Source: Vampirovibrionales bacterium (GTDB taxonomy: Bacteria > Cyanobacteriota > Vampirovibrionia > Vampirovibrionales > Vampirovibrionaceae). From it: DNA of 64,000 nucleotides. The stretch is taken from positions 70,833 through 134,832 of the forward strand of contig JBDIVN010000009.1 in assembly GCA_039794365.1 (NCBI GenBank). Direction: 5' to 3'. The notes below the pieces were generated by a model, which made no database searches, was not told the origin of the DNA, and saw only the letters and a program-made list of their open reading frames with translations. The translations under genes were made by a program, and so were the position numbers. Positions 1-64,000 of this stretch are shown here, piece after piece. Numbering within the stretch: the stretch's first letter is position 1; the number at the start of each line of letters is the position of its first letter.

Positions 1-120
1 AAGTTTTGGAAGAGATTACCGAAGACAGGGTACTCCCCACTTCTGACCCAGGCAAGTCTGGAATGGAGGCTCTCGCTACTTTTGGGGAGTCATCGGAAAT
101 TCAGTATAATGAGAGGGATT

Positions 121-747
121 ATGACCCTGAAAGTTCACAACGCCGAATTCGTCAAGAGCGCCCCGTCCCTCCGGGACGTGCCAAGCCTGGGCGGGTTGCC
201 GGAGTTCGTCCTCGTCGGGCGCTCCAACGTGGGTAAATCCTCGTTCATCAACACGGTTCTGGGTCGAAAGAACCTGGCCAAAACCTCTAACACCCCCGGA
301 AAGACCCGGCTGCTGAACTATTACCTCATCGATAACAACTGGGTGTTCGTGGATCTGCCCGGCTATGGCTACGCCAAGGTTTCCAAGACCGAGCAGCGGA
401 CGTGGCAGAAAAACTTCGAGGAGTTCCTGAAAAGCCACAAGCCGATCCGGCTGGTCATCCAGCTCATCGACGCCCGCCACGGCCCCCAGGAGTCGGACCG
501 GCAAATGTTCGAATGGCTGGCATTCCATGAATTGCCCCAGATTGTGGTGCTGACCAAGGCGGACAAAATCTCGCGCAACGAACTTTCCCGGCAAGTGGCC
601 CGCTGCGCCAGGGAACTGGCCGTCGATCCGGCCAGCGTCATCGCCTTCTCGGCAACGGAAGGCACCGGCAAAAAGGCGGTGCTGGACATCATTGGCCGGA
701 TGATCAAGCTGCCGGTCGGACCTCCGGGTCCGACGCCCGATCCTTAG
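121..747 (+). CDS. engB: Ribosome biogenesis GTP-binding protein YihA/YsxC
   Basis: G1 GRSNVGKSS, switch TSNTPGKT, G3 DLPGYG, G4 TKADK; start moved to ATG 121 behind GAGAGGGA. Confidence 0.95.
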   Translation: MTLKVHNAEFVKSAPSLRDVPSLGGLPEFVLVGRSNVGKSSFINTVLGRKNLAKTSNTPGKTRLLNYYLIDNNWVFVDLPGYGYAKVSKTEQRTWQKNFEEFLKSHKPIRLVIQLIDARHGPQESDRQMFEWLAFHELPQIVVLTKADKISRNELSRQVARCARELAVDPASVIAFSATEGTGKKAVLDIIGRMIKLPVGPPGPTPDP

Positions 748-826
748 AATGGTTGATTTTTCCCAGCACGTCCGATCGTTATTGGCGAGCCACCCTTATA
801 ATTGAATGAAGTGAAGCGATCGCAAA

Positions 827-1507
827 ATGCCTTTCAGGCTGGAAGAGAGTCCCATGCGTTGTCCCGTATGCGCGGTTGAGGTCGGCAAGGCGCAGCTTAT
901 CTGTGATAACTGCGGCATTCTGCTGATGGACGAGCGCTACCGGCAGCAGATGGAAGCTCAGGAAGGGATGCCGCGAAAGCGATCGTCGCCCGTTCGCAGG
1001 GTGTCGGGAGAGTCTTTGCCGGAAGATGAGGCGACGCCAACCGAAAGCCCCCCACCTTCACTGGAAGATCAATTAAAAGGACAATTGCAGGCCCACCTTC
1101 AGGGGTCATCCGTGCCGGAAACCCAATTGCCTCCACCGGAAGAAGATTTGATGGACCTGCCTCCCACGGATATGTCCGACGTTCCATCACCGCCTCCTGA
1201 TCCGGGAGAGCCGATAGTGACTTACGGCGGACCCGATGCGGATGAACCCGGTGATGACGCTCCACCGCCCGCCAAGGCCAGGGGCGGTCTGCCCCCCATC
1301 TTTACCAGTTTTGTCTTCCTGGCGCTCATGACCCTGTTCGTTCCGTTGGTGCCCCTATTCTTCGCCATCAAGTCCGACTGGGAAAAGCGACGCAAAGTGA
1401 TTTTCATCATGGTCCACCTGTTTTACTGGGGATTGGGCTTCCTCCTTCTCCTCCTGATCGTGATGGCCGTTGTTGGAGCCGCCGCCTCCAGTCCCAGCGT
1501 CATGTAA
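827..1507 (+). CDS. Hypothetical membrane protein: N-terminal zinc ribbon, Pro/acidic linker, two C-terminal TM helices
   Basis: CPVC-x10-CDNC; Pro/Glu/Asp-rich middle; two hydrophobic stretches at the C-terminus. Confidence 0.7.
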   Translation: MPFRLEESPMRCPVCAVEVGKAQLICDNCGILLMDERYRQQMEAQEGMPRKRSSPVRRVSGESLPEDEATPTESPPPSLEDQLKGQLQAHLQGSSVPETQLPPPEEDLMDLPPTDMSDVPSPPPDPGEPIVTYGGPDADEPGDDAPPPAKARGGLPPIFTSFVFLALMTLFVPLVPLFFAIKSDWEKRRKVIFIMVHLFYWGLGFLLLLLIVMAVVGAAASSPSVM

Positions 1508-1521
1508 TTGACGCCCGATCC

Positions 1522-1693
1522 CTAGGTAGAATCGACATTTAATCCGAGTGAGAAGCGCCCTGTCATTCCGGACGCCGATAGCCCTTGAACAAGGGATATG
1601 GGTGAGCCGGAATCCATTGACCGGAAAAACTCGAAATAAATTCCAACGGGAATGACGGCAAATGTTTCAGGTTTAAATGTCGATTTTACCTAG
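1522..1693. mobile_element. MITE-like element, copy 1 (172 bp)
   Basis: Ends CTAGGTAGAATCGACATTT / AAATGTCGATTTTACCTAG (19-bp inverted repeat, 1 mismatch); first 109 nt identical to the reverse complement of 17715-17823; no ORF. Confidence 0.85.
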
Positions 1694-1735
1694 GATTGTC
1701 GCTTGAAGCCGAGGTTCGGGAAGCTGAACGGCTCA

Positions 1736-1764
1736 TTGAAAACGGGGTGCGTTCCGGCTAGGAT
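1736..1764 (+). promoter_or_regulatory. Putative sigma70 promoter of fabI
   Basis: TTGAAA-N17-TAGGAT about 30 nt upstream of the fabI start. Confidence 0.4.
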
Positions 1765-1794
1765 GATACGCGTCAGCTAGCGAGGATTTCATCC

Positions 1795-2625
1795 ATGACG
1801 ACAGAGACCCTGAACAAGCCGGGAACCGATGAAATGACACAGAACGCACTTAAAGGATTACTGGCCGGACAAACCGGCATCATCTTCGGCGTGGCCCACA
1901 AGTCCAGCATCGCATGGGCCATCGCGCAGGCCCTGAGCAACGCCGGGATGCGCCTTGCCTTCACGTACCAGGGCGAACGCCTCGAAAAGAACGTCCGCGA
2001 ACTGGCCGAACCGCTGGAAGGCTCCCTTATCCTGCCCTGCGACGTCACCGACGACGCCCAGCTGGACGCCGTGTTTGCGGCGGTGGGAAAAGAGTTTGGC
2101 CGCCTCGACACGCTGGTCCATAGCGTGGCCTTCGCCAACAAGGACGACCTGGCTGGTGATTTTGTCGATACCTCCCGCGAGGGCTACCTGCTCTCCCAGG
2201 ACATCAGCGCCTACTCGCTGACGGCGATGGCCCGACGTGCCGTGCCCCTGTTCGAGAAATCCGGTGGCGGCAGCATCATCACCCTGACCTATTTAGGCGG
2301 TGAGCGCGTGGTGGAAAACTACAACGTGATGGGCGTGGCGAAAGCGGCCCTCGAAATGAGCGTGCGCTATCTCGCCAAAGATCTCGGACCCAAAAACGTC
2401 CGGGTCAACGCCATTTCCGCCGGACCCATCAAGACGCTGGCGGCTCGCGGCATCTCCGGGTTCTCGAAGATTCTGGAGGAAATGGAACAACGCACCCCGT
2501 TGAAGCGCAACGTCACCGCCGCCGAAGTGGGCGATACGGCCCTGTTTTTGGCCAGCCCCCTGTCGCGCGGCATTACCGGCGAAGTCATCCACGTCGACTC
2601 CGGCTACCACTGCATCGGCTTCTAG
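1795..2625 (+). CDS. fabI: Enoyl-ACP reductase (NADH) FabI
   Basis: GVAHKSSIAWAIA, HSVAFA, YNVMGVAKAALE (YxxxxxxK), VNAISAGPIKTLAA. Confidence 0.96.
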   Translation: MTTETLNKPGTDEMTQNALKGLLAGQTGIIFGVAHKSSIAWAIAQALSNAGMRLAFTYQGERLEKNVRELAEPLEGSLILPCDVTDDAQLDAVFAAVGKEFGRLDTLVHSVAFANKDDLAGDFVDTSREGYLLSQDISAYSLTAMARRAVPLFEKSGGGSIITLTYLGGERVVENYNVMGVAKAALEMSVRYLAKDLGPKNVRVNAISAGPIKTLAARGISGFSKILEEMEQRTPLKRNVTAAEVGDTALFLASPLSRGITGEVIHVDSGYHCIGF

Positions 2626-2644
2626 GCCATATTCAACCGAATTC

Positions 2645-2683
2645 AACAATCCCTCTCCGTTTTCGAAGAGGGTTTGTTGTTTA
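2645..2683 (+). terminator. Putative intrinsic terminator after fabI
   Basis: AACAATCCCTCT...AGAGGGTTTGTT stem followed by a T-rich run. Confidence 0.45.
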
Positions 2684-2776
2684 TGCAGATTTTCGGCTCA
2701 AAACTGAATATATGGCCCGCTAAGTAAGTCTGGTTTGTGTTATGAAATAGATTATGACGTATTCTGGATGGAACCC

Positions 2777-3394
2777 ATGAAAAAGACCGGGTTGTTTTTT
2801 CTTGGAATTATTTTGATCTTGACGATGTTATCCTTCAGCCACTGGTGGGGTTACCATCGGGAAAGTTACCATCGAGGCCATGAGGCATGGAAAAAAGGCG
2901 ATTATAAGCAAGCCGAGATTTTTCTCAAAGAAGGTGCTTCCAGAACAAAGGATCAGGAAGCTTTCATAGATGTTTACTTTTATAACCTCTTATTGCTCTG
3001 CGATACCCAAATGAAACTGGAAAAGTATGATGAAGCCTTGAAAACCTGCCAAGAGGGGCTTTCCGTAGCAGACCGCGCTTACAGGAAAACCAGCGAGCCT
3101 AATGTTGAAATGCTGGCTCAGTCCGGGACCCTGTATATCGAAAGAGGCGAGTTTGATAAGGCTCTTGAAGTTCTCAAGGAGGCGGAACAGTTTTCACATA
3201 CGCATCCTAAAAAACTGGTAGCGATCTATAACGATCTGGGTACGGCATACGCCGGCGAATCCCGGTTTGAGGAATCGAGAGATTCATTTGAGAAAGGCCT
3301 GAAACTGAGCCGGGAGGTTCATGGCGAAAACCATGAACGCACCCGGACAATCCAGAAAAACCTAGGGGATTTAAAAGCAGGGAGATTACAATGA
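2777..3394 (+). CDS. TPR-repeat protein with N-terminal signal/TM anchor
   Basis: MKK + hydrophobic helix; TPR-like helices (LVAIYNDLGTAY...SRDSFEKGLKLSREVHGENH); AT-richer than flanks. Confidence 0.75.
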   Translation: MKKTGLFFLGIILILTMLSFSHWWGYHRESYHRGHEAWKKGDYKQAEIFLKEGASRTKDQEAFIDVYFYNLLLLCDTQMKLEKYDEALKTCQEGLSVADRAYRKTSEPNVEMLAQSGTLYIERGEFDKALEVLKEAEQFSHTHPKKLVAIYNDLGTAYAGESRFEESRDSFEKGLKLSREVHGENHERTRTIQKNLGDLKAGRLQ

Positions 3395-4236
3395 AAAAAA
3401 CACTGGTTATTGCTGTCTTTTTGAGTTGGTGTCTGGCCGGATGCACTTTTGCCGCTTCTCCAAATAACGATGGGGCGGGTGCTTCCTCGCAAACCCTGGA
3501 AAACTTCTGGCCGGAGGAAACCAAAGAGGCTGTCGGCCGACAGGATTACCGGGAGGCTTATAAAATTCTACAGGTACATCAGGAGCGCTTGAAGGGACAG
3601 CCTGAAAAACGTCTGGAGCATATCACGATTTTAGGGATGCTGGGGCAGGCTTCAAGCAGTTTTCAGGAAACAGACAAGAGCAGACAGTATTTTCTGGATG
3701 CACTTTCCGAAGTTGACGGACTGAAGAATCTGACACCATATGAAACCGGTTACCTGGAAGGCTTTTTAGCCAATGAGAATTTTCAAAAGTCCCAAGGTAA
3801 AACGAATACAGTTCAATACCAGCAGCAACTTATCGATTTGCTTCGGGCAAAGCTTTTGGTCGCTTCTGCGGAAGCGGATTACCGGATGAAAAAGCTTGAG
3901 TCCGCTTATCAATTGGCTCAGAAAGCCCATGAGATTTTCACCAGATACCCGGACAGTAATCTTATTGCATACCAGGATCTGATGGCTGTCCATCGGCTCA
4001 TGGCGGAGTGGTCCAAGGACCACTCCGATTACCCGCAAGCCGAAAGCCATGTAAAGCAGGCCATTGAAGTCATCAACAAGTGTCATTGTGATGGCGATCA
4101 ATCTGTTATGAACGCATTGCAGGAGTCGCTTGCCTTCGTGAAGTACCATTCCGGTGATCAGGAACAGGCCTTCCAAATCATCAAGCAGCTCCACCCGGAG
4201 TTAACGGATGATCAGCTTTATCAATGGTTTAATTGA
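3391..4236 (+). CDS. Putative alpha-helical (TPR-like) lipoprotein
   Basis: MKK + hydrophobic stretch + LAGC lipobox; 4-nt ATGA overlap with the upstream gene. Confidence 0.65.
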   Translation: MKKTLVIAVFLSWCLAGCTFAASPNNDGAGASSQTLENFWPEETKEAVGRQDYREAYKILQVHQERLKGQPEKRLEHITILGMLGQASSSFQETDKSRQYFLDALSEVDGLKNLTPYETGYLEGFLANENFQKSQGKTNTVQYQQQLIDLLRAKLLVASAEADYRMKKLESAYQLAQKAHEIFTRYPDSNLIAYQDLMAVHRLMAEWSKDHSDYPQAESHVKQAIEVINKCHCDGDQSVMNALQESLAFVKYHSGDQEQAFQIIKQLHPELTDDQLYQWFN

Positions 4237-4238
4237 GG

Positions 4239-5279
4239 CTACCTTTTTCGGGGAGATGGAGAAGCCCCTCTTCTTCTGAAACCTCCAGAATGGTTTCCAC
4301 CTCCAGGCGGTGTCCGGAATGGACTCCATAGAGGCTGGTCATCAGTAAATAAATTCCAAATTATTTTATGCTTTTGGCCTTCAAGTTCACCTTTGCGCCG
4401 AAGTTCTTCTTCCTCTTCTGTTTTTGGTGGAGCAAAGTAGGGCTGTCCGGTCAAACCATTAAGATAACCTGCATGAACAGGATCCTGATGCTGCTTTTCA
4501 ATATCCCTGATCCTTTGTTGGTGCCATTTTTCATTTGAAACAGGAACCCGGTTTCTAGCGTCCCATGAGTCTTCCGGATCAGGGGCTTCATTGCCGTAGT
4601 ATTTCTTTAACTTTTCTCTCCTGTATTCTTCTTCCCTGCGCTGTTTTTCTAATGCCTCTTGTCTAGCGGTTTTATGCCTTGCATGACGCTCGGCTGCTCC
4701 CCCAATAAACTGATACCCAGCCCCGCTTTCACCGCGAGGGCGGCTGCCGATGGGGGTGTTGGTGGGGTTGGGAGGGCCATTGTCAGCCTGGGCAATTTGA
4801 AGCGGCGGGGATTCTTCCTGCAACTTTTTATCCAGTTGCTTGATTTCCGGCGGCGTCATAAAGCGGTCCCTGTCTGCGAAAAAGTCGTGCTCTTTTCGCA
4901 TGAGAACAGGGCCTTGAGCCTTGGGAAAGGCCGTTCCCTTGTACTCGAAAGTTTCGCCGACTGGATCCTGGGCGGTTTCGGCAAGATGGCGGGCGAAGTC
5001 GTTCTGACCCAAAACGTCGCGAAGCTGGCTGCGGGCCGTATCGACGCTGTCACGCTCTGCCGGATCGCTCGTCTGGAACTTGGCCAGATCGAAGGCATGG
5101 TCCAGTTGTTTTAGGCCTTTTTCCGGAAGGCGCCTTCCCTGTTCGATTTCCTGAAACAGGTCGATACGGCCTTCGATGGGATCGTTGTAAAATGCCGCAT
5201 CCCGGATGGATTGGGGTGAACACCATTGTCGTGAATGTCCTCCAATTAAGGGCTTATTCACTATGACATCGGTTTTCAA
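4239..5279 (-). CDS. Hypothetical protein with GC-rich N-half and AT-rich C-half (polymorphic toxin/effector-like)
   Basis: 346-codon ORF; composition switch near 4680; start uncertain. Confidence 0.55.
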   Translation of the reverse strand: MKTDVIVNKPLIGGHSRQWCSPQSIRDAAFYNDPIEGRIDLFQEIEQGRRLPEKGLKQLDHAFDLAKFQTSDPAERDSVDTARSQLRDVLGQNDFARHLAETAQDPVGETFEYKGTAFPKAQGPVLMRKEHDFFADRDRFMTPPEIKQLDKKLQEESPPLQIAQADNGPPNPTNTPIGSRPRGESGAGYQFIGGAAERHARHKTARQEALEKQRREEEYRREKLKKYYGNEAPDPEDSWDARNRVPVSNEKWHQQRIRDIEKQHQDPVHAGYLNGLTGQPYFAPPKTEEEEELRRKGELEGQKHKIIWNLFTDDQPLWSPFRTPPGGGNHSGGFRRRGASPSPRKR

Positions 5280-5386
5280 AAAACCATAGAGAACAACTTT
5301 TATGATCGCTGAAACGCTTTGACCTAAATTATTTCAACGATAAATTTGTTTTTACAAATCTTCATGAACGGGCCAAACATGGCAGT

Positions 5387-5412
5387 GGATTCCCGCCTTC
5401 GCGGGAATGACG
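5387..5412. repeat. CGTC-type REP-like palindrome
   Basis: GGATTCCCGCCTTCGCGGGAATGACG; related copies at 13158-13180 and 15251-15275 and inside both MITEs. Confidence 0.7.
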
Positions 5413-5652
5413 CATGCGGGAATAGCAAACAGGCAAGGTTACATTGTTTTATACCCGATAATCGGGTTCTTTTTGCCGGAAGTTTCGTGGCAGGGTGGGT
5501 ATGGAGAATGCGTTGCATCGGGTTGTACGCATGGGCTTGACCCTGTCTTCGGGTTGTGGGTGAATAGCTTTCACGACGACTGTAGCATTTTATTTGTTTT
5601 TTCAGTCTTCGGGTAAATAACAGGTCGTTTGGGGTGTAACAAGGAGCATCTG

Positions 5653-8600
5653 ATGATTACAGGGAATCAGGGTGTTGCGGGACGCTACGGGCTGCGCTCG
5701 CAGGCAGGACAAAACACGTTTAAACAGGATGCCAGCAGGGGGAACCGGTTTGCGGCAATGTTGCCGGCAGCGGATACGGTGCATTTTTCCGGGACCCGGC
5801 AAAGACAAAAGAGCATGGCCACCCGGTTGGGAGTGCCGGTCGTGGCGATGATGGCAGCCTTGTTCGCCCCCGACGCGCTCAATGGCAAAGGTAATGCATT
5901 CAACCTGCCCGGCACTGCGCAGGCCACTGAGGCGCCGGTAACGAATGACGTGACGGTACCGCTTTCGCCGGAATTGATGGCGTTGGATGCGCAGTATCCG
6001 GAACTGACGTTCCAGAAGCTCAAAAGCGGCGAGATTTATATCAGGCGCGATGACGGCTACCAGCTCTACATTCTCTCAAGGCCTGATATGAACGAGGTGA
6101 ACCTGCATACCTATGTCACCGTCGGGGCGGCCAACGAAACACCGTGCCATGATCCGGCCAAAGCCTGCACTCGCGGCGCGTCGCACTATGCCGAGCATAT
6201 GATCTTCGAAGGCACCGATGACATGCCGTTGCCGGGGCAGATCACCAGCCGTCTCGATTATCTCGGCGTCAAGCACAATGCCTTTACCAGCTACGATCAG
6301 ACCGGCTACTTCATGCGGATGCTCCCCGAAGTCTTTGACGAGGTGTTTGCCATGCATGCGGGCATGCTGACGGATTCCACATACCCAGAAGAAGCCTACC
6401 TCTCGGAAATGGGGGCCATTCAGCAGGAAATTTCCCAGCGTGCGGGGGTGGGGCTGGAATTCATGAACCGCTACAACAGGCTGCGTTATGGGACGGAGCA
6501 TCCTTATTCAGACGGTGTGGGCGGCCCGCTGTGGAACGTGGAGCGCCTGAGCCGGGATTTCCTGATGGATCACAACCATTACTGGTACCAGCCGGAGAAC
6601 TTCGTCACCATTGTGGCCGGGAATGTGGACGTGGCCGATGTTGTGAACAAGGTGCAGAGGTATTATGCGCCGGAGAAGTTTCCGGAGATTCCGGCGAGGT
6701 ACGAGCCGGTGAAGCCGGGCAAGGCACCGGTGCCGCAGGCCACGCAGGTTGATATTTTTGAACAGCCCCTGCTGGCAGGGGCCGGAACGGCGACCCTGAA
6801 AATGGGTTTCAACGGCCCCACGTGGGATAACCCGGAGGATGTCGTCGCCATGCGCATAGCCATGATGATGCTTGGCGGCGTGGCTGATTCCTGGCTGGAC
6901 CGGGAGCTTAAATTCGACCAGCAGGTGGTGGATTCCGTCGGCGCATATTTGAACCCGCAGCGTTACGGCGGCGAATCGGTGATCAGTGCCGAGTTCGACC
7001 CGAAGAACTTCGACGCGGTCCGCGACGGCATCCTGCAACAACTCCAGCGTCTGCGTGCCGGGGATGTCTCTGAAGCCGAACTCGATGCCATTAAAACGTA
7101 TTTTGCCAAAGGCGAACGACTGGGCAACGAAGACCTGCTCTCCTTTGCGCAAAGTCTTGGCCAATACCGGACCGAAGGCGGTCCCAACGACCTGTGGGTG
7201 AATTTCCTTGAGCGTGTTGACAGCATGACGGTCGAGGATGTGCAGCGGGTTGCCAGACAGTATCTGAATTATAACGAGCTGACGCTGATGGCCATGGTGC
7301 CGCCGGAAACACTGGATGTGGCGGCGGTAAACGCCGAGACGCTGGCGGCGATTGAAAAGACTGCGGCGCAACCCTTGGAGGAAGTTCCGCGGCAGGCGCC
7401 GACGGCGAACGGAAAGCAGATCATCGATATGCCGCTAAATAACGGCTCAAGGCTTTTTGCATACGTGGACCCGGCTGCTGAGACTGTCAGCCTGAAGATC
7501 ATTATCCGGGGCAGCGTCAATACGGAAGAGGTGCCGGCGACGGCGGCGATTCTGCGCCGGGTGATGGGGCAGGGCACGGCCAATCGCTCCGAGGCCGAAC
7601 TGAAACAGGAACTCAGCCGAAACCGGATGTCACTGTCCGTGGATGCCAATTCGAATTATCTGACCCTCAATGCCAGCGCCCTGAAAGAAGATCTCGGCGA
7701 GCTGCTGCTGCTGGTGCAGGACGTGCTGGCCAACCCGGATCTTGATCCGCAGAAGATCGAAGCGACCCGCAGCCGTTTCGAACGCGGAATCCGGCAGCAG
7801 GATGCCACGCAGCCCATGACGGTGGCCTTCCAGAATATGCGCGAGGCACTCTTTGCGGAGCATCGCTACGGGCGCACCAAGGAACAGCTGTACGACGGCA
7901 TTGCCCAGATCAATGCGGAGACGCTAAGACAGTACCATCGGGATCACTTCGTCCCGGAAAACATGCTGATCACGGCAGCCGGAAATGTGGATGCCGGCGA
8001 ACTGGCCAACCGGCTGGAAACCATTCTGCCCGGCTGGCTGAATGACCGTTCGGCGCTGGCGGGCAATCCACTGGAAGCCATTGACGGCGTTGCACCGCTG
8101 ACCGAGGATAAAACCGTGGTGACGGCAATGAAAACGCCGCTCCCGCAGGTGGCCATCGTTCAGGGCTGGCAGGTTCCGATGGGCAGCGAGGCGGATCACT
8201 TTGCCCTGACGGTTCTCGATGCCGTGCTCAGCAGCGGATTCGATTCCATTCTTTCCCGCGAGTTGCGGGGAGGGGAGGAAGGACTCGTCTATGGCGCTTC
8301 TTCAAGTTATATGAGTCAGCCCGGTACGGGCATGTTTTCCTTCAGCACTATCACGCGTCCGCAGAATCAGGACAGGGTGCTGGCCGCGCTGGCTGAGATC
8401 ACGGATCGGATGCAGCAGGCGCCGCTGGCCGAGGAGGATTTGGAGCGGGCCAAAAACCAGATTCTCAGCAGCTGGTACCTTGGCCAGAACTCCAACGATG
8501 CCGTTGCCGGTTTGATTGGCGATTTGGAAGTGATGGGCCAGGGGCGCGGCTATATGGAGCGCTTCCCGGAAGCTATCCGGGGCGTGACCGGGGAGCAGGT

Positions 8601-8676
8601 ACAGGAAGTGGCTCGCCGTCTGTTTTCACAGCCTAAGGTTACGTCACTCGTGGTACCGGAGGAAGACCGGCCCTGA
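5653..8676 (+). CDS. M16 (pitrilysin/insulinase) family zinc peptidase, two M16 halves fused, with N-terminal extension
   Basis: Inverted zinc motif HYAEH, NAFTSYDQTGY; second half lacks HxxEH; AAGGAG RBS before ATG 5653. Confidence 0.9.
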   Translation: MITGNQGVAGRYGLRSQAGQNTFKQDASRGNRFAAMLPAADTVHFSGTRQRQKSMATRLGVPVVAMMAALFAPDALNGKGNAFNLPGTAQATEAPVTNDVTVPLSPELMALDAQYPELTFQKLKSGEIYIRRDDGYQLYILSRPDMNEVNLHTYVTVGAANETPCHDPAKACTRGASHYAEHMIFEGTDDMPLPGQITSRLDYLGVKHNAFTSYDQTGYFMRMLPEVFDEVFAMHAGMLTDSTYPEEAYLSEMGAIQQEISQRAGVGLEFMNRYNRLRYGTEHPYSDGVGGPLWNVERLSRDFLMDHNHYWYQPENFVTIVAGNVDVADVVNKVQRYYAPEKFPEIPARYEPVKPGKAPVPQATQVDIFEQPLLAGAGTATLKMGFNGPTWDNPEDVVAMRIAMMMLGGVADSWLDRELKFDQQVVDSVGAYLNPQRYGGESVISAEFDPKNFDAVRDGILQQLQRLRAGDVSEAELDAIKTYFAKGERLGNEDLLSFAQSLGQYRTEGGPNDLWVNFLERVDSMTVEDVQRVARQYLNYNELTLMAMVPPETLDVAAVNAETLAAIEKTAAQPLEEVPRQAPTANGKQIIDMPLNNGSRLFAYVDPAAETVSLKIIIRGSVNTEEVPATAAILRRVMGQGTANRSEAELKQELSRNRMSLSVDANSNYLTLNASALKEDLGELLLLVQDVLANPDLDPQKIEATRSRFERGIRQQDATQPMTVAFQNMREALFAEHRYGRTKEQLYDGIAQINAETLRQYHRDHFVPENMLITAAGNVDAGELANRLETILPGWLNDRSALAGNPLEAIDGVAPLTEDKTVVTAMKTPLPQVAIVQGWQVPMGSEADHFALTVLDAVLSSGFDSILSRELRGGEEGLVYGASSSYMSQPGTGMFSFSTITRPQNQDRVLAALAEITDRMQQAPLAEEDLERAKNQILSSWYLGQNSNDAVAGLIGDLEVMGQGRGYMERFPEAIRGVTGEQVQEVARRLFSQPKVTSLVVPEEDRP

Positions 8677-8828
8677 CAGGACCGGCGCATTCTTCAACGG
8701 CTTGCGTAAGATAACCGGGCGGCTGGGCTGCTCGGAAAAGTGGCGTAGGCCGGGATACTCCGGAGTGGGATGGCGTCAGGGTCTGAATACCCTATATTTA
8801 AAGGAGAGACAACGAGGAGGACGGATTT

Positions 8829-9200
8829 ATGAAGCTCCTTTCCGCAAAACCGCACGGCGTGCTGGATTATGTTGTCGGCTTACTTTTGCTGATTTCTCCC
8901 TGGCTTTTCGGGTTCAATGACGTATCGATGGCTGCGACGTACACGATGGTTGTCATTGGTTTCGTGGCCCTTGCCCTGAGCCTGCTGACCAACTATCCCC
9001 TGGGTCTTATCAAGATGGTGCCCTTCCCGGTCCATGGAATAATCGAAACCATCGGCGCCATTGCGCTGCTGATCTCGCCTTGGGTATTCGGGTTTGCGCA
9101 GTTCGAGGGCGCCCGGAACCTGGCGTTCATTGTGGCCATCGCCTGGCTTGCTGTTGTCGTTCTCACCGATTACCGGACTTACGAGACAGCCCATCGATGA
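8829..9200 (+). CDS. SPW-repeat integral membrane protein
   Basis: Two ISPWxFGF repeats, four TM helices, GAGGAGG RBS. Confidence 0.85.
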   Translation: MKLLSAKPHGVLDYVVGLLLLISPWLFGFNDVSMAATYTMVVIGFVALALSLLTNYPLGLIKMVPFPVHGIIETIGAIALLISPWVFGFAQFEGARNLAFIVAIAWLAVVVLTDYRTYETAHR

Positions 9201-9233
9201 CAGCCTGAAAGTAAAAGACTGGAAAAATCCATC

Positions 9234-9272
9234 AAAACAGCCTGTGCCTTGATAAGGAGGTCAGGCTGTTTT
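9234..9272. terminator. Intrinsic (likely bidirectional) terminator
   Basis: AAAACAGCCTG-loop-CAGGCTGTTTT. Confidence 0.65.
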
Positions 9273-9426
9273 GGCGTATGCGGAGGGAGGCAGGTATCGC
9301 AGGAAGTTATGAGATACCCCCTCATTCTGTTTATTAAACAATAGAATGAGGGGAACTTGATTCATGAGCCATGTTTCGGGTTGAATAAATGTTTTCAGAT
9401 ACCAGGTACAAAGGAAAGAGCCGAAA

Positions 9427-10749
9427 ATGTCTCCGCTTCAGGACCACCTTATCCGGCCCATCCAGAAGTTCCTCCGTCTTCTGGCCTCCAGTAGCATCCT
9501 TCTGCTGGCCGCGACGGTTATTGCCCTGGTATGGGCAAACTCCCCCTGGCATGACACGTATCATGACTTCTGGCATGCTCCGGTTACCCTGGGTATAGGT
9601 CCTTTTGTCGTCCAGGAATCCCTTCACTTCTGGATTAACGAGGGCCTGATGGCGATCTTCTTCCTTGTGGTGGGGTTGGAGATCAAGCGTGAGCTGATCG
9701 TGGGTGACCTGTCCTCGCCACGACAGGCGGCGTTACCGATTTTTGCCGCCATTGGCGGCCTTATGGTCCCCGCCCTGATATATTTCCTGTTCAATCCGCC
9801 AGGGTCCGAATTCAGTCAGGGCTGGGGAATCCCGGTGGTGACGGATATCGCCTTTGCCATCGGGGTTCTGACGGCACTTGGAAACCGGGTGCCTCTCGGT
9901 CTCAAGGTGTTTCTGATTGCCCTGGCTATTGTGGACGACCTGGCGGCCATTGTCATGATTGCCCTCTTTTACTCCACCGGCTTGCAGATGTCCTGGATTC
10001 TGCTGGCGCTGGTCGTGCTGCTGGGTCTTCTCATCCTGAACCGGGCGGGGGTGGACAAGACGTCTCCCTACCTCATATTGGGTTTCATCCTCTGGGTCGT
10101 CACGCTTCAGACCGGTTTCCACGCCACCGTGGCCGGGGTGCTGCTGGCCCTGCTGATTCCAGCCCATGGCAAAATTGATCCGGCGCGTTTTCACGAATAC
10201 GGCCAGATGGCGCTGGAGCGCTTTTATAAAGCGGGCATTCCGCCGGACAAGAGCATTATCCTGACCAACCAGGAACACCGGGCCAGCGTGCATATGCTGG
10301 AAAGCCTGTGCGAGGAGGTCCAGCCTCCCCTGCAGGAGGTCGAGCATGCCCTGGTGCCGTGGTCGAGCTTCTTTGTGCTGCCGCTGTTTGCGCTGGCGAA
10401 TGCCGGTGTTCATGTGGAGTTTGCCGCGCTGGGCGACGCCCTGCTTCACCCGGTGACTTTCAGCATTATCCTGGGTCTGTTTTTCGGAAAACAGATCGGG
10501 GTCACGCTTTTTGCCTGGCTGGCAGTCAAAATCGGGCTTGCCAATCTGCCTGCCGGTGTCCACTGGCCGGCCATCTATGGCGCCGGAATTCTCAGCGGCA
10601 TCGGCTTTACGATGTCCATCTTCATTTCCATGCTGGCCTTTACCGATCCCATGCTGATCGACTATGCGAAGATCGGTATCCTGGCGGCCTCCCTGATGTC
10701 CGGGGTTCTCGGCGCCCTGGTGCTGAGGGTCACGCTGCCTGCCCGGTAA
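9427..10749 (+). CDS. nhaA: Na+/H+ antiporter NhaA
   Basis: WINEGLMAIFF, GLEIKRE, TDIAFA, LAIVDDL (DD motif), GIGFTMSIFI. Confidence 0.95.
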   Translation: MSPLQDHLIRPIQKFLRLLASSSILLLAATVIALVWANSPWHDTYHDFWHAPVTLGIGPFVVQESLHFWINEGLMAIFFLVVGLEIKRELIVGDLSSPRQAALPIFAAIGGLMVPALIYFLFNPPGSEFSQGWGIPVVTDIAFAIGVLTALGNRVPLGLKVFLIALAIVDDLAAIVMIALFYSTGLQMSWILLALVVLLGLLILNRAGVDKTSPYLILGFILWVVTLQTGFHATVAGVLLALLIPAHGKIDPARFHEYGQMALERFYKAGIPPDKSIILTNQEHRASVHMLESLCEEVQPPLQEVEHALVPWSSFFVLPLFALANAGVHVEFAALGDALLHPVTFSIILGLFFGKQIGVTLFAWLAVKIGLANLPAGVHWPAIYGAGILSGIGFTMSIFISMLAFTDPMLIDYAKIGILAASLMSGVLGALVLRVTLPAR

Positions 10750-11260
10750 CAGGAGAAATCAACCGAAAGGCTGGTTTTCGGGACTTTTTCCCGAAGGGTC
10801 TTCCTTCCGGGTGGGTGTCGTGTCCACCGTTGCGGGAAGCAACCCTGTTCCGGAATCGCGCCGGATTTGGACTCCAAGCCGCCCGAAGGCGGATCGGGGC
10901 TGTTCCGTGAAGATTTTTTCATGAATCCCGAAAGATTCTGAAAGAGAAATCCTCCTGGGAACACCAACGCTTTCGGCTGATGATTTCATTGTAGGTTTTT
11001 CCCTTTCGCCCGACTATTGCCCGGTTTTCCGTAGCCGATCTTCCAATGTCCATAAGCTGCATGGCCGGGGCAGGCCGAAAAATCGCCTCAAAGCCTCAGG
11101 GGGCGCAGGGCATAATGGAAGAGAATGGCGACAATTACCAGACAGAGGACATAGAAATGGTAGACGAACTCAGGATCATCGTACCTCAGTCCCGTAAAAG
11201 CCCAGGCTGCCAGCCCTGTTACAAATATACCGAGCAGTTTGGTCATGGGAGTGCCTATTG

Positions 11261-11464
11261 GTATACATGGTATACTACTGTAGTAATCGTTCTGTCAAGC
11301 CTGACGAAAAGGTTTTTGTTGGCGGCGCCCATAAAAAATCCCTCCAGGAAAGCGCAAGGGAGGGAGTGAGGAGAACCCGAATGAGAGAAAAAGAGGGGTA
11401 GTGTAGTCGTCTTTGGTATACATATTCTTATCGTCAGTATACAGAGAATATTGAGTGTATACTG
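11261..11464. promoter_or_regulatory. Cluster of five GTATAC palindromes, putative operator array
   Basis: GTATAC at 11261, 11270, 11416, 11437, 11457; CAGTATAC-N14-GTATACTG perfect inverted repeat at 11435-11464. Confidence 0.45.
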
Positions 11465-11658
11465 AAAGACATTTTACAAAAGTTCAGGATTCTTCTTGGT
11501 TGAAATCCGGCTTGTCGCCAACCGGACGCTTCAGGCAATCCATTGGATAGACGCCGGATTTATTAACTCTTTCTTAACCCTGTCACAAGGAATCCGGCGG
11601 TTGTTTTCATGCAAACGGAGAGTGGGTAGTGTAAGCGTTTAGAAGGAACGTGTGGGAT

Positions 11659-13125
11659 ATGACAGTGGGAAGAATTCCTCAGGGCCAGCAGGCCCTGGGT
11701 GGCAGTGCAGGTATGGAGAGAGTGGGCGGACCGAAGGCGGGTCCGGAAGTGGCGACAAACAGAGAGGCGCCGCGACCGCAGACCGAAATCCGCCCAGGCG
11801 AGCGCGGCAGCGATATTCCCCAGTTCACGCCGAATTTCATGGCGATGGGGCAGCGGCAGGAGCCGGCACTCGCCCGGAACACGGACGCGATGGCAGAGGC
11901 CGGGAATGCTGCGGGTCAGAACCCGTTCCGGCTTGCTTCCGATACCGGTGGTCCCCAGGGAGCCGCTCCGGATGACGGCAAGCCGTCGGGCGACTCAGCC
12001 GGCGAATCGGCTGACGAGTCGTCCGGGGACAAGGCCGGTTCGTCGGCGGACGGCACGAAGCCGGAAGGAGAAAAGTCGAAGGACCCGGCGAAGGATTATG
12101 AAAACGGCAGCCGCAAAACCGGTGAAAACCTGGACAAAACCCTGGAAAAACTGGACGGGCAAGGTAAGAAGGCAACTGACGAACAGACGAAGCAAAAGAT
12201 TGAGGAACAGAAAAAACGGGCGGAAGAGCTTAAGAAGCAACTCGATGAACTCAACGGCAATGACAGGTTGAAGCCCGGCGAGAAGCTTGAGAAGCTGAAC
12301 CGGCTCAACCAGGAACTGTCCGAATTGCAGCAGCAGGTGGATAACCTGGGTCGCTCGTTACCGGAACAGGAAAACCCGGACTCGCCCGAATCACCGGGTG
12401 AGCCGGGCGCTCCTCCGGAAAATGGCAGCCAGCCGGACGGTGGCAATCTGGATAATGGCGGCGGCAGCCCGCCGGAAGGTGGAACACCTCCCGAAGGTGG
12501 AAACGAAGGCGGTTCTCCGCCGGGTCTTGACGGCGAAAACGGCGGTGCTCCTCCGGGCGGTGGAGAACCGCCGGGTGGTGGCGGTGCGCCCCCAGGCGGC
12601 GAGGCTCCTCCGGGTGGTGGTGCCCCTCCGGGCGGTGGCGGCGCTCCTCCGGGCGGCGGTGGGGAGGACCCCTTCAACAACGCCCCGCCGGGCAACGAGG
12701 AAAACCTGGACAGGCCGAACAGTCCCGACGGCGGGCAGCTTGACCCGAAATTCGTGGAAAAGGTCAATGGCGCCGATCTGGATGAGTTGCGCCGGATGAA
12801 ACAGGACCTCCAGAACCAGCTGGAGGACAAGAAGCGCAAGTTTGACGATCCGGATACGCCCAATGACGAGAAGCGCAAGATCGGCAACGAAATGCTGGAG
12901 TTGGGCAAACAGATGGAAAAGATTGACGAGGCCATCAAGGAGAAGGAGGCGGAAAAACCGGAGGACAAGAAGTCCGAAGACAAGAAGGATGAAAAGAAAC
13001 CGGAAGACCCGGCGAACAAGGACAAGCCGGGCAGCGACGGCGATGCCGGCAAAGTGAAGGAAACGGCGAAGCCGACTGCGGGAGAGAGCGGAAACGGGAT
13101 ACAGGCTCCCAGGCGCATCGCCTGA
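11659..13125 (+). CDS. Low-complexity hypothetical protein with coiled coils and (GGAPP)n repeats
   Basis: Two charged helical segments flanking GGAPPGGG repeats; AAGGA RBS; coding-like codon usage. Confidence 0.75.
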   Translation: MTVGRIPQGQQALGGSAGMERVGGPKAGPEVATNREAPRPQTEIRPGERGSDIPQFTPNFMAMGQRQEPALARNTDAMAEAGNAAGQNPFRLASDTGGPQGAAPDDGKPSGDSAGESADESSGDKAGSSADGTKPEGEKSKDPAKDYENGSRKTGENLDKTLEKLDGQGKKATDEQTKQKIEEQKKRAEELKKQLDELNGNDRLKPGEKLEKLNRLNQELSELQQQVDNLGRSLPEQENPDSPESPGEPGAPPENGSQPDGGNLDNGGGSPPEGGTPPEGGNEGGSPPGLDGENGGAPPGGGEPPGGGGAPPGGEAPPGGGAPPGGGGAPPGGGGEDPFNNAPPGNEENLDRPNSPDGGQLDPKFVEKVNGADLDELRRMKQDLQNQLEDKKRKFDDPDTPNDEKRKIGNEMLELGKQMEKIDEAIKEKEAEKPEDKKSEDKKDEKKPEDPANKDKPGSDGDAGKVKETAKPTAGESGNGIQAPRRIA

Positions 13126-13235
13126 TTGAAGCTTGTGTTTCCGGACTGAGCATAAGGATCATTCCCTTCGGGAAATGACGGGGCGCAATGCCCTGGGATT
13201 GGTAGCGAAAAACCCTCACAGAAGGAAGACCCTCT

Positions 13236-14672
13236 ATGAGCAATATGCGTGTGGGAAGCGGACAGCAACGGCAGACCGCTTGGCAGCAGCCCCAAAGGCA
13301 GGCTTCCGGGCAGTCACATGCCAATTCACGCCCCATTGGGCGGCAAACTGGCGGAACCGGTGGACAGCAGCCGACGTCGCCGGGTCAGGGCCGGGGCTAT
13401 TCACCGATGTCCGGTGTCCGGCAGGCCCCGTTTCAGCCGACGGATTTCCGGACGGATTTTGCCCGGCTGGCCGGTCTGGAGGTGGACTCCTATCCCTATC
13501 AGCCGGAGGACCGACGGGAGGCAGACCGGGCACCGGCAGGGCCGAGCCGGTCACTACCGCAGGCGGACGACGGCGGTGGCCGCAATAATCAGACAGGCGG
13601 GACAGGGCAGACAGTCCGGGCCACCCGGCACGATCAGCCGGGTGAGGGCGGCAGGTCCGGCAATGGCATGGAGGCGGCCCGGTCAACACAGACCCGTCGG
13701 ACCGGAGAGCAGGAGCCTTCCGGGAAAGAGCGCTCGACGGCATCCGATGATGCGAAATCTCCGGAAAAACCGGAGGGCAGGTCTTCTGAAGGCAAGTCCT
13801 CCAAGGACACGCGGGAGACGGATGACACTCCCAAAAGCGGCAGGGGCTGGATGGAGAAGATCCGCAACGCCAACCTGCCCAAGACGGGCAAGGAATGGGT
13901 CAACTACGTCAAGGACAAACTGAAGGGGCTACTCAGCTCGATTCGAAACGGCATTGCCGGTCCCTTCAGAAACCAGATGGACCGTAACAACGGCTGGGCA
14001 TCCAACGTGATTTTTTCCGGGGCGTCCAACAGCCAGCACACGGTGGGCTGGATGAACCCTCATGGCAAGACGGCGATGGGCTACGCCCTCTCCAGATCCC
14101 TGCGGGATTCGCCCTCGCTGGTGGATGCCATGAACAAGTTCTCCGGACGGCCCTATCCGGGTTTTCCGCGTAATGCCATCGCCAAGTACTGGCATGCGGA
14201 CAAGGTTGGCGGGGATGGCTATTTCCAAAGCCCGCTGCGGTTTTCGAAAAACACCCAGAGCGGCCCGAACCCCACGAAAAACGTCTTCGTCGGTGTTTCG
14301 GGCGGTCCGGAAGGCGCCTTTTCCCGGAGCATCCAGGATATCGGCAAGGTGATGAAGGAGGAGTTCAACACCACCAACTTCATCTACCACCGGGGGACTG
14401 CGCGGGCGGACCAGCAGATTGCAAGCGCGTTCGGCAAGATTCGGGAGTACGCCCTGAAAAACCCCGATCAGCCGGTGTCCGTGGCATTCATGCTGGATAC
14501 CCACGGCGGCACCTCCGGCGGCAACCGGGCCGAAGGCTCCGGTCACGGGTTTACCGGACAGGTGGACGAGCGAACCCTGAAAAACCTGGTGAATCGCTAC
14601 CTGGGCGGGCTGGACAACGTGGGGGTCCATATGATCGTCAGCGCCTGCCATTCGGGAGCGTATCTCATGTAA
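13236..14672 (+). CDS. Disordered N-terminus plus C-terminal caspase-hemoglobinase-fold (clan CD) peptidase-like domain
   Basis: FMLDTHGG (His-Gly) and MIVSACHSG (Cys) motifs in the expected order after hydrophobic strands. Confidence 0.65.
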   Translation: MSNMRVGSGQQRQTAWQQPQRQASGQSHANSRPIGRQTGGTGGQQPTSPGQGRGYSPMSGVRQAPFQPTDFRTDFARLAGLEVDSYPYQPEDRREADRAPAGPSRSLPQADDGGGRNNQTGGTGQTVRATRHDQPGEGGRSGNGMEAARSTQTRRTGEQEPSGKERSTASDDAKSPEKPEGRSSEGKSSKDTRETDDTPKSGRGWMEKIRNANLPKTGKEWVNYVKDKLKGLLSSIRNGIAGPFRNQMDRNNGWASNVIFSGASNSQHTVGWMNPHGKTAMGYALSRSLRDSPSLVDAMNKFSGRPYPGFPRNAIAKYWHADKVGGDGYFQSPLRFSKNTQSGPNPTKNVFVGVSGGPEGAFSRSIQDIGKVMKEEFNTTNFIYHRGTARADQQIASAFGKIREYALKNPDQPVSVAFMLDTHGGTSGGNRAEGSGHGFTGQVDERTLKNLVNRYLGGLDNVGVHMIVSACHSGAYLM

Positions 14673-14851
14673 ACGGAATATTCATTCAAAAGCGGCTGGA
14701 AGGAGCCCCGGAGAACAAAGCCTGGCTGAGGGCAGTCGGTAGCCCCAAGCCAGGTTTTCCGGCGCCTGAAAATTTCTGTTCCCTTTTGCGGTTTCCAATG
14801 TCATAATCCGGGTATTGCGGGTCATACGGGAAATACAGGGATTTTACATGC

Positions 14852-15147
14852 ATGCCGACGGTGTTGCTTCTGATCATTTCCAAAAGTACAAGACGTCGCC
14901 GTTGTGGATCGTCATCCTGGCCAGTTGGGGCATCGCCTTTTTCAAGTACTGTTTCCAGGTGCCCGCCAACCGGATGGGGCATGGCGTCTTTACCACCGCC
15001 CAGCTCAAGACCATGCAGGAAGTGATCACCCTGGCGGTGTTCTGAGGCTTCTCCGTCCTTTACCTGAGGGAACCCCTGAAATGGAATGACCTGGTGGGTT
15101 TCGCATTTCTCATCGGCACCGTCTTCTTCGTTTTTAAAAAATGGTGA
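14852..15147 (+). pseudogene. DMT/DUF486-family membrane protein pseudogene
   Basis: MPTVLLLIIS, then frameshift into KYKTSPLWIVILASWGIAFF...QVPANRMG...QLKTMQEVITL; in-frame TGA at 15043-15045; continues GFSVLYLREPLKWN..FKKW-stop. Confidence 0.75.
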
Positions 15148-15250
15148 GGCCTCCGGACAACTGGCTGATTGCCGGGAGGGCAGCAAAGCTGGAACAATGC
15201 GGGGTGGCCTGTCCTGTGTGATTTTGGGATCATCCCCCGGCATGCCCGGC

Positions 15251-15275
15251 TGTCATTCCCCGAAGGCGGGAATCT
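15251..15275. repeat. CGTC-type REP-like palindrome
   Basis: TGTCATTCCCCGAAGGCGGGAATCT, inverted relative to the 5387 copy. Confidence 0.65.
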
Positions 15276-15345
15276 GTTCCACAGGGTATCCGTATGGTTT
15301 TAAAAGGAGTCATACTATGCCAGGGGACGATTCCGGGAGATCCTG

Positions 15346-16254
15346 ATGACGCGTTTCCCGATACTGCTGCAAGCCACGCCGGACGTTCCTGACAACGTCA
15401 AGGTGCCGGTAAGTCAGACCATGCAGACGCTTCAGGAACTGGTGGACGGATTTTACGCCGTTCTTCCCTATATTGTCATCGGTATTATCGTCATCATCCT
15501 TTTCATGATTATCGCCCGGCTGGCCCGCGGACTGACCGTCCATCTGGGGCATAAAACCGCCCTGGACCCCTCGCTGGCGCAAATTCTGGGCGGTATCTCA
15601 TCCTTCCTGATCGTTTTGCTTGGCTTGCTGATTGCGGCAGTCATCGTGTTTCCCGGTTTCAAGCCTGCCAACCTGCTGACGGGTCTGGGGATCACCACCG
15701 TTGCCCTGGGCTTTGCGGCCAAGGACATTCTCCAGAACTTTCTGGCGGGAATTTTCATTCTGTGGCGCAAGCCGTTCGTCGTGGGGGATCAGATCAAGAC
15801 CCTGGGCTACGAAGGCACCATCATCGGCATCAATATCCGTTCCAGTCGGCTCAAGACTTACAACGGCGAACTGGTGGTCATTCCCAATGGCGATATCTAC
15901 ACCAGCCCCATCCTGGTCTACACCACATATGATTTTCGTCGTATCCACCTTAAGGTTGGCATTGGTTACAAAGACGACATCGAGGAGGCCCGCGGGATTA
16001 TTCACCGGATTCTGAGCGACAACGTGCTGAAAGATCCGCCGCCGGAGGTTCTGGTGACGGATCTGGCGCCGGATGCGGTGGTGTTTACTATTTACTTCTG
16101 GGCGGAACCATGGAAGACCACGGAGATCCAGATGGTGGATCTCGTGGCGACGAAGCTCAAGTACGCCTTTGACGAGGCGGGCATCGACATTCCGTATCCC
16201 CAGCGGGTCATCCATTACGCTTCCGATGCGCGGGAGGATTTTCGGCAGGGATAG
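15346..16254 (+). CDS. mscS: Small-conductance mechanosensitive channel family protein
   Basis: Three TM helices, GFAAKDILQNFLAG, KPFVVGDQI, VVIPNG, IDIPYPQR. Confidence 0.92.
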   Translation: MTRFPILLQATPDVPDNVKVPVSQTMQTLQELVDGFYAVLPYIVIGIIVIILFMIIARLARGLTVHLGHKTALDPSLAQILGGISSFLIVLLGLLIAAVIVFPGFKPANLLTGLGITTVALGFAAKDILQNFLAGIFILWRKPFVVGDQIKTLGYEGTIIGINIRSSRLKTYNGELVVIPNGDIYTSPILVYTTYDFRRIHLKVGIGYKDDIEEARGIIHRILSDNVLKDPPPEVLVTDLAPDAVVFTIYFWAEPWKTTEIQMVDLVATKLKYAFDEAGIDIPYPQRVIHYASDAREDFRQG

Positions 16255-16486
16255 CCCCTCCCCCAGGCGGAGGATTTTGGGACGGTCCGTCCCGGAAAAA
16301 TCAGGGGGTCTTTTCCAGGAAGTCCCTCATGATAAAAGACGTTCGGATGGAATCGATTCCAGGCAGATGATGGGGAGCAGCTTTAACCGGCAGCTCTCAT
16401 GTGCTAGAATGGACCACTTGAGTGCAGGTTGAGAGACAGGCATGATGGTCGTGTTTTGAAACCGTGAATCACGGATAGGAGGCTTT

Positions 16487-16930
16487 ATGAAATCACAGGC
16501 GCTTCAGAAAGTCGCAGCAGCGCTGGTTCTGGCTGCGATGTTCGGTTTCGTCGGCGTTGACGCCCAGGCCAGGCCGAAACCCCAGCAAAATAACGTTGCC
16601 CAGCCCCAGACAGGACAGCAGGCCCAGACGGGACAGCAGGTTCAGGTTACGGTCAACGACGAGGATCTGAAAAACTTTGCCAAGGCGATAATCGCCGTGG
16701 AAAAAATCAAGGCGGAGTACCGTCCCAAGGTGGCCGATATCAAGGATGATCAGGCCCAGCTCGAGACACTGAACCAGGAAGCCACCCGGCGGATGGTTCA
16801 GACCGTAGAGGGGTTCGGGCTTTCCATCGAGAAATACCAGTTGATCCTCCAGGCCGCCCGCCAGGACGAAGCCTTCAAGGAGCGGGTCAACAAACATATT
16901 GAAGAGGAGCAGAAAAAGGCTGCCGGTTAG
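16487..16930 (+). CDS. Secreted DUF4168-like protein
   Basis: Signal peptide (..DAQA), Q-rich linker, LKNFAKAIIAVE...GLSIEKYQLILQAARQD. Confidence 0.75.
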   Translation: MKSQALQKVAAALVLAAMFGFVGVDAQARPKPQQNNVAQPQTGQQAQTGQQVQVTVNDEDLKNFAKAIIAVEKIKAEYRPKVADIKDDQAQLETLNQEATRRMVQTVEGFGLSIEKYQLILQAARQDEAFKERVNKHIEEEQKKAAG

Positions 16931-16956
16931 GGGCCGTTCCGTCTCCGGATATTCAT

Positions 16957-16990
16957 GCAAAACACCCGCCTTTCGGGGCGGGTGTTTTGC
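16957..16990. terminator. Intrinsic terminator
   Basis: GCAAAACACCCGCC-TTTCGG-GGCGGGTGTTTTGC. Confidence 0.8.
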
Positions 16991-17142
16991 ATCTTTCTGA
17001 AACCCTTTCTGGAACTGGGATACACCCTTTGGATCAGTCAAAAGTATAATAGATCCCGAATTTTAAAAATGTTAGGGTGGTCATGAGCTTTTCCCGATTC
17101 GTATTGGACGGGGGAAGATGCTATTAATCAAGAACAGGAGGC

Positions 17143-17562
17143 ATGATGAATTTTTCTATAAACCGGAAACTTGCGTTGGTTGTTGGAATTTCCCTTGTGA
17201 TAGGGGGTGTTGGCCTGAGTGTGGACGCCCAGCAGACGAATCCGGGATATCCGCCCCCGGCAAACCAACAGACGGATATAACACTGAACAGCCAGGAAAT
17301 CGACTCCTTTGCCAAAGCCCTGATCTCGGTAGAGCAGATCCGGGCGGACTTCCAGAGGCGAATCACGCCCGATGCGGATGCAAAGGAAGTCCAGGCCCTG
17401 AATCAGGAATATGCCCAGGAGGTTCATCAGGCCGTGCAGAATAACGGCCTGACCCTGGAAAAGTACCAGCGGATTCTTCAGGCCGCCCAGCAGGACAAGG
17501 CCCTCCAGCAGCGCGTGACCGAGAAAATCGAGGAGCAGGGCGGCGGCACGCCGGGGCATTAA
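17143..17562 (+). CDS. Secreted DUF4168-like protein, paralog of 16487..16930
   Basis: Signal peptide (..DAQQ), IDSFAKALISVE...GLTLEKYQRILQAAQQD. Confidence 0.75.
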   Translation: MMNFSINRKLALVVGISLVIGGVGLSVDAQQTNPGYPPPANQQTDITLNSQEIDSFAKALISVEQIRADFQRRITPDADAKEVQALNQEYAQEVHQAVQNNGLTLEKYQRILQAAQQDKALQQRVTEKIEEQGGGTPGH

Positions 17563-17593
17563 GCCCGGCTTCGTGTCACGCTGTCCGTATGAA

Positions 17594-17621
17594 AAACACC
17601 CGCCTTTAGGGGCGGGTGTTT
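17594..17621. terminator. Intrinsic terminator, near-identical to the 16957 hairpin
   Basis: AAACACCCGCC-TTTAGG-GGCGGGTGTTT. Confidence 0.8.
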
Positions 17622-17623
17622 GA

Positions 17624-17823
17624 CTAGGTAGAATCGACATTTGAACCTGAAACATTTGCCGTCATCCATATCCCTGCCTTCGCAGGAATAAATTCCAAAG
17701 GGGAATCCATTCCGGTTTTTCCGGTCAATGGATTCCGGCTCACCCATATCCCTTGTTCAAGGGCTATCGGCGTCCGGAATGACAGGGCGCTTCTCACTCG
17801 GATTAAATGTCGATTCTACCTAG
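17624..17823. mobile_element. MITE-like element, copy 2 (200 bp, inverted)
   Basis: Perfect 19-bp terminal inverted repeat CTAGGTAGAATCGACATTT; shares 109 identical nt plus 42 nt (2 mismatches) with copy 1. Confidence 0.85.
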
Positions 17824-18178
17824 GGGCAGGAAAGGCTTTTTTCAGTCGCGTTATCCAGCGCCGGAGAAAACCGCCCTTTTCCGGCTCCGGGAAGGTGATG
17901 AGTTCGGTACCGGTGATCCCGCCTTCGAAGGTTTTCGTGCCTTCCAGGGATTCCACCGGCCTGACCCGTGTGATCTTCATCCGGGATTCGGGCAACGCCT
18001 CCAGCTTTTCCCGGATCTCGCGCTCAAACCGTTCCAGCACATAGCTGGCGGCTTCCTCCGGGCTTTCCGCCTTGACGTATCGGATGACGCAGAATCCCAC
18101 CCGGCCCCCGGCGCTTTTTCGCGGAAGACTGGCTGACAGGAAGTCCCGTCCTTCGATGGTGACACAGTATCGGGGCAT
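17816..18178 (-). CDS. Hypothetical protein (120 aa) downstream of msrB
   Basis: ATG 18178 immediately after the msrB stop; its stop codon lies in the MITE end. Confidence 0.6.
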   Translation of the reverse strand: MPRYCVTIEGRDFLSASLPRKSAGGRVGFCVIRYVKAESPEEAASYVLERFEREIREKLEALPESRMKITRVRPVESLEGTKTFEGGITGTELITFPEPEKGGFLRRWITRLKKAFPAPR

Positions 18179-18179
18179 T

Positions 18180-18578
18180 TTATGGTCCGTGTTCCTCAAA
18201 ATCCAGCGATACAGAATTGATGCAGTAGCGCAGGCCGGTGGGTTCCGGGCCGTCCTCGAACACATGGCCCAGGTGGGCGTTGCACCGGCTGCACAGCACT
18301 TCCGTCCGTAGCATACCGTGGCTGTTGTCTGATTCTTCCCGGAGGGCGCCATCGTCCAGGGGTTTCCAGAAGCTGGGCCAGCCGGAGCCGGAATTGTATT
18401 TGGTGTCCGAGTCAAAGAGGGCCGCCCCACAACAGACGCACCGGAAGATCCCCTGGCCCTTGAAGTTGTTGTACCTGCCGCTGAAAGCAGGCTCAGTCCC
18501 TTTCTGCCGGGTGATGCGGTACTGTTCGGGCGTCAGTTCCCGCCGCCATTCCTCGTCGCTTTTTTGTGTCTGGTCCAT
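18180..18578 (-). CDS. msrB: Peptide-methionine (R)-S-oxide reductase
   Basis: [12 protein letters not shown] and CSRC zinc sites, [23 protein letters not shown]; GGAGG RBS before ATG 18578. Confidence 0.96.
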
Positions 18579-18768
18579 CCTGGCTGCCTCCTGGGATTTT
18601 CCCCGTGGTTGTTTCCCTGGCCGGTTCTGGTGCCGTTTGTCCCTATTATAAAGCCCTGCGGGCCGGGGGATCAAACGCCTGTCCCCGTGTTGTCCGCATA
18701 CAAGGGGATGTGTCCGTGCGATCAAGGGTATAGAATAGGAGTATAGGTTTCCCGAAGGATCACGCCTG

Positions 18769-19419
18769 TTGAGCAATATTCCCGACTATTGTGAAGGTTT
18801 CCACTTCCGCTTCTTCCGGGCGGACAAAGGGGGCCGCCGCCGCTCCACCCGCCCGGACGCATCCGCGCAGGCGGCGGAGGAACGGATTCTCAAGCGGGTG
18901 GGGCTGATCCTCAAAAACCGTCCGGACCTGATGGCCCAGTTGGCCTGCCTGGAGAATGGCCTGGAAATCCATCTATACCAGGGGGACGGGTTCAAGGATT
19001 TCGAGAATGAGCTGTATTTCTATGGCCGGGCGACAGTTCACGGGGACGAGGTTGTCCTTGAATTTGCCGTGGATGAGATCCTCTACGGCGGACGCGAGGA
19101 TCACGAGGTGATGGACGTGGTGGCCCACGAGCTGATCCATGTGATCGATCTGCTGGATGATATGGACGGCCTGCTGCCCGGCTGGTCAAAGAATGACATT
19201 GCCCGCTATAAAGAGGCCCGCGAAATCGAGAAAGAGCGGATTCGTGAAGGGACATCGCCCCTGGTGGGCTACGCCCTGACCAACAACGTGGAGTTTCTCG
19301 CGGTGCTGGCCGAGGTCTTTTTTACCCGGTCCCACCAACTGGCCGACAGCAACCCGGTGCTGTTCGAGCTGATGGCCGACTTCTTCCGCCAGGACCCCAG
19401 GGAGTCGGCGGCTTCCTGA
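18769..19419 (+). CDS. MtfA/M90-family zinc-dependent peptidase
   Basis: HELIH zinc motif, [19 protein letters not shown]-terminal FFRQDP. Confidence 0.8.
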
Positions 19420-19543
19420 ACGGGCTTCAGGGAACCCGTTGCGTTTGTCCGGCAAAAACCGGCTTTTGACTCCGGCGGTCCATGCGTCCTAGAATCAGGA
19501 AGGTACTCTTGATAGGATTCGTTTTGATTCGGAAGGATGGCAG

Positions 19544-20008
19544 ATGATGAGATTTCGCAGGGTAATGGCGTCGGTGCTGGCGCTGACCATGATGATCGCC
19601 GGGGCGGTGGCGCTGGCCAAAAAAGAGAAAAACCGTCCCGCGGATGAGGCTCTGGCCCAGGCCTTCGTGACCACGAAATCCGGCCTGAAATATAACGATG
19701 CCGTGGTTGGCGATGGGGACGAGGCAAGCCGCGGCGACCGGGTCAAGGTCCATTATGTCGGCACCTTTGAGGATTCCGGCAAAAAGTTCGACAGCTCTCT
19801 CGATCGGGGCGAGCCGTTCAGCTTCCGTCTTGGCAGCGGCCAGGTTATCAAGGGCTGGGACGAAGGCGTCAAGGGCATGAAGGTCGGTGGTAAGCGCACC
19901 CTGGTGATTCCCTACAAGCTTGGCTACGGTGAAATGGGCTATCCCGGCGTCATTCCTCCGAAGGCAACGCTGCGCTTCGAGGTCGAGCTTCTGGGAATCG
20001 AGGAGTAG
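19544..20008 (+). CDS. Exported FKBP-type peptidyl-prolyl isomerase
   Basis: Signal peptide; [39 protein letters not shown]. Confidence 0.93.
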
Positions 20009-20036
20009 CGCTTCCCAGCCTGCTTTTCCAGCGGTT

Positions 20037-23000
20037 TCAGGGGGTCAGCCGCGTTCCCACCTGCAACGGCTTTGCCGTGGTCTTCTGGCTCAGGGATTCG
20101 ATATTGAACCGCAGGGGAATGTTGTTGCCGCTGATGGTGTTCTGGACGCTGAAATTGGTGCTGTCAAAGATGGTGATGCTGGTTTCGGACATATCGGCGA
20201 CGTACACCTTCTCGCCGTCGCGGCTGACGGAAATGCCGTAGGGGGTCGGTCCGACCGCCACCGTCCGGCTTACACTGCCGGTGTCCGTATCGATGATGGT
20301 CATGGTGCCGTCAAAAGTGTTCAGGACGTAAAGGGCCTTGCCGTTGGGATTGACGGCGAGCGCCTGCGGGTTGTTTCCGACCGTGATTTCCCCGCTGATC
20401 CTGCCGGTTCCGGCATCGATAACGGCAATGGTGTTGCTGCCTGAGTTGGCGACGTAGATCGTCCGGCCATCCGGGCTGATGTCAATGCCCGAAGGCTGGC
20501 TCAGGTTGCCTTCAATAGTCCGAACCACCCGGTTGTTCCGGGTGTCAATGACGGAGATGCTGTTGGCCGCACTGTTGGCAACATACAGGTTTTCACCGTC
20601 CGGGCTGAGGGCGAGACCTTCGGGATGCTCCCCAACGGGGATGTCGGTCATCACTTCGAGGTTGGAAGTGCTGATGACGGAAACGGTGTTGCTGCCGGAA
20701 TTGGCGACGTAGGCGGTTTTCATGGCCCGGTTCACGATAATGGCGTTGGGGTTGCTGCCGACCGGAATGATCTTGATAATCTGGTCGCCGAGAGGAACGA
20801 TGACGTAGACCTTGTCCGTTGAGGCGTTGGCCACGTAGTCCAGCTGGCCGAGGTCCTTGTCCTCGTATGTGAAGGAGCCGCTGCCAAAAGCCACGGTCGC
20901 GTTGAGCATGTCCTCGGTCCTTACCGGCGAGGCGGTCCCTGAACCGTCATCCGAAGCGGTCGAATCGGTGCTGATAACCACCGTTACCGGCTGGGTCAGC
21001 AGCGACGGATCGAGGGAGGCGATGGCGTCCACGACCTGCAGCGAGGGGCCGGGATCGAAAGTTGTGCCGCCGCTGCTGCTGGAAGACGGTGGTGGCGGGG
21101 CAAAGGTCGTGCCTCCGTTGAAGATGACCAGTCCCGGTGGTCCGCCGACGACGCTCAGGTCGTTGGTGGGCATGACGGTGCCGTCAATATTCACGGAAAC
21201 GCCGTTGACGGCGCCGCCCGCGCTGACAAACAGGTCGCCGCCCACGATGTTGACATCCAGCGGATCAGTATCGGTGCCGATGGTGCCCGATGCGGTGAGA
21301 TAGGAGTCGGCTCCGGCGGTGAAGTTGTTGGCCGCGCCGTTGCCGTCGAGAATGCTGCCGTTTTCGGCGCTGAGTTCAAACCCGGCGGTGCCCACGTCGA
21401 ACGTGCCGACGTAACCGCCGTCCGTCAGGTTGATGTAGGCGGCGGCGTTGTTGGTTTTCACGCTGATCATGCCCGTGCCGCCGATCTGCACGTCAAGATC
21501 GCCGAGGCCGGGGTTGCCAATCTGTCCCGTTCCCAGGCCGCCAGCCCCATCAAACGTGATGTCGCGGTTGTTGGCCAGGATGATGTTCGGTATGGAATCG
21601 TCGGTGGGGTCGGCATCGGTGATGGTGCCCGCCGTGCGCAGGTGAAGCGAGGCGTCCACGGCGGTGAGATCGATGGCGTCAATGCTCATGTCCCCGGTGG
21701 TGGCGTTGTTGCCGATGGTCAGGTTGCCGGCGGAAAGGTTGTTGAGTTCGGCGTTGGTCAGGCTCAGCAGCCCCGCGCCGCCGCCCAGGCCGATGGAGCG
21801 GCTGGCGGTGGATGCGGCCAGGGTGACATCACCGTTGCCCGCATCAATCGTCCCGCCGGAGAGATCCATATTGTCGGCGATGACGCTGACCGTGCCGTTG
21901 ATGGAGATAAGATTGCCGCCCGCCATGAGGTTCACGGCCCCGTTGCCCGGCGTGGTGAGGGTCACGGCGGTGGCGCCGTTGACGCTGCCGCCGTTGATGT
22001 TGATGGTGCCGTTGACGCCGGTGGTGTTCAGATTTACCGTGTTGCCGGTGACAGCCCCGGTGACGTCGATATCGCCGCCCGCCGTCAGGTCGTAGGCCAT
22101 CACGGCGCTGTTGCCGGCGCCCAGCGTCACGCCGTTGAGTTCGTCGATATAGACGTTATTGCCGCTGATGTCCAGGGTGGCGGCATCCGTGTCGAACCGG
22201 TTCCCGGCGGAGCCGATATCCGTGGCCGCCGTGACGGTCACGAGGCCGCCGCCCACCCGTCCGGCGTTCTGGGTGACTGTTCCCGCGCCGGTGGCCTCCA
22301 GGGTGACGGAGGTAGCGCCGGTGACGTTGCCGTTCAGGGTCAGGCTGCCGTTGGCGGCGGTGGTGTCCAGGCTGATGACGTCGCCGCTGATATCGCCGGT
22401 GGTGGTAAAGCTGCCGTTGGCAACGACATCCAGGATGCCGCCGTTCATATCCGACGCGCCGATGGCAATGTCATCCGTCTCGTTGATGTAGGCATCGCCG
22501 CCGTTGGCGTTGGCCGTCAGGTTGACGGTGTTGGTGTTGAACCGCTGGATTCCGGTTCCCGCGAAACCGGTGCCGAGGTTGAAGTTCAAATCCGTGGCGT
22601 TGACGATGTTGGCCGCTCCCTGGTGGATGTTGGCGCCGTTGCCGGTGGCCGAGAGGTTCACCGTGTTGCCGGTGACGTTGCCGTTCAGGTTGATGTGGCT
22701 GCCATCCGTCAGGGTGGACACGTCAACCTGGTCGCCCGCCGAGATGTCGGCATTGACGAAGATTTCGGCGTTGGCGCCCATCGTGCCGATGTCAAGATCA
22801 CCGGTTCCGTTGGTGACGTTGATGTCGCCGTTGAGGGTAATGGTGCTGCCCGTGCCCGTGGTGTTGATGATGGCCAGGCTGGTCGCCGTGTGGGTTCCGC
22901 CGCCTGCCGTGATGGTTGAATTGTCGCCGCTGGTGGTCATGTCGAACCGGTTGGCGCTGATGTCGCCGCTCATCGTGATGTCGGAATCATCCCGGTTGGT

Positions 23001-26000
23001 TCTCAGCCAGGTGTTGCCGGTGGTGGTGACATTGCCGGTGACAGAGACGGCGCTGTTGACCTGCTGGGTTTCGACGCTCAGCGTGGCGGCGGAAACATTA
23101 CCGGTCAGAGAGATAGCCGAATCCGCCTGCAGGGTTTCGATATCCAGCGTGTTGGCAATGGTATAGCCGCCGCCGGCGTCCTGCATCGTGATGCCGCTGT
23201 TCGTGCCCGCGGTGTTGAATATGGCGTTGGCGGCGGTGATGTCGCCGGTCTGGGAGATGCCGCTGTCCGTCGCGCCCGTGGTGGTCATGGACAAATCGCC
23301 GGTAAGGGTGATGTCGCCGTTGGTGGTGAGGGTGGACGTGTCGCCCAGGGCGGCCAGCGAAGCGTCCGCGGCGTCAATCGTGCCGTTCTGGTTAATGCTG
23401 CCGAGATTGGCGATGATGTCGATGTTGCCGCCCGCGCTCAGGTTGCCCAGTTCGAGGTCGGTCAGGGTATCCGTCAGGGTGAAATCGCCATTCATCGTGG
23501 TGGCGTTGATAAGGGAAGCGTTGAAGACGCCGGAGAGGTTGACCTGGTCGTCCACGTTGAAAATAATGTTGGAGCCTGTCAGATTGGCACCCGTGCCGAC
23601 GACGTCGAACATGTTGGTTGTGTTGATGCTGATGATGCCGGTGCCGCCTGCGCCGGTGCCGGCCTGCTCATCCAGGGTGCCGTTGTTTCCGGGGCCGGAG
23701 GCGTCGTTGACGATGCGGATCACGCCCCCGCCTTCGGCCATGATGGTAACGTCGGTCAGATCCAGATCGCTGGCATCATAGTTGATGGTGACGGACCCGT
23801 TATCGCCGCCCGCGGCGCGAACCGTTCCGGCGCTGGCAAAATCCCCGTCGATCAGGACCAGTCCGCCGCCACCGGCGTTGATGGTATCACCGGGATTGAT
23901 GGCGGGGTCAGGGGTGCCGCCGTTGTCGTCAAAGGTCAGGTTCTGCCCCACACCCGTTCCGGTCGCCTCGACAAGCGTTCCCGCACGGGAGATGGTGATG
24001 CTGTTGGCGGTGAGGCTGATGTTTTGGGCCTGATGGGTCCGGTTGGCCAGCAGGTCCAGCACGATGTCGCTGTTGGCGGCGGTTGCGTCCAGGTTGCCGC
24101 CAGCCGTCACGTTGCCGCCGTACATGTTGATATTGCTGTTGGCTCCGGTGGTGCTGAAGGTGATGTCATTGGCATTGGTCGCCCCGTTGATGGTGATGGC
24201 GCCGAAGGTGGCACCGGTGGTGGCGATGTTGAGATCCCCGGTCAGGTTGGCGCCGCTGATGGCAATGCTGCTCAGGTCATTGGTTGCGTCAAGGGTTGCG
24301 TTGACGCCACTGAGAACGCCCGTGGTGACATCGCCGTTCACGCCTGTGGTGTCGATGTCAATATCGTTGGTGGCGGTAATGGCGCCTGTGGAGATCCGGC
24401 TTTCATCGCCGGTGGTGGTCATGATGGCGTTGTCGGCGGCGATGGTTCCGCCGAGGAGCATGTCACTGTCGAAGCCGGTGGTGCTGGCGGTGAAGTTGTC
24501 GGTGGCGGTGATGTTTCCGGCGACGTTCATGGTGCCCAGGTTTGCGGCATTGGTGGTCAGGTTGATGACGTTGCCGCTCATGCCGCCGTTGGAGAAATTG
24601 ATGGTGCCGCCATTGAGGGTGATGTTGTTGGCGCCCGCCGTGATAACGTCTCCGGCCACGGTGGAGGTGATGGCACCGGCATTTCGCAGGTCAAGGTGGT
24701 AATCGAAGCCGCCGGCGGAAGTATCCATGGCGTTGACGATTTCCAGATCCCCGCCCATCGCGGTATCGCCGATAACCAGCGTATTCGCCGTGATGCGATC
24801 CAGTTCCACGTTCTCGATATCCAACACCAGGGCGGAATCGTTGTCGCCGACATTGTTCAGATCAATTTTCTTGGCTGTGGTGGCGGTGATGGTGACGGTG
24901 CCCGCCCCGGCATTGACCGTGCTTCCCGGCTCCAGATCGAACTGGGAGACGTTGAACATGATGTTGCCGCCGTTGGAATTTATGGCCGAGTTCTCCTGCA
25001 TGGAGAACCGGCCCGTGTTGTTGGCGTCCGTGTCGGCAAAAATGCCGATATCGCCGCCCGCCGTTGAATAGGTGGAACCCGCGCCGCCGTCCTGGCCGAG
25101 GAAGATGTTGTTCTGCGCCCGCAGGGTGATGCCGTTGGCGCCGCTCATGGCCATGCCGTCGTTGTCGAGATTGATGCTGCCGTTGCCCCCGTTGGCTTCG
25201 ATCCAGAGGGTGTCTCCCGCCGTAATGGCTGCCAGTCCGGCCTCGTCAGTAATGTCACCACCCGCCAGCAGTTGCAGCACGCCTCCTGCCGAAACGGTGG
25301 TTACGAGGTTCACGCCGTCAATGTCTGTGACATAGGCGTCCAGCCCGGCGTTGACTTGCAGGTTGTTTGCGTCGATGGTCACCGGCAGCGGAGCCGAACC
25401 AATGTTTGACTGAGTAGCGATGAGATTCAGCGTATCGGCAGTAATCAGGCCGCTGTTGTGGATAATGTCACTGTCCAGCCCGGCGGTGGTGATGGAGGCA
25501 CCCTGCCGGCTCTCTGACTGGTGAAATTGCCGGCGTAGGTGATGCTGCTCTGGTTGCCTGCCGTGGAAATAGTGGGGGAGTCCACGTTGGTGGTGATGTC
25601 TGCGGTGATGGAGATGTCGCTGTCAATGCCCGCCGTGGAGATGGTAAAGCCTTCACCGCCGCCGTCCACGCCGCCGCCGCGATCCACCTGGTCACCCATG
25701 GTATAGGGATTCACACTGCTGATGGTGATGTTGCTGCCGTCACCCGCCGTGGTAATTTCCGTGGCGTCCGTATAGGCGATGTTGCCGTCGGTGATTGTAA
25801 TGTTGGCATTGTTTCCGTTCGTGACCAGGCGCAGATCATCGCCCGCGGTAATGGTTGCCCCATTGAGATCGATGTCACTGTCCGCATTGTTCGTGATTGC
25901 GCGGATATCCCTGCTGGCAGTGACGGTGCCCGTAATGGAAATGTCGTTGTCAACGCCACTGGTAGTAAAAAAGACATTCGCACTTCCCGAACTCGCTGAA

Positions 26001-29000
26001 CCGCTCAGGGTGATACTGCCATCCAGGGCGGTAATATCCACCTGACCGGTTATCGCCGTCAGGGAACCGCCGATGGAGATATTCCCGTCGACCGTATCAA
26101 TGTCCATGGAGGTGCCAAACGCGTTGGATGTCAGGTTGCCGTCAAGGGTAATATCGCTGGTGGCGCCACCGGTACTGATGGTGATGTTGTCCGTAATGTT
26201 GGCGCTGGACGTGTTGGTGAAGGTAATACCGCTGTTGGCTCCGGTGGTTGATACGGTGAGATCGGCGTCGTTGATGTTCAGGTCGCCGGTAATGGTGATG
26301 GGGCTGTCGTTTTGTGCGGTGGAGAGGGTGCCGGTGCCGTTGAGGGAGTTGGCGGTGATGCTGTCCACGGTGATGCCGCTGAAGGTTCCGGCGGTAGAAA
26401 TGTTCAGGGTAGACCCGTTGGCGGTGATGGTTCCGGCGCTGTGGGTAATGGCGCTGTCGGTCAGCCCGGCGGTGGTGATGGTGACATTTTGCCCGGCCTT
26501 TTGGCTGGTGAAATTGCCGGCGTAGGTGATGCTGCTCTGGTTGCCTGCCGTGGAAATAGTGGGGGAATTGATGTTGGTGGTGATGTCGGCGGTGATGGAA
26601 ATGTCGCTGTCCGCGCCCGCCGTGGAAATGGTAAAGCCTTCACCGCCGCCGTCCACGCCGCCGCCGCGATCCACCTGGTCGCCGAAAATCAGCGGATTGG
26701 CGGTACTGATGGTAATATTGCTGCCCAACCCGTCCGTTGTGATGAGAATGGCATCGGTGACGGTGATGGCCGAGCCGGTAATGCTGATGCCGGCATTATC
26801 GCCGAAGGTTCGCAGTCTCAGATCATCGCCCAGGGTCACATCCGCCGTGGCGGTAAAGATGATGTCGCTGTTGTTGCCGTTGGTGGTCAGGCTCAGATCG
26901 CGGTCTGAAACAACCGTTCCCGTGACGGTGATGTCGTTGTCAATTCCGTTGGTAGTGAAGAACAGGTTTCCGAGGTCGGGGTTGGTTACCGTGCCCGTAA
27001 TATCGATGCGGCCGTCCTGGGTTTCAAACTGCGTGAAGTTTGCACTGCTGCCCGTGAAGTTTCCATCCACGAAGATATGACTGTTCGGGCCGTCGGTGCT
27101 GGTCAGCGAGAGGGCCGTAATACCGCTGGCCGTGTAATCCGAGGTATTGGCAAAGGTAATGTCGCTGTCGGCGCCTGCTGTATTGATTGCGTAGTTTCGG
27201 CCCACATCAACCCTACCGGCAAGCGTAATCCCGCTATTATCACCGGTTGTCGTCAAACTCAGGTCACGGGCGGGAGCAATATCGCTGCCCGCCGCCAGGG
27301 TAATGCCGCTGTTCAGGCCGGTGGTTGAGACGGTGAAATCCTGATCCCCAATATTAACCGTGCCGGTAATGGTGATAGCGCTGTTATCCTGTCCGGTGGA
27401 GAGGGTACCGGTCCCGTTGAGGGAACTGGCGGTGATACTGTCCACGGTGATGCCGCTGAAGGTTCCGGCGGTAGAAATGTTCAAGGTGGCTCCGTTGACG
27501 CTGATGGTTCCGGCGCTGTGGGTAATGGCGCTGTCGGTCAGCCCGGCGGTGGTGATGGTGACATTTTGCCCGGCTTTCTGGCTGGTGAAATTGCCGGCGT
27601 AGGTGATGCTGCTCTGGTTGCCCGTCGTGGAGATGGTGGGGGAATTGATGTTGGTGGTGATGTCGGCGGTGATGGAGATGTCGCTGTCTACGCCCGCCGT
27701 GGAAATGGTAAAGCCTTCACCGCCGCCGTCCACGCCGCCGCCGCGATCCACCTGGTCGCCGAAAATCAGCGGATTGGCGGTACTGATGGTAATATTGCTG
27801 CCCAACCCGTCCGTTGTGATGAGAATGGCATCGGTGACGGTGATGGCTGAGTCGGTAATGCTGATGCCGGCATTATCGCCGAAGGTTCGCAGTCTCAGAT
27901 CATCGCCCAGGGTCACGTCTGCTGCGGCGGTAAAGATGATATCGCTGTCGTTAGCGTTGGTGGTCAGGTTCAGATCGCGGGCGGAGAAGACTGTCCCATT
28001 GATGGTGATGTCATTATCCACCCCGTTGGTGGTCATCAGCATGTTGCCGCCGGGAGCGTCGGTTCGAACGGTGCCGTTGACGGTGATGTTTCCATCCTGG
28101 GTGGTGAGATCCATTGCCGTGCCGAAACGATCCGCCTGAAGGAATCCGTCGATGATTATGTTGCTGCCTGCGCCGCTGGTGTCCCAGTCCACCAGGTTGT
28201 CGATGTGGGCAAACGCCCCGGCATTGAAGAGGATGCTGCTGTTATCTCCGGCGGTATTGACCACGAAGCTGCTGGGAGTGCTGACGGTGCCCGTAAAGGT
28301 AATATTGCTGTTATCGGCAACCGTGGTGATGGGATTCAGCGTGGTGCCCACGGTCAGGTCGTCGAGGGTGATGCCGTTGTTGGTTCCGGCGCCGGTGGTC
28401 TGGACCGTCAGGATATCAGCGGTGATGGTGGTGCCGTCCGCCTGGCTGATAAAGCTGTCGTTAAGGCCATTGGTAATAATGGAAGCCGTTCCGGTGACGG
28501 TCAGATCTCCCAGGATATCGATACTACCCCCGGCCAGCAGATCGAATCCGCCGCCGGAGACGGAGGCGGCGAGATCCACGTCGTTGAGTTCGATGATATT
28601 GACGTCACCCGTCCCCGTGTTGGTGACGGTGAGCACCCCGGCGTCCGTCTGGATGGGGTTGGCGACGGTACCCATGTTGCCGGAGAGATCCGTGGTCAGG
28701 TTCACCGTCGGTCCGGTGATCCGTCCGGACTGCCAGGTGATTTCCCCTTCGCGCATGGCGGTCAGGTCAATAATGCCACCGGTGGAGGTGATATTGGCGT
28801 TGAGGTCAATGGACTCCCAATCGGCGGGGTTGATGGTTCCATCGGCATCCGCGTTGGAAAGCAGGGTAATATTGCCGGTGGTGGAAGAAATATCCCCGTT
28901 CACCTTGATCCAGGCCAGGGAATTCAGGGTGATGTCTCCGGCGCCGCCGACGATGCTGCCGGTATCGTCAATCCAGGTCATATTCACGGTCATGGTCTTG

Positions 29001-32000
29001 TCGCCGAGGGTGAGGGTTTGTCCGGCAGCATCAAAACGACCACTGTTGCCGAAGTCCAGGTTGTAGGCTCCGGCCCCGGCGCCGGAAACGTCCAGGTTCC
29101 CGATGATGTCGATATCTCCCCCACCCCGGATCAGGAGGGTATCGGCGGTAATCCGGGCGAGTTCCTGCGAGGAGATGTCGAGAATGCCTGCCGTATCGGC
29201 GTTGTCAACGGCGCCGCCAATCTGTGTCGTTTTGTTGCTGGCGCGGCGCAGCGTCACATTGCCTGTCCCGGCGTTAACGGACTGGTTGATATCCATCTGG
29301 GAGCCTTCCAGGTGGATGTTGCCCCCATTGGATGTCAGCACGTTGTTGATGACGAGGTTGCCGGCATTACTGCCATTATTGTCGGCAATCAGAGTCATGT
29401 TGGGACCATTTGTCGTAATCGTGCCGTTCGTGGTGAAGTTACCGTCGGTGGCCATGCTGATGCCACCGGGGCCGCTGGTGTTGATGGTCGTGTTGGTGTG
29501 GTTGATCTCGATATAGTTTGTGGCGGTCCAGTCGATGGCTCCGGCGTCGATGTCGGCAAATTCGGTAGTCGTGTAGCCAATCTGGATATAGTCGGTCATA
29601 TTGGCCGTAAACGTTCCGCCGCCTAAATTGATGGTGCTGAATGAGTTGCCGCCACCGTTGCCGTCAATGTGGATAGCGTCCCCTGTGGCGGTCCAGCTGC
29701 CGCCGTTGGTAAGGATGCTGGACCCTGCGCCGGTGTCAAACCGTCCGGTCCCGCTGCTGTTGGTATCGGTGACGGAGGTTATTGCGCCGCCGTTGGTATT
29801 GATGGCGCCGTTCATGAAGATGTTGTTGCCGGACATGAACAGGGCACCGCCCCCGGTGTTGACTGTTCCAGTCGAACCGATGGTGAGGTTGCCGTTGCCG
29901 TCGTCGTTGAAATCACCGTCCAGGGTCAGGGTGGCGTTGTTGAGGCTGATGCTGCCGCCAATGACGGCATGACGCCTTGCGTTCAGTGTGGTTCCGTTGC
30001 TGTTGGTGATGCTCCCCGTGCTGGACATAATGATTTCATCGGAGAAATCCGCCTGAATCAGTCCGGCGTTCTGGATAGTTCCGTTGAGAAACAGGTCATC
30101 ACCGCTCATGGTGATGTTGCCACCGCCAGTATCCACAATGCTTCCGTTTGCGATGGTTACATCCGAGACGCCGCTGATTTCGCGGGAGTTCAGGGTGAGT
30201 GAGCCTCCTGAGGTGGTAATGGTGCCGCTGTTGATATTGAGATATTCGCCCTCGATCAGGAGGCTGCCGCCGCCGGTTGCGATGGAGGCGTTAATACCGA
30301 CATCGCCGCTGGCATCCAGGTCTCCGTCGGCATTCAGGATGAGGTTCCGGCCTGCGGTATCCAGCGAGCCGTTGATAAGGATGTTGTTCGCCGACTCCAG
30401 TTTCAGATCATAAACGCCGTTAAGGGTCAGATTCTCGTTGACCGAAACATCGCCCACAGCCCAGTAGGCTCCGATGATCACATCGCCCGCATTCAGCCGG
30501 TCCAGTTCCGCCTTGGAAATATCCATGACCCCCGGTCCATCGGCATTATCCACCGACCCTCCTACCGTGATGTCGTTTCCCCATCCTGTCAGCCAGATGC
30601 TCCTTGCCGGACCGACATCAATTGTGTTGTTAATGTCAATAGCGAGGGAATCAAGATAGACATTGGCGTTGCTGGTGATGGCGCCGTCGATGGTGACGGA
30701 GATGTCGCTGGCCAGATCGAACCATCCGCCGATGTTGGGACCGATGGTAAAGTCCTCGTTGACCGTAATGGCTCCGCTTCCGCCAACGTTGACCGCTCCG
30801 ATGTTGACGGATACGTTCGCCCCGCTGTTAATGCGGTTGATTTCCGCCTGGGAGATGTCGAGCACGGCGGCGGAATCGGCATTATCGACAGAACCGCCGA
30901 CATGGATGTCCTTGCTGGCGAAGGAGCCAATGTAAAGCCACGTCTGCACGCCCGGATCGCCGATATCCACGGTGGCGTTGATGTCGATCTGGGAACCCAT
31001 GAGCTGGATTTCGCCACCGTTGGAAGACACGGTATCGTTGATGGTGAGGGTGCCGCTGTTGTTACCGTCGGCGTCGGCCCAGAGGCGGATGGCGGCGTTG
31101 TTGGTGGTGAGCGGGGCGTTGATGGTGATGTCGTTGTTGGCCTCAAGGGTCAGGGAGACGTTGGCGTTGCCGGTGGCAACGGAGGTATCGAAGGCGCTGT
31201 TGACGATGATGTCGTTCGTGGCCTGGAGCCAGATGTCGCCGAAGCCGTCAAACGAGCCGCCGGCTTGCGGGTCATAAGTCTCCAGGGCACCGCCGTCGGC
31301 AAAGGCAACGTCCACGCAGCCCACACAGTCAGCAGGGTCCGGTGAGCCTCCGGCGTTGTCGATGATGATATCCACCGGGTCAATGAGGATGCGTCCTCTC
31401 TCGTAGCCTTCGGTCGCATGGCCCCGTGCCTGTCCTTGAAAATACACGGTTTCCAGGCCGCTCACCTCGACGAAGCCTGCATTACCCGAAACGGAGCCGC
31501 CGCTGACGTCAATCACCGCGCCGTTGCGGAAGTAGGTGTTCTTGTCGGACCAGATCAGCATCTCGCCCGCATTGCTGTTTTCGCCCGCGCCTTTGACGGA
31601 GGTGTAGCTGTCGCTGGTGAGCGCGGTCCCCTGGGTGGAACTCAGTTCCACGTAGCCGCCGGTGCCGCCCTCGTAGCCTTCGGAGAGAATGTTTCCCGAC
31701 TGGATGAGCCAGTCGGCGTGGAGGGAGACCAGTCCGCCGTCCGGATTGAGTTCTGAACCGCTGGCGTCCAGCGTCCCGCTGTTTTCGACGATGGCCTGCT
31801 GATCGGCGGAATGGCCGCGAAGGCGGATGACGCCGCCTTCCTCCGTGGCGGTGACGGCGCGGATGACGCCGTCGTTGTTGACCACGCGGCTGTAGAGGTT
31901 CTCGGCCAGCTCGGTCTGCAGCTCGATGGTTTTGGATTCAATGGTGCCGCTGTTGGAGATGGCGTGCTGAACCTCGTCCACCTTGGCCAGCAGGGCCTCG

Positions 32001-32782
32001 TCGATGATAACCTCGACAGCCTGGGTGTCCGAGACATTGACCCGGATCTTGTCTCCGGCGGCCAGGTGCACCGTGCCGTCCGGCACGAAGATGTTGCCGC
32101 TGTTCTCCACGGCGGAACCGGCCAGCACCACGTAGCCGCCGGGCATCGCCGAGATGCTCCCCTCGTTGATGACGGCGGCGGGGTTGTCGCCGTTGCGGCT
32201 GAAGGCCCAGTTGCCGCTCAGGTAGTCCTGGTCGGCGATGTTAAGGCTGGAGGCGATGAAACTCCCCGTGTTGATATTGGCGGTGGCGCCGATGTTGATT
32301 CCGGCGTTGTTGGACAGCAGGACCGTTCCGTTGCTGTTGAGGTTCCCCATGATGCTGGAGGGTCCGCCGCCGATGACGCGGTTCAGGATGCTGGCGGTGC
32401 TGTTGAGCAGGAAGAAGTTGACCGTTTCTCCCCCGGCGATGTTGAAGGACTGGTAGTTGACGATGGCCTGGCTGGAACTGGAGTGGACGTTCAGCGTACT
32501 GCCGTCCACCTGGAACGTGACATCCCCCGACACGACCTCCCATCCAGCTGGCAACGCGAGGGCCTGCTGGACCAGCATCAGCAGCACCAGAACGAAGGCC
32601 AGCGCCGACTGCGCTCCCTGCCGGATGACCGTGCGGGCGTTCAGATTACTGAACAGGGCTGACAGATTCGGGAGGAAGTCATCCTCGTGGGTGGTGAACA
32701 GCCGAAATTTGCCGCCGGATAAGGTAAAAATCCGGTGGCAGTTTTTCCTGCCACGAATAATCAAGCTGTCTTGTCTGTCCAT
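20037..32782 (-). CDS. Giant filamentous-haemagglutinin-like (TpsA-type) adhesin with C-terminal YVTN beta-propeller, split by a 1-nt frameshift at about 25506 (4,248 aa if restored)
   Basis: Extended signal peptide ending ..QALA; haemagglutination-activity domain (ILNRVIGG, GNLNSNGTVLLSNNAG); G/T/N/D/I-rich beta-helix repeats; YVAN repeats; one added G joins ORFs 25445..32782 and 20037..25382. Confidence 0.88.
25490..27920 (-). repeat. Three large internal repeats in the adhesin gene
   Basis: GATCCACCTGGTC anchor at 27745, 26668 and 25681 (spacing 1077 and 987 nt); first two copies nearly identical over about 500 nt. Confidence 0.9.
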
Positions 32783-32955
32783 CGCCTCGGTGATAGGAGC
32801 TTTGCTGCCATTAAACCCTCATGTATATTTTCGGCAGTTAACCCTATCCCTGAAGGAGATGGACGCTATTTAGAGTGTTCAGATGAAGAAGTGTAAATCC
32901 GCTGGCAGAGAAGTCCTTCTCTGCGTGGTTTTTAGGGTTCCCCCCTTTTGTGAGG

Positions 32956-33540
32956 TCAGTTTTTCTTGAAAGGAACGTTCGTATCCTTGCCGACCCCCAT
33001 GAAATGCTTTTCCACGAAGGTCATGACGCCTTCAAGAAGGCCCCAGTCCACGCCGCTGATGAACGCATCGACTTCCGCCTTCCGCAGGTCGTGTTTTAAC
33101 TCCAGTTCCGCTTTCATGGCCGGGGTCAGGGTGCCCGGATTCCGCTGGACATCCTCGAGGTGCCAGACGTACCCCTCCAGTTCCCCGGCGTCCAGAAAGA
33201 TTCCGTGACATTCCGGGCAGCTGTCCATCACGATTTTCGAGTCGAAGTACCACTCGTAACGCTCCAGGGTCAGGCCATGCAGCGGGCAGTGCCTGTCCGG
33301 GTCCGCCATGGCTTCTTTCACGCAGCGCTCCTCGTATTCGCCTTCAAAGACCGGATCGATATTGGGGAGGTCATCCGCCTCCTCGATGGCTTTCATCTCG
33401 CCATAGTCGAACCAGATGCCCTTGCATGAGCCGCAGATATCCGTCTCGATGCCCCGCCACTCGAAGGGTTCCATGGTCCCGCTGCAGGCGGGGCATTTCA
33501 GTTGCACCGCGGTTTTCGAGGTCTCCTTTCTGGAAAACAT
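32956..33540 (-). CDS. Tandem zf-TFIIB-like zinc-ribbon protein
   Basis: CPAC...IETDICGSCKGIWFDYGE and CPLH...DSCPECHGIFLDAGE. Confidence 0.82.
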   Translation of the reverse strand: MFSRKETSKTAVQLKCPACSGTMEPFEWRGIETDICGSCKGIWFDYGEMKAIEEADDLPNIDPVFEGEYEERCVKEAMADPDRHCPLHGLTLERYEWYFDSKIVMDSCPECHGIFLDAGELEGYVWHLEDVQRNPGTLTPAMKAELELKHDLRKAEVDAFISGVDWGLLEGVMTFVEKHFMGVGKDTNVPFKKN

Positions 33541-33647
33541 TTTTGATACCCCCTGCTTGAAAACTCTAGCTGTTGATTTCCCGATTTTGGGCAGCGTTAA
33601 ACAGCGAAACCGAAAAAGGTGTATTCCATTGGGCCGGATGCGTTAGA

Positions 33648-36600
33648 ATGGAGGCTGCGAAGGCTTGTAACCAGCATAATGAGAATCAGGCGACCGTGTT
33701 GACCCACCAGGATATTTTCAGACAAATCCGTGATCAGTTGCCGCGTGTGCGGGAGCAGGATATTCCGGTGACCCTGGAAACGCTCCCGGCGGTGAAACGC
33801 GAGGGCAATGGCGCCGTCGCCACGAAAACCGTCCGAAAGGACTCTGCGCTGGCTGTGGATGTCCGGCTTCTGGGGGCCATGCTGGGCCGGGTCATCTATG
33901 ATCACAAGGGCGAGGCCTTTTTCCGGTTTATCGAGAACCTGAGGTTCACCGCGAAACGCACCCGTGAAAAGGACGGCTCCGTCAACCGGCAGGCGTTCGG
34001 GGCCATCGTCCGTGAATCCCTGGACCATCTGTCCCCTGAGGAGCGTATCCAGTGGCTGGATGACGCCGCCGTTGCCTTCCAGCTTTTCCTGACCCTGACC
34101 GGCATTGCCGAAGGCTACCATCAAAGCCTGCAGTTCATCCAGGACGAGAAGGGGGTCTATTCCGCCGTGCGGGAACTCCAGGCGGGAGGGGAACCTCTGG
34201 ATGACCTGACCGAGGTAATCAACCGGATGCAGGTGCGGCTGGTGGCCACGGCCCACCCGACAAAAATTCTGCGGCACATCATTCTGCGGCATCATCGGGG
34301 GATTTTCCACCTGTTGAGCCAGCTTCACCGTTGCGGGCTGTCCGAGGCATCCCAGCAGGAAATTCTCGATGAGCTGATGGAGAAGATCGAAATGCTGTGG
34401 GCGTCCGAATTCAGCCGTTGGCAGACCCCCACCGTCATCGACGAGGCCCGCCACGTTCTCAGCTATTTTCGTCATACCCTTTACCATACGGTGGTCCGGC
34501 TGGACAGTCGCCTGCACCGTTCGCTGCAGTCGGGTTACGGCGAATGCCCGCTGTCGCGCATCTCTGAAAAACCCCTGATTACCTTCGGAAGCTGGGTTGG
34601 CAGCGACATGGACGGGAACCCGAACGTCAATGCCGACTCGTTCAGCGAGATCCTGGGCCTGCAATTCCAGACCATCCTGCAACTCTATGCCGATGAGCTG
34701 GTGGAAATGGCGCCCAAGATTACCCATTCCGTCTATCGCTTCGAGCCGAGCGATGTGTTAAAAGCTTCTCTAACCCAGGATCTTGACGAAATGGTGGAGG
34801 CCGGTCTGCCTCTCAGGGACTTCAGGGCCGGAAGCCGGAGGGAACCCATCCGCGTCAAGCTTCTGCTGATGGCTGAGCGGCTTCAGCACACCCTTGCCTA
34901 TCCGCCTCTGACCCATGTAACGCCGGAACCGCTGTTTGTCTACCATAGCCCGAAAGAGCTTCTGGCGGATGTGCAGCTCATGATCGATTCCCTGACCGGT
35001 GCGGGGTACGAGCGTTCCGTTCACCTGTGGCTGGAAACCTTTGCCCGGAAAGTCCGGATCTTCGGCTTCCACCTGGCGGCGATGGACCTGCGCGAGGATG
35101 CCGAAAACATCAGCGCCGCCGCGGACATTATCCTGGCCGTTTCCCATGGCCGGGATGAGGACATGGACGAGGCGGATTCGGTATCCGCCCTGACGGCGGC
35201 CATCCTGTCGCCCACCGTCGTCCAGCCGAGAAAGCTGGATTTCATGAAAGACAAGGCCCTGAAGCTCTTTGGAGAGCAGAAAGGCTGGTGTACCCAGCGT
35301 CTGCTCGATATGTTGATGGTGGTGCGCCAGGCCCACGAATTTCTGGGTCCGGAGTCCTCGAAAAACCTGATTATTTCCATGACCTCCTCCCTGCAGGACA
35401 TGCTTTCCGCCCTGCTGCTGCTGAAAACGCGGGGTCTGTTTTTCCAGGACGTGGATGAGGCCTGCGTCAGCGACATGGACATTGTGCCCCTGTTCGAGAC
35501 CATCGATGCGCTGGACCGGGCGGCGGCCATCATGGACGAGGCGTTTTCCAACGAAGCCTACCGTCTTCACCTGCAATGCCGTGGCAATCAGCAGCTTATT
35601 CTGCTGGGATACAGTGACAGCAATAAAGACGGCGGCTATTTCACCAGCAACTGGTTGCTGTACAAGTGCCAGCAGGAGCTGATGGCCGTGGGTGAAAAGC
35701 ATGGCGTCGCCGTCCGGTTCTTTCATGGCCGGGGCGGTAACATTGGCCGTGGGGGTGCGCCCACCCACCGGGCGGTACAGGCCCTGCCACCGGGTAGTGC
35801 CCGGTTCGGGCAGGATCTTACCGAGCAAGGCGAGGTCCTTTCGCGCTATTACAACATTGCGGAAATCGCCCAGGCTCACCTGGAAAACATCTATTCCGCC
35901 CTCCTCAAGAAGAACGTCTGCCCGGAGACCCCGGCACGGGACGCCTGGGTTGAGGCGGCGGAATGGCTGTCCGCCCATTCGTTCCGGAAATATCGGGCCT
36001 TCATTGAGCATGAGCATTTTATCGAATACTTTGAGAACGTGACGCCCCACGAGGTGGAGTTGGTAAAAATCGGCTCGCGTCCCTCCAAGCGGCGGCAGGC
36101 GTCGTCGATTCGGGATCTGCGGGCCATTCCGTGGGTTTTCCGCTGGTTCCAATCCCGGCAGATTGTTCCCGGCTGGTACGGTATGGGTACGGCGCTGGAG
36201 CGTTTTCTGGATGAGAACCCTGGCAACGAGGCGCTGCTTAAGGACATGTTCGGGCGCTGGCCGTTTTTCGGCAGCCTCATCAACAACTGCGAAATTACCC
36301 TCTCCCAGACGGATCTCGGCATCGCCCGCCATTATATGGGGCTGGCGGAGGACCAGGCGTCTGCCTCGGCCATTCTGGCGGATATTGAGGCTGAGTTTGA
36401 CCTGACCGTACGGATGGTCCGGAAAATCACCGGCGCTCCCCTGCTCAGCAAGCCGGAAGACGAACCGCTGGCCCATTCTATTTTCCTTAAATCCCCGTAT
36501 CTCGACCCCCTGAACTTCATTCAGCTCTACCTGCTGGAAGATTACCGGGATCTGTTGGAACGCGAGCGCACCGCCGACGAGCAGATCACCCTGGAAAACT

Positions 36601-36662
36601 ACCAGCGTGCCATCGTCTCCAGCATTGAGGGCATCGCCATTGGCCTGGGTACATCGGGTTAA
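33648..36662 (+). CDS. ppc: Phosphoenolpyruvate carboxylase
   Basis: TAHPT, GYSDSNKDGG, FHGRGGNIGRGG, TEQGE, LRAIPWVF; start uncertain. Confidence 0.93.
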   Translation: MEAAKACNQHNENQATVLTHQDIFRQIRDQLPRVREQDIPVTLETLPAVKREGNGAVATKTVRKDSALAVDVRLLGAMLGRVIYDHKGEAFFRFIENLRFTAKRTREKDGSVNRQAFGAIVRESLDHLSPEERIQWLDDAAVAFQLFLTLTGIAEGYHQSLQFIQDEKGVYSAVRELQAGGEPLDDLTEVINRMQVRLVATAHPTKILRHIILRHHRGIFHLLSQLHRCGLSEASQQEILDELMEKIEMLWASEFSRWQTPTVIDEARHVLSYFRHTLYHTVVRLDSRLHRSLQSGYGECPLSRISEKPLITFGSWVGSDMDGNPNVNADSFSEILGLQFQTILQLYADELVEMAPKITHSVYRFEPSDVLKASLTQDLDEMVEAGLPLRDFRAGSRREPIRVKLLLMAERLQHTLAYPPLTHVTPEPLFVYHSPKELLADVQLMIDSLTGAGYERSVHLWLETFARKVRIFGFHLAAMDLREDAENISAAADIILAVSHGRDEDMDEADSVSALTAAILSPTVVQPRKLDFMKDKALKLFGEQKGWCTQRLLDMLMVVRQAHEFLGPESSKNLIISMTSSLQDMLSALLLLKTRGLFFQDVDEACVSDMDIVPLFETIDALDRAAAIMDEAFSNEAYRLHLQCRGNQQLILLGYSDSNKDGGYFTSNWLLYKCQQELMAVGEKHGVAVRFFHGRGGNIGRGGAPTHRAVQALPPGSARFGQDLTEQGEVLSRYYNIAEIAQAHLENIYSALLKKNVCPETPARDAWVEAAEWLSAHSFRKYRAFIEHEHFIEYFENVTPHEVELVKIGSRPSKRRQASSIRDLRAIPWVFRWFQSRQIVPGWYGMGTALERFLDENPGNEALLKDMFGRWPFFGSLINNCEITLSQTDLGIARHYMGLAEDQASASAILADIEAEFDLTVRMVRKITGAPLLSKPEDEPLAHSIFLKSPYLDPLNFIQLYLLEDYRDLLERERTADEQITLENYQRAIVSSIEGIAIGLGTSG

Positions 36663-36664
36663 CG

Positions 36665-37579
36665 TTATTTCCGTGGGGTCTTCTGTTGTGGCTGGGGCTG
36701 TTGGTTGGCTTGCTGCCATGCAAGGTTGAGCAGGGCCGAGAGGGTTTCCTGCGCCCTGGTCATCCGGGACAGCAAGATAGGTCGGAACGCCGTTCGCAGG
36801 GCCGTGCTGCAGGCATAGGGATTGGCGGCTGCCCAGGGATTGGCAAGGCATGTCTGCTGGGCCTGCACGATATCGTACACGGCCAGGTGGCTTTCCAGAA
36901 CCTGCCGTTTCAGGAACGGCTCCAGGGTTTCGGCGGTCAATTCGGGCAGAGGGCTTGTCTTTGGAGGGTTTGCCAGTTGTGCCAGGTCGTTGGGCGTAAG
37001 CACGGCCTGTTCCAGGAAGGCATGGATGCCGGATTGGGGAAATGCGGGATGAATGGGCCAGTCATGATAAGTCGTGCTGTGCAGGGGCATGAACAGATCG
37101 CCCACATAGTGGGAGAGCCGTCCGATGGCATCGCTGAGGGCCAGTTGGAGCGTTTCTTTCTGGCCTGCGTCCTGGGTTTCGATGACCTGCCGCATCAGGC
37201 GCCGGGTATCGCGATAGGCCGTCAGAGTGGCGGTGACGACTGTTTCTCCCTGGGGAAGAGCAGGGCCGTTGCCCGGCGGGTTCTGCCACAGGCCGGCCAG
37301 CCACTGCCGGGCGTTGGGGTTGAAGTGCCGGAAAATGAAGTCCAGGGGCAGGGGGCCGTTGCCGGAAAATCGGTTGACCGGAAGCTCAAGGTTGATGAAG
37401 TGGTGCGGGCCTTTGTGATAGATGTCCTGGCTGTCGTCGGAGGCGGCGATGAACGGGCGGCTTTCCTGTAGAAACGGTTTCAGGGGCGTCTGGGGCAGGC
37501 GGTTGAAGGCGCCTTCGCGAATGGCGCCATGTCCGCGGCTGTCCCAGCCGAATCTCGGAGTGGTGTCGGAAATGCCCAA
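36665..37579 (-). CDS. S1/P1 nuclease / Zn-dependent phospholipase C fold protein with short non-Sec leader
   Basis: W-D-S-R-G-H start motif, D..HHFIN, HYVGDLFMPLH, IHAFLE; probable TTG start at 37579 behind CAGGGG (ORF is open to GTG 37705). Confidence 0.8.
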   Translation of the reverse strand: MGISDTTPRFGWDSRGHGAIREGAFNRLPQTPLKPFLQESRPFIAASDDSQDIYHKGPHHFINLELPVNRFSGNGPLPLDFIFRHFNPNARQWLAGLWQNPPGNGPALPQGETVVTATLTAYRDTRRLMRQVIETQDAGQKETLQLALSDAIGRLSHYVGDLFMPLHSTTYHDWPIHPAFPQSGIHAFLEQAVLTPNDLAQLANPPKTSPLPELTAETLEPFLKRQVLESHLAVYDIVQAQQTCLANPWAAANPYACSTALRTAFRPILLSRMTRAQETLSALLNLAWQQANQQPQPQQKTPRK

Positions 37580-37799
37580 AACGGTTGTCCCCTGGTGGTG
37601 TGGTTTGATCCGGCCATGCTGGCGGATCTCTCTCTGATCACTGTCCTCTTTAAAACCGCTGAAGCGGGTTTTGTGACAGTTTTTTTCAGGACTTGCCGGT
37701 TGCACAATCGGACGGTTCGTGGCATTTTTAGGGGACCGGGCAATTCTTCATCCGGTTTTGATTTTTTCAGTGTGATAACCGTTTTGAAAGTCCCCTTCC

Positions 37800-37862
37800 A
37801 TGACCTCATTCATCCACGCCAGCGTCCATCATCCTCATCACCACCGTTTTCGGTGCTGGTAA
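37800..37862 (+). CDS. hisL: His operon leader peptide MTSFIHASVHHPHHHRFRCW
   Basis: 20-codon ORF with 6 His codons (5 within 6 positions) upstream of a terminator and hisG. Confidence 0.88.
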   Translation: MTSFIHASVHHPHHHRFRCW

Positions 37863-37912
37863 TCGCTTGGCTTGATGAATCCTGTAATTTTTGATTTTTA
37901 ACGCTTCAACCG

Positions 37913-37951
37913 ACGAACCGCCAGCCCTGAAAGCCCCGGCGGTTCGTTTTT
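37913..37951 (+). terminator. His attenuator terminator
   Basis: ACGAACCGCC...GGCGGTTCGT + TTTT, 18 nt before the hisG start. Confidence 0.85.
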
Positions 37952-37969
37952 GTAATCAGGAGTTTGCCA

Positions 37970-38845
37970 ATGTCCGACAAGTTGAAAATGGTGATCCCCA
38001 AAGGCCGTCTGCAGGAGAAGGTCGAGGCCCTGCTGGCCCGCGTGGGCATCGAACTGATGTTCAGCACGCGCAGCTACCGGCCGGTTTGCTCCGACCCGGA
38101 CGTGGAGGTCAAGCTGGTCAAACCCCAGAACATCCCCGCCCTCATCAGTCTGGGCCGTCACGACTGCGGCTTTACCGGCCTGGACTGGATCATCGAGCAG
38201 GACTTTGCCGACGACCCAAACCTGGTGGAGTTGGTGGATCTCGGCTACAACAAGGTCCGCATCGTTGCCGCCGTACCGGAAGATCTGGCTGAGAACGACG
38301 CTTATAAAACCCGCAAGAAGCTGGTCATCGCCTCCGAGTATCACAAGCTGGCGGCGGACTACGTGAAAAAGCAGGGCCTGGACGCCATCCTCATCAAGAC
38401 CTACGGTGCCACGGAAGCCCTGCCGCCGGAAGACGCGGACATGATCATCGACAACACCTCCACCGGCTCCACGCTGGTGATGAACCGCCTGGTCATCGTG
38501 GACGAGCTGCTGGCCTCCACCACCCGTTTCATCAGCAGCCGCCAGGCCATGGATGATGCCAAAAAGGGCGACAAACTGCGGAAGATCCGGATGCTGATGG
38601 AAAGCGTCCGCATGGCGGATAAAAAGGTCCTGCTGGAGATGAATGTGGCGGCGGACAAGTTCGAGCAACTGGTCAGCCACCTGCCCAGCATGCGCTCCCC
38701 CACCGTCTCGCCCCTCTACCAGGAGAAAGGCTATGCCGTCAAGGTGGCCGTGCCGTCCTCCGAGGTGCCGCTGCTCATACCGGAACTGGTAAAATTGGGC
38801 GCAACGGATATTCTTGAATACAAGCTGGAGAAGATTGTTCCATGA
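37970..38845 (+). CDS. hisG: ATP phosphoribosyltransferase, long form
   Basis: IPKGRL, GFTGLDW, YGATEA, DMIIDNTSTGSTL; C-terminal regulatory domain (PSMRSPTVSPL). Confidence 0.95.
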   Translation: MSDKLKMVIPKGRLQEKVEALLARVGIELMFSTRSYRPVCSDPDVEVKLVKPQNIPALISLGRHDCGFTGLDWIIEQDFADDPNLVELVDLGYNKVRIVAAVPEDLAENDAYKTRKKLVIASEYHKLAADYVKKQGLDAILIKTYGATEALPPEDADMIIDNTSTGSTLVMNRLVIVDELLASTTRFISSRQAMDDAKKGDKLRKIRMLMESVRMADKKVLLEMNVAADKFEQLVSHLPSMRSPTVSPLYQEKGYAVKVAVPSSEVPLLIPELVKLGATDILEYKLEKIVP

Positions 38846-40554
38846 GTTTGGAGACCGTCATGACCGGAAAAATCCTGCCCAAAAAGGCGATCCAGAACAT
38901 GGAAGCCTACTCCGCGCCGCTGGAGGGCCGCCGCAATAAAATACGGCTGGATTTCAACGAGAATACCACCGGCTTCCCTGACGCCTACGAAGGACTTCCG
39001 GCGGAACTCATCAACGCTTACCCGGAGTACGACGCCTTTCTGGAGAAACTGGCGAAGCACTTCGGCGTGAAGCCGGAAAACCTGATGCTGACCAACGGCA
39101 GCGCCGAGGCCCTGTTCCTCATCCCGTTCACCTTCATCGAGCCGGACGAGGATGTCGCCGTCGTCTCCACGCCCACGTTCCCCATCATCCCCCACAGCCT
39201 GCGCCTCGTTCAGGCAAAACTGCGGGAAGTCACCGCCAACCCGGATCTCACCTATAACGTGGACGGACTGGAACAGGCCCTAGCCGAAGGCGCCAAGCTC
39301 TGCATCATCGCCACGCCGGACAACCCTACCGGCGCTGTACTGGATGCCGACGTCATCCTGCGCTGGTGCGACCGGTTTCCTGACACGCTCTTCGTCATTG
39401 ACGAGGCCTACTACGAGTTTGACGGTCGCACGGTGCTGCCGGAGGTGACCAAACGCCATAACCTGCTGGTGACCCGCAGCTTCTCCAAGGCGTGGTCGCT
39501 GGCGTCACTGCGCCTGGGGGTGATTATCGGCCCGGAGGAGTTGATGAAATACATTGGCCGGGCAAAATCGCCCTACAGTGTCAACGCCGTCGCCGTGAAG
39601 CTGGCCTCAAACCTGCTGGATCGCCATGACGAGGTTCAAGCGCAGGCGCAGGCCATCATGGCCCGCAAGCAGCGGATGATCGAGGAGGTCCGAAAGCGTG
39701 GTTATGACGTGGTGGAAGGCGCGGGCAACTTCTTCCTGCTCAAGGCGGGGTTCGATTCCAAGACTCTCAGCCAGTTCTGCTACGAGCGTGGCGTGTTATT
39801 GCGGGATCGTTCCGGCCTGCCCCACATGTGGGGGACCATCCGGGTGAATGCCGGGACGGATGACGAGATCGAGCGCTTCCTTGAATGCCTTGACGAGTTC
39901 CGTCAGAGCCGGGCGCTGATTTTCGACCTCGATGACACCCTGGTGGATACATCCCAAAGCTACGACGCCACGATTCTCCAGTTGCTGAAGGATCACACCG
40001 GCAAGGACGTTCCCCGCAAGGAACTCAAGGCCCTGCGGGCCGAGGGCGGATTCAACGACGACTGGGACGCCACCCGTGAATTGCTCCGCCGCCATGGGAT
40101 CGAGATGACCCGTGAGCAGGTGGAGGCCGAGGGCAAACGAATTTATCTGGGCATCGCCCTGGATACGGAAGACTGGCTGATGCCGGCGGCTCTCTTCGAG
40201 AAGCTGAAACACCGCTACCGGCTGATGGTGGTGACGGGCCGTCCCCGCGATGAGTACGGTCCCGTCTGGCAGTCGCGGCTCGATCCGCTGGTGGAGTGCT
40301 GCGTGTGCCAGGACGACTACGACGGCCTGCCCCGAAAACCGGCCCCGGATGTGCTGAAACGCACCATGCGGGAGACGGGCATCACCGGCGGCATCTACGT
40401 CGGCAATTCCGTGGATGATATGCGCGCCGCAAAGGGTGCGGGCCTCAAGGCCATCGGCGTGACCTCCACCCACGAAGCCCAATTGCTCTCCGAGGCCGGG
40501 GCGGATACGATTATCGAGTCCATGAACGACTTACGAAAGGTGCTGATGCTATGA
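38842..40554 (+). CDS. hisC: Histidinol-phosphate aminotransferase fused to a C-terminal HAD-family phosphatase
   Basis: LDFNEN, PDNPTG, DEAYYEF, RSFSKAWSLASLRLG (PLP Lys); then FDLDDTLVD, GGFNDDW, VVTGR, KPAP, YVGNSVDD. Confidence 0.9.
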   Translation: MSLETVMTGKILPKKAIQNMEAYSAPLEGRRNKIRLDFNENTTGFPDAYEGLPAELINAYPEYDAFLEKLAKHFGVKPENLMLTNGSAEALFLIPFTFIEPDEDVAVVSTPTFPIIPHSLRLVQAKLREVTANPDLTYNVDGLEQALAEGAKLCIIATPDNPTGAVLDADVILRWCDRFPDTLFVIDEAYYEFDGRTVLPEVTKRHNLLVTRSFSKAWSLASLRLGVIIGPEELMKYIGRAKSPYSVNAVAVKLASNLLDRHDEVQAQAQAIMARKQRMIEEVRKRGYDVVEGAGNFFLLKAGFDSKTLSQFCYERGVLLRDRSGLPHMWGTIRVNAGTDDEIERFLECLDEFRQSRALIFDLDDTLVDTSQSYDATILQLLKDHTGKDVPRKELKALRAEGGFNDDWDATRELLRRHGIEMTREQVEAEGKRIYLGIALDTEDWLMPAALFEKLKHRYRLMVVTGRPRDEYGPVWQSRLDPLVECCVCQDDYDGLPRKPAPDVLKRTMRETGITGGIYVGNSVDDMRAAKGAGLKAIGVTSTHEAQLLSEAGADTIIESMNDLRKVLML

Positions 40555-41165
40555 GCGCGACGTCCGTGAACAACCGCCAGAGCCGCAAGGCAACCGTGGA
40601 ACGGGAATCGAAGGAAACGCAGATCCGGGTGTCCATCAATATCGATGACTCGTCCGAGCTGTCCATCGAAACCGGGCTGCCCTTCTTCAACCACATGCTC
40701 GAAGCCTTCGCCGTCCACGGCCGCTTCGGGCTGGTGATTGATGCCAAGGGCGACGTGGAGGTGGACCCGCACCACCTGATTGAGGACACCGGCATCGTCC
40801 TCGGCCAGGCTATCGCCAAGGCCCTGGACGGCTACAAGGGCATTGCCCGTGCGGGGTGCTTCGCCTTTCCCATGGATGGCACCCTCTCCGTCACCGCCGT
40901 GGATCTCTGTGGCCGGGCGAACCTGGTCTGGAAGGTCAAGTTCGGCCCGTTCACCGTGGGCAGCCTGGACCCGAATCTCTTCCGGGAGTTTTACAAGGGT
41001 CTCGTCGATGGCATGAAGGGCACCCTGCACGTCCATGTGCCGGTGCAGGACAACGATCACCACGTGGTGGAATCCATCTTCAAGGCCTTCGCCCGATCCC
41101 TGCGCCAGGCGGCGGAACCCGTCGATGCGGCGGTGCTCAGCACCAAAGGCATGCTCGACACATGA
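40551..41165 (+). CDS. hisB: Imidazoleglycerol-phosphate dehydratase (monofunctional)
   Basis: TGLPFFNHML, DPHHLIED, NDHHVVESIFKA, STKG. Confidence 0.96.
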   Translation: MSATSVNNRQSRKATVERESKETQIRVSINIDDSSELSIETGLPFFNHMLEAFAVHGRFGLVIDAKGDVEVDPHHLIEDTGIVLGQAIAKALDGYKGIARAGCFAFPMDGTLSVTAVDLCGRANLVWKVKFGPFTVGSLDPNLFREFYKGLVDGMKGTLHVHVPVQDNDHHVVESIFKAFARSLRQAAEPVDAAVLSTKGMLDT

Positions 41166-41764
41166 TCGAGTTGATCGACTACGGCGGCGGCAACGTCGGC
41201 AGCGTCATCCGCTGCCTGCACCGGCTGGAGATTCCCTTTCGCATGGCCGGTCCCGACAGTTTGCCGTCGGGTGATCGCCCCATGATCCTCCCCGGCGTCG
41301 GCGCTTTTGGCTCAGTTATGCGAAGACTTTCTGAGGGGCGCGAGCTTTCCAAGGGTGGTCTGGCCGATCGCATCAAGGCACTTGTCGCCGAAGGGACGCC
41401 CTACCTGGGCATTTGCGTCGGCTTGCAGGTGCTGCTTGATGAAAGTACCGAGAATCCCGGCGTGCCGGGGCTGGGGCTGATCCCCGGCAAGGTCGTCAAG
41501 TTCACCGGCGGCAAGATCCCCCAGATTGGCTGGAATTCTATTCACGCCCCCAATGGAAAACAGGCTCCCGACGGGTATGTCTATTTCGTGAACTCATACT
41601 ATGCCGCCCCGGCGGACCCTTCCGTGGTTCTCTATGAAGCGAATTACAACGGTCCTTTCTGTGCCGCCATCCAGAAGGACAACATCACCGCCTTCCAGTT
41701 TCACCCGGAAAAAAGCGGCCACTTCGGCCATGAACTGTTTCGGAGGTGGTTCGATGCTGTGTAG
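41162..41764 (+). CDS. hisH: Imidazole glycerol phosphate synthase, glutaminase subunit
   Basis: [33 protein letters not shown]. Confidence 0.95.
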
Positions 41765-42515
41765 ACGGATCATCCCCTGCCTCGACGTGGCCGGTGGCCG
41801 GACGGTGAAGGGCATTAAATTTCAGAACCTGCGCGATATCGGCGATCCCGTCGCCCTGGCCGTGGTCTACCAGGAGCAGGGGGCCGATGAATTGCTGTTT
41901 CTGGACATCTCCGCCTCCCACGAGGGACGCGAAACCATGTTCCACGTCGTCGAGCAGGTGGCGGAAAGCCTGATGATTCCCTTTACCGTGGGTGGCGGGG
42001 TCTCTACGCTCGCCCATGTGAAAAAGCTGCTGAATTGCGGCGCAGACAAGGTTTCAGTCAACACCGCCGCCGTGTATAACCCGCAACTGATCAAAGAGAT
42101 CGCCGACGAATGCGGCTCACAGTGTTGTGTGCTGGCCATCGATGCCCGGCGTCGTTCGGACGGAAACGGCTGGGAGGTATTGACCCACGGCGGACGGAAA
42201 ATTGCCAGGGAAGACGCGCTGGCCTGGGCGAAAGAGGCCGTTGAATTGGGTGCTGGTGAAATCTTGCTGACCTCCTGGGATCGCGACGGCACCCATGAGG
42301 GCTTCGATCTCGAACTCACCCGCGCCTTTGCCGATGCTCTCCCTGTGCCGGTGATCGCCTCCGGCGGGGCCAGCGGAGCAGGAAGTTTTGTGGATGTATT
42401 TCAGCAGGGCCATGCCGATGCGGCGCTGGCGGCGAGTATTTTCCACGACGGCGAGTGGACCGTTGAGGGTCTGAAAGAAGTCATTAAGCAGGAAGGAATC
42501 CCGGTTCGACTATGA
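41754..42515 (+). CDS. hisF: Imidazole glycerol phosphate synthase, cyclase subunit
   Basis: [44 protein letters not shown]. Confidence 0.96.
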
Positions 42516-43750
42516 TTATCCCCAGTATCGACCTGATAGACGGCAAGGCGGTGCAGTTGCGCCAGGGCAAGGAGCACGTGCTGACCCACGACACGGACCC
42601 GGTGGAACTGGCCCGCGAATTCAACCGTTACGGTGAGATCGGTGTCATCGATCTCGACGCGGCGATGGGCAAGGGCGACAACCTGGAACTCGTCAAGCGC
42701 ATCTGCCGGGTGGCCAGCGTCCGGGCCGGGGGCGGGATTCGCACCAAGGAGCGAGCGAGCGAGCTGCTTCGCGCCGGGGCGGAGCGCATCATCATCGGCA
42801 CGTCCGCCACGCCGGAATTTCTTTCGCAGCTTCCAAAAGAGCGGGTCATGGTGGCCATCGACCACATGCAGGGCGAAGTCGTCGATCAGGGCTGGACCCG
42901 CGGCACCGGCGAGACGTTTCTGGACCGGGCCAACGCGCTGAAAGACTACTGCGGCTCCTTCCTCTGCACCTTCGTGGCCGAGGAAGGCACGATGAAGGGC
43001 ATGAATATCCCCGAAGTTCTGGCGATCCAAAAGCAGATCGACAAGCCTCTCACCGTGGCGGGCGGCATTGCCCGGACGGAGGAGGTCATCGAGCTGTCGA
43101 AGCACGGCCTCGACGTTCAGGTCGGTATGGCCCTCTATACCGGCAATCTCGATCCGGTGGACGCCGTGGTCGGCAGCCTGGACTTTGACAAGCAGGGCGG
43201 GTTGATTCCCACCATCGTGCAGGACGAGGCGGACCAGGTGCTGATGCTGGCCTACAGCTCGAAGGAATCCCTTCAGCAGGCCCTGAAAACCGGAAAAGGC
43301 ATCTATTTCAGCCGATCCCGCAACGAATTGTGGGAGAAGGGCAAGACCTCCGGCAACATGCAGGAGCTGCTTTCGTGCCGGGTGGATTGCGACCGGGACA
43401 CGATTTTATTCACGGTCAGCCAGTCGGGACCTGCCTGTCATACGGAAGCCTACAGCTGTTTCGGCAGCGGCCTGCGTACCCGCCGCTTCTCGTTGCCGGT
43501 CCTCTTTGATATTCTGGACGAACGCCGCCGGAATCTGCCCGAAGGCTCCTACTCGGCCAAGCTCTTCAAAGACCGTGCTCTGCTCAACAGCAAGGTGATG
43601 GAAGAGGCGCAGGAAGCCATCGAGGCGGAGAGATTCGACGACGTGGTGTGGGAAATCTCCGACGCCATCTACTTCCTTAGCGCGCTGGCCGTCAGCCAGG
43701 GGGTGCGGTGGACGGATATCGAAGCCGAACTGGGAGGCCGTCACAAATGA
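42512..43750 (+). CDS. hisA: HisA-HisI-HisE triple fusion
   Basis: [14 protein letters not shown] / RAGGGIR (HisA); [30 protein letters not shown] (HisI); [17 protein letters not shown] (HisE). Confidence 0.9.
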
Positions 43751-45012
43751 TTCCCGTCTACACCGGCAAAAAAGCCCGCGAACTGCTGATGACCCTCGCC
43801 GAATTCACTCCCTCGGCGGATCACACCGTCGAGCAGGCCGTCCGCCAAATTATTTCCAACGTCCGTGACGGCGGCGACGGCGCCCTGCGCGAACTGGCCC
43901 GGCGCTTCGGCGATCCGGTGCCGGACAACTTCCTGATGTCCGCGCTTGAGATTGAAGAGGCTGTTCGCCGTGTTCCCGAAGAAACCCGGAAGGTCTTGAA
44001 CCAGGCGGCGGAAAATATTCGATTCTTCGCCCAGTCCGTCAAGGATGGGATTTCACCGGTCTATCTGGATCGCGGCGGCTTTCTCACCGGGCTGGACTTT
44101 CGTCCGGTGGAGCGGGTGGCCTGTTATGTCCCCGGCGGACGTTATCCCCTCCCTTCAACGGCCCTGATGACGGCCATCACTGCCCAGGTAGCGGGGGTGC
44201 AGGATATCTGCATCGCCTCCCCCTCGCTGCGGGATGAGATTGTTTATGCCGGAACCCTGGCTGGTGTGAAAAAATTCTACCGCCTTGGCGGTGCCCAGGC
44301 GGTGGCGGCACTGGCGACAGGAACGGAATCCGTTGGGAAAGTCGATATGATCGTCGGCCCCGGCAACGCCTATGTTACCGAAGCCAAACGCCAGTTGCAG
44401 GGCATTATCGGCATCGATATGCTGGCGGGGCCCAGCGAAGTCGGGATCATTGCCGACGAGGGCGCCAACCCGAAGTGGGTGGCGCTGGATCTGCTGGCCC
44501 AGGCGGAACATGATCCCGATGCCCGCGCCTATCTTTTTACCGATAGCGATGTTTTGGCTGGACGGGTGGCCGCCGAGGTCGAAACCGCCCTGACCAAACT
44601 CAGTCTGCCGGACTTCATGCGCCGGTCCCTGGAGGCCAGTGGAATTTTCGTTCTATCCTCCCTGAACGAATGCGTGGAAGCTTGTAACTACCTGGCCCCG
44701 GAGCACTTGGAGCTTCAGGTTGCGGACCCGATGCCCCTCAAGCTTAGGCTGCATCATTACGGTGCCCTGTTCATGGGTTACGAAACCACGGTGCCCCATG
44801 GCGACTATATGGCCGGGCCGAACCATACCCTGCCGACGGGACGCACGGCACGCTTTTCCGGCAGCCTCACGCCGCTCACGTTCCTGCGCCCCCAAAGCTG
44901 GATCGAGGTGAAACCCGGCGACCGCACCCTGCCGGACGCCACCCGGAAGTTCGCCGAACTCGAGGGTCTCACCGCCCACGCCGCTGCCGCCAGTGTTCGG
45001 GCAAATATATAA
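43747..45012 (+). CDS. hisD: Histidinol dehydrogenase
   Basis: YVPGGRYP, GGAQAVAALA, GPGNAYV, IDMLAGPSE, LLAQAEHD, APEHLEL, GPNHTLPT. Confidence 0.96.
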   Translation: MIPVYTGKKARELLMTLAEFTPSADHTVEQAVRQIISNVRDGGDGALRELARRFGDPVPDNFLMSALEIEEAVRRVPEETRKVLNQAAENIRFFAQSVKDGISPVYLDRGGFLTGLDFRPVERVACYVPGGRYPLPSTALMTAITAQVAGVQDICIASPSLRDEIVYAGTLAGVKKFYRLGGAQAVAALATGTESVGKVDMIVGPGNAYVTEAKRQLQGIIGIDMLAGPSEVGIIADEGANPKWVALDLLAQAEHDPDARAYLFTDSDVLAGRVAAEVETALTKLSLPDFMRRSLEASGIFVLSSLNECVEACNYLAPEHLELQVADPMPLKLRLHHYGALFMGYETTVPHGDYMAGPNHTLPTGRTARFSGSLTPLTFLRPQSWIEVKPGDRTLPDATRKFAELEGLTAHAAAASVRANI

Positions 45013-45030
45013 GCAAATGCAATTTTTTGC

Positions 45031-45060
45031 TTGACGGTGTTTTAATAGATCAAGTAGATT
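45031..45060 (+). promoter_or_regulatory. Putative sigma70 promoter of the trp operon
   Basis: TTGACG-N18-TAGATT in the AT-rich gap after hisD. Confidence 0.45.
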
Positions 45061-45093
45061 TGAACATTATCAAAACGAGAATCTGTATTTCAA

Positions 45094-45183
45094 ATGACGT
45101 ACTTCCCGAACGCAATCAACAACAACTGGCGGGCCTGGTGGCATTCTGACCGACCTGCCGGTGGGCGCTGTTTGGGCGCGTAA
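45094..45183 (+). CDS. trpL: Trp operon leader peptide MTYFPNAINNNWRAWWHSDRPAGGRCLGA
   Basis: 29-codon ORF with W-R-A-W-W upstream of a terminator/antiterminator pair. Confidence 0.88.
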   Translation: MTYFPNAINNNWRAWWHSDRPAGGRCLGA

Positions 45184-45213
45184 AACGTTCGGGATTCAAC
45201 TACCGTAAGTTTC

Positions 45214-45250
45214 AAAACCGCAGGTCTGTCACAAGACACCTGCGGTTTTT
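45214..45250 (+). terminator. Trp attenuator terminator
   Basis: AAAACCGCAGGT...ACCTGCGGTTTTT; 45152-45162 (GACCTGCCGGT) can pair with 45217-45226 as the antiterminator. Confidence 0.88.
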
Positions 45251-45286
45251 CATTTGCAGACTTTTCAAACAGAAGGAATCCAGACC

Positions 45287-46132
45287 ATGACGACCTATCG
45301 CTACCAGAAAGAAAACTCCGCCCACCGGACCACTGTTCAAGTGGGCAATGCCGCTTTCGGTGGACGGACTGTGCCGGTAATTGCCGGACCTTGCGCCGTG
45401 GAATCCTTGGAACAGTTGGAGGAAACGGCGAAGGCCCTGAAGAAGGCGGGCATCGCCTGCATCCGTGCCGGGGCCTTTAAGCCCCGCACGTCGCCCTATG
45501 CCTTCCAGGGCATGGGCGAAGAGGGCCTGAAGCTGCTGGATCAAATCCGTTCCAGATACGGGCTGGCCGTTGTCTCTGAGGTGATGAGCGTTGAGCAGAT
45601 CGCCATTGCCGAACCCTACGTCGATTGCTTCCAGGTGGGGTCGCGCAATATGCAGAATTTTGAGCTGCTCAAGGCGCTGGGGCGAACCAACAAGCCGGTG
45701 CTGCTGAAGCGGGGTCTCAGCGCTACCCTCGATGAGTTCCTGATGGCGGCGGAATATATTATGGCCGAAGGCAACACGCAGGTGATTCTCTGCGAGCGGG
45801 GTATCCGCAGCTTCGATCCGGCCACGCGCAACGTGCTGGATCTGGCTGCCGTAGCGCTTTTAAAGGAAAAAACCCACCTTCCGGTCATCGTGGACCCCAG
45901 CCACGCCACCGGGCGGCGTTCCCTTGTCGGTCCGGCGTCGCTGGCGGCGGCGGCCATCGGGGCGGACGGGCTGATCATCGAGGCCCATCCCCAACCGGAA
46001 AAATCCGTGTCCGACGCGGATCAGGCCCTTTCCCTTGCCGAGCTGGCGGCCCTTGTTCCACAATTGGATGCGGTGACCGCCGCCATCGGGCGGACGGTTG
46101 CCGAAGTCCCCTCCTACAGGAAAACCGCCTGA
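45287..46132 (+). CDS. aroF: DAHP synthase, type I-beta, catalytic domain only
   Basis: IAGPCAVES, GAFKPRTSPYAFQG, GSRNMQNF, LKRG, LCERGIR, DPSHATG; no N-terminal ACT domain. Confidence 0.92.
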   Translation: MTTYRYQKENSAHRTTVQVGNAAFGGRTVPVIAGPCAVESLEQLEETAKALKKAGIACIRAGAFKPRTSPYAFQGMGEEGLKLLDQIRSRYGLAVVSEVMSVEQIAIAEPYVDCFQVGSRNMQNFELLKALGRTNKPVLLKRGLSATLDEFLMAAEYIMAEGNTQVILCERGIRSFDPATRNVLDLAAVALLKEKTHLPVIVDPSHATGRRSLVGPASLAAAAIGADGLIIEAHPQPEKSVSDADQALSLAELAALVPQLDAVTAAIGRTVAEVPSYRKTA

Positions 46133-47607
46133 TGGCCACGCAACCCACCGTAATCGCCCTGCTCTCCGACGTGGAAACGCCGGTTTCCCTGTTCTACAAG
46201 CTGAACCGGGAGGCGGATACAGCGTTCCTCTTCGAAAGTTCCGACGGCGACAAGCGGGTGGCCCGGTTCTCGTTCATGGGCCTGTCTCCGTTGGCGGTGC
46301 TGTCCTTTCGGGACGGTCAGGCGCAAGTGACCGACCTGGAAACCGGCAAGCTTGAGACGCTGCCCTGCGCCAATCCCATCGCCGTGATGCAGGAACAGCA
46401 GAAAAAGCGGCTGCCGGTGACGCCGGAAGTACCGGGCATTCTCAAGACCTTTCCTTTCATCGGCGGCTGGGTCGGTTACATGGGCTACGGCGCGACCCAT
46501 TACTTCGACGGCATTCCCCGGCAGGACGCCGATCCGCTGGCCGTGCCGGACGGTTGCTACGGACTGTACGATACGGTTATCGTTTTCGACCACCTGTTCC
46601 GGCGGATTTATTTCGTCTCCTACCGGGAAGAGGCGGGAGCCAGGGCCTTATGGGAGACGGTGCGCACGAAGATTGCCGATCAGTCCGACTGCCTGCCGCC
46701 CCTGTTCTACCAGGACGACGTGTCCGACGACGTGATTTTTGACGACGTGAGCGCCTCGTTTACGAAAGCGGGCTTCTGTGACACCGTGCGCCAGGTGAAG
46801 GAATACATCAGCGAAGGCCAGGTGTTCCAGTTGGTGCTCTCCCAGCGGTTCTCCGTCCCGGCGGACTGTCCGGCGCTGGACATCTACCGTTCCGTTCAGG
46901 CCATCAACCCCTCACCCTACTCGTATTTCCTGACGTTCCCCGGTTTCACCTACCTCGGCTCCTCGCCGGAAACGTTCGTCACCTGCCAGAACGGCCGGGC
47001 CAGCCTGCGGGCGCTGGCGGGCACTCGCCACCGGGGACAGACCGACGCCGAGGACGGGCGACTGGCCGAGGAATTGCGCAACGATCCCAAGGAACTGGCG
47101 GAACATCGGATGCTGGTGGATCTGGGCCGTAACGACATGGGCCGGGTCTGCGAGGTCGGCACGGTGACCGTAGGCGAAATCGCCCGACTGACCCGCTACA
47201 CCCACGTAATGCATCTGGCGACGGAAATTACCGGCCAGCTTCGTTCGGACAAAACGGCCTACGATGTGTTCAAAAGCTGCTTTCCCCGTGGCACTGTCAG
47301 CGGGGCGCCGAAGATCCGGGCAATGGAACTGCTTGCCCAACTGGAACCGGAGCGCCGGGGCATCTATTCCGGGGCGGTGGGCTATTTTGATCTCTGCGGC
47401 AACCAGGACAGCGCCATCGCCATTCGCTCGGCGCTGGTCAAGGACGGAATGGTCCATGTGAACGCCGGGGCAGGGATCGTATATGATTCCGTACCCGAAA
47501 ACGAATACGAGGAAACCCGGAACAAGGCCAAGAGCATCCTGAAAGCCGTGAAGATCGCCGAAAAAATGAGTCGGGAAAATGAGAGGACGACGCCATGCCG
47601 GTCGTAA
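46132..47607 (+). CDS. trpE: Anthranilate synthase component I
   Basis: FLFES, GGWVGYMGY, QLVLSQR, NPSPY, GSSPE, LAGTR, EHRMLVDLGRND, GTVSGAPK. Confidence 0.96.
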   Translation: MATQPTVIALLSDVETPVSLFYKLNREADTAFLFESSDGDKRVARFSFMGLSPLAVLSFRDGQAQVTDLETGKLETLPCANPIAVMQEQQKKRLPVTPEVPGILKTFPFIGGWVGYMGYGATHYFDGIPRQDADPLAVPDGCYGLYDTVIVFDHLFRRIYFVSYREEAGARALWETVRTKIADQSDCLPPLFYQDDVSDDVIFDDVSASFTKAGFCDTVRQVKEYISEGQVFQLVLSQRFSVPADCPALDIYRSVQAINPSPYSYFLTFPGFTYLGSSPETFVTCQNGRASLRALAGTRHRGQTDAEDGRLAEELRNDPKELAEHRMLVDLGRNDMGRVCEVGTVTVGEIARLTRYTHVMHLATEITGQLRSDKTAYDVFKSCFPRGTVSGAPKIRAMELLAQLEPERRGIYSGAVGYFDLCGNQDSAIAIRSALVKDGMVHVNAGAGIVYDSVPENEYEETRNKAKSILKAVKIAEKMSRENERTTPCRS

Positions 47608-48185
47608 TCATCGATAATTACGATTCGTTTACGTACAACCTCTACCAGATGGTGCAGGCGCTGACCGAAGAACCCGTGGTCGTCTATCGCAACGACGGCA
47701 TCGGCCTCGATGGGCTGGCGGCCCTTTCTCCCTCACGAATCATTCTTTCCCCCGGCCCCGGCCATCCGGGCGTGGAACGGGATTTTGGCGTCTGTAAAAA
47801 CGTGATTCTCAGGCAGGCCGAACTGGGCTGTCCCGTGCTGGGGGTTTGCCTGGGCCACCAGGGGATCGTGCATCACCTGGGCGGCAGCGTCACCCGCGCC
47901 CCGGAGATCGTCCACGGCAAGACCAGCAACGTCCGGGTGCTGGAAGATTCGTCCCTGTTCGACGGCCTCTCCAACCCCTTCATCGCCATGCGCTACCACT
48001 CGCTGGTGATTGGCGACGATGACCTGCCGTCAGTGCTTCGGGTGACGGCCCGCGAGGAGAAGAACAACCTGCCAATGGCGTTGCAGCACGAAAGCCAGCC
48101 GTTGTACGGGGTGCAGTTCCATCCGGAATCCATCGGAACGCCGGAAGGGTCACAACTGTTGAGGAATTTCCTTGAAAAATGCTAA
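47595..48185 (+). CDS. trpG: Anthranilate synthase component II
   Basis: IDNYDSFTYN, SPGPG, LGVCLGHQ, RYHS, QFHPES. Confidence 0.95.
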   Translation: MPVVIIDNYDSFTYNLYQMVQALTEEPVVVYRNDGIGLDGLAALSPSRIILSPGPGHPGVERDFGVCKNVILRQAELGCPVLGVCLGHQGIVHHLGGSVTRAPEIVHGKTSNVRVLEDSSLFDGLSNPFIAMRYHSLVIGDDDLPSVLRVTAREEKNNLPMALQHESQPLYGVQFHPESIGTPEGSQLLRNFLEKC

Positions 48186-49155
48186 AAAACAAATGCTGAC
48201 CCGCGAGCGTATTGAGGATCTCATTCACCTACGCCTGCCCGAAACCGAGGCGCGGCGGCAACTGACGGAACTGACGCCGGACCGGGTGGATGCGGAGATT
48301 TTTGCCGCCTTTCTGGAGGCCATGCGGGCCTGCGGTGAGGCGGTTCCCGTACCGGAAACTTCCGTGATGGACTGCTGCGGCACCGGCGGCAGTGGCAGGC
48401 CCCACTACAACACCTCCACCACGGTGGCTTTTATTCTGGCGGCGGGCGGGGTGCCGGTGGTGAAATTCGGCAACCGGGCCATGAGCAGCAAGAGCGGTAG
48501 CTTTGACATTCTGGAATACCTGGGCATCCCCGCCCAATGGGACCTTCAGCGCCTGCCTGAGATTCTGGACGCCTGCAATCTCGTTTTTCTCTACGCTCCC
48601 CAGTGCTACCCGGCGCTGGGCCGCTTCGGCCAGTTGCGGCGCGAGATGGGCATCCGAACGATTTTTAACTTCATGGGACCGCTGCTCAACCCAGTGTACC
48701 CGGCTTATCGGCTGCTCGGTGTTTCCGATTCGAAGATGCAGCGGCTGGCGGCGGATGTGTTGGCCGGAGACGGCAAGACTCGGCAGGCATGGGTGGTTTA
48801 TGGGAACGGCCTGGATGAAATCACCACCGATGGCAAGACGGACGTGTTGGCCGTCCGGCAGGGAAGCGTTGCGAAAAGACGCCTGGTTCAGGTGTTTCCG
48901 GGTCCGCCCCAGACGTTGGATCATACCCCTGCCGAAAATGCCGCGATTTTCGAGGCGCTGGTCAGTGGGGCGGACGTCAGCTCCGGGTTTCATCGCATGG
49001 TTTGCCTCAACGCTGGCGCCGGGTTTTCCATTGCCGGAAAAGCCGGTACACTGGAGGAAGGCATGACGCTGGCCGCCGACCTGCTGGCAGGCGGTGCCGT
49101 CCGCGAAACCCTGGACAAATGCCGTAAAAGTTATTTGGGGAAGGAATCCGCCTGA
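48172..49155 (+). CDS. trpD: Anthranilate phosphoribosyltransferase
   Basis: DCCGTGGSG, NTST, KFGNRAMSSKSGS, FNFMGPLLNP, GLDEI. Confidence 0.92.
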   Translation: MKNAKKQMLTRERIEDLIHLRLPETEARRQLTELTPDRVDAEIFAAFLEAMRACGEAVPVPETSVMDCCGTGGSGRPHYNTSTTVAFILAAGGVPVVKFGNRAMSSKSGSFDILEYLGIPAQWDLQRLPEILDACNLVFLYAPQCYPALGRFGQLRREMGIRTIFNFMGPLLNPVYPAYRLLGVSDSKMQRLAADVLAGDGKTRQAWVVYGNGLDEITTDGKTDVLAVRQGSVAKRRLVQVFPGPPQTLDHTPAENAAIFEALVSGADVSSGFHRMVCLNAGAGFSIAGKAGTLEEGMTLAADLLAGGAVRETLDKCRKSYLGKESA

Positions 49156-49156
49156 G

Positions 49157-49921
49157 ATGGGCACCATTCTGGACGAGATTGTCGAACACAAGCGCCGGGA
49201 ACTGGCCGAACGCCGGGGTGAGCCGGTTCATGATCTGGAGCCTGCCGAGGCGGGACGCTTCGAGGCGGCGTTTCGTCAGGGCGGCTTTCCCCGAATGATG
49301 CTGGAAATCAAGCCCGCGTCGCCGTCTGCCGGCGTGATTTCCGAGAAACCGGACCTGGATGCCATTCTCTCCGCCTATAATCGATTTGGCTCAGCGATCT
49401 CCGTGCTGACGGACGAGAAGTATTTCAACGGCAGTCTGGACCTGCTGAAAACCGTGGCGGACCGGACCTCTCATCCGGTGCTGCGCAAGGATTTCATTCT
49501 GGATGCCTGCCAGATTGCCGAGGCGCGGCAGGCCGGGGCATCCGCCGTCCTGCTCATTGTCAAGATTCTGGATGATGACTTGCTGGAAACGCTGGCCGAA
49601 ACCGCCCGAAAACTGGGGCTGACACCGGTGATTGAGATTCAGAATGACGAAGAACTGGAGCGGGCGCTGGGGGTGGAGCCGTCCGTGCTGCTTATTAACA
49701 ACCGGAATCTTTCGACATTTGAAATCGATCTGGAAACCACGAAACGGCTGGCGCCTAACATCCCGGCGGATCTGCTGAAAATCTCCGCCAGCGGCATCAG
49801 CTCGCGGCAGGAGATCGAAACTCTTCAACCTTTTTGCGACGGCTTTCTCATCGGGTCGGTCCTGATGAAACTGTCACCGGGAGAAATGACGAAAAAACTG
49901 GAGGAACTGGCGGGCGTATGA
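49157..49921 (+). CDS. trpC: Indole-3-glycerol phosphate synthase
   Basis: EIKPASPSAG, ISVLTDEKYF, LRKDF, INNRNL, SASGI. Confidence 0.94.
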   Translation: MGTILDEIVEHKRRELAERRGEPVHDLEPAEAGRFEAAFRQGGFPRMMLEIKPASPSAGVISEKPDLDAILSAYNRFGSAISVLTDEKYFNGSLDLLKTVADRTSHPVLRKDFILDACQIAEARQAGASAVLLIVKILDDDLLETLAETARKLGLTPVIEIQNDEELERALGVEPSVLLINNRNLSTFEIDLETTKRLAPNIPADLLKISASGISSRQEIETLQPFCDGFLIGSVLMKLSPGEMTKKLEELAGV

Positions 49922-50592
49922 AAACCCTGATTAAAGTCTGCGGCATTACTTCGGCGGAAGACGCCCTTTTGGCGGCGAATCTGGGTGCCGACTTCGTGGG
50001 CCTGATTTTTGCCGAATCTTCTCCACGCAGGGTGACGCCGGAACGGGCGGCGGATATTGTCCGGGTCCTGCGCACGATGAAAGGGGCCAAACCCTGGACC
50101 ATCGGCGTATTCCAGGATGAATCCCCGGACAAAATCCTTGAGATTCTCAAGGCGGCCCGCATCGATTGCGCCCAGTTGCATGGCACCGAGTCGCCCTCCG
50201 TCTGCAATGGCTTGACCGTTCCCACGATCAAGACGGTGACGTATCGGCCGGGCATGGACCCTGCCGATCTGATCCAGACCCTGCGGGCCTATCACCCGGC
50301 GGTCAACCCGATGATCCGCTTTGTTCTGCTGGATCTGCCCAAGGGCGAAAAGTTTTCCGTTGAGGATCAGCAAAAGTTTCTGCAACCCCTCTATGATAAA
50401 ATTCTCAAGGATGTTCCCCATTTTCTCGCCGGGGGCCTGACGCCGAAAACGGTGGGTGACTTCGTTCAGCGGTTTCGTCCCAACGGGGTGGATGTGGCCT
50501 CCGGGGTCGAGAAAGGGCCGGGCGTGAAGGACCGGGATAAATTGCATGCCTTCTGCGATGCGGTGCGATCCGGCCACGAGGTGCCCGCATGA
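49918..50592 (+). CDS. trpF: Phosphoribosylanthranilate isomerase
   Basis: IKVCGIT, FAESSPR, QLHG, LAGGL, DVASGVE. Confidence 0.94.
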
Positions 50593-51764
50593 AATCCCTG
50601 GGCTTTTATGGCCGCTATGGCGGCGTTTACGTATCGGAATCGCTGATTCCAGCATTGGAGGAACTGGAGGAGGCCTTTCTCGGATTCAGCCGGGACAAGG
50701 ATTTTCTGGCCCGGCTTGGGCATCTGCTGACCCATTACGCCGGACGTCCGACGCCGCTCTACGAGGCGAAAAATCTCTCCCGAAAATGGGGCGCGAGAAT
50801 CTTTCTGAAGCGCGAGGATCTCCTCCACGGCGGCGCCCACAAGACGAACAACGCACTCGGTCAGGCGCTGCTGGCCCAGGCGATGGGCAAGACCCGGATT
50901 ATTGCTGAAACCGGTGCCGGCCAGCATGGCGTGGCCACCGCAATGGCCGGAGCGCTGCTCAATATGAAAACCGAGATCTACATGGGCGAGGTGGACATGG
51001 CCCGCCAGAAACCCAACGTTTTCCGGATGAAGCTGCTGGGGGCGAAGGTGCATCCGTCCACCACCGGTTCGCGAACCCTGAAGGACGCCATTAACGACGC
51101 CCTGCGGGATTGGGTGAGCAACCTCGATACGACGTATTACCTGCTGGGTACGGCGGCGGGGCCGCATCCCTACCCGGAACTGGTCAAGTTCTTCCAGAAG
51201 GTGATTGGCGAGGAGGCCCGCGCCCAGATCCGGAAGCAGGCCGGTTGCCTGCCGGATTGCGTGGTCGCCTGCGTGGGCGGCGGTTCCAACGCCATCGGTA
51301 TTTTCAACGCCTTCCGATCGGATAGTGTGGAACTCATCGGTGTCGAACCCGCCGGCAAGGGGCTGGATTCCGGCGAACACGGGGCGGTCCTGGCCAAAGG
51401 CACCGTCGGGGTGCTGCATGGCATGAAGAGCCTGGCCCTGCAAAGCCTGGATGGACAGGTTCACGAGACTTACAGCATTGCCGCCGGACTGGATTACCCG
51501 CTGGTGGGGCCGGAGCATGCCCATCTTCGTGATACCGGCGCGGCCCGGTACGAATCCGCAACCGATGAGGAGGCCATGAACGCCTTCCGCGAACTTTCCG
51601 AGGCCGAGGGGATTATTCCCGCGCTGGAAAGCGCCCACGCGCTGGCCTACACCAAAAAGCTGGCGGCGGAGGTTTCCGATGATGCCGTGATCCTGGTGAA
51701 TCTCTCAGGCCGGGGCGATAAGGACCTGGAGCAGGTGATGGATTATTTTGGAGAACCGGACTGA
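50589..51764 (+). CDS. trpB: Tryptophan synthase beta chain
   Basis: [44 protein letters not shown]. Confidence 0.97.
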
Positions 51765-52552
51765 TGCAGGAAACCGCTCGCTCCATCAACCGCTATGCCG
51801 CTCGCTTTGCCGACGGGAAAAAAGCGTTCATGCCCTTCACACTGCTGGGCTGGCCGAACGCGGACGCGTCGCTGGGAATCGTCCGGACCTTGATTGAGTC
51901 CGGCGCCACGGCGCTGGAACTGGGCATTCCCTTCAGCGATCCGGTGGCGGACGGCCCCATCATCCAGGCGGCTGCGAAAGAGGCGTTGGATAACGGCTTT
52001 ACGGTGGATCAGGGGATTGAACTGCTGAAACAGATCCGCGCCCTGGATTCAGAGATTCCCATCGGCCTGCTGGTATACTATAATCTGGTGCTGGCCCGCG
52101 GTATCGAGCGGTTTTTCGCCGACATGGCCGATGCCGGGGTTGATGGGGTGCTGATTGCGGATCTCCCACCGGAGCAGGCGGAGGAGGTGGCGCCGTTTGC
52201 CCGGAAGTACGGGCTTCAGTTGATTTTCATCGTTTCGCCTCTGACGTCCGATGAGCGTCTCAAGCTGATTTTGAAGTATGCCGGCGGTTTTCACTACGTT
52301 GTTTCCCGGCTGGGAATCACCGGGGTGGAGGAACGCTACGATACCGCCCTGGCCGAACTCATCGCCCGGCTGAAGACGAAAAGCGATCTGCCCGTGTTGG
52401 TGGGCTTTGGCATCTCAAAGCCGGAGCATGTGCAAAAAATGATCGCCCTGGGCGCTGACGGCGCTATTACCGGGTCGGCAATTATTCACCGGGCAGGGGA
52501 TATTGCCGGGCTTTCCCGTTACGTCCGGCAAATGGCGGTGGCCACCGGTTAA
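51764..52552 (+). CDS. trpA: Tryptophan synthase alpha chain
   Basis: ELGIPFSDPVADGPIIQ, VSRLGITG, VGFGIS. Confidence 0.96.
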   Translation: MQETARSINRYAARFADGKKAFMPFTLLGWPNADASLGIVRTLIESGATALELGIPFSDPVADGPIIQAAAKEALDNGFTVDQGIELLKQIRALDSEIPIGLLVYYNLVLARGIERFFADMADAGVDGVLIADLPPEQAEEVAPFARKYGLQLIFIVSPLTSDERLKLILKYAGGFHYVVSRLGITGVEERYDTALAELIARLKTKSDLPVLVGFGISKPEHVQKMIALGADGAITGSAIIHRAGDIAGLSRYVRQMAVATG

Positions 52553-52562
52553 AGCGTAAGCG

Positions 52563-53450
52563 TTATTCAAAACGGATACCGGAAAAGGTGGAGAGGATGT
52601 CGAACGTGGTTGTCTTCCCGTTGACGATGACCGTGGCCTGGCCAAAATCAAACCCGGCGATTTTCCACGGGTCCAGTTTGGAATGACGGGAAACCTGAAT
52701 TTGAAGCAGGACATTTTCCAGCCGGGGCAGGGTTTCGGCGAGATCTTTTTCCGTCAGTCCCTCGACCCGCCCGCCGGGTTTGGGAGAGGGCATCAGCAGG
52801 CTGTATGACATGGGCCGGGAAACCACCGGCGCGGACCCTGGTGGACCGGATGGGAAGGAGACGGAGGAGGCCGGACCGGCGGGAGAAGGTATTTGAAGGT
52901 TTGACAGGCTGCGAACGCGGTAGGTAAAGTGGTTGGGCAGTTTGCCGGGGGCGGCAAGAAAATCCTCGTAACGCTCCTTCGGCATAGGGCGATCGTTTCG
53001 CAGGGCAAGCCACTCCGGCAGGAAGTACACGGGCGGATCGTCGGAAAACGTCAGCCGGTACTCGAAAAATGCCCATTCCGGACAGGCGAGGGGCACGAAA
53101 CAGACGCCTCCCGTCCGGGGTTCCGTCCGGCGGACGAGTGTGGCGGTGAACGGGGTTTCCCCCAGGAAGGCCAGGTTGGGTTCCTGCCCTGAAAAGGGAT
53201 TGAAATACACCCGGTCTCCCGCTTCGGGTATATGCCGGAACTCGGCGCTTTCCATCAGGCGGGTGAACGCCGCCGCATCCTGCCGGCGAATGGCTTCAAC
53301 AAAGGCATCCACTGTTTCACCGGGGTTTTGGGTCATTCTGGAAAGGGGCCAGGCCAGTGTCAACAGCATGGCAATCGCCAGGACGGCCAGTATGGCGGCA
53401 ATCAGCCAGGCTTTGTGGAGGGATGGGCTTGCGGTGTTCATAGGGTCCAT
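52563..53450 (-). CDS. Hypothetical protein with N-terminal membrane anchor
   Basis: 295-codon ORF; hydrophobic helix at residues ~14-35; no recognised motif. Confidence 0.65.
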   Translation of the reverse strand: MDPMNTASPSLHKAWLIAAILAVLAIAMLLTLAWPLSRMTQNPGETVDAFVEAIRRQDAAAFTRLMESAEFRHIPEAGDRVYFNPFSGQEPNLAFLGETPFTATLVRRTEPRTGGVCFVPLACPEWAFFEYRLTFSDDPPVYFLPEWLALRNDRPMPKERYEDFLAAPGKLPNHFTYRVRSLSNLQIPSPAGPASSVSFPSGPPGSAPVVSRPMSYSLLMPSPKPGGRVEGLTEKDLAETLPRLENVLLQIQVSRHSKLDPWKIAGFDFGQATVIVNGKTTTFDILSTFSGIRFE

Positions 53451-53545
53451 TATAAATGAGATGGATGGCAGGCGGTTTTATGTTCAAAAAGTCTGTGCTA
53501 CCCTAGTATCTAAAGACAGCCGGAGTCAGTCGGAAGGAGTTTTTT

Positions 53546-54022
53546 ATGATTACCAAGGATCAGGTCGTATCGTTGCAGTACACCCTGCGCGATGATAGTG
53601 GCAACGTGCTTGACGCCTCCAACGGCAACGCGCTTGTCTATCTGCACGGCCACAACAATATTATTCCCGGCCTGGAGAAGGAACTGAACGGTATGAAGAC
53701 CGGCGATAAGAAGCAGGTTACGATTCAGCCCGACGATGCCTACGGCCAGTACGATCCTGAGCTGAAATTCGCTCTGCCCCGTGAACAGTTTGGCGGCCAG
53801 GCTCCCCAGGCGGGTATGATGGTTCAGCTCCAGTCGCCCCAGGGTCAGATTATCGCCCGCATTGAGAACGTCAGCGAGCAGCAGGTCCAACTGGACGCCA
53901 ACCACCCGCTGGCCGGCCAGACCCTGCATTTTGAGGTGGAAGTCACCGAGGTTCGCGAGGCCACCAGCGAAGAGCTGACCCACGGCCATCCCCACGGACC
54001 CGACGGCCATCATCACCACTAG
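53546..54022 (+). CDS. slyD: FKBP-type PPIase SlyD
   Basis: YLHGHNNIIPGLE, DAYG, DANHPLAGQTLHFEVEV, His-rich tail. Confidence 0.95.
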   Translation: MITKDQVVSLQYTLRDDSGNVLDASNGNALVYLHGHNNIIPGLEKELNGMKTGDKKQVTIQPDDAYGQYDPELKFALPREQFGGQAPQAGMMVQLQSPQGQIIARIENVSEQQVQLDANHPLAGQTLHFEVEVTEVREATSEELTHGHPHGPDGHHHH

Positions 54023-54038
54023 AATTTGTTGACGCCTG

Positions 54039-55499
54039 TCAGCCGGCTGATTTCACCGACCCGGAGTTTTGATGACTCCGGGTCGGTGTGCTTGGAGCGT
54101 CCCCGTTCTCAAAGCCTGCCCGCTTCAGGGCTTTTTTTATCAGCGGGCTTTTGCCGGAAAGCCGGTGAACCTGTCCCTCCCGTGCGGCATCGATCATCAG
54201 GATCATGCTGCCCATATCGATGCCCAGGGCGTCATCGGGCCGCCAACCGGAGTGAATGTTCCAGGCGCAGGCAATGCCGAAGGGGTCGTTGAGCAGACCC
54301 TGCCTTTCCATCGCCTTCAGGCTGTCGTAGACGCCCCGTTCATCAAAAGGCAGGCAGGCCACCACGGCGGGCGGGCCGATAGTACCGTCTTGAAACTCCT
54401 CTGAAGGCCAGTAGACACGGTAGCCTGCCGGGCCGTCGCAGGCCGTCAGGCCGAAGATGTGTTCCGGATAGCCTTTCTCCCGGCAAAACCGGCGGTGCAT
54501 GCGGACGGCAGCTTTCGAGGCCTCCCAGAAGTCATCCCCGGCGGCATCCTTTTTGTCCTTGAGGTTGAGAAACGCATGGGGATAGAAATAGGTGAACAGG
54601 GGCAGCCGGACGAAGGTTTTGTCACTATCTTCCTGCCACTGGCGGCTGCGATCCCAGCCGGATTCCCAGACGGCATCCGGTGTTTTTCCGGAGGCCAGGG
54701 CAATTAGCGGAACGAGAACCCCTTCGGAGTATTCGTCCCAGCGGTATCGGATATATTCCCGATGTCCATCCCGCTGGTGGAATCCCAGGCTGAAGGCCTT
54801 CGAGTCCCGATCATTACCCTCCTGGGTCAGCATGGCCCCGAAGTCAATCCCGTTGAACAGGGTGTTCACCTGCTTGCGCAGATTGCCCCCGAAATACTCT
54901 CCGGCGACGATGGCGCCCAGCATGAAAAGCGTGGTGTCGATGGATGAAAACTCTGACGTCGGCAGGGGTTGACCCGTATCGCCGTCCAGGAAGTGGGCGA
55001 GCCAGCCCCGATGTTGCGGGCCGGTGCCTTTCATCGCCGTTTCCAGCATTTTTTCTGCCTGTTGCCGGGCTTCTTTCCGCGAGATCATGCCCTTTTCCAC
55101 GGCCAGCGGAAGGATAGCCAGGCCAAAACCGGTGGCGGCGATACTGGCAATGTTACCCGGTTTCGGGCCATTTTCCGTATACTTGACCCGATCCGGGATC
55201 AGGCCCGACGGGGTGCGGTAATCCAGGAAATACCGGATGCCTTTCCGTTCGATGGTATCCAGCATGCGGTTCAGATCGCTTCGTTCGGCGGGTGTGAGGG
55301 CGCCGGTTTTTCCGCTGAAACTGACCCGATCCGGCGGCTGTCCGGGTACGGCCCGCATGGGATGACCGGTCCGGTTTCCGCTGAAAGCCGGTGACATGCG
55401 AAGAACAGCTGCGTTCGAGGAGCCGGTTAGACGCACGGAAAATCCCTCCTTGAGTTTTTCCTGAGTTTTTTGTCCCAACGATTGGATCGAAAGCCCCAT
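54039..55499 (-). CDS. GH144-like ('glucoamylase family') beta-1,2-glucanase with ~65-aa non-Sec N-terminal extension
   Basis: SIAATGFGL, FSSIDT, WDEYSEG, LPLFTYFY, GLTACDGP, DGTI, GIDMG. Confidence 0.8.
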   Translation of the reverse strand: MGLSIQSLGQKTQEKLKEGFSVRLTGSSNAAVLRMSPAFSGNRTGHPMRAVPGQPPDRVSFSGKTGALTPAERSDLNRMLDTIERKGIRYFLDYRTPSGLIPDRVKYTENGPKPGNIASIAATGFGLAILPLAVEKGMISRKEARQQAEKMLETAMKGTGPQHRGWLAHFLDGDTGQPLPTSEFSSIDTTLFMLGAIVAGEYFGGNLRKQVNTLFNGIDFGAMLTQEGNDRDSKAFSLGFHQRDGHREYIRYRWDEYSEGVLVPLIALASGKTPDAVWESGWDRSRQWQEDSDKTFVRLPLFTYFYPHAFLNLKDKKDAAGDDFWEASKAAVRMHRRFCREKGYPEHIFGLTACDGPAGYRVYWPSEEFQDGTIGPPAVVACLPFDERGVYDSLKAMERQGLLNDPFGIACAWNIHSGWRPDDALGIDMGSMILMIDAAREGQVHRLSGKSPLIKKALKRAGFENGDAPSTPTRSHQNSGSVKSAG

Positions 55500-55816
55500 G
55501 AAGATATCATGCCCCCGGCTGGGTGTCCACCCAACCGGCTATTGAAAAACGGCGAATGCTGTGTTAGGTCCCATAAAGTCTTTCAGGAAAGGCTTCTTGG
55601 CGCTTGTACCACTCTGTATAAAATATATTTCCGGGTTTATACCCGCCTCATCCGTTAGCGCCGGGGGCTATGCGGCAGACTCGCCCGATCTTCTATGAAA
55701 AGACTAGAAAGGCGTCTGATTGTCTCCCTGGAGAAATACCCTAAAATCAAATTGTAAGTCGGAAAATGACTTACGCTCTGAGATTCACTGTATAACCAAG
55801 TGGAAGCAAACATTCA

Positions 55817-55910
55817 TTCTCTGGTCAGGTTTTCATTGCCACCGAGAAATCCCGTTTAAAACGGGAAACCAGGGACGGTTGGTCCCAAGGCACAATCCCT
55901 GGCCAGAGAA
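55817..55910. ncRNA. Candidate structured RNA (multi-branch), family unassigned
   Basis: 13-bp closing stem 55817-55829/55898-55910 enclosing a bulged stem and two hairpins. Confidence 0.4.
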
Positions 55911-56021
55911 CCCTTATCCCTGTTTGTTCCGAAACCCCTCACCCTGAAATAACCATGGAAATCGACGAAAGTTGGAGTACAGGCTGGGAAAAACCGGCCT
56001 GCTTAAGGAGGATTATAGGCG

Positions 56022-56210
56022 ATGAAATATTCCAATGCCAAGTATGAGGCAGCCAAGAAAAAAGCGTCACGGACCCGCAAACGCAGCTTTTATATTAACG
56101 CTTTCGAGGAGCGTGGCGAATTTCATATCCCCGACTACCAGGAATTTGATTACCTGTTTCCCCAGCCCGAATATGCCGACGAGGAGTTGGGCAAGATGGT
56201 TCGGGCGTAA
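56022..56210 (+). CDS. Small hypothetical protein (62 aa)
   Basis: AAGGAGGA RBS; basic N-half, acidic/aromatic C-half. Confidence 0.65.
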   Translation: MKYSNAKYEAAKKKASRTRKRSFYINAFEERGEFHIPDYQEFDYLFPQPEYADEELGKMVRA

Positions 56211-56329
56211 TACCCGTTTCCGGCAACCGGCGGATGGCGACTGGAGCGAGCGTTGACTGAAAGTGCGCCATCAAAAAAACCGATGATGCTGTTTCGCCGT
56301 AGTGCGGGACGTAACAGGAGGTCCATTTT

Positions 56330-56758
56330 ATGGCAACGAGTTCACTGTATCATGAAGATCGGTTCATCGGGCTGGAGGAGTTCCCTCCCGTACGCTTCAG
56401 CGGTTTTGATCATAACGTTGACGTTCATATTGCCCAGTACCTGAGAGATTTTTTCAGAAAGAGTACGCCATCCGACGAGGCGCCCACTTTTGTGATTCCC
56501 TCGATTCTGGATTTGTCAATGTATTTTCACTGCCACGAATTCGACATTCTCGATGTCATCGAAACCCTTAAAAGGCAAGGGTATGAATGCGATGTGCGGG
56601 ACTTTTACAAACCCATCCGGGTCAAGACGGCGCCCCCACCGGTTTATCACATGCGCCGTTTCGTGGAAAACCGGTGGCGCGGTATCGGGAACTTTCTCAT
56701 GCAACTGGCCCGGTATGGTCGCCCCCAAGGCAAACCGGGAAGCCTGCTGGAATCCTGA
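56330..56758 (+). CDS. Hypothetical protein (142 aa)
   Basis: GGAGG RBS; protein-like composition; no recognised motif. Confidence 0.65.
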   Translation: MATSSLYHEDRFIGLEEFPPVRFSGFDHNVDVHIAQYLRDFFRKSTPSDEAPTFVIPSILDLSMYFHCHEFDILDVIETLKRQGYECDVRDFYKPIRVKTAPPPVYHMRRFVENRWRGIGNFLMQLARYGRPQGKPGSLLES

Positions 56759-56777
56759 GAACCGTGAAGAAAGCGGG

Positions 56778-59700
56778 TCAGAATTCCATGTTCAGGTAGC
56801 CAAGCAGACTCATGACCGGAATCCGGCTCCACTCGGGGCGATGGCGCAAATCATGCTCCAGTTCGTGGAGGGCTTTTTCCAGGACGAAGCCGTCCAGGAT
56901 CTTGTAGAAGTCCTCCACCCTGGCGGGCATGAAGGATGCGCCGTTGACGGCCTGCGAGTAGCTCTGGATGAAAATGGCGTCCGTCCAGTTCTGGCAGAAT
57001 TTGGCCCAGGGCAGGAAACGGGTGAAATCTTCGGGCCGGTTGTGGGTAAAGGTAAACAGGCTGCCGTAGGTTGCATAATTCAGTGACTGCAGCATTACGG
57101 CCATGTCCTTGATGGGGGTCTGCTTGGTCCGCCTTTCCTCAACCGGTTTGTAGAGTTCGCCTTCAAAGTCGCGGATCAGGAAATCCCCACGATAGTTGAA
57201 GACGTGCTCCAGGTGGAAGTTGCCCTGGACCCGGATACGGGTGATTTCCGGCGGATCTTCGGCCATCCGGTCGAACCGCTGGAAGAGAACTTCCCGGTGG
57301 TTCAGCAGGGTGCTGAGTGCCTGGCCGAGGTCGTCCGACAGGCCGTCCCGCATTTCCGCGGCGTGATCCAGCACCCGCGCTCCGTAGTCTTTCATGTTTC
57401 GGGCAAGTTCCCGGAGATCCGCCGGGGCGATTGTTTCGGGAGCGAAAGCGGGATCGGTCGTATCGGCGGCCAGCGCCAGGTGCATCTCGCCGGTCCGTTT
57501 GCCCAGCGTGGCGGCTTCGCGCAGGTGGAAGCCCAGAAGCATCTGCACATCCTCCGGCACGTCCTCGCGGGTGGCCAGTTCCGGCAGAGTCAGCCGCAGG
57601 GTGTCTCGTACCAGCGTGATGTCCTCCAGCATGTACATCCGTCCCGAAGCCCGTTCGTAGAACCGGCGCAGCTCGTCCACGGTGTATCCCCAGCCGTCGC
57701 CCTGGTGGTAGATCATTTCGCGCAGGATGCCCAGCACCATCTTCCGGCCTGACTTGTCTTCGTATTCAATGGCGCCGTAGACTTTCGGCGTCTGGGTAAA
57801 GCCGGTTTTCTCCGTCAGATGGCGCCCCAGTTCGTAATCCGGGTTAATGCCGTATTCCAGGCAATGGAAGAGTTTCAGCAGCAGATCCTTGCCGAAGCGC
57901 AGGGAAGAGTGGGTATGGATGGTGCCGAGCCGGGCGACCGGCTCCACCGCCTTGCTGTCCGGGTCCAGTTTGCGGAAGGCGTCGGTCTGTTCGATGCGGA
58001 CCGTGCCCTTCTGGGTTTTGACGGGTTTGCCCGCCAGGATGTCCGTCATCAGGGAGGCGCAGAAGTTGTCGTTGGTCAGCCCATCATAAAGCACCACGTT
58101 TTCAGTCGTCCTGTTGTCTTTGAGTGAGGTTTGGACGTGGCCCATGACGGTTTCGGGCGCCTCGTCGAGGATCTGTTCGGCGTCCTCGCCGGTGGCGATG
58201 CTGATGGGAACCAGGTAGATCCGGGTTTCGCCGTGGGAGTATCCGGCCTCGACGATGACAACATAGCCCGGACGGTTGTTGGTGTTGATGCTGAACCAGT
58301 CCAGGATTTCCGTCCTGAGGAGAGTGGCGTCCTCAAATTTTGCCCAGGGCTGTTTTTCCAGGAAAACCGGAATAATGTCCCCCTTCAGGGTTTCCAAAGG
58401 CTTGCCGACAAACAGGCTATCCCAGCCGTTTTCCAGGACGATCTGCGGCGGCGCTTCCATCTCCTCTCCGGCCACTTCCGGGGCGGGCTTGCTGATGGAC
58501 TGCACCGGGATGGGCATCGGCGTCTCGCATAGCAGGAACCAGTAGAAGGAATGAGGCCCCAGCGTCAACTGGTACTTGTCATCCACGATCTGAGGAAACT
58601 CCACCAACCCGAACATCTCCACCGGCGTGCTGCCCTTGAACGTGGAGAGGTCCAGCGTGACCGGCTGCGAGAATCGTGACAGGTTGGAGACCACAAGGAC
58701 GGTTTCATCGTTGTACCGGCGGATAAAGGCCAGGATTTTACGATTTTCCGGGTGGAGGAATTCGATGGTTCCCCGGCCAAAAACCTTGTATTTCTTGCGG
58801 ATGGCGATGATTCGGCGCATCCAGTTGAGCAGGGAGGACTGATCGCGCAGCTGGGCCTCCACGTTGACGGCCTGGTACCCGTGGATGGGGTCCATGTTGG
58901 GGGCGCAGTAGAGCTTGGCGAAGTCGGCGCGGGAGAAGCCGCCGTTGCGGTCGTTGTTCCACTGCATGGGTGTGCGGACCCCGTTGCGGTCGCCCAGGAA
59001 GATGTTGTCGCCCATGCCGATCTCGTCGCCGTAATAGATGATGGGCGACCCCGGCAGCGAGAGCAGCAGGTTGTTGAGCAGCTCGATACCCCGGCGGTTG
59101 TGTTCCAGCAGGGGAGCCAGGCGCCGCCGGATGCCCACGTTGATTTTCATCATGGGGTCGTAGGCGTAGGCCTTGTACATGTAGTCCCGCTCTTCGTCGG
59201 TGACCATCTCCAGGGTCAGTTCGTCATGGTTTCTCAGAAAGATGGCCCACTGGCAGCTGTAGGGGATGTCCGGCGTCTGGCGCATGATTTCCGTAACGGG
59301 ATAGCGGTCCTCCTGGTGCAGGGCCATGAAGATCCGGGGCATGATGGGGAAATGATAGGCCATGTGGCATTCGTCCCCGTCGCCAAAATAGGCCCGGACG
59401 TCCGAAGGCCACTGGTTGGCCTCCGCCAGGAAGATCCGGCCCTCGTAATGCTCATCCATAACCCGCCGCCACTCCTTGATGAGGTCATGGGTTTCGGGCA
59501 GGTTCTCGCAATTGGTGCCATCGCGCTCGATGAGATACGGGATGGCGTCGAGCCGGAAACCGTCCACGCCCATGTCCAGCCAGTAGCGCATGATCTTCTC
59601 GATGGCCTTGCGGACCTTGGGGTTGTCGAAGTTGAGGTCCGGCTGGTGGTGGAAGAACCGGTGCCAGTAATAGGCCTTGGCTTCCGGGTCCCAGGTCCAG

Positions 59701-60170
59701 TTGGAGGTTTCCGTGTCCGTGAAGATGATGCGGGTGTCCTTGTACTTCTCCGTAGTGTCGCTCCACACGTAGAAATCCCGCTTGGAGGAACCCGGCGGCG
59801 CCTTGCGGGCGGCCTGGAACCAGGGATGCTGATCCGACGTGTGATTGACGACCAGTTCGGTGATAACCCGCAGGCCCCGCCGGTGGGCTTCTCGGATGAA
59901 GTGCTTGAAATCCCGCCGGTTGCCGTACACCGGGTTGAAGCCGTGGTAGTCGGCGATGTCGTAGCCGTCGTCCTTCAGGGGCGAGGGGTAAAAGGGCAGC
60001 AGCCAGATGGTGTTGACCCCCAGTTCCTGGATATAGTCCAGTTTGGCCGTCAAGCCGGGAAAATCGCCATAGCCGTCGTCGTTGCTGTCGAAGAACGACT
60101 TGACGTGGACCTCGTAGATGATGGCATCCTTGTACCAGAGGGGGTCCGATGCCGGTGAAAGGGGGGACAT
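56778..60170 (-). CDS. treS: Trehalose synthase (maltose alpha-D-glucosyltransferase) fused to maltokinase (Pep2)
   Basis: [57 protein letters not shown]; C-terminal kinase-like domain (DFEGE). Confidence 0.93.
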
Positions 60171-60256
60171 GGTTGCGGGCGTCTCCTGATCGCGTCGCCT
60201 GATAACGGTTCAAGGATACCAACAAGACCCTGAATTTCAATGCGTGAAATTATACC

Positions 60257-61681
60257 TCAGGGGGATCGGTCCGGCAGAAGGTTTGCCAGGAAGCGTTCCG
60301 GAACCAGAATCCCCGAACCTACCGCACCTTCGGGAGCTTCCACCTGAAGGCTGGCTTCCTGGGAAAGGGTCTCCAGTTCCGGAAGAGTCAAAACCGGGTT
60401 GTGGTGAAGCTGGAGTGCAATCAGAACAGCCGCTACCGGATTGACGTAGCTGGTGCCCGTGGCCAGCCGGTTCAGGGAGGCCAGGGGGATGCTTTCGCCG
60501 CTGAGGGTCATGGTGGGTTTCCATCGGCTTCCACGGGAGGAATAGGGCGTTGGCGTATCATCGTCGTAGACGCCGGGCGTGCCGTTTTCGCTGGCGGCGC
60601 CCACACGGATGACGTGGGGACTCCAGCCCAGCATGTTCACTTGCCAGTCCGGTGTGGAGGGACGAATATCCTGCGGCAGGGCGCAATGCTCGTTGCCGAT
60701 GGCTATGACGGGGAAAATTCCGGCTTCAACGGCCTGTCGGGTTGTTTCCACCCATTCGGCGAGGGCCTGCTGGACTTCGGGACGGCGAACCTGCTCGTCC
60801 ACGAAATCCACCCGCTCCTGCCGGCGCCTGTCAGAACCCCTGTTGTAATGTTCGGCAAGGATGACACCAATGGACATGTTGACGACCAGCGGTTGCCGGA
60901 TGTCTTCATGCGTCTTCAGGGCCATCAGGAATTTCAGCCAGTCCGTGTACTTGTAAAGATCTTCCGTAATGCCCCGGACTACGTGGTTGTCGCGGGGAAT
61001 CGCACGGGTTTCCGCCTTGAAAAATTCGGTTTCCGGAGCTTCCCGGTTTCGCGCAGGCCAGTAGCGAACCTCCGCCTGGGGAAGCAGGCCGTCTTGCTCG
61101 CTGTTGATTACCGCCTGAACCATGTCGTCATGGCTGAACATATAGGTATCCAACTGGATGATATTGTTCAGCGGAATTTCCGAAAGACCCCATTGCCGGA
61201 ATTGCCGCCTGAGATGCTCCACGGCGCTGTCTGCCTTGAGCCGGGCCAGTTCATCGGGAGATTCAATCTTTTTCTTGTAGGCCTTGACCCGCGCCCGTTC
61301 GTCATCGGTTCCCGATGGCGGAATAAAGGCATCTTCCTCTGTCTCCTGGCTATCTCTGATGATGACGGGGGTATACCTCAAGGGTACCGGCATATCCGTC
61401 TGGCCTGGAATGGCGGGAGAGAAAGCGGTCATTGCCGGTGGATTCAGAGAAACCTCCGCGGAAGCGACCTTTTCCGCAAATGGAAACAGTGCGGGCAGCA
61501 GGGCAAAAAGCCGGATGAGAAAGTGCTTTTTCAGCAGGGGCATCCGGGATTGGCCCGGCGTGAACGTATCGCCACAGGCGCCTTCGCGTCCGAATGCCGG
61601 GACGATTCCGGCTGGCAATGGCCGGTCAGGCTGGTGGCAAGCAGGAAACAACCCTGCGCCCTGGAGAGGCAAAACGTTCAT
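60257..61681 (-). CDS. Divergent subtilisin-like (S8) serine peptidase with bipartite N-terminal leader
   Basis: IIQLDT (Asp), SHDD (His), VVNMSIG, IAIGNE (oxyanion Asn), ATGTSYVNP (Ser). Confidence 0.7.
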   Translation of the reverse strand: MNVLPLQGAGLFPACHQPDRPLPAGIVPAFGREGACGDTFTPGQSRMPLLKKHFLIRLFALLPALFPFAEKVASAEVSLNPPAMTAFSPAIPGQTDMPVPLRYTPVIIRDSQETEEDAFIPPSGTDDERARVKAYKKKIESPDELARLKADSAVEHLRRQFRQWGLSEIPLNNIIQLDTYMFSHDDMVQAVINSEQDGLLPQAEVRYWPARNREAPETEFFKAETRAIPRDNHVVRGITEDLYKYTDWLKFLMALKTHEDIRQPLVVNMSIGVILAEHYNRGSDRRRQERVDFVDEQVRRPEVQQALAEWVETTRQAVEAGIFPVIAIGNEHCALPQDIRPSTPDWQVNMLGWSPHVIRVGAASENGTPGVYDDDTPTPYSSRGSRWKPTMTLSGESIPLASLNRLATGTSYVNPVAAVLIALQLHHNPVLTLPELETLSQEASLQVEAPEGAVGSGILVPERFLANLLPDRSP

Positions 61682-61800
61682 GAACCCTTCGAACCCAAAA
61701 ATTCCACTTGAGGCAGTCATTGTAACAAAAAAAGAAACAGGCATGAATTGTCCTGTTCCGGTTGAATATTAAGCCGAATATGAAAACCGGAAATGCGAAA

Positions 61801-62370
61801 TTAGAACTTGACGGGCAGCGGGAGTCTGAAGCCCGCGGCGGAAAAAATGTTACCGATGGCGTTCAGGCTTTCTCCAAGGGTATATTCCCGTTCAGGCCGG
61901 CCATTTTTTCGTATGGCGTGCAGGGGGGAAACGCCTGGCTCCGGCGTAAAGCGGCGAAGCTGGACATACCGGTGATGTTCCTGCGGCGATAGCACCGTCC
62001 GCCCGATTTGAACGAATCCTTCACGCCGGGCGGCGCTGATGCCCAGGATGGCGTTGGGCGTGCCGTCGGAGGAAAACAGGCTGAGGTTGCTGCCGTTGTG
62101 CTCTCCCTCATCATGGGTGGTCAGGGCGAAAACCGGTTTTTCACGGCGGGTCATGGTGAAGGAGTCCCCATCGAAACTGTAGCGGGTCTGACCGTCGGCG
62201 GATTTCAGCTGTACGCCTGATTCATCTGCCGCCAGGATTCCCTGGACCTCTCCCTTGGGAGACACCAGCCGGATTTCCGTGGCGGTGACGGGACCCGGTT
62301 TCTCAATATATCCGAATCGTGGACGGATGTTATAGATCGCAAGCGAATTCAGCGGCAGGGATGTTTCCAT
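61801..62370 (-). CDS. Hypothetical protein with N-terminal PRFG motif
   Basis: AGGAGG RBS; beta-strand-rich body; no recognised domain. Confidence 0.65.
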   Translation of the reverse strand: METSLPLNSLAIYNIRPRFGYIEKPGPVTATEIRLVSPKGEVQGILAADESGVQLKSADGQTRYSFDGDSFTMTRREKPVFALTTHDEGEHNGSNLSLFSSDGTPNAILGISAARREGFVQIGRTVLSPQEHHRYVQLRRFTPEPGVSPLHAIRKNGRPEREYTLGESLNAIGNIFSAAGFRLPLPVKF

Positions 62371-62440
62371 AAGCCCGTGTTTCCTCCTGTGGTGGATAAC
62401 TCCAGGCTATGACAACTCCTTGACGTTTTTGTGAACAGGT

Positions 62441-63937
62441 CTAGTTAAAGCTTTTCAGGCGGATTTCGCGTGCCCGAAGCCGAAACCGGGAGGCCTCGTC
62501 GATACGGCTTGTGCGTTCGTATATGTTGGCCAGATCCTCCAGTATTTCGGCAGTCATGGGATGCTCATCCTCTTCCGAGGGGTCCCCGTATATCATCAGG
62601 GCCTGCTTGTAGTGCCGTTCGGCCTGGGCGTCCAGCTCCTGGACGGCGTAGACTTTTCCCAGCCCGCTATGTGCCGCCCCCAGCCGGATGGGGTCCGGAA
62701 TCTTCTGGTTTTCCTGGAATGCCAGGAGCCGCATATACAAAAGGATGGCATCGTCATAGGCTCCCTGTTCCCGGTGAAGCTCCGCCAGGCTCTGGACGAC
62801 ATGCTCGAAATCCGGATGACCTGTCCCCATCGTGCTGTCCATAATAGAGAGGGTTCGGAAGTAGTAGGGGCGGGCGGCATCGTGATCCTGGCGGACGTGG
62901 TGAAGCCGGGCCAGCAGCAGGGTGATCTCGGCAACGTCGGGATGGCCCTTTCCGAGGAGATCCTCGCGGATGGCCAGCGAGCGCTCCAATAGCGGCAAGG
63001 CCCGGTGTTCCCGTCCCTGCCTGATGTAAAGATCTCCCAGCAGTTTCAGATCCTGGGCCATTGGGAGGTTTTCTCCGCCGATGTATTTTTCGTCAATGCT
63101 CATCGCCTGCTGAAAAACGGGTTCCGCTGCCGCCAGCCGGCCCTGGTGAACCATCAGCTGTCCCAGGTGCCTGAGATCGCCGGAAAGCGTCTCGTAGTGC
63201 TCGCTGATGTTCTTTTCCTGGGCCTGGATGGATCTTTGAAGCAGAGGCTCGGCTTCGGAAAAGTTCCCCCGGCGTCGGTGGACATCGGCGAGCGTTCGGA
63301 TCACGGGAAGGGTATGCAGGCTTGTCAGGCCGTTTTTTCGCTCGGAGATCCGGAGGGCTTCCTTCAGCAGCGGAATGGCCTCCTCGTCCCGCGCCAGATC
63401 GATATACAGGCATGCCAGCCGGTGCAGGCTTTCCATTCGCTCCATGCTGTTTTTCCCCAGCCGGGTTTCCTTCAGGCGAATGGCGCGTTTATACAGGGGA
63501 ATGGCTTTTTCGTACTGTCCGTCCGCCCGATGCAGGTCGCCCAGAAGATCCAGGAGCCTGGCGGCTTCCGCTTCATGATTCCCCTCGCGCTCATAGAGGG
63601 TGAGCGCTTTCAGGAAGGCGCTTTGGGCGTGCATATAATTGCCTTTAAGGGCTTCGATCCGCCCCAGGCCGGTCAGGGGGCCAGCCAGAAGAACCGGTGG
63701 GCGGTCCGGTTTTTCCGCCTCCATGAGCGCCAGTTGGAAGGCATCTCTTGCCTTTTGCAGGCTGTCTTCCTGAAGCGCCTTTTCGCCGGCCTTCATGTAC
63801 TGCTCCCAGGGCGTAGCATGATTGGGCCGGATATCGCAGGCGATCATGGCCATCAGGGCTGCCATAAGAAAGACACCGGGCGCCAGAAGCCCTGCTGGCG
63901 GAATAATTTTGCGTTTAAGGCAGAATGGTTTGCTCAT
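62441..63937 (-). CDS. Membrane-anchored TPR-repeat protein (kinesin-light-chain-like ~42-aa TPRs)
   Basis: GAGGAG RBS before ATG 63937; hydrophobic anchor; repeated A..L..RAL.I.E..LG..HP units. Confidence 0.85.
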   Translation of the reverse strand: MSKPFCLKRKIIPPAGLLAPGVFLMAALMAMIACDIRPNHATPWEQYMKAGEKALQEDSLQKARDAFQLALMEAEKPDRPPVLLAGPLTGLGRIEALKGNYMHAQSAFLKALTLYEREGNHEAEAARLLDLLGDLHRADGQYEKAIPLYKRAIRLKETRLGKNSMERMESLHRLACLYIDLARDEEAIPLLKEALRISERKNGLTSLHTLPVIRTLADVHRRRGNFSEAEPLLQRSIQAQEKNISEHYETLSGDLRHLGQLMVHQGRLAAAEPVFQQAMSIDEKYIGGENLPMAQDLKLLGDLYIRQGREHRALPLLERSLAIREDLLGKGHPDVAEITLLLARLHHVRQDHDAARPYYFRTLSIMDSTMGTGHPDFEHVVQSLAELHREQGAYDDAILLYMRLLAFQENQKIPDPIRLGAAHSGLGKVYAVQELDAQAERHYKQALMIYGDPSEEDEHPMTAEILEDLANIYERTSRIDEASRFRLRAREIRLKSFN

Positions 63938-64000
63938 TGTTCTCCTCGTGAGTTTCCTCTTCCGGTTGGATTTCGGACAATTCCTCAAAGGCCGGTGGCA

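Follow-up and report, generated by a model that had tools for sequence, protein, structure and literature searches.

A lineage-restricted N-terminal leader closing in a Phe-box on unrelated proteins of Melainabacteria-type bacteria: a candidate sorting and processing tag

Why should non-homologous proteins begin with extensions that close in similar short motifs? In the window, the whole stretch of 64,000 nucleotides analysed here, an earlier note had described such motifs at the N-termini of five unrelated proteins and taken them for the mark of an export and processing system. All the quoted motifs were found in frame at their coordinates, and the proteins indeed belong to different families, with Pfam matches to M16, Glycoamylase/GH144 and S8, and weak matches to S1-P1/PLC and DACNH. 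In its broad form, the motif reads [V/I/P]-x-F-(S/T)-G and closes soluble N-terminal extensions of several unrelated enzymes, both in the window and in distant Melainabacteria-like relatives. A probable consensus, here called Phe-box, is [D/N/Q]-[T/R/K]-[V/I]-x-F-[S/T/K/G]-[G/A/S], with P-[A/R]-F-(S)-G as a putative further form in this genome. The Phe-box closes a hydrophilic leader of 10-65 residues, for which disorder is predicted; this leader often contains a degenerate proximal box and has the Phe-box a few residues ahead of the folded domain. Among the five proteins first listed, the M16 protease and the GH144 glucanase are solid carriers with a validated box, the nuclease and a 189-aa protein are probable ones, and the S8 protease is doubtful.

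The strong form of the box, D-x-V-x-F-S-G, is real and goes beyond chance. It is carried by a pitrilysin-type peptidase gene with double M16/M16_C domains (5653..8676, + strand; Pfam M16 and M16_C matches), whose hydrophilic 47-aa leader (5653..5793, +) closes in DTVHFSG (5773-5793). Its start, ATG 5653, is well supported by the upstream SD sequence AAGGAG, and an independent gene call (P0121) agrees. This leader is alignable in register with GH144 leaders and its box scores 12.1 bits with a PSSM trained on GH144 only; all 30 M16 homologues checked were devoid of the leader. The second carrier is a GH144-type beta-1,2-glucanase gene (Pfam Glycoamylase; 54039..55499, - strand), with a distal box DRVSFSG (55311..55331, -) and a proximal box PAFSG (55377..55391, -). 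Of its two possible starts, ATG 55499 and GTG 55436, the latter (AAGGAGGG) is favoured by its SD sequence as the more likely one, retains both motifs, and is that picked by gene callers (P0001, 465 aa).

In about 15 of 20 GH144 orthologues, encoded on AT-rich Melainabacteria-type contigs, DT[VI]xF[ST][GAS] was found aligned to DRVSFSG, and comparable proximal copies were also present (LPGFG in P0011, IAFSGF in P0013, INFG in P0010 and NISFGA in L086). The nearest relatives, among them ACD20 and MAGs with the label Melainabacteria or Cyanobacteriota, show 40-49% identity, and the box, with F61 conserved at 90% or more in the alignment, is the sole conserved feature of a divergent N-terminus of 50-70 aa. 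A full-leader HMM built from the AT-rich relatives matched the window leaders at the core box only. AlphaFold, run with an alignment, yielded pLDDT values of 24-29 (<50) and no secondary structure for residues 1-65; since the first helix and the domain are modelled from residue 70, the box would lie at the leader/domain junction, 5-6 residues ahead of the fold.

These matches might be mostly coincidence combined with over-extended ORFs, the GH144 peptide being family-specific and the others chance hits in low-complexity or untranslated sequence. A six-frame translation of the whole window contains D-x-V-x-F-S-G only twice, each time inside a real gene and no further in than residue 65, and in ~1.1 Mb of DNA of other phyla it was found at internal positions only. 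With [VI][STNH]F[STKG][GAS], a regular expression tuned post hoc with examples already known, 8 matches were counted over 14,160 positions at the N-termini of Melainabacteria ORFs outside GH144 (a sample of ~185 ORFs, all near members of one gene family). Internal positions yielded 3 over 49,431 (p=5e-4), and the N-termini of 1,465 ORFs from other phyla 5 over 117,200 (p=1.4e-5), an enrichment of ~14-fold over the N-termini of those phyla. The GH144-only PSSM gave 6 matches in 14,800 positions versus 4 in 116,320 at a threshold of 10 bits (p=3e-4), and none of the 1,465 control N-termini matched at 11 bits or more. For the window alone, [VIP]xFSG was found at 4 N-terminal positions and 1 internal position (p=0.006). 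N-terminal enrichment was observed for the box, relative both to internal positions and to other phyla, but for the loose pattern F[ST]?G none was seen at the N-termini of the window (5.4 vs 3.7 per 1000 positions, p=0.18). On its own, P[AR]FG, the weak form borne by the nuclease, the 189-aa protein and the S8 protease, is non-significant: the pattern was defined post hoc, all four matches are the window's own, and by a rough reasoned estimate about one four-fold pattern of this kind per 50 N-termini would be expected by chance. Coincidence is also favoured by the exchange of F and L within the box of the orthologue pair L083/L081, and by the presence of the exact heptamer DTVSFSG inside unrelated phage protein families, because of which a bare heptamer match proves nothing.

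Against coincidence stands the recurrence of the box, often as exact DTVSFSG, at the N-termini of unrelated proteins on AT-rich Melainabacteria-type contigs, where its cargo comprises GH94 and GH2 enzymes, an FtsH-like AAA protease, an ATLF-like protease and small unknowns. On the ACD20 contig L089, the leader is found on four neighbouring genes (GH94 supersandwich, GH94 phosphorylase with the N-terminus MLSSLN...DTVSFSG, GH144 and GH2), none of which has a hydrophobic signal. On L165, 5 of 15 genes carry it, encoding an FtsH-like AAA protease with no hydrophobic N-terminal segment, an ATLF-like metalloprotease, two unknowns and a GH144, and on L161 the box is present on a 156-aa protein. P0153, a complete protein of 86 aa, consists of a 43-aa leader plus 43 aa, and its whole leader matches the GH144 leader profile (E=5e-4 in a search of 1.84 billion proteins). 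Synonymous codons differ and the leaders have no DNA similarity, so that conservation is at the protein level and not that of a DNA repeat. Near-exact or exact boxes at similar offsets in at least eight unrelated families of one lineage, together with the empty controls, the likeness of P0153 and GH144 over the whole leader, and good SDs at the leader-containing starts of M16, the 189-aa protein and a further 142-aa ORF, make coincidence very unlikely. Leader and box exist, are conserved at the protein level, N-terminal, lineage-restricted and common to unrelated families; as the earlier note had proposed, the leader lies outside the catalytic families, and many of its carriers are hydrolases. 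No description of it was found in Pfam and NCBIfam models or in the searchable literature; conserved lineage-wide, it has the appearance of an address or processing tag not described before.

Where the leader may end is suggested by the S1/P1-nuclease / zinc-PLC-like gene (36665..37705, - strand). The family assignment is a probable one, made from sub-threshold Pfam matches (S1-P1_nuclease, E=0.011; Zn_dep_PLPC, E=0.043), the hhalign alignment of its HxxGDxxxPLH block with the family, and the order of the metal-ligand motifs W..GH, HFI, HxxGD...PLH and H, kept as in the family; structure prediction failed (pLDDT 42). Translation could start at TTG 37579, with a moderate SD, or at GTG 37705, a form that gains a second box, TRFSGF (37652-37669). 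PRFG (37547-37558, -) is immediately followed by Trp (37544-37546), reading WDSRGH. For S1/P1 nucleases the PDB yielded eight distinct sequences; each of them begins with Trp1, and W1, G5 and H6 are invariant across them. The motif would therefore close exactly at the first residue of the mature enzyme, implying cleavage after Gly, which fits the maturation role suggested earlier and makes the nuclease the most plausible bearer of the weak form. As the family needs Trp as residue 1, we infer that leaders may be cut after the box.

The remaining window candidates differ in the support for their starts. For the S8 subtilase gene (60257..61744, - strand; Pfam S8 match), PAFG (61589-61600, -) is followed, 36 residues beyond, by a classical Sec signal peptide, MPLLKKHFLIRLFALLPALFPFAEKVASA (61457-61543, -), with a Kyte-Doolittle 15-residue maximum of ~2.0. 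No codon or coding bias was detected in the region upstream of this signal peptide, SDs are weak or absent at the three start candidates, and the gene caller took the longest ORF. Translation of the 67 upstream codons is thus uncertain and may start at the signal peptide itself; a perfect signal peptide after a region with no coding signal speaks for the coincidence reading. SDs support motif-containing starts in M16, GH144 and the 189-aa unknown (61801..62370, - strand; leader METSLPLNSLAIYNIRPRFG), whose ATG 62370 is well supported by the SD CAGGAGGAA, and for which a Logan assembly yields the same gene call. Pfam gives it a weak DACNH match only, and its PRFG box (62311-62322) is a weak motif that lacks orthologue support. 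A sixth candidate, overlooked in the earlier note, is a 142-aa protein (56330..56758, + strand; N-terminus MATSSLYHEDRFIGLEEFPPVRFSG) with a VRFSG box at 56390-56404; it has a strong SD, CAGGAGG, is among the gene calls of two independent assemblies, and matched no family in a Pfam search.

Sec/Tat signals had been reported as missing from these N-termini, which is wrong for S8 and also for M16, where a hydrophobic signal- or anchor-like segment, MATRLGVPVVAMMAALFAPDA (5815..5877, +; Kyte-Doolittle 15-residue maximum 2.03, aa 59), begins eight residues past DTVHFSG; the internal ATG 5815 has a weak AAAGAG alone upstream. A hydrophobic signal also follows the leader in the distant GH144 homologues P0017 (lipoprotein-like), P0019 (Tat-like, SRRAFLK) and P0020 (transmembrane). 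With a segment of Sec, Tat or lipoprotein type behind it in these five proteins, the leader is neither a stand-alone export signal in them nor a mere Sec/Tat substitute. The same order suits an alternative in which the leader extends ordinary Sec/Tat signal peptides, ESPR- or YSIRK-like, tuning the timing or site of translocation, and leader-only proteins are derived forms or have an overlooked hydrophobic segment. This is, however, quite improbable: 14 of ~16 well-defined leader proteins have no 15-residue Kyte-Doolittle window >1.6 in their first 130 aa, no match to Pfam ESPR was obtained, and a hydrophobic segment is present in just 1 of 16 GH144s of the Melainabacteria clade. Such a signal was found in 65 of 104 GH144 homologues of other phyla, and the signal-less ones have no N-terminal extension whatever. 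The leader sits where the homologues of other phyla carry Sec/Tat signals, suggesting a targeting role.

The cargo, in turn, does not support the idea of a predator's digestive secretome, an over-reading since the tagged proteins of the relatives include GH94 phosphorylases, which are cytosolic enzymes, and an FtsH-like AAA+ protease devoid of a hydrophobic N-terminus. Such cargo points away from simple secretion, and together with GH2 it favours a cytoplasmic docking or regulatory peptide that causes no membrane crossing, be it a tether to a scaffold, membrane complex or chaperone that the tagged proteins share, a mark for regulated proteolysis, or a means of holding enzymes inactive. By the positive-inside rule, moreover, the M16 leader is placed on the cytoplasmic side of its hydrophobic segment, and every one of the four enzymes from a single beta-1,2-glucan locus bears the leader, which co-localisation would predict. 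We nevertheless consider this rather unlikely, given that the GH144 leader stands in for the Sec/Tat signals of other phyla, that the nuclease would need everything up to the box removed, and that hydrolases and small unknowns rather than metabolic enzymes dominate the cargo, the box being absent from every his/trp/aro gene of the window.

A lineage-wide modular leader on unrelated proteins, acting as a sorting and processing tag, is the explanation that we regard as most likely, with moderate confidence. The host would be a GC-rich relative of Melainabacteria (non-photosynthetic Cyanobacteriota) that puts the leader on a subset of its proteins; a lineage-specific receptor would read the alternating V-x-F core in the form of a short, extended peptide, and cleavage right behind the box's final small residue would remove the leader. 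We infer that some export route might then serve the tagged proteins.

Several known systems resemble this tag in part. The TonB box of transporters and colicins is a short D-T-(V/I)-x-hydrophobic-x-small heptad in a disordered N-terminus, and this kind of peptide binds by beta-strand addition. From the resemblance of DTVxF[ST][GA] to it in sequence, and its disordered N-terminal location on nucleases, proteases and glycosidases, the box could be a TonB-box- or bacteriocin-like uptake signal whose action, like that of colicin-type import, would be on a target cell and not on the producer. This is extremely improbable: the TonB box consensus is (D/E)-T-x-x-V-x-A, with Val where the Phe-box has Phe, immunity genes were not observed, a number of carriers do not resemble toxins, and Phe-box carriers are soluble enzymes rather than outer-membrane barrels. 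Sec, Tat, lipoprotein and prepilin signals are likewise N-terminal, and in GH144 the leader occupies their position, but it has no h-region, twin arginine, lipobox or G|FTLxE plus hydrophobic helix. ESPR and YSIRK/GS are conserved extensions ahead of a hydrophobic signal, as in M16, S8, P0017, P0019 and P0020, whereas most Phe-box carriers have no hydrophobic segment, and lineage and motif are others. A class of cargo is likewise defined by the MIX, FIX and RIX markers of type VI or contractile secretion and by the N-terminal signals for packaging into extracellular contractile injection systems, short N-terminal motifs or regions found, like the Phe-box leader, on polymorphic families of hydrolases or toxins without Sec signals; their sequence differs, however, and no T6SS/CIS genes were seen in the window or related loci.

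The GG leaders of C39-peptidase ABC transporters (PCAT) differ from the Phe-box leader in closing with G-G/A/S, whereas the latter has S/T/K at -2 and an invariant Phe at -3, and in an amphipathic-helix spacing (-4/-7/-12) instead of a strand-like V-x-F register. Phe-box leaders also reach 65 aa and their cargo 1000 aa, and the scan of window ORFs revealed no C39/ABC transporter, prepilin peptidase or secretion-system gene. A TpsA-like protein was the sole exception in that scan. Like the Phe-box leader, GG leaders are N-terminal, non-hydrophobic, modular and transferable among unrelated cargo, are closed by small residues just before the mature part, and occur on small 'leader plus short core' proteins, of which P0153 is the Phe-box example.

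The leader is real and lineage-wide: unrelated proteins of the window and of its relatives begin with a hydrophilic N-terminal extension ending in a short motif, [V/I/P]-x-F-(S/T)-G (the Phe-box), of which DxVxFSG is the strong and P[AR]FG the weak form. It is apparently undescribed so far; the leaders match no Pfam or NCBIfam model, and literature searches retrieved no description of one. All motifs quoted in the earlier note for five window genes were confirmed in frame at their places, and the five proteins are indeed unrelated, their catalytic parts belonging to different Pfam families. They are an M16 peptidase (5653-8676, + strand; DTVHFSG at residues 41-47), a GH144/Glycoamylase enzyme (54039-55499, - strand; PAFSG at 37-41 and DRVSFSG at 57-63; Pfam Glycoamylase PF10091, E=1.5e-36, over the catalytic (alpha/alpha)6 domain), a nuclease/PLC-like ORF (36665-37705, - strand; PRFG at 37547-37558), a 189-aa protein of no assigned function (61801-62370, - strand; PRFG at residues 17-20) and an S8 subtilase (60257-61744, - strand; PAFG). 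A sixth candidate, absent from that list, is a 142-aa ORF (56330-56758, + strand) without a family in a Pfam scan, which starts MATSSLYHEDRFIGLEEFPPVRFSG followed by FDH and carries its box in ..EEFPPVRFSGFDH. Provisionally, a Phe-box leader was defined as a hydrophilic N-terminus of up to about 70 aa, from a genome of Melainabacteria type, in which [VIP]-x-F-[STKG]?-[GAS] stands a short way ahead of the folded domain. This definition covers the M16, GH144 and 142-aa proteins; the nuclease and the 189-aa protein have the weak form, and the S8 protease is uncertain.

Shine-Dalgarno (SD) sequences are clear in the window genome and place most boxes inside the translated proteins. The M16 start (ATG 5653) is preceded by AAGGAG and recurs in independent gene calls, the start of the 189-aa protein (ATG 62370) by CAGGAGGAA, and for GH144 the GTG at 55436 (SD AAGGAGGG) is better supported than the ATG at 55499, both boxes being kept either way. 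The 142-aa ORF has a strong SD (CAGGAGG) and was called in two independent Logan assemblies. For S8, in contrast, coding bias is absent from the 67 codons that precede MPLLKKHFLIRLFALLPALFPFAEKVASA, and the three candidate ATGs all lack a good SD. Of the five genes originally listed, M16 and GH144 are tagged by the leader and S8 is a doubtful carrier; the nuclease and the 189-aa protein, together with the 142-aa ORF, are probable carriers. The extension was found in none of 30 M16 homologues, all at most 27% identical, so that it is not a feature of the M16 family. Just upstream of the M16 gene, a 143-aa ORF (4683-5114, + strand) called in Logan starts MTLGCSPNKLIPSPAFTARA and contains a box-like PAFTA; it may not be real, given its low coding score and its overlap with a longer antisense ORF.

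The D-x-V-x-F and P-x-F-G forms behave very differently with respect to chance. D.[VIL].F[STN][GAS] matched only twice in the six-frame translation of the window, both times within the first 65 residues (M16 and GH144), and loci of other phyla, about 1.1 Mb in total, contained it at internal positions only. P.FS?G is common in all frames, with 21 six-frame matches in the window; P[AR]FS?G was defined post hoc, its four N-terminal matches are all the window's own, and a back-of-envelope estimate, reasoned rather than computed, is that about one four-residue pattern would recur four times by chance among some 50 N-termini. The N-terminal excess on which the earlier proposal depended was borne out in the window for [VIP]xFSG (4 N-terminal versus 1 internal, p=0.006) and failed to appear for the loose F[ST]?G (p=0.18). 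The box was present in none of the window genes for his/aro/trp biosynthesis. These genes appear to form a block within a long run of same-strand ORFs (37964-52552, + strand), whose his and aro parts were read by eye only; the Trp families (Chorismate_bind, GATase, Glycos_transf_3, IGPS, PRAI, PALP and Trp_syntA) were confirmed by gene calls on L174. This contig and three others (L168, L169 and L175), all lying inside the window and identical to parts of it, come from Logan runs SRR28812184 and SRR28812187, indicating that the organism was sampled at least twice; they add no genes to those of the window.

Comparison of the GH144 protein with its orthologues extends the leader beyond the window. 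Among the 123 homologues retrieved, the window's own product was followed by about 19 relatives at 38-49% identity, including an ACD20 'uncultured bacterium' protein; the closest contigs belong to Candidatus Melainabacteria, Cyanobacteria UBA9971 and Cyanobacteriota MAGs, with 31-37% GC. The window is GC-rich (54-63%) compared with these Melainabacteria relatives and shares no synteny with the other Melainabacteria loci, and its organism is a distant member, or a relative, of this group. In the homologue alignment the N-terminal 50-70 residues are otherwise unalignable, and DRVSFSG matches DTVTFTA, DTITFSA, DTVSFSA, DTVSFSS, DTVNFTG and the like, the box Phe being at least 90% conserved. A hydrophobic N-terminal segment was found in 65 of 104 GH144 homologues from other phyla, and those lacking it have no extension, their domain beginning near residue 20; 15 of 16 Melainabacteria-clade proteins have a hydrophilic leader of 50-70 aa instead of the hydrophobic segment.

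The same leader precedes unrelated proteins in the GH144 gene neighbourhoods sampled on Melainabacteria contigs. At a beta-1,2-glucan locus of ACD20 (AMFJ01007535.1, 6093-13916), all four adjacent genes are tagged and none has a hydrophobic signal; by Pfam, they encode a fragmentary GH94 supersandwich protein (..QRVVFKG), a GH94 phosphorylase (MLSSLNTKL...NNLDTVSFSGAK), GH144 (..EKDTVTFTS) and a GH2 enzyme (..KQNISFGS). At a second locus (L165), 5 of 15 genes carry the leader: GH144, a 595-aa ATLF-like metalloprotease (..GDTLSISFKGY), proteins of 347 aa (..SGQVSFSGV) and 471 aa (..EKDVVSFGRR) of no assigned function, and an AAA/FtsH-like protease (6457-8220, - strand; MLVQSPEIISFKS) that has an AAA and a partial M41 peptidase domain, no hydrophobic N-terminal segment, and a leader with two boxes (PEIISFKS and ANFVPFLGS). 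A further case is a 156-aa protein of L161 (..AQNVSFKAT). A profile of 13 leaders gave four matches among 1.84 billion representative proteins, of which P0153, a complete 86-aa ORF (MLIQAVNLFNTKN...LAPLKQDTVSFSG, then GIPNPRD..), was new (E=5e-4); its recovery indicates that the whole leader, beyond the heptad, is common to different families. Another protein from this search, the TPR/Sel1-type repeat protein P0152, was discarded as a spurious match. A second, leader-only alignment returned no matches from a 5.8-billion-protein index (E ≤10; 41 candidates collected), and a full-leader HMM from AT-rich relatives picked up only the core box in the window leaders, their composition differing too much (58% versus 31-39% GC).

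Many leaders also contain a looser, proximal second box (LPGFG, IAFSGF, INFG, NISFGA), and these copies match the PAFSG/DRVSFSG pair of the window GH144, making the P-x-F-G variant plausible. Many of the AT-rich leaders begin M-L-I-(Q)-(P/S)-L-(N/K), a start similar to MNVLPLQG (S8), METSLPLNSL (189-aa protein) and MGLSIQSLGQ (GH144) in the window; it may form a second element of the leader, although the leader HMM missed these three. Elsewhere in the window, two adjacent proteins of about 480 aa without a Pfam family (11659-13125 and 13236-14672, both + strand), of low complexity and rich in Q/G/P/E/K, have Phe-Pro stretches near residues 55-65 (DIPQFTPNF and RQAPFQPTDF). Comparable stretches occur in S8 (GDTFTPGQ) and in the 5'-nucleotidase of L085 (QPDTFVSPS); they may represent a further box variant, or chance.

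Enrichment was also found with GH144 excluded and residues 1-80 taken as N-terminal, in greedy ORF sets of 189 ORFs from 257 kb of Melainabacteria-type DNA (window included) and 1,469 ORFs from 1.97 Mb of other phyla. The pattern [VI][STNH]F[STKG][GAS] occurred 8 times in 14,160 N-terminal positions of the Melainabacteria-type set, compared with 3 internally (49,431 positions, p=5e-4) and 5 at the N-termini of the control set (117,200 positions, p=1.4e-5), in a small sample whose loci were all reached via one gene family and with a regular expression shaped after seeing examples. A position-specific scoring matrix built from GH144 boxes only gave 6 matches of at least 10 bits in 14,800 positions versus 4 in 116,320 control N-terminal positions (p=3e-4), and no control N-terminal match at 11 bits or more.

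A DNA repeat or mobile element could in principle have spread such a motif. Nevertheless, the two heptads of the window are encoded by different synonymous codons and their leaders show no similarity as DNA, which rules out this source and places the conservation at the protein level. AlphaFold2 with the homologue alignment modelled GH144 residues 1-65 at pLDDT 24-29 without secondary structure, the domain being confident from about residue 68-70. Since the leader is modelled as disordered, the GH144 box (57-63) would lie at the junction of leader and domain, with no predicted docking onto the enzyme.

The absence of Sec signals asserted in the earlier note stands for GH144, the nuclease and the 189-aa protein; it does not for M16 and S8, in which a hydrophobic segment follows the leader. 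These are the only two of about 16 well-defined leader proteins whose first 130 residues include a strongly hydrophobic stretch; over the same length, the Kyte-Doolittle 15-residue maximum does not exceed 1.41 in GH144, the nuclease, the 189-aa protein and the 142-aa ORF. Sec type I features appear only downstream of the motif, fully in S8 (MPLLKK...VASA, cut before E) and in part in M16, where the h-region is present and the cleavage site is poor. A leader followed by a signal was also seen in three distant GH144 homologues, one lipoprotein-like (P0017), one with SRRAFLKS (P0019) and one with a transmembrane segment (P0020). Because hydrophobic signals follow the leader in some carriers, it can coexist with Sec/Tat and cannot be a mere substitute for them.

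The only mechanistic clue comes from the nuclease, whose PRFG directly abuts WDSRGH. A TTG start at 37579, with a moderate SD (CAGGGGA), gives a leader of 11 residues, MGISDTTPRFG; the longer ORF, starting at GTG 37705, lacks an SD, yet shows frame-specific codon bias and holds a second box, KTRFSGF, resembling AFSGF in the GH144 homologue P0013 and RFSGF in the 142-aa ORF. In S1/P1 nucleases, Trp1 binds zinc through its free amino group. Trp1 is the first residue in all eight distinct S1/P1 sequences from the PDB (the P1 query being 100% identical to 1ak0 chain A over 264 residues), and the P1/S1/TBN1 alignment has as invariants W1, G5, H6, D45, H60-F-I, H116..G-D120..P-L-H126 and H149..D153. 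The window protein presents WDSRGH, SDD, HHFIN, HYVGDLFMPLH and IHAFLE in the family order, as read by eye. Its Pfam matches are below threshold (S1-P1, E=0.011, 16.1 bits; zinc PLC, E=0.043, 14.2 bits), hhalign aligned the HxxGDxxxPLH block only (P=0.0019, probability 14%), a phmmer search of the PDB gave no matches, and the single-sequence AlphaFold model (pLDDT 42) was unusable. If this sub-threshold family assignment is right, the protein would have to be cut exactly after the box Gly, since the amino group of Trp1 must be free.

A role in sorting and processing is the best-supported reading of the leader, and we give it about an even chance. Its main rival is a purely cytoplasmic docking or regulatory tag. 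GH94 phosphorylases are cytosolic, and the occurrence of one, together with an AAA+ protease, among the cargo in relatives, like the M16 and S8 signals, restricts the proposed non-Sec digestive secretome to partial support; speaking against a purely cytoplasmic tag are the putative cut after the nuclease box and the position of the GH144 leader, where many homologues from other phyla have a hydrophobic signal. Such a tag would still constitute a lineage-wide modular short linear motif on unrelated enzymes, unusual in bacteria. A sorting and processing signal would represent a new class of bacterial targeting peptide, and by implication an as yet undescribed receptor and protease, in a phylum-level lineage that has been little studied. 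Standard predictors would label the carriers cytoplasmic, so that what has been inferred about the secretome and lifestyle of Melainabacteria (gut fermenters, algal predators) would have to be revised; the cargo could be listed by a simple motif search.

More speculatively, and in our opinion with the balance tilted against it, the leader may define an undescribed Melainabacteria/Vampirovibrionia export and maturation route, in which a disordered, Phe-box-keyed leader would be cut after the box and perhaps read by an Omp85/TpsB-type protein. Some 5-10% of the proteome sampled, comprising hydrolases, proteases, nucleases and small proteins of no assigned function, would then be exported with no need of a hydrophobic signal peptide. 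Since an N-terminal Phe is central to the signal, and the lineage is sister to Cyanobacteria, the receptor might be of the Omp85/TpsB or another beta-augmentation type; in that event the signal could be relevant to how Phe-dependent plastid import signals arose. As anticipated in the earlier note, no obvious cognate machinery lies in the window, where the sole secretion-related gene found encodes a TpsA-like protein of 2445 aa (25445-32782, - strand) with a two-partner secretion (TPS) domain spanning residues 102-336, its hydrophobic segment being preceded by a long N-terminal extension; the window showed no TpsB partner. Next on this strand comes a gene for a 1781-aa protein with C-terminal NHL/beta-propeller repeats (20037-25382, - strand). 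Inside and antisense to the latter, ARAGORN placed a 101-nt tRNA-Gly(GCC) (21948-22048, + strand), probably a false positive, since no Rfam model reaches its gathering score anywhere in the window.

The leader differs from Sec, Tat, lipoprotein, type IV prepilin, GG/PCAT and ESPR signals in their defining features. For Sec type I, a positive n-region, an h-region of 7-15 residues within about 35 residues and an AxA-type cleavage site were sought, and an h-region is missing from the leaders of GH144, the nuclease, the 189-aa protein and the 142-aa ORF. None of the six window leaders has the RR-x-F of Tat signals (S/T-R-R-x-F-L-K before a mildly hydrophobic h-region), although the Tat motif SRRAFLKS follows the leader-like extension of P0019; none has a lipobox (L-[AS]-[GA]-C after an h-region) or the type IV prepilin pattern of G followed by F-T-L-x-E and a hydrophobic helix. 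A genuine lipoprotein (at 3391 in the window) and a pilin (on L001) do occur elsewhere. Two unrelated families on IMG/VR phage contigs (L176-L214), tail-fibre-like proteins (about 860 aa) and lipoproteins (148 aa), conserve the exact heptamer DTVSFSG at about residue 57-59, and a back-translated scan of viral contigs found it in a few unrelated phage families and in antisense frames. These appear unrelated to the Melainabacteria leader, so that the heptamer is diagnostic only in its N-terminal, disordered and lineage-specific context. TonB boxes are heptads that bind the C-terminal domain of TonB and lie N-terminal to a plug domain or a colicin translocation domain. The heptad of the leader resembles them in sequence pattern only; Pfam found no plug or colicin domains among the scanned carriers. 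Double-glycine/PCAT substrates have G-[GAS] at -2/-1, a 15-30 aa leader with LSxxELxxIxGG and a cognate C39-ABC transporter; the Phe-box shares G/A/S at -1, but has S/T/K at -2 and an invariant F at -3, and no Peptidase_C39 or ABC exporter was found among the scanned window ORFs, the small ones being scanned in part. For ESPR, a conserved sequence with a Pfam model that directly precedes a Sec signal peptide, the Pfam scan of M16 and S8 gave catalytic domains only. Nevertheless, ESPR/YSIRK are the closest counterparts for the subset of leaders followed by a hydrophobic signal, and, in logic, the Phe-box leader comes closest to the cleavable GG-type leaders and to N-terminal cargo markers such as MIX or RIX.

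Follow-up and report, generated by a model that had tools for sequence, protein, structure and literature searches.

Caspase-fold proteases are usually restrained by the need for a cut between their large and small subunits, and swapping the order of the two subunits is the engineers' way to remove this restraint. The circularly permuted caspase-2 (cpCasp2), in which the small subunit (334-452) is followed by a GS linker and the large subunit (170-333), is constitutively active (PMC7760212). The only natural caspase homologues described with p10 N-terminal to p20 are the type III metacaspases (MEROPS C14B) of secondary-plastid algae, such as Guillardia theta GtMC2 and Phaeodactylum PtMCA-IIIc (PMC3734836, PMC8455989). 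GtMC2 is activated by the Ca-dependent loss of its N-terminal domain (PMC5756287). Two surveys, the second of which covered 11,208 prokaryotic homologues, found no p10-first forms in bacteria or archaea (PMC3734836, PMC6426788). Our search of the literature for naturally permuted clan CD proteases of bacteria also returned none, the reports being on the engineered cpCasp2, the algal type III enzymes and unrelated permutations. The 64,000-nucleotide stretch of DNA analysed here (the window) encodes a protein which, on computational evidence, we consider likely to be a single-chain C14-like caspase-fold cysteine endopeptidase with circularly permuted halves, the p10-like unit preceding the p20-like one.

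The gene was located at 13236..14672 on the + strand by means of the ORF list, the sequence and the homologues. It runs from an ATG start to a TAA stop at 14670-14672 and encodes 478 amino acids. A Shine-Dalgarno-like GAAGGAAG, read from the sequence, lies 7 nt upstream of the ATG (13221..13228, +). The family HMM detected no second copy in the six-frame translation of the window. The protein begins with an extension of disordered type (aa 1-204; 13236..13847, +) which, judging by composition and homologues, is G/R/S/Q/T/P-rich and poorly conserved. Up to residue ~200, 71% of the amino acids are G, R, S, Q, T, P or A, and hydrophobic residues are very scarce. Both this composition and the pLDDT of <50 obtained for the equivalent N-terminus of the most divergent family member (P0011, 23% identity to the window protein) agree with the long disordered N-terminus proposed in an earlier note on this DNA, at a length of ~200 aa. 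Two low-confidence helices and a short strand precede the core (aa 204-250; 13845..13985, +; AF2 pLDDT 43-68 and alignment), and the stretch KTGKEWVNYVK within these helices is conserved in some members of the family alignment.

The folded domain that follows the extension comprises ~275 aa and holds both presumed catalytic residues. Its p10-like (small-subunit-like) segment, aa 251-345 (13986..14270, +), was delimited by AF2, Foldseek, HHalign and conservation. It consists of the strand NVIFSGA, an L3-like loop SNSQHTVGWM, two helices, the strand YWHADKVG and a ~22-residue linker containing the invariant Ser332. The p20-like (large-subunit-like) catalytic segment, aa 348-478 (14277..14669, +), was assigned by AF2, HHalign and sub-threshold Pfam matches, and the model orders it as b1-a1-b2-a2-b3-His-hairpin-a3-b4-Cys-short helix-end. 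The predicted catalytic residues are His423 in DTHGG (14502..14504, +), supported by the conservation of HG and the alignment with metacaspase SGHG, and Cys471 in SACHSG (14646..14648, +), supported by motif conservation and the alignment with metacaspase D-x-C-H-S-G. Re-reading of the sequence placed both exactly where the earlier note had put them, FMLDTHGG starting at aa 418 and IVSACHSG at aa 464. The tail behind Cys471 consists of the seven residues HSGAYLM. As the note had observed, the frame does not continue beyond the stop, and homologues stop at an equivalent point. Further downstream, RNA folding revealed a hairpin followed by UUUU (14720..14758, +), possibly a weak intrinsic terminator. 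The region 14665-14790 folds at -47.3 kcal/mol (z -2.9; stem ~14720-14755), but there are only four U's and the hairpin is not listed by the consensus terminator scan; 'terminator-like', the term used in the note, is a fair label, though a weak one.

The family is very small (10 clusters in a set of 1.84 billion representative proteins), its members being known solely from metagenomic bacterial contigs. A word-indexed search with the window protein alone yielded one homologue and the same search with the family profile no further members, while family-pattern scans of GTDB representative genomes, JGI metagenome contigs and the viral contigs of IMG/VR found no relative. No canonical C14-family relative or canonical metacaspase was found among the 1.84 billion proteins by phmmer at E<1e-3. 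For the window protein, no match at threshold came from Pfam, NCBIfam, PADLOC or PDB in sequence or profile searches, and PADLOC had no match for its neighbours or three relatives either. With one homologue (P0002), the window protein has 63% identity over 314 aa. The gene is real, because its domain shares 63-68% identity with that of the closest homologue and has a dN/dS of 0.18, as against ~0.6 in the N-terminal extension; the extension is 29% identical to its counterpart on the contig of that homologue (L001). All members carry a disordered-type N-terminal extension. This includes P0006 (195 aa) and P0005 (267 aa), which were rejected as short forms since their frames are open upstream, indicating mis-called starts.

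At identities of 23-67%, all members keep the putative catalytic dyad. All 10 members that cover the region have HG, in the motif [TSG]-H-G-[GN], and the Cys is surrounded by [ACQS]-C-[HY]-[AS]-G in 9 of 9. Whether homologues also end after the Cys was a check proposed in the earlier note: seven of the nine complete members end exactly 7 residues past it and the other two 10 and 12 residues past it, with genuine stop codons inside the contigs. The short C-terminus is a family trait, and a simple truncation of the window copy was rejected.

The AF2 model of aa 201-478 reached a pLDDT of 83 and a pTM of 0.82. In the region described in the note as an unknown middle domain (aa ~251-345), p10-type elements (strand, two helices, strand) are predicted at pLDDT 79-95. 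His423 follows a strand at aa 414-421 and Cys471 a strand at aa 462-469, so that the His strand precedes the Cys strand as in the caspase-hemoglobinase fold of clan CD. The hydrophobic block which clan CD proteases have before each motif is likewise present (VSVAFMLDT-HG and VHMIVSA-C). A Foldseek search, also proposed in the note, retrieved caspase-2-derived structures at probability 1.0 with both models built. The only PDB matches of the window model at E <1e-3 were three 'JF1cpCasp2' chains (E 1.9e-7 to 1.7e-6, probability 1.0, 242-264 columns, TM 0.52-0.57 per target). These belong to PDB 9c2y and 8vp4, in which the small subunit is fused ahead of the large one, and the fits are moderate (TM 0.5-0.57, rmsd 5-7 Å). 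Ordinary caspase p20 chains were matched over 133-150 columns at E ~0.03-0.13. The model of P0011 matched cpCasp2 at E 9e-6 and 3e-5 over 263-274 columns, its next matches being metacaspase-9 and caspase-1 p20 over ~160-180 columns, and further matches across the models were to caspase-1, -4, -11 and metacaspase-9. Both models were built on a shallow MSA of 11 sequences, and the strand order was derived from secondary structure and the sequential Foldseek alignments. The permuted caspase-2 structures (released 2025) presumably postdate the AlphaFold2 training data, and the topology would therefore not have been copied from them.

In sequence comparisons, the C-terminal half aligned by HHalign with the metacaspase p20 (91.9%, E 7.2e-7, 130 columns), with b1, HG and CHSG in register; the target was built from 112 metacaspase sequences, and swap controls gave E 0.11-0.32. 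Three relatives matched Pfam Peptidase_C14 (PF00656) at 17.3-18.8 bits over profile positions 27-129 of 233. The gathering threshold of 21.4 bits was reached by none of the 11 members, and the window protein itself had no match to this profile at E<=10. Against the single sequence of caspase-3, HHalign was not significant for either half. The N-terminal half aligned with the metacaspase p10 at E 0.0055 (controls 0.11-0.32) with a probability of 6.6%, through its helices only. By eye, S-G-A-S-N-S-Q-H-T-V-G resembles the metacaspase p10 motif S-G-C-x-D-x-Q-T-S-A-D, the Asp position being N or G and the Cys position A or S. The whole domain scored 51.5 over 184 columns against a permuted p10+p20 reference and 46.0 over 130 columns against the native order. 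The p10 relationship is a predicted one, which sequence alone falls short of establishing. The note's caspase-fold His/Cys domain is borne out by the Foldseek probability of 1.0, the HHalign value of 92% and the Pfam C14 matches below threshold in the same register.

Upstream of the gene, a co-oriented neighbour (11650..13125, +; start codon uncertain) encodes a 491-aa, Gly/Pro/Glu-rich low-complexity protein with coiled-coil segments, which is acidic (net charge -31) and a possible partner. It is conserved 5' of the closest homologue in L001 (43% identity, 90-aa C-terminal coiled coil, E 1e-16). No Pfam family was found for it at threshold, and weak NCBIfam/Pfam matches to TraB, SMC-like proteins and FlxA were discarded as coiled-coil noise. 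A protein of similar build is encoded upstream of P0008, its BLASTP match to the window neighbour having an E of 7. Shuffling gave a z of 4-6 at full length, a value inflated by clustered low complexity, and of 0.8-1.8 for the C-terminal motif alone; homology of the two upstream proteins is not established. No such partner was found at the loci of P0003, P0007 and P0011.

The earlier note had viewed the protein as p20-only, a minimal domain joined to an unrelated middle domain and needing a dimer or a separate p10-like partner such as the product of 11650..13125. Several observations favour this: significant likeness to caspases and metacaspases by sequence is confined to the p20 half, the E of 0.0055 being all that the p10-like half attains; the literature describes most bacterial caspase homologues (orthocaspases) as lacking p10 (PMC5756287, PMC6426788); and conservation of the upstream neighbour extends to the closest relative. 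We nevertheless rejected it on the fold evidence and regard it as highly improbable. In two models the match to the permuted caspase-2 spans ~250-270 columns, about twice that to p20-only chains (~140-180 columns), and the middle region shows the p10 element order with good model confidence. The p10-like unit lies in the same chain, so that there is no missing p10 to recruit, and the upstream protein has no strand-helix core and is missing in three family members. A reading without any caspase fold, in which a generic three-layer, Rossmann-like alpha/beta domain bears HG and C motifs by chance and has been over-read from AlphaFold, is hardly credible. It is true that the models rest on 11 sequences, that no curated family threshold was reached and that Foldseek gave weak matches (E 0.02-0.5) to PatB, Psy3-Csm2, sugar-binding and AAA+ proteins. 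However, the cpCasp2 matches beat any non-caspase match by 3-5 orders of magnitude in both searches, and HHalign, in which the structure model plays no part, aligned the catalytic residues with those of metacaspase p20 (E 7e-7). Moreover, three members each match Peptidase_C14 in the same register, and a hydrophobic strand precedes both HG and [AC]-C, as is characteristic of clan CD.

The domain might also be an inert caspase-fold scaffold which binds partners without cleaving them, since ~9% of bacterial orthocaspases are pseudo-enzymes (PMC6426788) and this family does not conserve the residues that form the pocket in caspases and metacaspases. Such a pseudo-protease seems unlikely: in the pseudo-orthocaspases known so far the His and Cys have been replaced (typically by Tyr and Ser), whereas this family keeps both, and the domain is under purifying selection. 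A further alternative leaves the permuted protease as it is and has it secreted or injected as an effector directed at a eukaryotic (e.g. algal) host or prey, with the N-terminus as export signal. The source organism is probably Melainabacteria/Vampirovibrionia-like, and Vampirovibrionia include an algal predator. The N-termini are long, polar and disordered and have no Sec signal, as in many injected effectors, and a giant two-partner-secretion exoprotein is also encoded in the window. On the other hand, no secretion-system genes are adjacent, the neighbours being housekeeping genes (NhaA, MscS, MsrB, DUF4168), and complete-looking his and trp operons lie on the same contig. Eukaryote-like domains were not found, the family is absent from phage and defence libraries, and other members adjoin a phosphopantetheinyl transferase and a DEAD-box helicase. 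The taxonomic placement is based on one marker with 53-60% identity. We give this alternative little credence. The action on a host's cell-death machinery suggested in the note found no support: the analysis revealed neither a secretion signal nor a eukaryote-like domain, nor a context of host association.

In the single-chain permuted protease that we favour, a disordered extension of ~200 residues would be followed by the p10-like unit with its specificity loop, the linker of ~22 residues and the p20-like unit with His423 and Cys471. The chain end 7 residues past the Cys would correspond to the site of the inter-subunit cut in caspases and type II metacaspases, and to the C-terminus of engineered 'reverse' or circularly permuted caspases. 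In cpCasp2, we take this terminus to lie ~13 residues past the Cys (numbered C320), as compared with 7 in the window protein. The active-site loops would be free from the outset, as in the engineered enzymes, and the protease would be active with no need of inter-subunit cleavage. If no such cut is required, control would have to come from elsewhere, most likely from the disordered extension, which is predicted to exit the core beside the active-site loops. By analogy with the algal GtMC2, this extension may need to be removed or displaced, and the acidic coiled-coil protein encoded just upstream may add to the control in this sub-lineage. The enzyme probably cuts after neither Asp nor Arg/Lys, since the residues of both the caspase and the metacaspase pocket are replaced. 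A cytoplasmic regulatory or stress protease would be as likely as a secreted one.

If the prediction holds, the permuted architecture exists in bacteria too, in a small family that the profile libraries now in use do not detect. Its compact natural enzyme, a caspase-like single chain of ~275 aa, could then be set beside the engineered cpCasp2 in structural and biotechnological work. It would provide new data on the regulation of clan CD proteases without inter-subunit cleavage, possibly via a disordered extension and an acidic partner, and a test case for an independent origin of the algal permutation. A common origin with the type III permutation of secondary-plastid algae, or even its source in a prokaryotic rearrangement, is a very doubtful proposition. 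The milder reading is that a 'reverse caspase' which needs no cleavage and has a new substrate specificity was invented a second time, independently. The case is also a caution that bacterial caspase homologues taken to be 'p10-less' may have a divergent p10 unit at another place in the chain.

Orthocaspases (e.g. Microcystis MaOC1) resemble the family in being bacterial, cyanobacteria-associated C14-like proteases with a His/Cys dyad. They have no p10 and their extra domains are usually C-terminal to p20, whereas here a p10-like unit is N-terminal and nothing follows the Cys region. A p20 without p10, the definition of orthocaspases, is not what the structure model predicts, although by sequence criteria the family would look p10-less. 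Type I metacaspases (Yca1 4f6o, TbMCA2 4afr and bacterial ones) are the closest sequence relatives of the catalytic half, and the 120 best metacaspase matches were all type I. In addition to b1, S-G-H-G aligns with T-H-G-G and D-S-C-H-S-G with S-A-C-H-S-G, and the family FSGASNSQHTVG resembles the start of the metacaspase p10, LSGSKDNQTSAD, when aligned by eye. Type I enzymes differ in the order p20 then p10, the long 280-loop region between them, the acidic S1 pocket and the Ca2+ sites, none of which seems to be conserved here. The position -2 from the Cys, where metacaspases have an Asp of the S1 pocket, is S, E or N. In the column aligned to Yca1 C-I-N-D, an instance of the metacaspase C-x-x-D motif after b1, the members have D, S, K, Q, K, A, G, E, R or K. 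The Q-A-C-x-G motif and the Asp-specific pocket of caspases (C14A), formed by Arg residues of p20 loop 1 and p10 S-W-R, are not found either: the protein has S-A-C-H-S-G, and in a by-eye alignment with caspase-3 the p10-like loop has G-W-M, G-Y-M or G-W-F in place of S-W-R.

Type III metacaspases share with the family the order of p10 before p20 in one chain (here in the predicted structure), the His/Cys dyad and a C-H-S-G-type motif. The N-terminal removal in GtMC2 is the mode of regulation proposed above for the bacterial proteins. In contrast, type III enzymes are eukaryotic, Ca2+-dependent, cut after Arg and are readily found by C14 p20/p10 profiles, whereas the bacterial family, compared with them by description only, stays below the C14 thresholds (HMM criterion of Klemencic et al. 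2019). It also lacks the metacaspase S1 Asp (D-x-C) and apparently the p10 Asp tied to Ca2+ binding. The engineered permuted caspases are man-made derivatives of the human enzymes, have Asp specificity (QACxG, Arg pocket) and dimerise; their identity to the bacterial family is 10-14%, and the two have no evolutionary link. They are single-chain enzymes active without inter-subunit cleavage (PMC7760212), and the order of small then large subunit in cpCasp2 (9c2y, 8vp4), rev-caspase-3 and rev-caspase-6 is the one predicted here, cpCasp2 being the best full-domain structural match.

The gene under study (13236..14672, forward strand) is an open reading frame of 478 codons with an ATG start and a TAA stop, and a Shine-Dalgarno-like GAAGGAAG is located 7 nt 5' of it. 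The features listed for it in the earlier note were all found at their positions. The N-terminal ~200 residues are of the disordered type (71% G/R/S/Q/T/P/A, hydrophobic residues nearly absent), FMLDTHGG starts at residue 418 (His423 codon 14502-14504), IVSACHSG starts at residue 464 (Cys471 codon 14646-14648), and seven residues follow Cys471. About 50 nt 3' of the stop codon there is a GC-rich hairpin with UUUU after it (fold z -2.9); it was not called by the consensus terminator scan, its U content being too low. The next gene downstream (14848..15147, forward strand), for a DMT_6/DUF486 membrane protein (match to profile positions 21-104, Pfam E 1e-34), is broken by an in-frame TGA at 15043..15045 (gtg ttc TGA ggc ttc): the gene may be a pseudogene, the stop may be recoded or read through, or the TGA may be a sequencing error.

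The gene is real and conserved, in a very small family. A word-indexed search produced P0002 as the sole homologue (63% identical across the 314 C-terminal residues), and an exhaustive phmmer search with residues 201-478 against 1.84 billion representative proteins found ten proteins only at E<1e-3, on which no Pfam domain was detected. Between the window and L001, the contig carrying P0002, dN/dS was 0.18 in the folded part (68% amino-acid identity) and ~0.6 in the N-terminal extension (29% identity). A long low-complexity N-terminal extension is common to all family members. P0005 and P0006 were ruled out as genuinely short forms: their starts are mis-called, because the reading frames stay open upstream, and the upstream frame of P0006 also carries the conserved 'SNVLFVASSNQQDRVGWM' motif. 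The HG motif was present in 10/10 members and [ACQS]-C-[HY]-[AS]-G in 9/9. The earlier note had asked whether homologues also end soon after the Cys, and they do: the chain ends exactly 7 residues past it in seven of the nine complete members, and 10 and 12 residues past it in the other two. Since this tail length is conserved and the stop codons of the relatives lie well within contigs, away from contig ends, the short C-terminus is a family character and truncation as its cause is ruled out.

The window protein itself gave no match when its sequence was searched directly against Pfam, NCBIfam, PADLOC and PDB. In three relatives, Pfam Peptidase_C14 scored below threshold (17.3-18.8 bits, cutoff 21.4), the matches all running from about position 27 to 129 of the 233-position profile, a stretch that corresponds to the p20 (large-subunit) part as far as the Cys. 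The AlphaFold2 model of residues 201-478, built from the shallow 11-sequence family alignment, is confident, with a mean pLDDT of 83 and a pTM of 0.82. Read against the sequence, it contains a strand NVIFSG (aa 258-263), the loop ASNSQHTVGWMNPHGK, two helices (aa 280-290 and 295-300), a strand YWHADKVG (aa 317-324) and a ~22-residue linker. The catalytic half then runs strand-helix-strand-helix-strand up to His423, continues through a small hairpin, a helix and a strand to Cys471, and closes with a short helix before the chain ends. As modelled, the second half of the domain has the canonical caspase p20 order (b1-a1-b2-a2-b3-His ... a3-b4-Cys) and the first half the order of p10, the small subunit (b5, specificity loop, a4, a5, b6).

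The only three Foldseek matches of this model in PDB below E 1e-3 were all chains of JF1cpCasp2, an engineered circularly permuted caspase-2 (9c2y_C, 9c2y_B and 8vp4_A). Their E-values ran from 1.9e-7 to 1.7e-6 with probability 1.0, the alignments covered 242-264 columns, and TM was 0.52-0.57 when normalised to the target of ~240 residues. The large-subunit chains of ordinary caspase-2, -4 and -11 aligned over 133-150 columns only (E 0.03-0.13). Because Foldseek alignments are sequential, the full-length match to the permuted protein and the half-length matches to natural caspases indicate a p10-then-p20 order in the modelled query. P0011, the most divergent member (23% identity), was modelled with a domain pLDDT of ~70-97 and a disordered N-terminus. 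Here too cpCasp2 took the first two places, at E 9e-6 and 3e-5 over 263-274 columns; next came Arabidopsis metacaspase-9 (163 columns, probability 0.99) and p20 chains of caspase-1. In neither search did a non-caspase alpha/beta protein score better than E 0.02.

Profile alignment with HHalign was used to compare the family with 120 type I metacaspases from a separate search, C. glabrata MCA1, T. brucei MCA2, yeast Yca1 and human caspase-3 (the latter two exact matches to PDB 4f6o and 7xn4). Against 112 metacaspase p20 segments the C-terminal half gave a probability of 91.9% and E 7.2e-7 over 130 columns, with KNVFVGVSG placed at the b1 strand, T-H-G-G opposite S-G-H-G, and S-A-C-H-S-G opposite D-S-C-H-S-G. 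This sequence match marks the catalytic half as distantly related to C14 p20 domains. The N-terminal half matched metacaspase p10 weakly, over two helices only and not significantly (E 0.0055, probability 6.6%); the swap controls were worse (E 0.11 and 0.32). The whole domain scored 51.5 over 184 columns against a permuted p10+p20 reference and 46.0 over 130 columns against the native order. By eye, the family 'NVIFSGASNSQHTVGW' resembles the metacaspase p10 start ('VVMLSGSKDNQTSADA', 'VMMISGCADEQTSADV'). The p10 identity of the N-terminal half, unproven by sequence, rests mainly on structure prediction. The caspase-fold His/Cys domain proposed in the earlier note is thus supported, as a prediction, by the caspase-derived Foldseek matches and the HHalign match to metacaspase p20. 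Its p20-only protein is not, since the model places a p10-like unit N-terminally and matches cpCasp2 over its full length. We predict, from a shallow alignment, a highly divergent family of bacterial proteases with a circularly permuted caspase fold.

The neighbours of the gene are ordinary bacterial chromosomal genes (M16 peptidase, NhaA, MscS, two DUF4168 proteins, MsrB and M90 peptidase); at a greater distance on the contig are the his and trp operons. The top HisD relatives among GTDB species representatives came from Melainabacteria, Obscuribacterales and Vampirovibrionales MAGs and two probably mis-binned MAGs (47-60% identity), followed by Clostridia (<=47%). By this single marker, the source is probably a Vampirovibrionia-like lineage of non-photosynthetic cyanobacteria with no close genome. 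An ORF in the his operon (42512..43750, forward strand) combines His_biosynth (HisF-like), PRA-CH and PRA-PH (HisI and HisE) domains and is an apparent HisF-HisIE fusion. Two giant ORFs lie on the reverse strand, 25445..32782 and 20037..25382. The N-terminal TPS (two-partner secretion) domain of the former (2,445 aa) suggests a filamentous-haemagglutinin-like exoprotein; no TpsB transporter was identified for it, and the adjacent 693-aa ORF 34770..36851 had no Pfam match. The latter (1,781 aa) has an NHL/YNCE-type beta-propeller at its end. A 101-nt 'tRNA-Gly(GCC)' called by ARAGORN within it on the opposite strand (21948..22048, forward) is probably a false positive, since no Rfam tRNA match reached threshold there. 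The tRNA and RNA-family scans of the window gave nothing informative.

The co-oriented upstream gene (11650..13125, forward strand) encodes a protein that is acidic (net charge -31), rich in Gly, Pro and Glu, and contains coiled coils. P0002 also has a homologue of it upstream (E 1e-16, 43% identical across the 90 C-terminal residues), and P0008 is preceded by a protein of like build, homology unproven. P0003, P0007 and P0011 (L002, L084 and L085) are without such a neighbour; in all three the next gene downstream is for a phosphopantetheinyl transferase (ACPS). Their disordered N-termini contain 4-6 V-A-N-A-R-[YF] copies ~15-25 residues apart, a motif absent from the window protein, with a single chance-like match in the six-frame translation of the window. 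The extension of P0004 has a dense, RGG-box-like Arg-Gly tract (GRGRYGGRGLRGGRGFGGRGRRRRGGGGG) and the window protein has sparser RG/GR dipeptides, which hints at a possible role of some extensions in nucleic-acid binding or condensation. Immediately 3' of P0008, genes for an integrase, an HTH protein and a Prim-Pol/DUF5906 primase (L086 9396..14004) look like an integrated mobile element. The neighbourhoods of the gene and of its relatives gave no pointer to secretion, defence or a eukaryotic host, which leaves the action on a eukaryotic host suggested in the earlier note unsupported.

In its sequence the family departs from known enzymes at several conserved residues. The pocket-acidifying Asp residues of metacaspases, at Cys -2 and after b1, are not conserved, and where metacaspase p10 has an Asp linked to Ca2+ binding the family has N or G. 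Of the caspase features, neither Q-A-C-x-G nor S-W-R (Arg) is present, the loop being G-W-M, G-Y-M or G-W-F. Substrate specificity is thus likely neither caspase-like nor metacaspase-like. In caspases and type II metacaspases, a cut in the loop after the catalytic Cys is needed before the active-site loops rearrange. With the catalytic Cys at C320, the cpCasp2 chain ends ~13 residues past it. This engineered permutant joins the small subunit (334-452) through a GS linker to the large subunit (170-333), is single-chain and constitutively active, and such permutants are active without cutting because their termini already lie at that loop (PMC7760212). In the predicted fold, the C-terminus of the family is at the position of the chain termini in the engineered permuted caspases. 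With its p10-like unit joined to the p20-like unit across the former termini, the permuted chain would fold straight into a processed-like state. Regulation would then be left to the ~200-residue disordered extension at the start of the p10-like unit, which would emerge beside the active-site loops; in the window sub-lineage, the acidic upstream partner may be involved too.

Searches of the available literature found no bacterial permuted clan CD protease, and the published surveys of prokaryotic caspase homologues would have missed the family because its scores fall below the profile thresholds they used. The natural p10-before-p20 order is described only for type III metacaspases of heterokonts, haptophytes, cryptophytes and euglenids (PMC3734836, PMC8455989). 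One of these, GtMC2, is activated when its N-terminal region is removed (PMC5756287), a precedent for the regulation proposed here.

Follow-up and report, generated by a model that had tools for sequence, protein, structure and literature searches.

We consider it fairly probable that the minus-strand coding region at 20037-32782 of the analyzed window (the whole stretch of 64,000 nucleotides of a Vampirovibrionales bacterium) represents a lineage-specific type Vb exoprotein gene of this bacterium that has been freshly broken in this population, and that the YVTN beta-propeller encoded at its C-terminal end serves as an adhesive head. The sequence-only reading that preceded this study was correct in regarding the product as a TpsA protein with a C-terminal YVTN propeller, an architecture that is kept in related genera. 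It had also assumed a single ORF of ~4,250 aa; the 12,746 bases of the region are not a multiple of 3, and they hold two ORFs in different frames on the minus strand (25445-32782 and 20037-25622, stop to stop), which result from a 1-nt deletion. The continuous ORF that would join the TPS domain to its cargo is absent from this split gene, and a propeller-tipped filament, as had been proposed, cannot be made in this genome without a frame correction because the TPS part and the propeller part lie in different frames. To annotate the split gene in this genome as one giant adhesin would thus be wrong. The features of the region are as follows.

25445..32782, minus strand: ORF1, 2445 aa, with the leader, signal peptide, TPS domain and first ~1,950 aa of the shaft
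32555..32782, minus strand: extended signal peptide (aa 1-76), from an alignment of 11 Vampirovibrionales-type TpsA N-termini
31775..32479, minus strand: TPS domain (aa 102-336) of the EtpA/HMW1 subtype, from matches to PF05860, TIGR01901 and EtpA/HMW1/HxuA
32300-32311, minus strand: NNAG in place of NPNG (aa 158-161)
25506..27869, minus strand: three long direct repeats in the shaft, ~330-360 aa each, 80-92% DNA identity
25505..25508, minus strand: frameshift site, GCCGG-CAG here and GCCGGGCAA in both paralogous repeat copies
20037..25505, minus strand: ORF2 frame, 1822 aa plus stop, with the remaining shaft, cap, tether and propeller
21114..22238, minus strand: conserved shaft-end module, which ends in the cap motif and is 40-54% identical to paralogues bearing other tails
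21114-21287, minus strand: cap proper, motif GTIGTDxDPLxVxxxGGxLxVxAGG..NGVSVNIxGxV.P.N...PPGxVIFNG
20889..21113, minus strand: Pro/Ser-rich tether of ~75 aa, predicted to be disordered (pLDDT <35, model residues 1-61)
21072-21098, minus strand: PPPPSSSSS within the Pro/Ser tether, from the sequence
20130..20888, minus strand: YVTN beta-propeller, 24 strands in six blades of four strands each (AF2 pLDDT 85-97 for most of its length)
20040..20129, minus strand: C-terminal tail with a conserved lPxRFN segment, from an alignment and a low-confidence model

Locus and frameshift

The genes flanking the region encode an FKBP, an M90 peptidase, a Zn-ribbon protein and PEP carboxylase; the downstream gene is the convergent FKBP isomerase, and no promoter- or terminator-like sites were found when they were looked for in the 3' flank. 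The last 19 residues of ORF1 are an out-of-frame read-through past the deletion, ORF2 lacks a signal peptide, and a read-through product would comprise 4,248 aa. Judged against the two paralogous repeat copies, the deletion is the loss of one G from a GGG run (GGG to GG) at 25506-25507, and filling the 1-nt gap in the alignment with both copies restores AGQGASITTAG, parallel to AGQNVTITTAG.

Logan contigs, which were assembled independently of the MAG, cover the site in runs X1 (depth 8) and X4 (depth 3) and lack the extra base; they lead from unique sequence (25389) through the site into the repeat with zero differences. The longest contigs in these two runs of one hot-spring sample reach 74-98 kb, which implies accurate reads, and since independent contigs from both runs carry the deletion, it is probably real DNA; this support consists of contigs assembled at depth 8 and 3, and the site may carry an intact allele in a minority of genomes or reflect a systematic error. 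Landfill and sludge runs, which hold a near-identical strain at 2-3x depth, gave no coverage of the frameshift site, and a search for RNA runs returned none. ORF2 remains open over 1,822 codons with no further lesion, which marks the break as recent.

The gene may be considered intact, encoding one TpsA of 4,248 aa, if the frameshift is an artefact of sequencing, assembly or consensus at the edge of a long repeat, an explanation that we regard as unlikely. It draws on the exact coincidence of the break with the start of the 300-nt repeat family, on the frequent mis-assembly of giant repetitive genes, on the two frame breaks that the orthologue in the genome G010 also shows inside highly repetitive arrays, and on a stretch of 12.7 kb without any other lesion. 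The position at the repeat edge arises, however, because the ungapped extension of the repeat finder halts at an indel, the sole contig with an extra C is another repeat copy (loose end TDSAITHSAG), and the X1 and X4 assemblies agree across the site. Far less probable is a regulatory break, by phase variation or programmed -1 ribosomal frameshifting, through which some cells or ribosomes would make the full-length protein. Phase variation is common among adhesin genes, AGG follows immediately after the site, and a -1 shift at the GGC-AGG junction would yield exactly the paralogue-like AGQGAS; however, the GG/GGG run is far too short for slipped-strand phase variation, a P-site tRNA-Gly could not re-pair following a -1 slip, and the equivalent place is unbroken in every orthologue compared. 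Programmed frameshifting was rejected in view of the absence of a slippery heptamer of the form X XXY YYZ.

N-terminal region and TpsB partners

The extended signal peptide that had been noted consists of a conserved leader of ~56 aa (IIRxGxNxHRYIxFxxGK..FTThEkDF...LFGxLN), followed by a hydrophobic core (aa 59-72) and a cleavage site predicted between ALA and LP. A Pfam search of the protein gave no match to ESPR (PF13018); the leader motif is distinct from it and, in the alignment of 11 sequences, is present in TpsA proteins of Vampirovibrionales and in close database relatives. The TPS domain was recognized by PF05860 (E=2.8e-21, 77 bits with a cut-off of 33.5) and TIGR01901 (50 bits with a cut-off of 29), and the N-terminus matched EtpA (8VBA, E=6e-39, aa 52-478), HMW1 (2ODL, E=5e-25) and HxuA. 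The protein accordingly combines a Sec signal peptide with a TPS domain, the combination by which TpsA proteins are recognized. The unusual NNAG was also borne out: NNAGI (158-162) aligns with NPNGV of EtpA, and a rough regex survey of other TpsA hits found Pro at this position in ~79/91 matched sequences. The NPNG motif is a hallmark and not an absolute requirement. In view of the loss of this Pro, even ORF1 may be poorly secreted, as judged from the motif. No Pfam match to PT-VENN, toxin or immunity signatures was obtained at E<=0.01, and a reading as a CDI toxin was rejected on this ground, the downstream gene being an FKBP isomerase.

No match to the ShlB family was found anywhere on the contig of the window, in agreement with the earlier statement that no TpsB/FhaC gene flanks the adhesin. 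The designation as an orphan is therefore valid locally but not genome-wide, since the genome search for ShlB revealed two TpsB genes (POTRA_2 plus ShlB) on contig C2 of the same genome. The genome has three TPS-domain genes, on contigs C9, C15 and C17, none of which adjoins either of these TpsB genes. The one at G000:C2:66224-67999 is 38-39% identical to the TpsBs that adjoin TpsA paralogues in the genomes G010 and G001 and, on these identities, is the best candidate for docking the TPS domain. A GT41 glycosyltransferase match is located on contig C4, where it adjoins no TpsA gene.

Shaft, cap and propeller

The shaft comprises ~3,400 aa, in which G, T, N, S, D, A and I sum to 76% of the composition. 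The beta-helix-type repeats proposed from the sequence alone are consistent with this composition and with an AF2 model of the shaft end, which contains only short beta-strands, but the pLDDT of the model is 56 and the fold search with it returned nothing significant, its weak matches all being beta-solenoids; homology to the EtpA beta-helix is confined to aa 52-478. A beta-helical shaft is thus weakly supported by the modeling, and the assignment of a fold to the shaft end was rejected because of the poor quality of the model. Its last ~100 aa have a pLDDT of 70-86. Several giant ORFs match the first ~100 query residues, in support of the conserved shaft-end module, and paralogues carry short charged tails instead of a propeller behind the same cap.

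The PPPPSSSSS linker was located as reported, within the tether. The YVTN repeats, likewise noted before, were verified by TIGR02276 (E=1e-47), with further matches to PF21783 and PF10282. Five blades plus a partial one had been counted, whereas the AlphaFold model of the C-terminal part has six complete four-stranded blades. The top match in Foldseek was the S-layer propeller of Methanosarcina mazei (1L0Q, E=4.5e-26, 38% identity, rmsd 1.4 A over 242 columns). Tandem repeats of ~42 aa thus fold as a propeller according to TIGR02276, AF2 and 1L0Q. Only six blades are present here and in the proteins of the genomes G010, G007 and G004, and the model superposes at 1.4 A on six blades of 1L0Q, which itself has seven; this suggests that the ring may be open or otherwise completed.

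Pfam matches to Lactonase (PF10282), SGL (PF08450) and Arylesterase (PF01731), together with NCBIfam matches to 6-phosphogluconolactonase far below threshold, raise the question of whether the fibre carries the propeller as an enzyme of the lactonase, SGL or arylesterase type instead of a binding module. We consider this very improbable: none of the enzyme-family matches comes near its equivalog cut-off, and all of them stem from the repeat that these families have in common. The YVTN repeat model TIGR02276 and the S-layer propeller 1L0Q, which is not an enzyme, match far better than anything else.

Distribution among relatives

At least three further genera of this Vampirovibrionales family have the combination of leader, TPS domain and C-terminal YVTN propeller, in proteins of 1,700 to ~8,600 aa. 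The protein of Vampirovibrionales bacterium OFTM381 (G007) has 1,716 aa and is encoded beside PEP carboxylase, as in the present genome, with no adjoining TpsB; that of Vampirovibrio sp. (G004) has 1,700 aa, and that of G010 has ~8,600 aa. The propeller is the most conserved part among the related proteins, while the shafts differ completely (LamG domains or repeats). As judged from these sequences, the conservation of the architecture across related genera argues for a real functional design.

A scan of genome contigs with a single peptide pattern returned, beyond G007 and G004, mostly unrelated small YVTN propellers, and a class-level candidate, G149, with a frame of 5,514 aa, was rejected as an orthologue since its first 2,746 aa lack a TPS domain, although propellers are present. 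The search with the C-terminal 423 aa, in which multi-propeller proteins dominate the ranking and which is thus uninformative on architecture, recovered only ORF2 itself and TPS-less multi-propeller YVTN proteins of Bacteroidota and Methanosarcina. In word-based searches of a collection of 5.8 billion proteins, a TPS domain with a YVTN-type C-terminal tail was encountered only in Vampirovibrio-like protein clusters, and a literature search found no paper describing this combination.

Discussion

The intended product would start with a Sec signal peptide and the conserved N-terminal leader of ~56 aa, and its EtpA/HMW1-type TPS domain would engage the POTRA domains of a trans-encoded TpsB, through which we infer the product to be secreted. 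A G/T/N/D/S-rich repeat shaft of ~3,400 aa, presumed to be beta-helical and ~65-90 nm long, would follow, and the conserved cap and the disordered Pro/Ser tether of ~75 aa would precede the propeller. The six-blade propeller, the conserved cargo of the orthologue group, would most likely act as a ligand-binding, adhesive head; it would be extracellular and may sit at the distal tip, where it would bind a receptor on prey or host. Translation from the TPS end halts after 2,445 aa because of the G missing at 25506-25507; at best, a headless and shortened fibre would be exported in this genome, and the propeller part would be left without an export signal.

The C-terminal end of FHA, CdiA and HMW1 is often kept at or below the outer membrane; HMW1 is anchored via its C-terminal end in the periplasm, where the FHA prodomain and the C-terminal half of CdiA also remain, and YncE of E. 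coli, a YVTN-type propeller, is a periplasmic protein. By analogy with these proteins, the propeller may be a periplasmic stopper or anchor that folds before export and is blocked at the TpsB pore; the Pro/Ser tether would then run through the pore, and the fibre would remain attached to the cell. The disordered stretch between cap and propeller, at least 75 aa long, would suit this arrangement, and the paralogues that exchange the propeller for short charged tails after the same cap behave as interchangeable retention modules would. The nearest propellers belong, however, to extracellular surface proteins, namely 1L0Q and Bacteroidota proteins that JGI labels gliding motility-associated-like, and the strong conservation of the propeller beside entirely different shafts fits a functional cargo. 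The stopper is accordingly regarded as doubtful, and we retain an adhesive head as the preferred role.

Vampirovibrionales are relatives of an epibiotic algal predator, and we know of nothing on how non-photosynthetic relatives of cyanobacteria attach to prey or surfaces. The genome paper on V. chlorellavorus proposed type IV pili, OmpA and VWA proteins, with TPS fibres unmentioned (PMC4451040). A more speculative proposal, to which we attach a low probability, is that Vampirovibrionales keep a dedicated TpsA fibre for the capture of prey or substrate, with its own leader class, a tethered propeller lectin head, a shaft of free length and a shared TpsB in trans. The length of the shaft may then evolve freely via LamG domains or repeat expansion, with related proteins of 1,700 to ~8,600 aa, and the frameshift may be one state of an on/off or length turnover under prey-driven selection. 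This conserved TpsA, which bears a propeller head, has an undescribed leader and varies five-fold in its shaft, represents a concrete and testable candidate for attachment to prey or surfaces.

Comparison with known systems

The protein resembles EtpA of enterotoxigenic E. coli and HMW1 of Haemophilus influenzae in its homologous N-terminal ~430 aa, which belong to the HMW1-type TPS subfamily, and in being a large repeat-rich passenger with presumed export through a POTRA_2 plus ShlB transporter. It differs from them in that no tpsB or glycosyltransferase gene adjoins it, a lineage-specific leader replaces the ESPR, NNAG stands in place of NPNG, the shaft reaches 2-3 times their length, a C-terminal YVTN propeller is present that neither EtpA nor HMW1 possesses, and the gene is frameshifted. 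The Methanosarcina mazei surface-layer protein 1L0Q shares the same YVTN repeat signature (TIGR02276 family) at 38% identity; in this archaeal S-layer protein a PKD domain comes after the seven blades, whereas the six blades here form the C-terminal end of a type Vb passenger from a bacterium. As in CdiA/FhaB-type proteins, in which the CdiA pre-toxin region marks the boundary, a conserved module (here the cap, PPGxVIFNG) stands ahead of the interchangeable tails of paralogues; in contrast to them, PT-VENN, toxin and immunity signatures are absent and the TPS subtype differs.

Among the closest known counterparts are Vampirovibrionales proteins for which the annotation goes no further than 'filamentous hemagglutinin N-terminal domain-containing protein', namely P0126 (Vampirovibrio sp. 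MAG.114), P0242 (OFTM381), P0243 and P0124. They share the leader and the TPS domain, with 43-49% identity in those database proteins that were compared. Fewer YVTN-type blades are present at the end of P0124, and in P0126, P0242 and P0243 (1,700-1,783 aa) two Laminin_G_3 domains replace the long repeat shaft. P0126 and P0242 share the same six-repeat propeller and C-terminal lPxRFN, P0242 is in addition syntenic with respect to PEP carboxylase, and both are intact ORFs, unlike the split gene described here.

Reading frames of the gene and the missing base

The region 20037-32782 on the minus strand is coding along its whole length, but in two frames, and its 12,746 nt are not divisible by three. 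It had been taken from the sequence alone for a single ORF of approximately 4,250 aa; the read-through product, at 2,426 + 1,822 = 4,248 aa, agrees with that length, whereas a 1-nt deletion in fact places its two parts in different frames, as follows.

32782 to 25445, minus strand: ORF1 (leader, TPS domain, and first part of the shaft), 2,445 aa
25622 to 20037, minus strand: second open frame, ORF2 (rest of the shaft, cap, tether, and propeller)
32555-32782, minus strand: conserved leader and signal peptide, from the alignment
Downstream of the gene: FKBP isomerase and M90 peptidase, housekeeping and unrelated
Upstream of the gene: Zn-ribbon protein and divergent PEP carboxylase, housekeeping and unrelated

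An alignment of the three long internal repeats locates the break at 25506-25507, where both upstream copies read GCC GGG CAA (A-G-Q) and the third reads GCCGG-CAG, without one G of the GGG run. When this G is restored, or one base is re-read, the third copy continues as ...NFTSQRAG-QGASITTAGLDSDIIHNSG, parallel to ...NFTSQKAG-QNVTITTAGLTDSAITHSAG in the other copies. The lesion is recent, since ORF2 runs for 1,822 codons without a further stop. At the break there is no slippery heptamer, and classical phase variation would need a much longer G run.

Logan contigs, which come from a separate assembly of each public run and owe nothing to the MAG, cross this site without differences in two runs of the hot-spring sample: a 2,862-nt contig of depth 8 in X1 (25000-25547) and a 191-nt contig of depth 3 in X4 (25389-25579), both of which span the junction of unique and repeated sequence. 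One contig alone shows an extra C at the break site, and it belongs to another repeat copy, since it runs on into TDSAITHSAG. Runs X1 and X4 yielded contigs of 74-98 kb and their reads are, therefore, accurate; all four hot-spring runs come from a single sample and do not constitute independent biological replication. A near-identical strain occurs in landfill and sludge metagenomes, in which coverage at the break site is too thin for a comparison. The few short contigs from these runs (X5 and X6) on 20040-26000 each differ by two letters at most, and, thus, the same species or strain is also found outside the hot-spring sample. The deletion is probably genuine in the sampled population, and the gene in this genome is a broken allele.

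Leader, TPS domain, and TpsB partner

ORF1 starts with an extended signal peptide of 76 aa that does not match the Pfam ESPR motif. A conserved leader (IIRxGxNxHRYIxFxxGK..FTThEkDF...LFGxLN) makes up its first ~56 aa. In the alignment, this leader recurs at the N-terminus of 10 further TpsA proteins, drawn from Vampirovibrionales genomes and from close relatives in the databases (the database proteins P0123-P0127, P0130, P0132, and P0138, and the genomes G007 and G001). The leader is present even in Vampirovibrionales TpsA proteins with an adjoining TpsB, and is absent from the two other TPS genes of the same genome (contigs C17 and C15).

The TPS domain matches PF05860 at 77 bits and also TIGR01901, and homology to the solved adhesins EtpA (E=6e-39), HMW1, and HxuA extends over residues 52-478, which places ORF1 in the HMW1-type TPS subfamily. 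The reported NNAG in place of NPNG is correct and aligns with NPNG of EtpA; most other TpsA relatives, including the two other TPS genes of this genome, retain the Pro, and secretion may already have been weakened by this change.

The absence of a flanking TpsB also held for the whole contig, on which no ShlB-family gene was found; however, a search of the genome (3.49 Mb, 23 contigs) revealed two POTRA_2+ShlB genes on contig C2, with BamA on C3. None of its three TPS-domain genes (C9, C15, and C17) adjoins a TpsB. With the TpsBs adjoining TpsA paralogues in two relatives (G010 and G001), C2:66224-67999 shares 38-39% identity and the other C2 gene 28-31%, so the former is the strongest candidate for a shared transporter acting in trans. 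The second TpsB (C2:102576-104609, L001) is divergent from and head-to-head with a gene for a 1,475-aa Gly/Ala/Asn-rich, secreted-looking protein (C2:97622-102049, minus strand); the genome search gave no TPS match for this protein, a possible non-canonical substrate for the TpsB beside it.

Shaft and cap

Counted along the read-through protein, the shaft covers approximately aa 480-3,890. Seven residue types (G, T, N, S, D, A, and I) account for 76% of it, and charged residues other than Asp are nearly absent. No Pfam repeat family matched the shaft. The AF2 model of its last 385 aa was of low confidence, contained no more than short beta strands, and had no significant match in a fold search; a beta-helix is plausible. 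N-x-S/T sequons looked abundant by eye. GT41 enzymes N-glycosylate HMW1- and EtpA-type TpsA proteins, and a GT41-family glycosyltransferase match at C4:234493-234975 (L045) lies within a 774-aa frame, unlinked to any TpsA gene.

The shaft ends in a stretch of ~380 aa, closed by the cap motif ...PPGxVIFNG, that is 40-54% identical to same-genome paralogues with acidic or Lys-rich tails, which suggests one conserved cap followed by interchangeable C-terminal modules. The cap and shaft-end module occur in giant-gene fragments at contig ends (C20:1-2853, plus strand; C20:17118-18641 and C4:253531-256437, minus strand), all with acidic tails after the cap; two of the three tails turn Lys-rich and close with a conserved ...NTLK, while the third closes in Asp/Gly/Cys-rich sequence.

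Relatives and spread of the architecture

Clear relatives of the C-terminal module occur in G010, G007 (Vampirovibrionales bacterium OFTM381), and G004 (Vampirovibrio sp. MAG.114), all from the same family. The G010 gene, in another genus, spans about 25.9 kb (contig C5, L042:12150 to L017:18020) and encodes ~8,600 aa with the same leader and TPS domain and a module of 49% identity. Its frame is broken twice within more than 20 tandem 342-nt repeats (90-100% identity), once by a 1-nt insertion and once at what looks like a junction of two different repeat segments, which could reflect misassembly or recombination. The relatives in G007 (1,716 aa) and G004 (1,700 aa) are intact, and G004 has a further copy, of 2,015 aa; the short versions carry two Laminin_G_3 domains in place of the repeat shaft. 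The G007 gene is likewise divergent from PEP carboxylase and without an adjoining TpsB, and, thus, the local orphan state is not peculiar to the present genome.

In a collection of 5.8 billion proteins, an N-terminus query found TPS with a YVTN-type C-terminal tail in Vampirovibrio-like clusters only. Precomputed Pfam assigned a propeller family to P0124 and P0126 only; the C-termini of P0123 and P0125, undetected by Pfam, were read by eye as YVTN-type blades. The full-length short orthologue as a query retrieved TPS + LamG + YVTN in P0126, P0242, and P0243 only. It also retrieved two unrelated clusters, P0275 and P0285, TpsA proteins from other sources that combine ESPR, TPS, a caspase-like PF00656 domain, and WD40-like propeller repeats and represent a different TPS-propeller fusion. 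A giant propeller protein of another family of the class was set aside, having no TPS domain in its first 2,746 aa.

Propeller and proposed mechanism

The gene is that of a TpsA whose leader is lineage-specific, whose shaft is hypervariable, and whose head is of the YVTN type. After the cap, PPPPSSSSS and a disordered stretch form a tether of ~75 aa (pLDDT < 35 over the modelled part), followed by YVTN repeats (TIGR02276, E=1e-47). AlphaFold modelling of the C-terminal end, as proposed in the sequence-only reading, bore out the propeller but not its blade count: six complete blades with 24 strands (pLDDT 85-97 over most of the domain) rather than five and a partial one.

The protein would be exported by Sec under the guidance of the extended leader and translocated in a TPS-dependent manner by a TpsB in trans; its shaft would then fold into a long rigid rod, which as a beta-helix with 20-24 residues and 0.48 nm per turn would measure 65-90 nm, and the propeller would be shown on its flexible tether as a binding head. 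Functional cargo fits the propeller, judging from its conservation across related proteins with completely different shafts, and an enzymatic role is unlikely. The C-terminal end of TpsA proteins such as FHA, CdiA, and HMW1 need not be distal, or even lie outside the cell, so a role as a periplasmic stopper or anchor has to be taken seriously as an alternative to the binding head. The adhesin interpretation stands as regards a TpsA with a C-terminal YVTN propeller; however, the deletion separates the export signal and TPS part from the propeller in this genome, in which ORF1 alone could form a headless fibre.

Full-text literature searches found no paper on propeller-carrying TpsA proteins or on Vampirovibrionia adhesins. 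In the genome paper on V. chlorellavorus (PMC4451040), attachment is put down to type IV pili, OmpA, and VWA proteins, and TPS proteins go unmentioned.

The best structural match of the propeller was the S-layer YVTN propeller of Methanosarcina mazei, 1L0Q (E=4.5e-26; 38% identity and an rmsd of 1.4 A over 242 columns). The ring of 1L0Q is seven-bladed, whereas the propeller in the present study has six blades, which superpose well on it.

Follow-up and report, generated by a model that had tools for sequence, protein, structure and literature searches.

The 64-kb window, the whole stretch of DNA analyzed here, carries on its minus strand the coding sequence of a putative pro-enzyme of 304 amino acids (positions 36665..37579, with the stop codon TAA at 36667-36665). 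The start codon TTG (37579-37577) is followed by GISDTTPRFG, and the N-terminus, re-read from the minus strand, is (M)GISDTTPRFG-WDSRGH, just as the preliminary description had given it; the junction codons are those of Phe10 (37552-37550), Gly11 (37549-37547), Trp12 (TGG, 37546-37544) and, farther on, His17 (37531-37529), and no Met immediately precedes Trp12. The farthest in-frame extension begins at GTG 37705, the start used in the public protein set (346 aa), within a stop-to-stop limit at 37747. TTG 37579 is more likely to be the start than GTG 37705, because a Shine-Dalgarno-like AGGGGA (37588..37593, minus strand) lies 8 nt upstream of it and because GC3 of the 126 nt between the two codons is 0.55, a non-coding level, versus 0.74 in the gene body. 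The possible extension (37580..37705, minus strand) is thus probably untranslated; it contains an A/T-flanked hairpin (37672-37652), translation of which yields a spurious 'RFSGF'. A promoter and terminator scan of the intergenic region found neither, and an Rfam search of the window gave no match. 

Searched singly against NCBIfam, PADLOC and PDB sequences, the protein had no match, and in Pfam it stayed under the gathering thresholds of both Zn_dep_PLPC (PF00882; 13.8-14.1 bits, E ~0.05, threshold 26.8) and S1-P1_nuclease (PF02265; 15.7-16 bits, E ~0.01, threshold 29.5). Weak matches to these two families recur among its relatives, to PF00882 in 18 of 37 (best 4.8e-6) and to PF02265 in 24 of 37 (best 1.7e-7). 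The only stretch of the window protein detected by Pfam is HYVGDLFMPLH (37079..37111, minus strand), the central zinc-ligand motif, whose His157, Asp161 and His167 are invariant in the family and align with H118/D122/H128 of Bacillus cereus PLC. All nine ligands of a trinuclear zinc site are present: W12, H17, D52, H60, H157, D161, H167, H186, and E190. In family alignments of 37-49 sequences, H17, H60, H157, D161, H167, and H186 are invariant, as are F10 and G11 of the leader, and conservation of W12, D52, and E190 is 90% or more. His17 (37529..37531, minus strand), which corresponds to His6 of P1/S1 nuclease numbering (W-x4-H), is found at +6 in 53 of 55 sequences; Asp52 and His60 (DDSQDIYHKGPHH; 37400..37426, minus strand) lie in DDSQD (codon 37426-37424) and HHFIN (codon 37402-37400), respectively; and His186 and Glu190 (IHAFLE; 37010..37024, minus strand), the last two ligands, form a PLC-like H-x3-E pair aligned to H142/E146 of B. 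cereus PLC. The ligand motifs other than Trp are thus intact in the window protein, as first noted.

The AF2 model (pLDDT 93.3, pTM 0.92) has an all-alpha PLC/P1 fold, and the first 29 Foldseek matches in the PDB are all phosphatidylcholine-preferring phospholipases C (PC-PLC), alpha-toxin or S1/P1 nucleases (probability 0.89-1.00), with TM scores of 0.71-0.72 for B. cereus PC-PLC and Listeria PlcB and 0.45-0.57 for S1/P1 nucleases. A profile search of the PDB likewise gave PC-PLC as best match (E 2.4e-4, aligning H118/D122/H128/H142/E146). With a confidently predicted fold and a complete ligand set, the protein belongs to the PLC/P1-nuclease superfamily, to which its family adds a large branch that has no Pfam or NCBIfam assignment. 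The narrower label of an S1/P1-type enzyme, proposed initially, stands at the level of the superfamily; within it, fold and PDB profile are nearer to the Bacillus and Listeria PC-PLCs, whereas Pfam slightly favors S1/P1, below threshold. The protein shares with B. cereus PC-PLC and Listeria PlcB the all-helical fold and the H-x3-E ligand pair, but only ~12% identity, and the spacing from Trp to the first His is 5, as in P1 nuclease, rather than the 13 of PLC. With the S1/P1 nucleases (PF02265: P1, S1, TBN1, AtBFN2, SmNuc1) it shares the superfamily fold, the trinuclear zinc cluster and the W-x4-H start; it differs in that its last ligand is Glu, not Asp, and in that the known S1/P1 members are secreted via a signal peptide.

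Eighty homologues were recovered, by exhaustive HMMER search only; word-index searches with the protein or the family alignment brought up hardly any. A polar leader of 7-47 residues, devoid of a hydrophobic core and ending in F-G before W (F in one), is present in 52 of the 80. These leaders are rich in P/S/T/A, 2% acidic and net positive, with a Kyte-Doolittle 9-residue maximum below 2, and outside the F-G end region their residues are not conserved. In the window protein the leader comprises M1-G11 (MGISDTTPRFG; 37547..37579, minus strand) and ends in P8-R9-F10-G11 (37547..37558, minus strand), for which the family consensus is [P/V/I/L]-[R/K/Q]-F-G. Among 55 junction-bearing sequences, F and G are invariant (55/55 each) and are followed by W in 54 and F in one; position -3 is R in 30, K in 10 and Q in 8, and position -4 is P in 25, V in 12, I in 7 and L in 6. 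Overall identity of the junction-carrying sequences is merely 20-39%, yet F-G does not vary, and the FG|W pattern is a family feature, far beyond chance. Disorder is predicted by AF2 up to about the FG: in the window protein residues 1-4 have pLDDT <50 and the block 1-10 averages 54, and the 33-aa leader of homologue P0012 has pLDDT 37-50. The shortest leaders in the family, of 7-8 residues, are short for a targeting signal.

Eighteen more distant homologues of the 80 have a classical signal peptide whose last residue adjoins this Trp (AFA|W, VFA|W, AFG|W, VFG|W, AHA|W, ALA|W), and Bdellovibrionales and Verrucomicrobiota MAG loci from a separate genome scan have the same layout (SWA|W, AFA|W). 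Such Sec-dependent bacterial homologues (P0055-P0080 in part, and the MAG loci) show homology along the entire enzyme (E 1e-4 to 1e-10) and have the same ligands and the same Trp; they differ from the clade of the window protein in having a hydrophobic signal peptide and a signal-peptidase I site instead of a polar leader with R/K/Q at -3. The alignment of homologues proposed as a check comes out as expected, with a signal-peptidase site before Trp in the distant members and xFG|W in the lineage of the window protein. A DNA-pattern scan of genome contigs for HY[VI]GDLxMPLH returned mostly unrelated members of the wider superfamily (Chlorobi, Desulfobacterota, others), the useful matches being a single genuine member locus (L079) and a few Sec-type relatives. 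The lineage is taken to be Melainabacteria/Vampirovibrionales-like because L079 is a Vampirovibrionales MAG and because the glycoamylase-family gene of the window (see below) has an ACD_20 orthologue.

A Sec signal peptide has a hydrophobic h-region of ~10-15 residues and small residues at -1 and -3, and a Tat signal has an S/T-R-R-x-F-L-K motif followed by an h-region. No hydrophobic segment was found in the leader, in its longest in-frame extension or in the other two frames over 550 nt upstream, the highest 10-residue Kyte-Doolittle average there being 1.24 or less; the absence of a signal peptide, as first described, extends to 51 relatives, none of which has a hydrophobic core in its leader. 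That the protein is an ordinary Sec or Tat substrate, its signal peptide hidden by a mis-called start or a frameshift, is hardly conceivable: the public gene call at GTG 37705 instead of TTG does leave the start assignment uncertain, but all three upstream frames lack a hydrophobic stretch, in-frame stops occur 15-25 codons before the junction Gly in five loci (L079, L120, L121, L122, L125), there is no twin-arginine motif, and the pattern is repeated in 52 independent sequences. The lack of hydrophobicity in the upstream frames and the in-frame stops together effectively refute it.

A Sec signal peptide was rejected on the window maximum of the leader (Kyte-Doolittle 0.5) and on position -3, where R, K or Q in 48 of 55 sequences excludes signal peptidase I; a Tat signal was rejected because a single Arg stands directly before Phe, with neither h-region nor twin-arginine motif. 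Double-glycine, prepilin-type and L27/Prp leaders are short and non-Sec, each being removed behind a small residue by its own peptidase. The double-glycine type (C39 peptidase/ABC exporters) needs G/A/S at -2, which is Phe in 55 of 55 sequences here; prepilin peptidase, which cuts at G|F, needs a hydrophobic segment and Glu5 after the cut, whereas here WDSRGH and the first enzyme helix follow the Gly (class III leader rejected). Prp removes the extension of ribosomal protein L27 (..F-A|S), and its substrates are ribosomal and phage proteins; its site resembles the FG leader in having Phe beside a small residue. We know of no double-glycine, prepilin or Prp system that processes enzymes of the PLC/P1 kind, nor of any leader peptidase with F-G| specificity, and a literature search found no description of such an FG-type leader in Melainabacteria. 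A genuine Tat signal (SRREFLRG) is present in a related genome (L128 15745).

The mature chain of S1 nuclease starts at Trp after signal removal, and its N-terminus ligates zinc (PMC5201275). Listeria PC-PLC is made as an inactive pro-enzyme whose propeptide adjoins W1 and whose activation requires propeptide removal; a single residue added before W1 abolishes activity, and W1F is tolerated (PMC10576769), which matches the one FG-F member of the present family. These two enzymes bear out the premise that Trp1 binds zinc through its free N-terminus in this superfamily and that extra residues inactivate (PMC5201275; PMC10576769). An N-terminal extension adjoining Trp12 is present and conserved in the window family; by analogy with the PC-PLC zymogens it would be a propeptide whose removal activates the enzyme. 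In the known PC-PLCs a Sec signal peptide is accompanied by a propeptide, which Mpl or another protease cuts at a non-F-G site; the window family has no signal peptide, a leader of down to 7 residues and an invariant F-G. Because signal peptides of the Sec-type relatives end right before the same Trp, that Trp is probably the mature N-terminus of the fold, and Trp12 (37544..37546, minus strand) is the predicted first mature residue, a zinc ligand via main-chain N and O. With the first mature residue fixed by chemistry in the superfamily, the FG|Trp junction would reveal the processing site directly in the sequence, and we infer that the scissile bond is G11|W12.

The leader might instead be retained, F-G-W being a structural N-terminal element of an enzyme that stays in the cell and that manages with one fewer or a different ligand at its zinc site, with a disordered tail before it. 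The absence of a signal peptide and of any linked protease or transporter would fit such an enzyme, as would an F and G more conserved than a cleavage site typically requires and the high AF2 confidence of residues 11-20, where the chain runs on from the leader. We nevertheless consider it unlikely, given that all nine ligands including Trp are kept with P1-like W-x4-H spacing, that the chain of Sec-type homologues begins at exactly this Trp, that one extra residue inactivates the Listeria enzyme (PMC10576769), and that the leaders are predicted to be disordered and range from 7 to 47 residues.

The reading that we favor, with a confidence slightly better than even, is that of a pro-enzyme with a polar leader that replaces the Sec signal peptide and is cut at G11|W12 by a dedicated, lineage-specific peptidase. 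The gene would encode a trinuclear-zinc phosphoesterase pro-enzyme, acting on lipid or nucleic acid, with an 11-residue polar, disordered leader in the place of a Sec signal peptide. The leader would have to be removed exactly at Gly11|Trp12 because both the free alpha-amino group and the carbonyl of Trp12 are required in the active site, and the enzyme would be inactive until then, as are the Listeria and Bacillus PC-PLC zymogens. [P/V/I]-[R/K/Q]-F-G may be the recognition and cleavage site of a peptidase dedicated to this task in the Melainabacteria/Vampirovibrionales-like lineage, and the leader may couple export or sorting with activation. Four parts of this scheme we infer, namely cleavage at G|W, a pro-form that lacks activity, the route of export and the peptidase.

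Two other accounts of the invariant F-G dispense with such a peptidase. In one, F-G is what remains of the c-region of an ancestral signal peptide (AFG|W, AFA|W) whose hydrophobic core was lost, so that the protein is cytoplasmic and its leader is removed unspecifically or after lysis. AFG|W or VFG|W does close the signal peptide of three Sec-type relatives, and AFA|W that of many, AFA being a common c-region; an aromatic residue at -2 is common among them (AFA, AFG, VWA), so that F-G may owe some of its conservation to ancestry or structure, a point against a new recognition code and thus against the favored reading. A relic would not, however, stay invariant in 52 sequences at 20-39% identity while the rest of the leader drifts; the shift of -3 to R/K/Q and of -4 to P/V/I is a new conserved pattern, and in an independent family (glycoamylase) an equivalent replacement occupies this position, all of which makes a relic decidedly improbable. 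In the other, the zymogen processes itself: its own metal-activated water hydrolyzes the G11-W12 bond, with F10 holding the leader within the substrate pocket while G11 permits the backbone geometry. Self-processing would account for F and G alone being invariant, with no need of a partner gene, and for the lack of a conserved neighboring protease, and the scissile bond necessarily lies beside a zinc ion ligated by Trp1; it is without precedent in the superfamily, in which Listeria PC-PLC requires Mpl (PMC10576769), and related motifs on unrelated non-zinc proteins (the glycoamylase family and a 189-aa ORF) argue for common external machinery. We regard it as very improbable. No conserved gene neighborhood was found across the family loci: in two of them a thioredoxin-reductase-like gene is convergent to the family gene, and the remaining neighbors are housekeeping genes of unrelated function, neither a protease nor a transporter being linked, which speaks against the favored reading.

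Motifs related to the leader end occur elsewhere in the window. Its six-frame translation contains three PRFG, of which two are in real ORFs, both N-terminal; the second (NIRPRFG-YIEK; 62311..62322, minus strand) comprises residues 17-20 of a 189-aa ORF (61801..62370, minus strand). A glycoamylase-family gene (54039..55499, minus strand) has DRVSFSGK (55308..55331, minus strand) just ahead of the first helix of the mature domain. In its Melainabacteria-type orthologues, including an ACD_20 protein, the motif is K-D-T-[V/I]-x-F-[S/T]-[G/A/S], with F at the aligned position in 16 of 16, and it aligns with the signal-peptide or lipoprotein cleavage region of homologues from other organisms. Since a related motif thus occupies the signal-peptide cleavage region of an unrelated exported-type family, the leader probably stands in for a signal peptide in this lineage. 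A gene for an M16 peptidase (5629..8676, plus strand) has DTVHFSGT (5773..5796, plus strand) in its N-terminal extension, upstream of a hydrophobic segment, and the motif is translated or not depending on the start codon (M9, M44 or M63); GC3 profiles in 20-codon windows were noisy at the starts of the M16 and glycoamylase-family genes and singled out no start codon. In M16 peptidases and in P0100 the motif is upstream of a normal hydrophobic signal segment, so that cleavage after it makes little sense there, and it fits a recognition motif as well as a cleavage site. A SAM_HAT enzyme (L125) that also bears the motif would normally be cytoplasmic, which likewise speaks against an export leader. 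Outside the family, a loose form of the motif gave 4 N-terminal versus 5 internal matches in ~150 kb of related loci, which is not a significant N-terminal enrichment in a crude test based on noisy regex scans, and which counts for a relic of the c-region and against the favored reading.

The F(S)G leader class put forward in the preliminary description accordingly survives in part: a related F(S)G-type motif does recur at the N-termini of other proteins, but transfer of the cut position to them hinges on an ambiguous register, as either VSFS-G or VSFSG| can be placed against VRFG|W. A broader reading, which we hold only tentatively and which is more doubtful than the pro-enzyme itself, is a new Melainabacteria leader class: polar, positive, P/S/T-rich, devoid of a hydrophobic core, ending in h-x-F-(S/T)-G/A, taking the place of the Sec signal in a number of enzymes that are otherwise exported and cut off by a peptidase of its own, with FG|Trp1 marking the exact cut. 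The large M16 (MPP/SPP-type) peptidase of these genomes (window 5629..8676; L131 6769..9588) would be a candidate for this role because the leader composition and the Arg at -3 recall organellar presequences; an S8 subtilase of the window (60257..61744) and Prp-like cysteine proteases would be further candidates. Such a class would imply a new export or sorting route.

Vampirovibrio, a predator of algae, belongs to the non-photosynthetic sister lineage of cyanobacteria. A whole bacterial clade appears to make a normally secreted enzyme, potentially destructive to membranes or nucleic acids, without a signal peptide and behind an x-R-F-G leader, and the same replacement of signal peptide by leader is seen in a second, unrelated enzyme family. 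If confirmed, the pattern would define for that sister lineage a new leader together with its peptidase, and perhaps a route of export as well. Secretome prediction for these mostly uncultured organisms would also gain, since FG-leader proteins would be scored as cytoplasmic by current tools.

The zinc enzyme is encoded on the minus strand within an ORF at 36665..37705, which counts 346 aa from a GTG and includes the TTG at 37579, from which translation reads (M)GISDTTPRFG-WDSRGHGAIREGA. The TTG is the likelier start, because AGGGGA (37593-37588) lies 8 nt upstream and the GC3 of the 126 nt separating the TTG from GTG 37705 (0.55) is at the level of non-coding DNA in the window (gene body, 0.74; reference genes, 0.70-0.82). 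The choice of start does not affect the argument, since no hydrophobic stretch occurs in the extension or in other frames over 550 nt upstream (best 10-residue Kyte-Doolittle mean, 1.24). In five family loci, moreover, an in-frame stop 15-25 codons upstream of the Gly means that no upstream signal peptide can be hidden. The absence of a hydrophobic signal peptide, asserted in the preliminary description, is thus upheld on both counts, and a mis-called start is essentially excluded. In the intergenic DNA that separates the divergent hisG and zinc-enzyme genes lies a hairpin at 37652..37672 (AAAACCCGC-TTCA-GCGGTTTT) with runs of A and T on its flanks; read in frame it gives TRFSGF, an apparent additional F(S)G motif that is probably non-coding, given the hairpin and the GC3 of 0.55. 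The other neighbor, ppc (33573..36662, plus strand), is convergent, and its stop codon lies 2 bases from that of the zinc-enzyme gene (36665), leaving no room for separate terminators.

The codons for F10 (37552-37550), G11 (37549-37547) and Trp12 (TGG, 37546-37544) place the Trp where it had been reported, and the ligand motifs described as intact, HHFIN (H60), HYVGDLFMPLH (H157, D161, H167) and IHAFLE (H186, E190), were all found, together with H17 and D52. An exhaustive HMMER search gave 80 relatives; F10, G11, H17, H60, H157, D161, P165, H167, W174 and H186 are invariant in a 37-sequence alignment, the conservation of W12, D52, G153 and E190 is 90% or more, and the pattern is the same when 49 sequences are aligned. 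By sequence, W, H, D, H, H, D, H, H and E match the full trinuclear-zinc ligand set of P1 nuclease and Bacillus PC-PLC. Pfam matches were confined to the central ligand motif and stayed below threshold (S1-P1_nuclease, 15.7 bits; Zn_dep_PLPC, 13.8 bits), members scanned singly gave weak S1-P1 (24/37) and PLC (18/37) matches, and no match came from NCBIfam, from PADLOC or from the PDB when searched with the zinc-enzyme sequence alone. The best PDB sequence match of the family profile is B. cereus PLC (E 2.4e-4; H118/D122/H128/H142/E146 aligned). The AlphaFold2 model built with the family alignment (pLDDT 93.3, pTM 0.92) had top Foldseek matches in the PDB exclusively from the PLC/P1-nuclease superfamily, led by B. 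cereus PC-PLC and Listeria PlcB (target-normalized TM 0.71-0.72), followed by AtBFN2, TBN1 and SmNuc1 (TM 0.45-0.57) and also clostridial alpha-toxins. Sequence and model therefore place the enzyme in this superfamily without a choice between PLC and nuclease substrates, because its start (W-x4-H) is P1-like but its end (H-x3-E) is PLC-like; the earlier label of an S1/P1-type enzyme holds for the superfamily and is otherwise too specific.

In 18 of the 80 relatives, all distant, and in Bdellovibrionales and Verrucomicrobiota MAG loci, a classical hydrophobic signal peptide abuts the same Trp (a slash marking the junction: AFA/WGETGH, VFA/WGHTGH, AHA/WGGEGH, ALA/WDARTH, AFG/WGSQGH, VFG/WGDEGH, SWA/WGKRGH), so the mature chain of this fold is predicted to start there. 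Another 10 are N-terminally truncated, and the remaining 52 have a polar N-terminus of 7-47 residues that lacks a hydrophobic core (9-residue hydropathy maximum below 2) and ends in F-G before W (F in one); the best genome match of this clade is a Vampirovibrionales MAG (JAJCZA010000023). Across the 55 sequences with an FG junction, 3 of them Sec-type, the residues are P25/V12/I7/L6 at -4, R30/K10/Q8 at -3, F55 at -2, G55 at -1, W54/F1 at +1 and H53 at +6. As the proposed alignment of homologues had anticipated, AxA/W thus appears to be replaced in the window clade by x-[R/K/Q]-F-G/W on a polar leader, which outside the junction is unconserved, P/S/T/A-rich and 2% acidic, with a net charge mostly of +1 to +4. 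It is rather improbable that the FG leader survives, without a function, from the c-region of a signal peptide. Leaders are disordered in AlphaFold predictions (window protein: residues 1-4 below pLDDT 50, block 1-10 mean 54; a homologue with a 33-residue leader, P0012: block means 37, 47 and 50, then 80 and 97), and an uncleaved, structural N-terminus seems unlikely.

In S1 nuclease, signal removal leaves Trp first in the mature chain, and the N-terminal main chain is a zinc ligand (PMC5201275). Listeria PC-PLC is an inactive pro-enzyme from which Mpl removes a 26-residue propeptide; one extra residue ahead of W1 switches off activity, and W1F is the sole W1 substitution tolerated (PMC10576769), with which the single FG-F member (P0030) is consistent. 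We lean slightly toward a zymogen: the leader would prevent the Trp1-zinc interaction from forming and would also take the place of a signal peptide when the enzyme is exported or sorted by a lineage-specific step, and a dedicated peptidase would cleave directly behind the invariant Gly. That the enzyme processes itself at its zinc site is very improbable, and signal peptidase I is unlikely, since the leader lacks an h-region and has R/K/Q at -3. For each of the double-glycine, prepilin, Tat and lipoprotein classes, a defining feature is missing. No linked protease or transporter lies beside the zinc-enzyme gene, and neighbors at other loci are unrelated housekeeping genes. Organellar presequences, which the leader resembles in composition and in Arg at -3, are cleaved by M16 peptidases; the same genome encodes a large M16 enzyme, called active, with the motif HYAEH, which makes such a peptidase a candidate, though only a lead.

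A glycoamylase-family enzyme (54039..55499, PF10091) contains PPDRVSFSGKTGALTPAE a few residues ahead of the domain's first helix, and K-D-T-[V/I]-x-F-[S/T]-[G/A/S] occupies the corresponding place in its closest 16 orthologues (39-49% identity), one from ACD_20, which we take to be a Melainabacteria genome; some carry a second copy close to the start (SPAFSGN, GIAFSGFK, TINFGN). Because MAFFT aligns this motif with signal-peptide or lipoprotein cleavage regions of distant homologues (VFA/Q, AFA/Y, LHA/R, LAGC), the same replacement appears to have occurred at the same position in two unrelated enzyme families, with an ambiguous register (VRFG/W versus VSFSG). The window's six-frame translation holds three PRFG tetrapeptides, and both in real ORFs are N-terminal, the second (NIRPRFG-YIEK) at residues 17-20 of ORF 61801..62370. 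Weaker cases come from the M16 peptidase (5629..8676; DTVHFSGT), its L131 orthologue (LFAFGFND), a SAM_HAT protein (PNLRFGKS) and locus L125 (PSISFCGSK); the first and last of these motifs precede a hydrophobic segment, where a recognition role fits equally well as cleavage. N-terminal enrichment of the motif was not significant in a loose regular-expression test over ~150 kb. A propeptide abutting Trp1 is already known from Listeria and Bacillus PC-PLC; new here are the complete lack of a signal peptide, the invariant F-G, the size of the unannotated clade and the parallel replacement in a second family. In the literature searched, no account of a leader of this kind in Melainabacteria turned up, and it is a tentative possibility that the leader marks a sorting system, with its own leader class, that is genuinely new.

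UshA-like proteins are periplasmic in other bacteria. One at locus L128 (563..2539; Metallophos plus 5'-nucleotidase-C) begins with ~60 polar N/Q/S/P-rich residues (..SSQPDTFVSPS..) without a signal peptide, and may be a further replacement in a Melainabacteria-type genome. In the sole recurring neighborhood seen, a convergent thioredoxin-reductase-like (Pyr_redox_2) gene follows the family gene at L122 (10001..11899) and L130 (338..2234), and thioredoxin and AhpC-TSA genes adjoin it at L131. At two loci, Flp-type pilin genes (KKGQG/VIEYAG; L122 12346..12537, L123 15699..15896), with TadE, RcpC and secretin genes close by, are found no more than 2-8 kb from the family gene; Tad-type machinery is clearly present in these genomes, and the proximity is probably coincidental.

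Elsewhere in the window, two giant ORFs adjoin on the minus strand: one of 2445 aa (25445..32782) with a TPS secretion domain (two-partner-secretion exoprotein), in which a long N-terminal extension precedes the signal segment, and one of 1781 aa (20037..25382) with a C-terminal beta-propeller (YNCE/lactonase/NHL-like). A 101-nt tRNA-Gly(GCC) called by ARAGORN within and antisense to the latter (21948..22048, plus strand) is probably a false positive, because Rfam at gathering threshold has no tRNA there. Adjoining plus-strand ORFs at 11650..13125 and 13236..14672 encode Q/G/P/R-rich low-complexity proteins of ~480-490 aa without a Pfam match. A 570-aa protein (38842..40554, plus strand) fuses a class I/II aminotransferase (HisC-like) to a HAD-family hydrolase; judging from the translations, its gene appears to sit in a long plus-strand run (37964..52552) in which his genes come first and trp genes after them.
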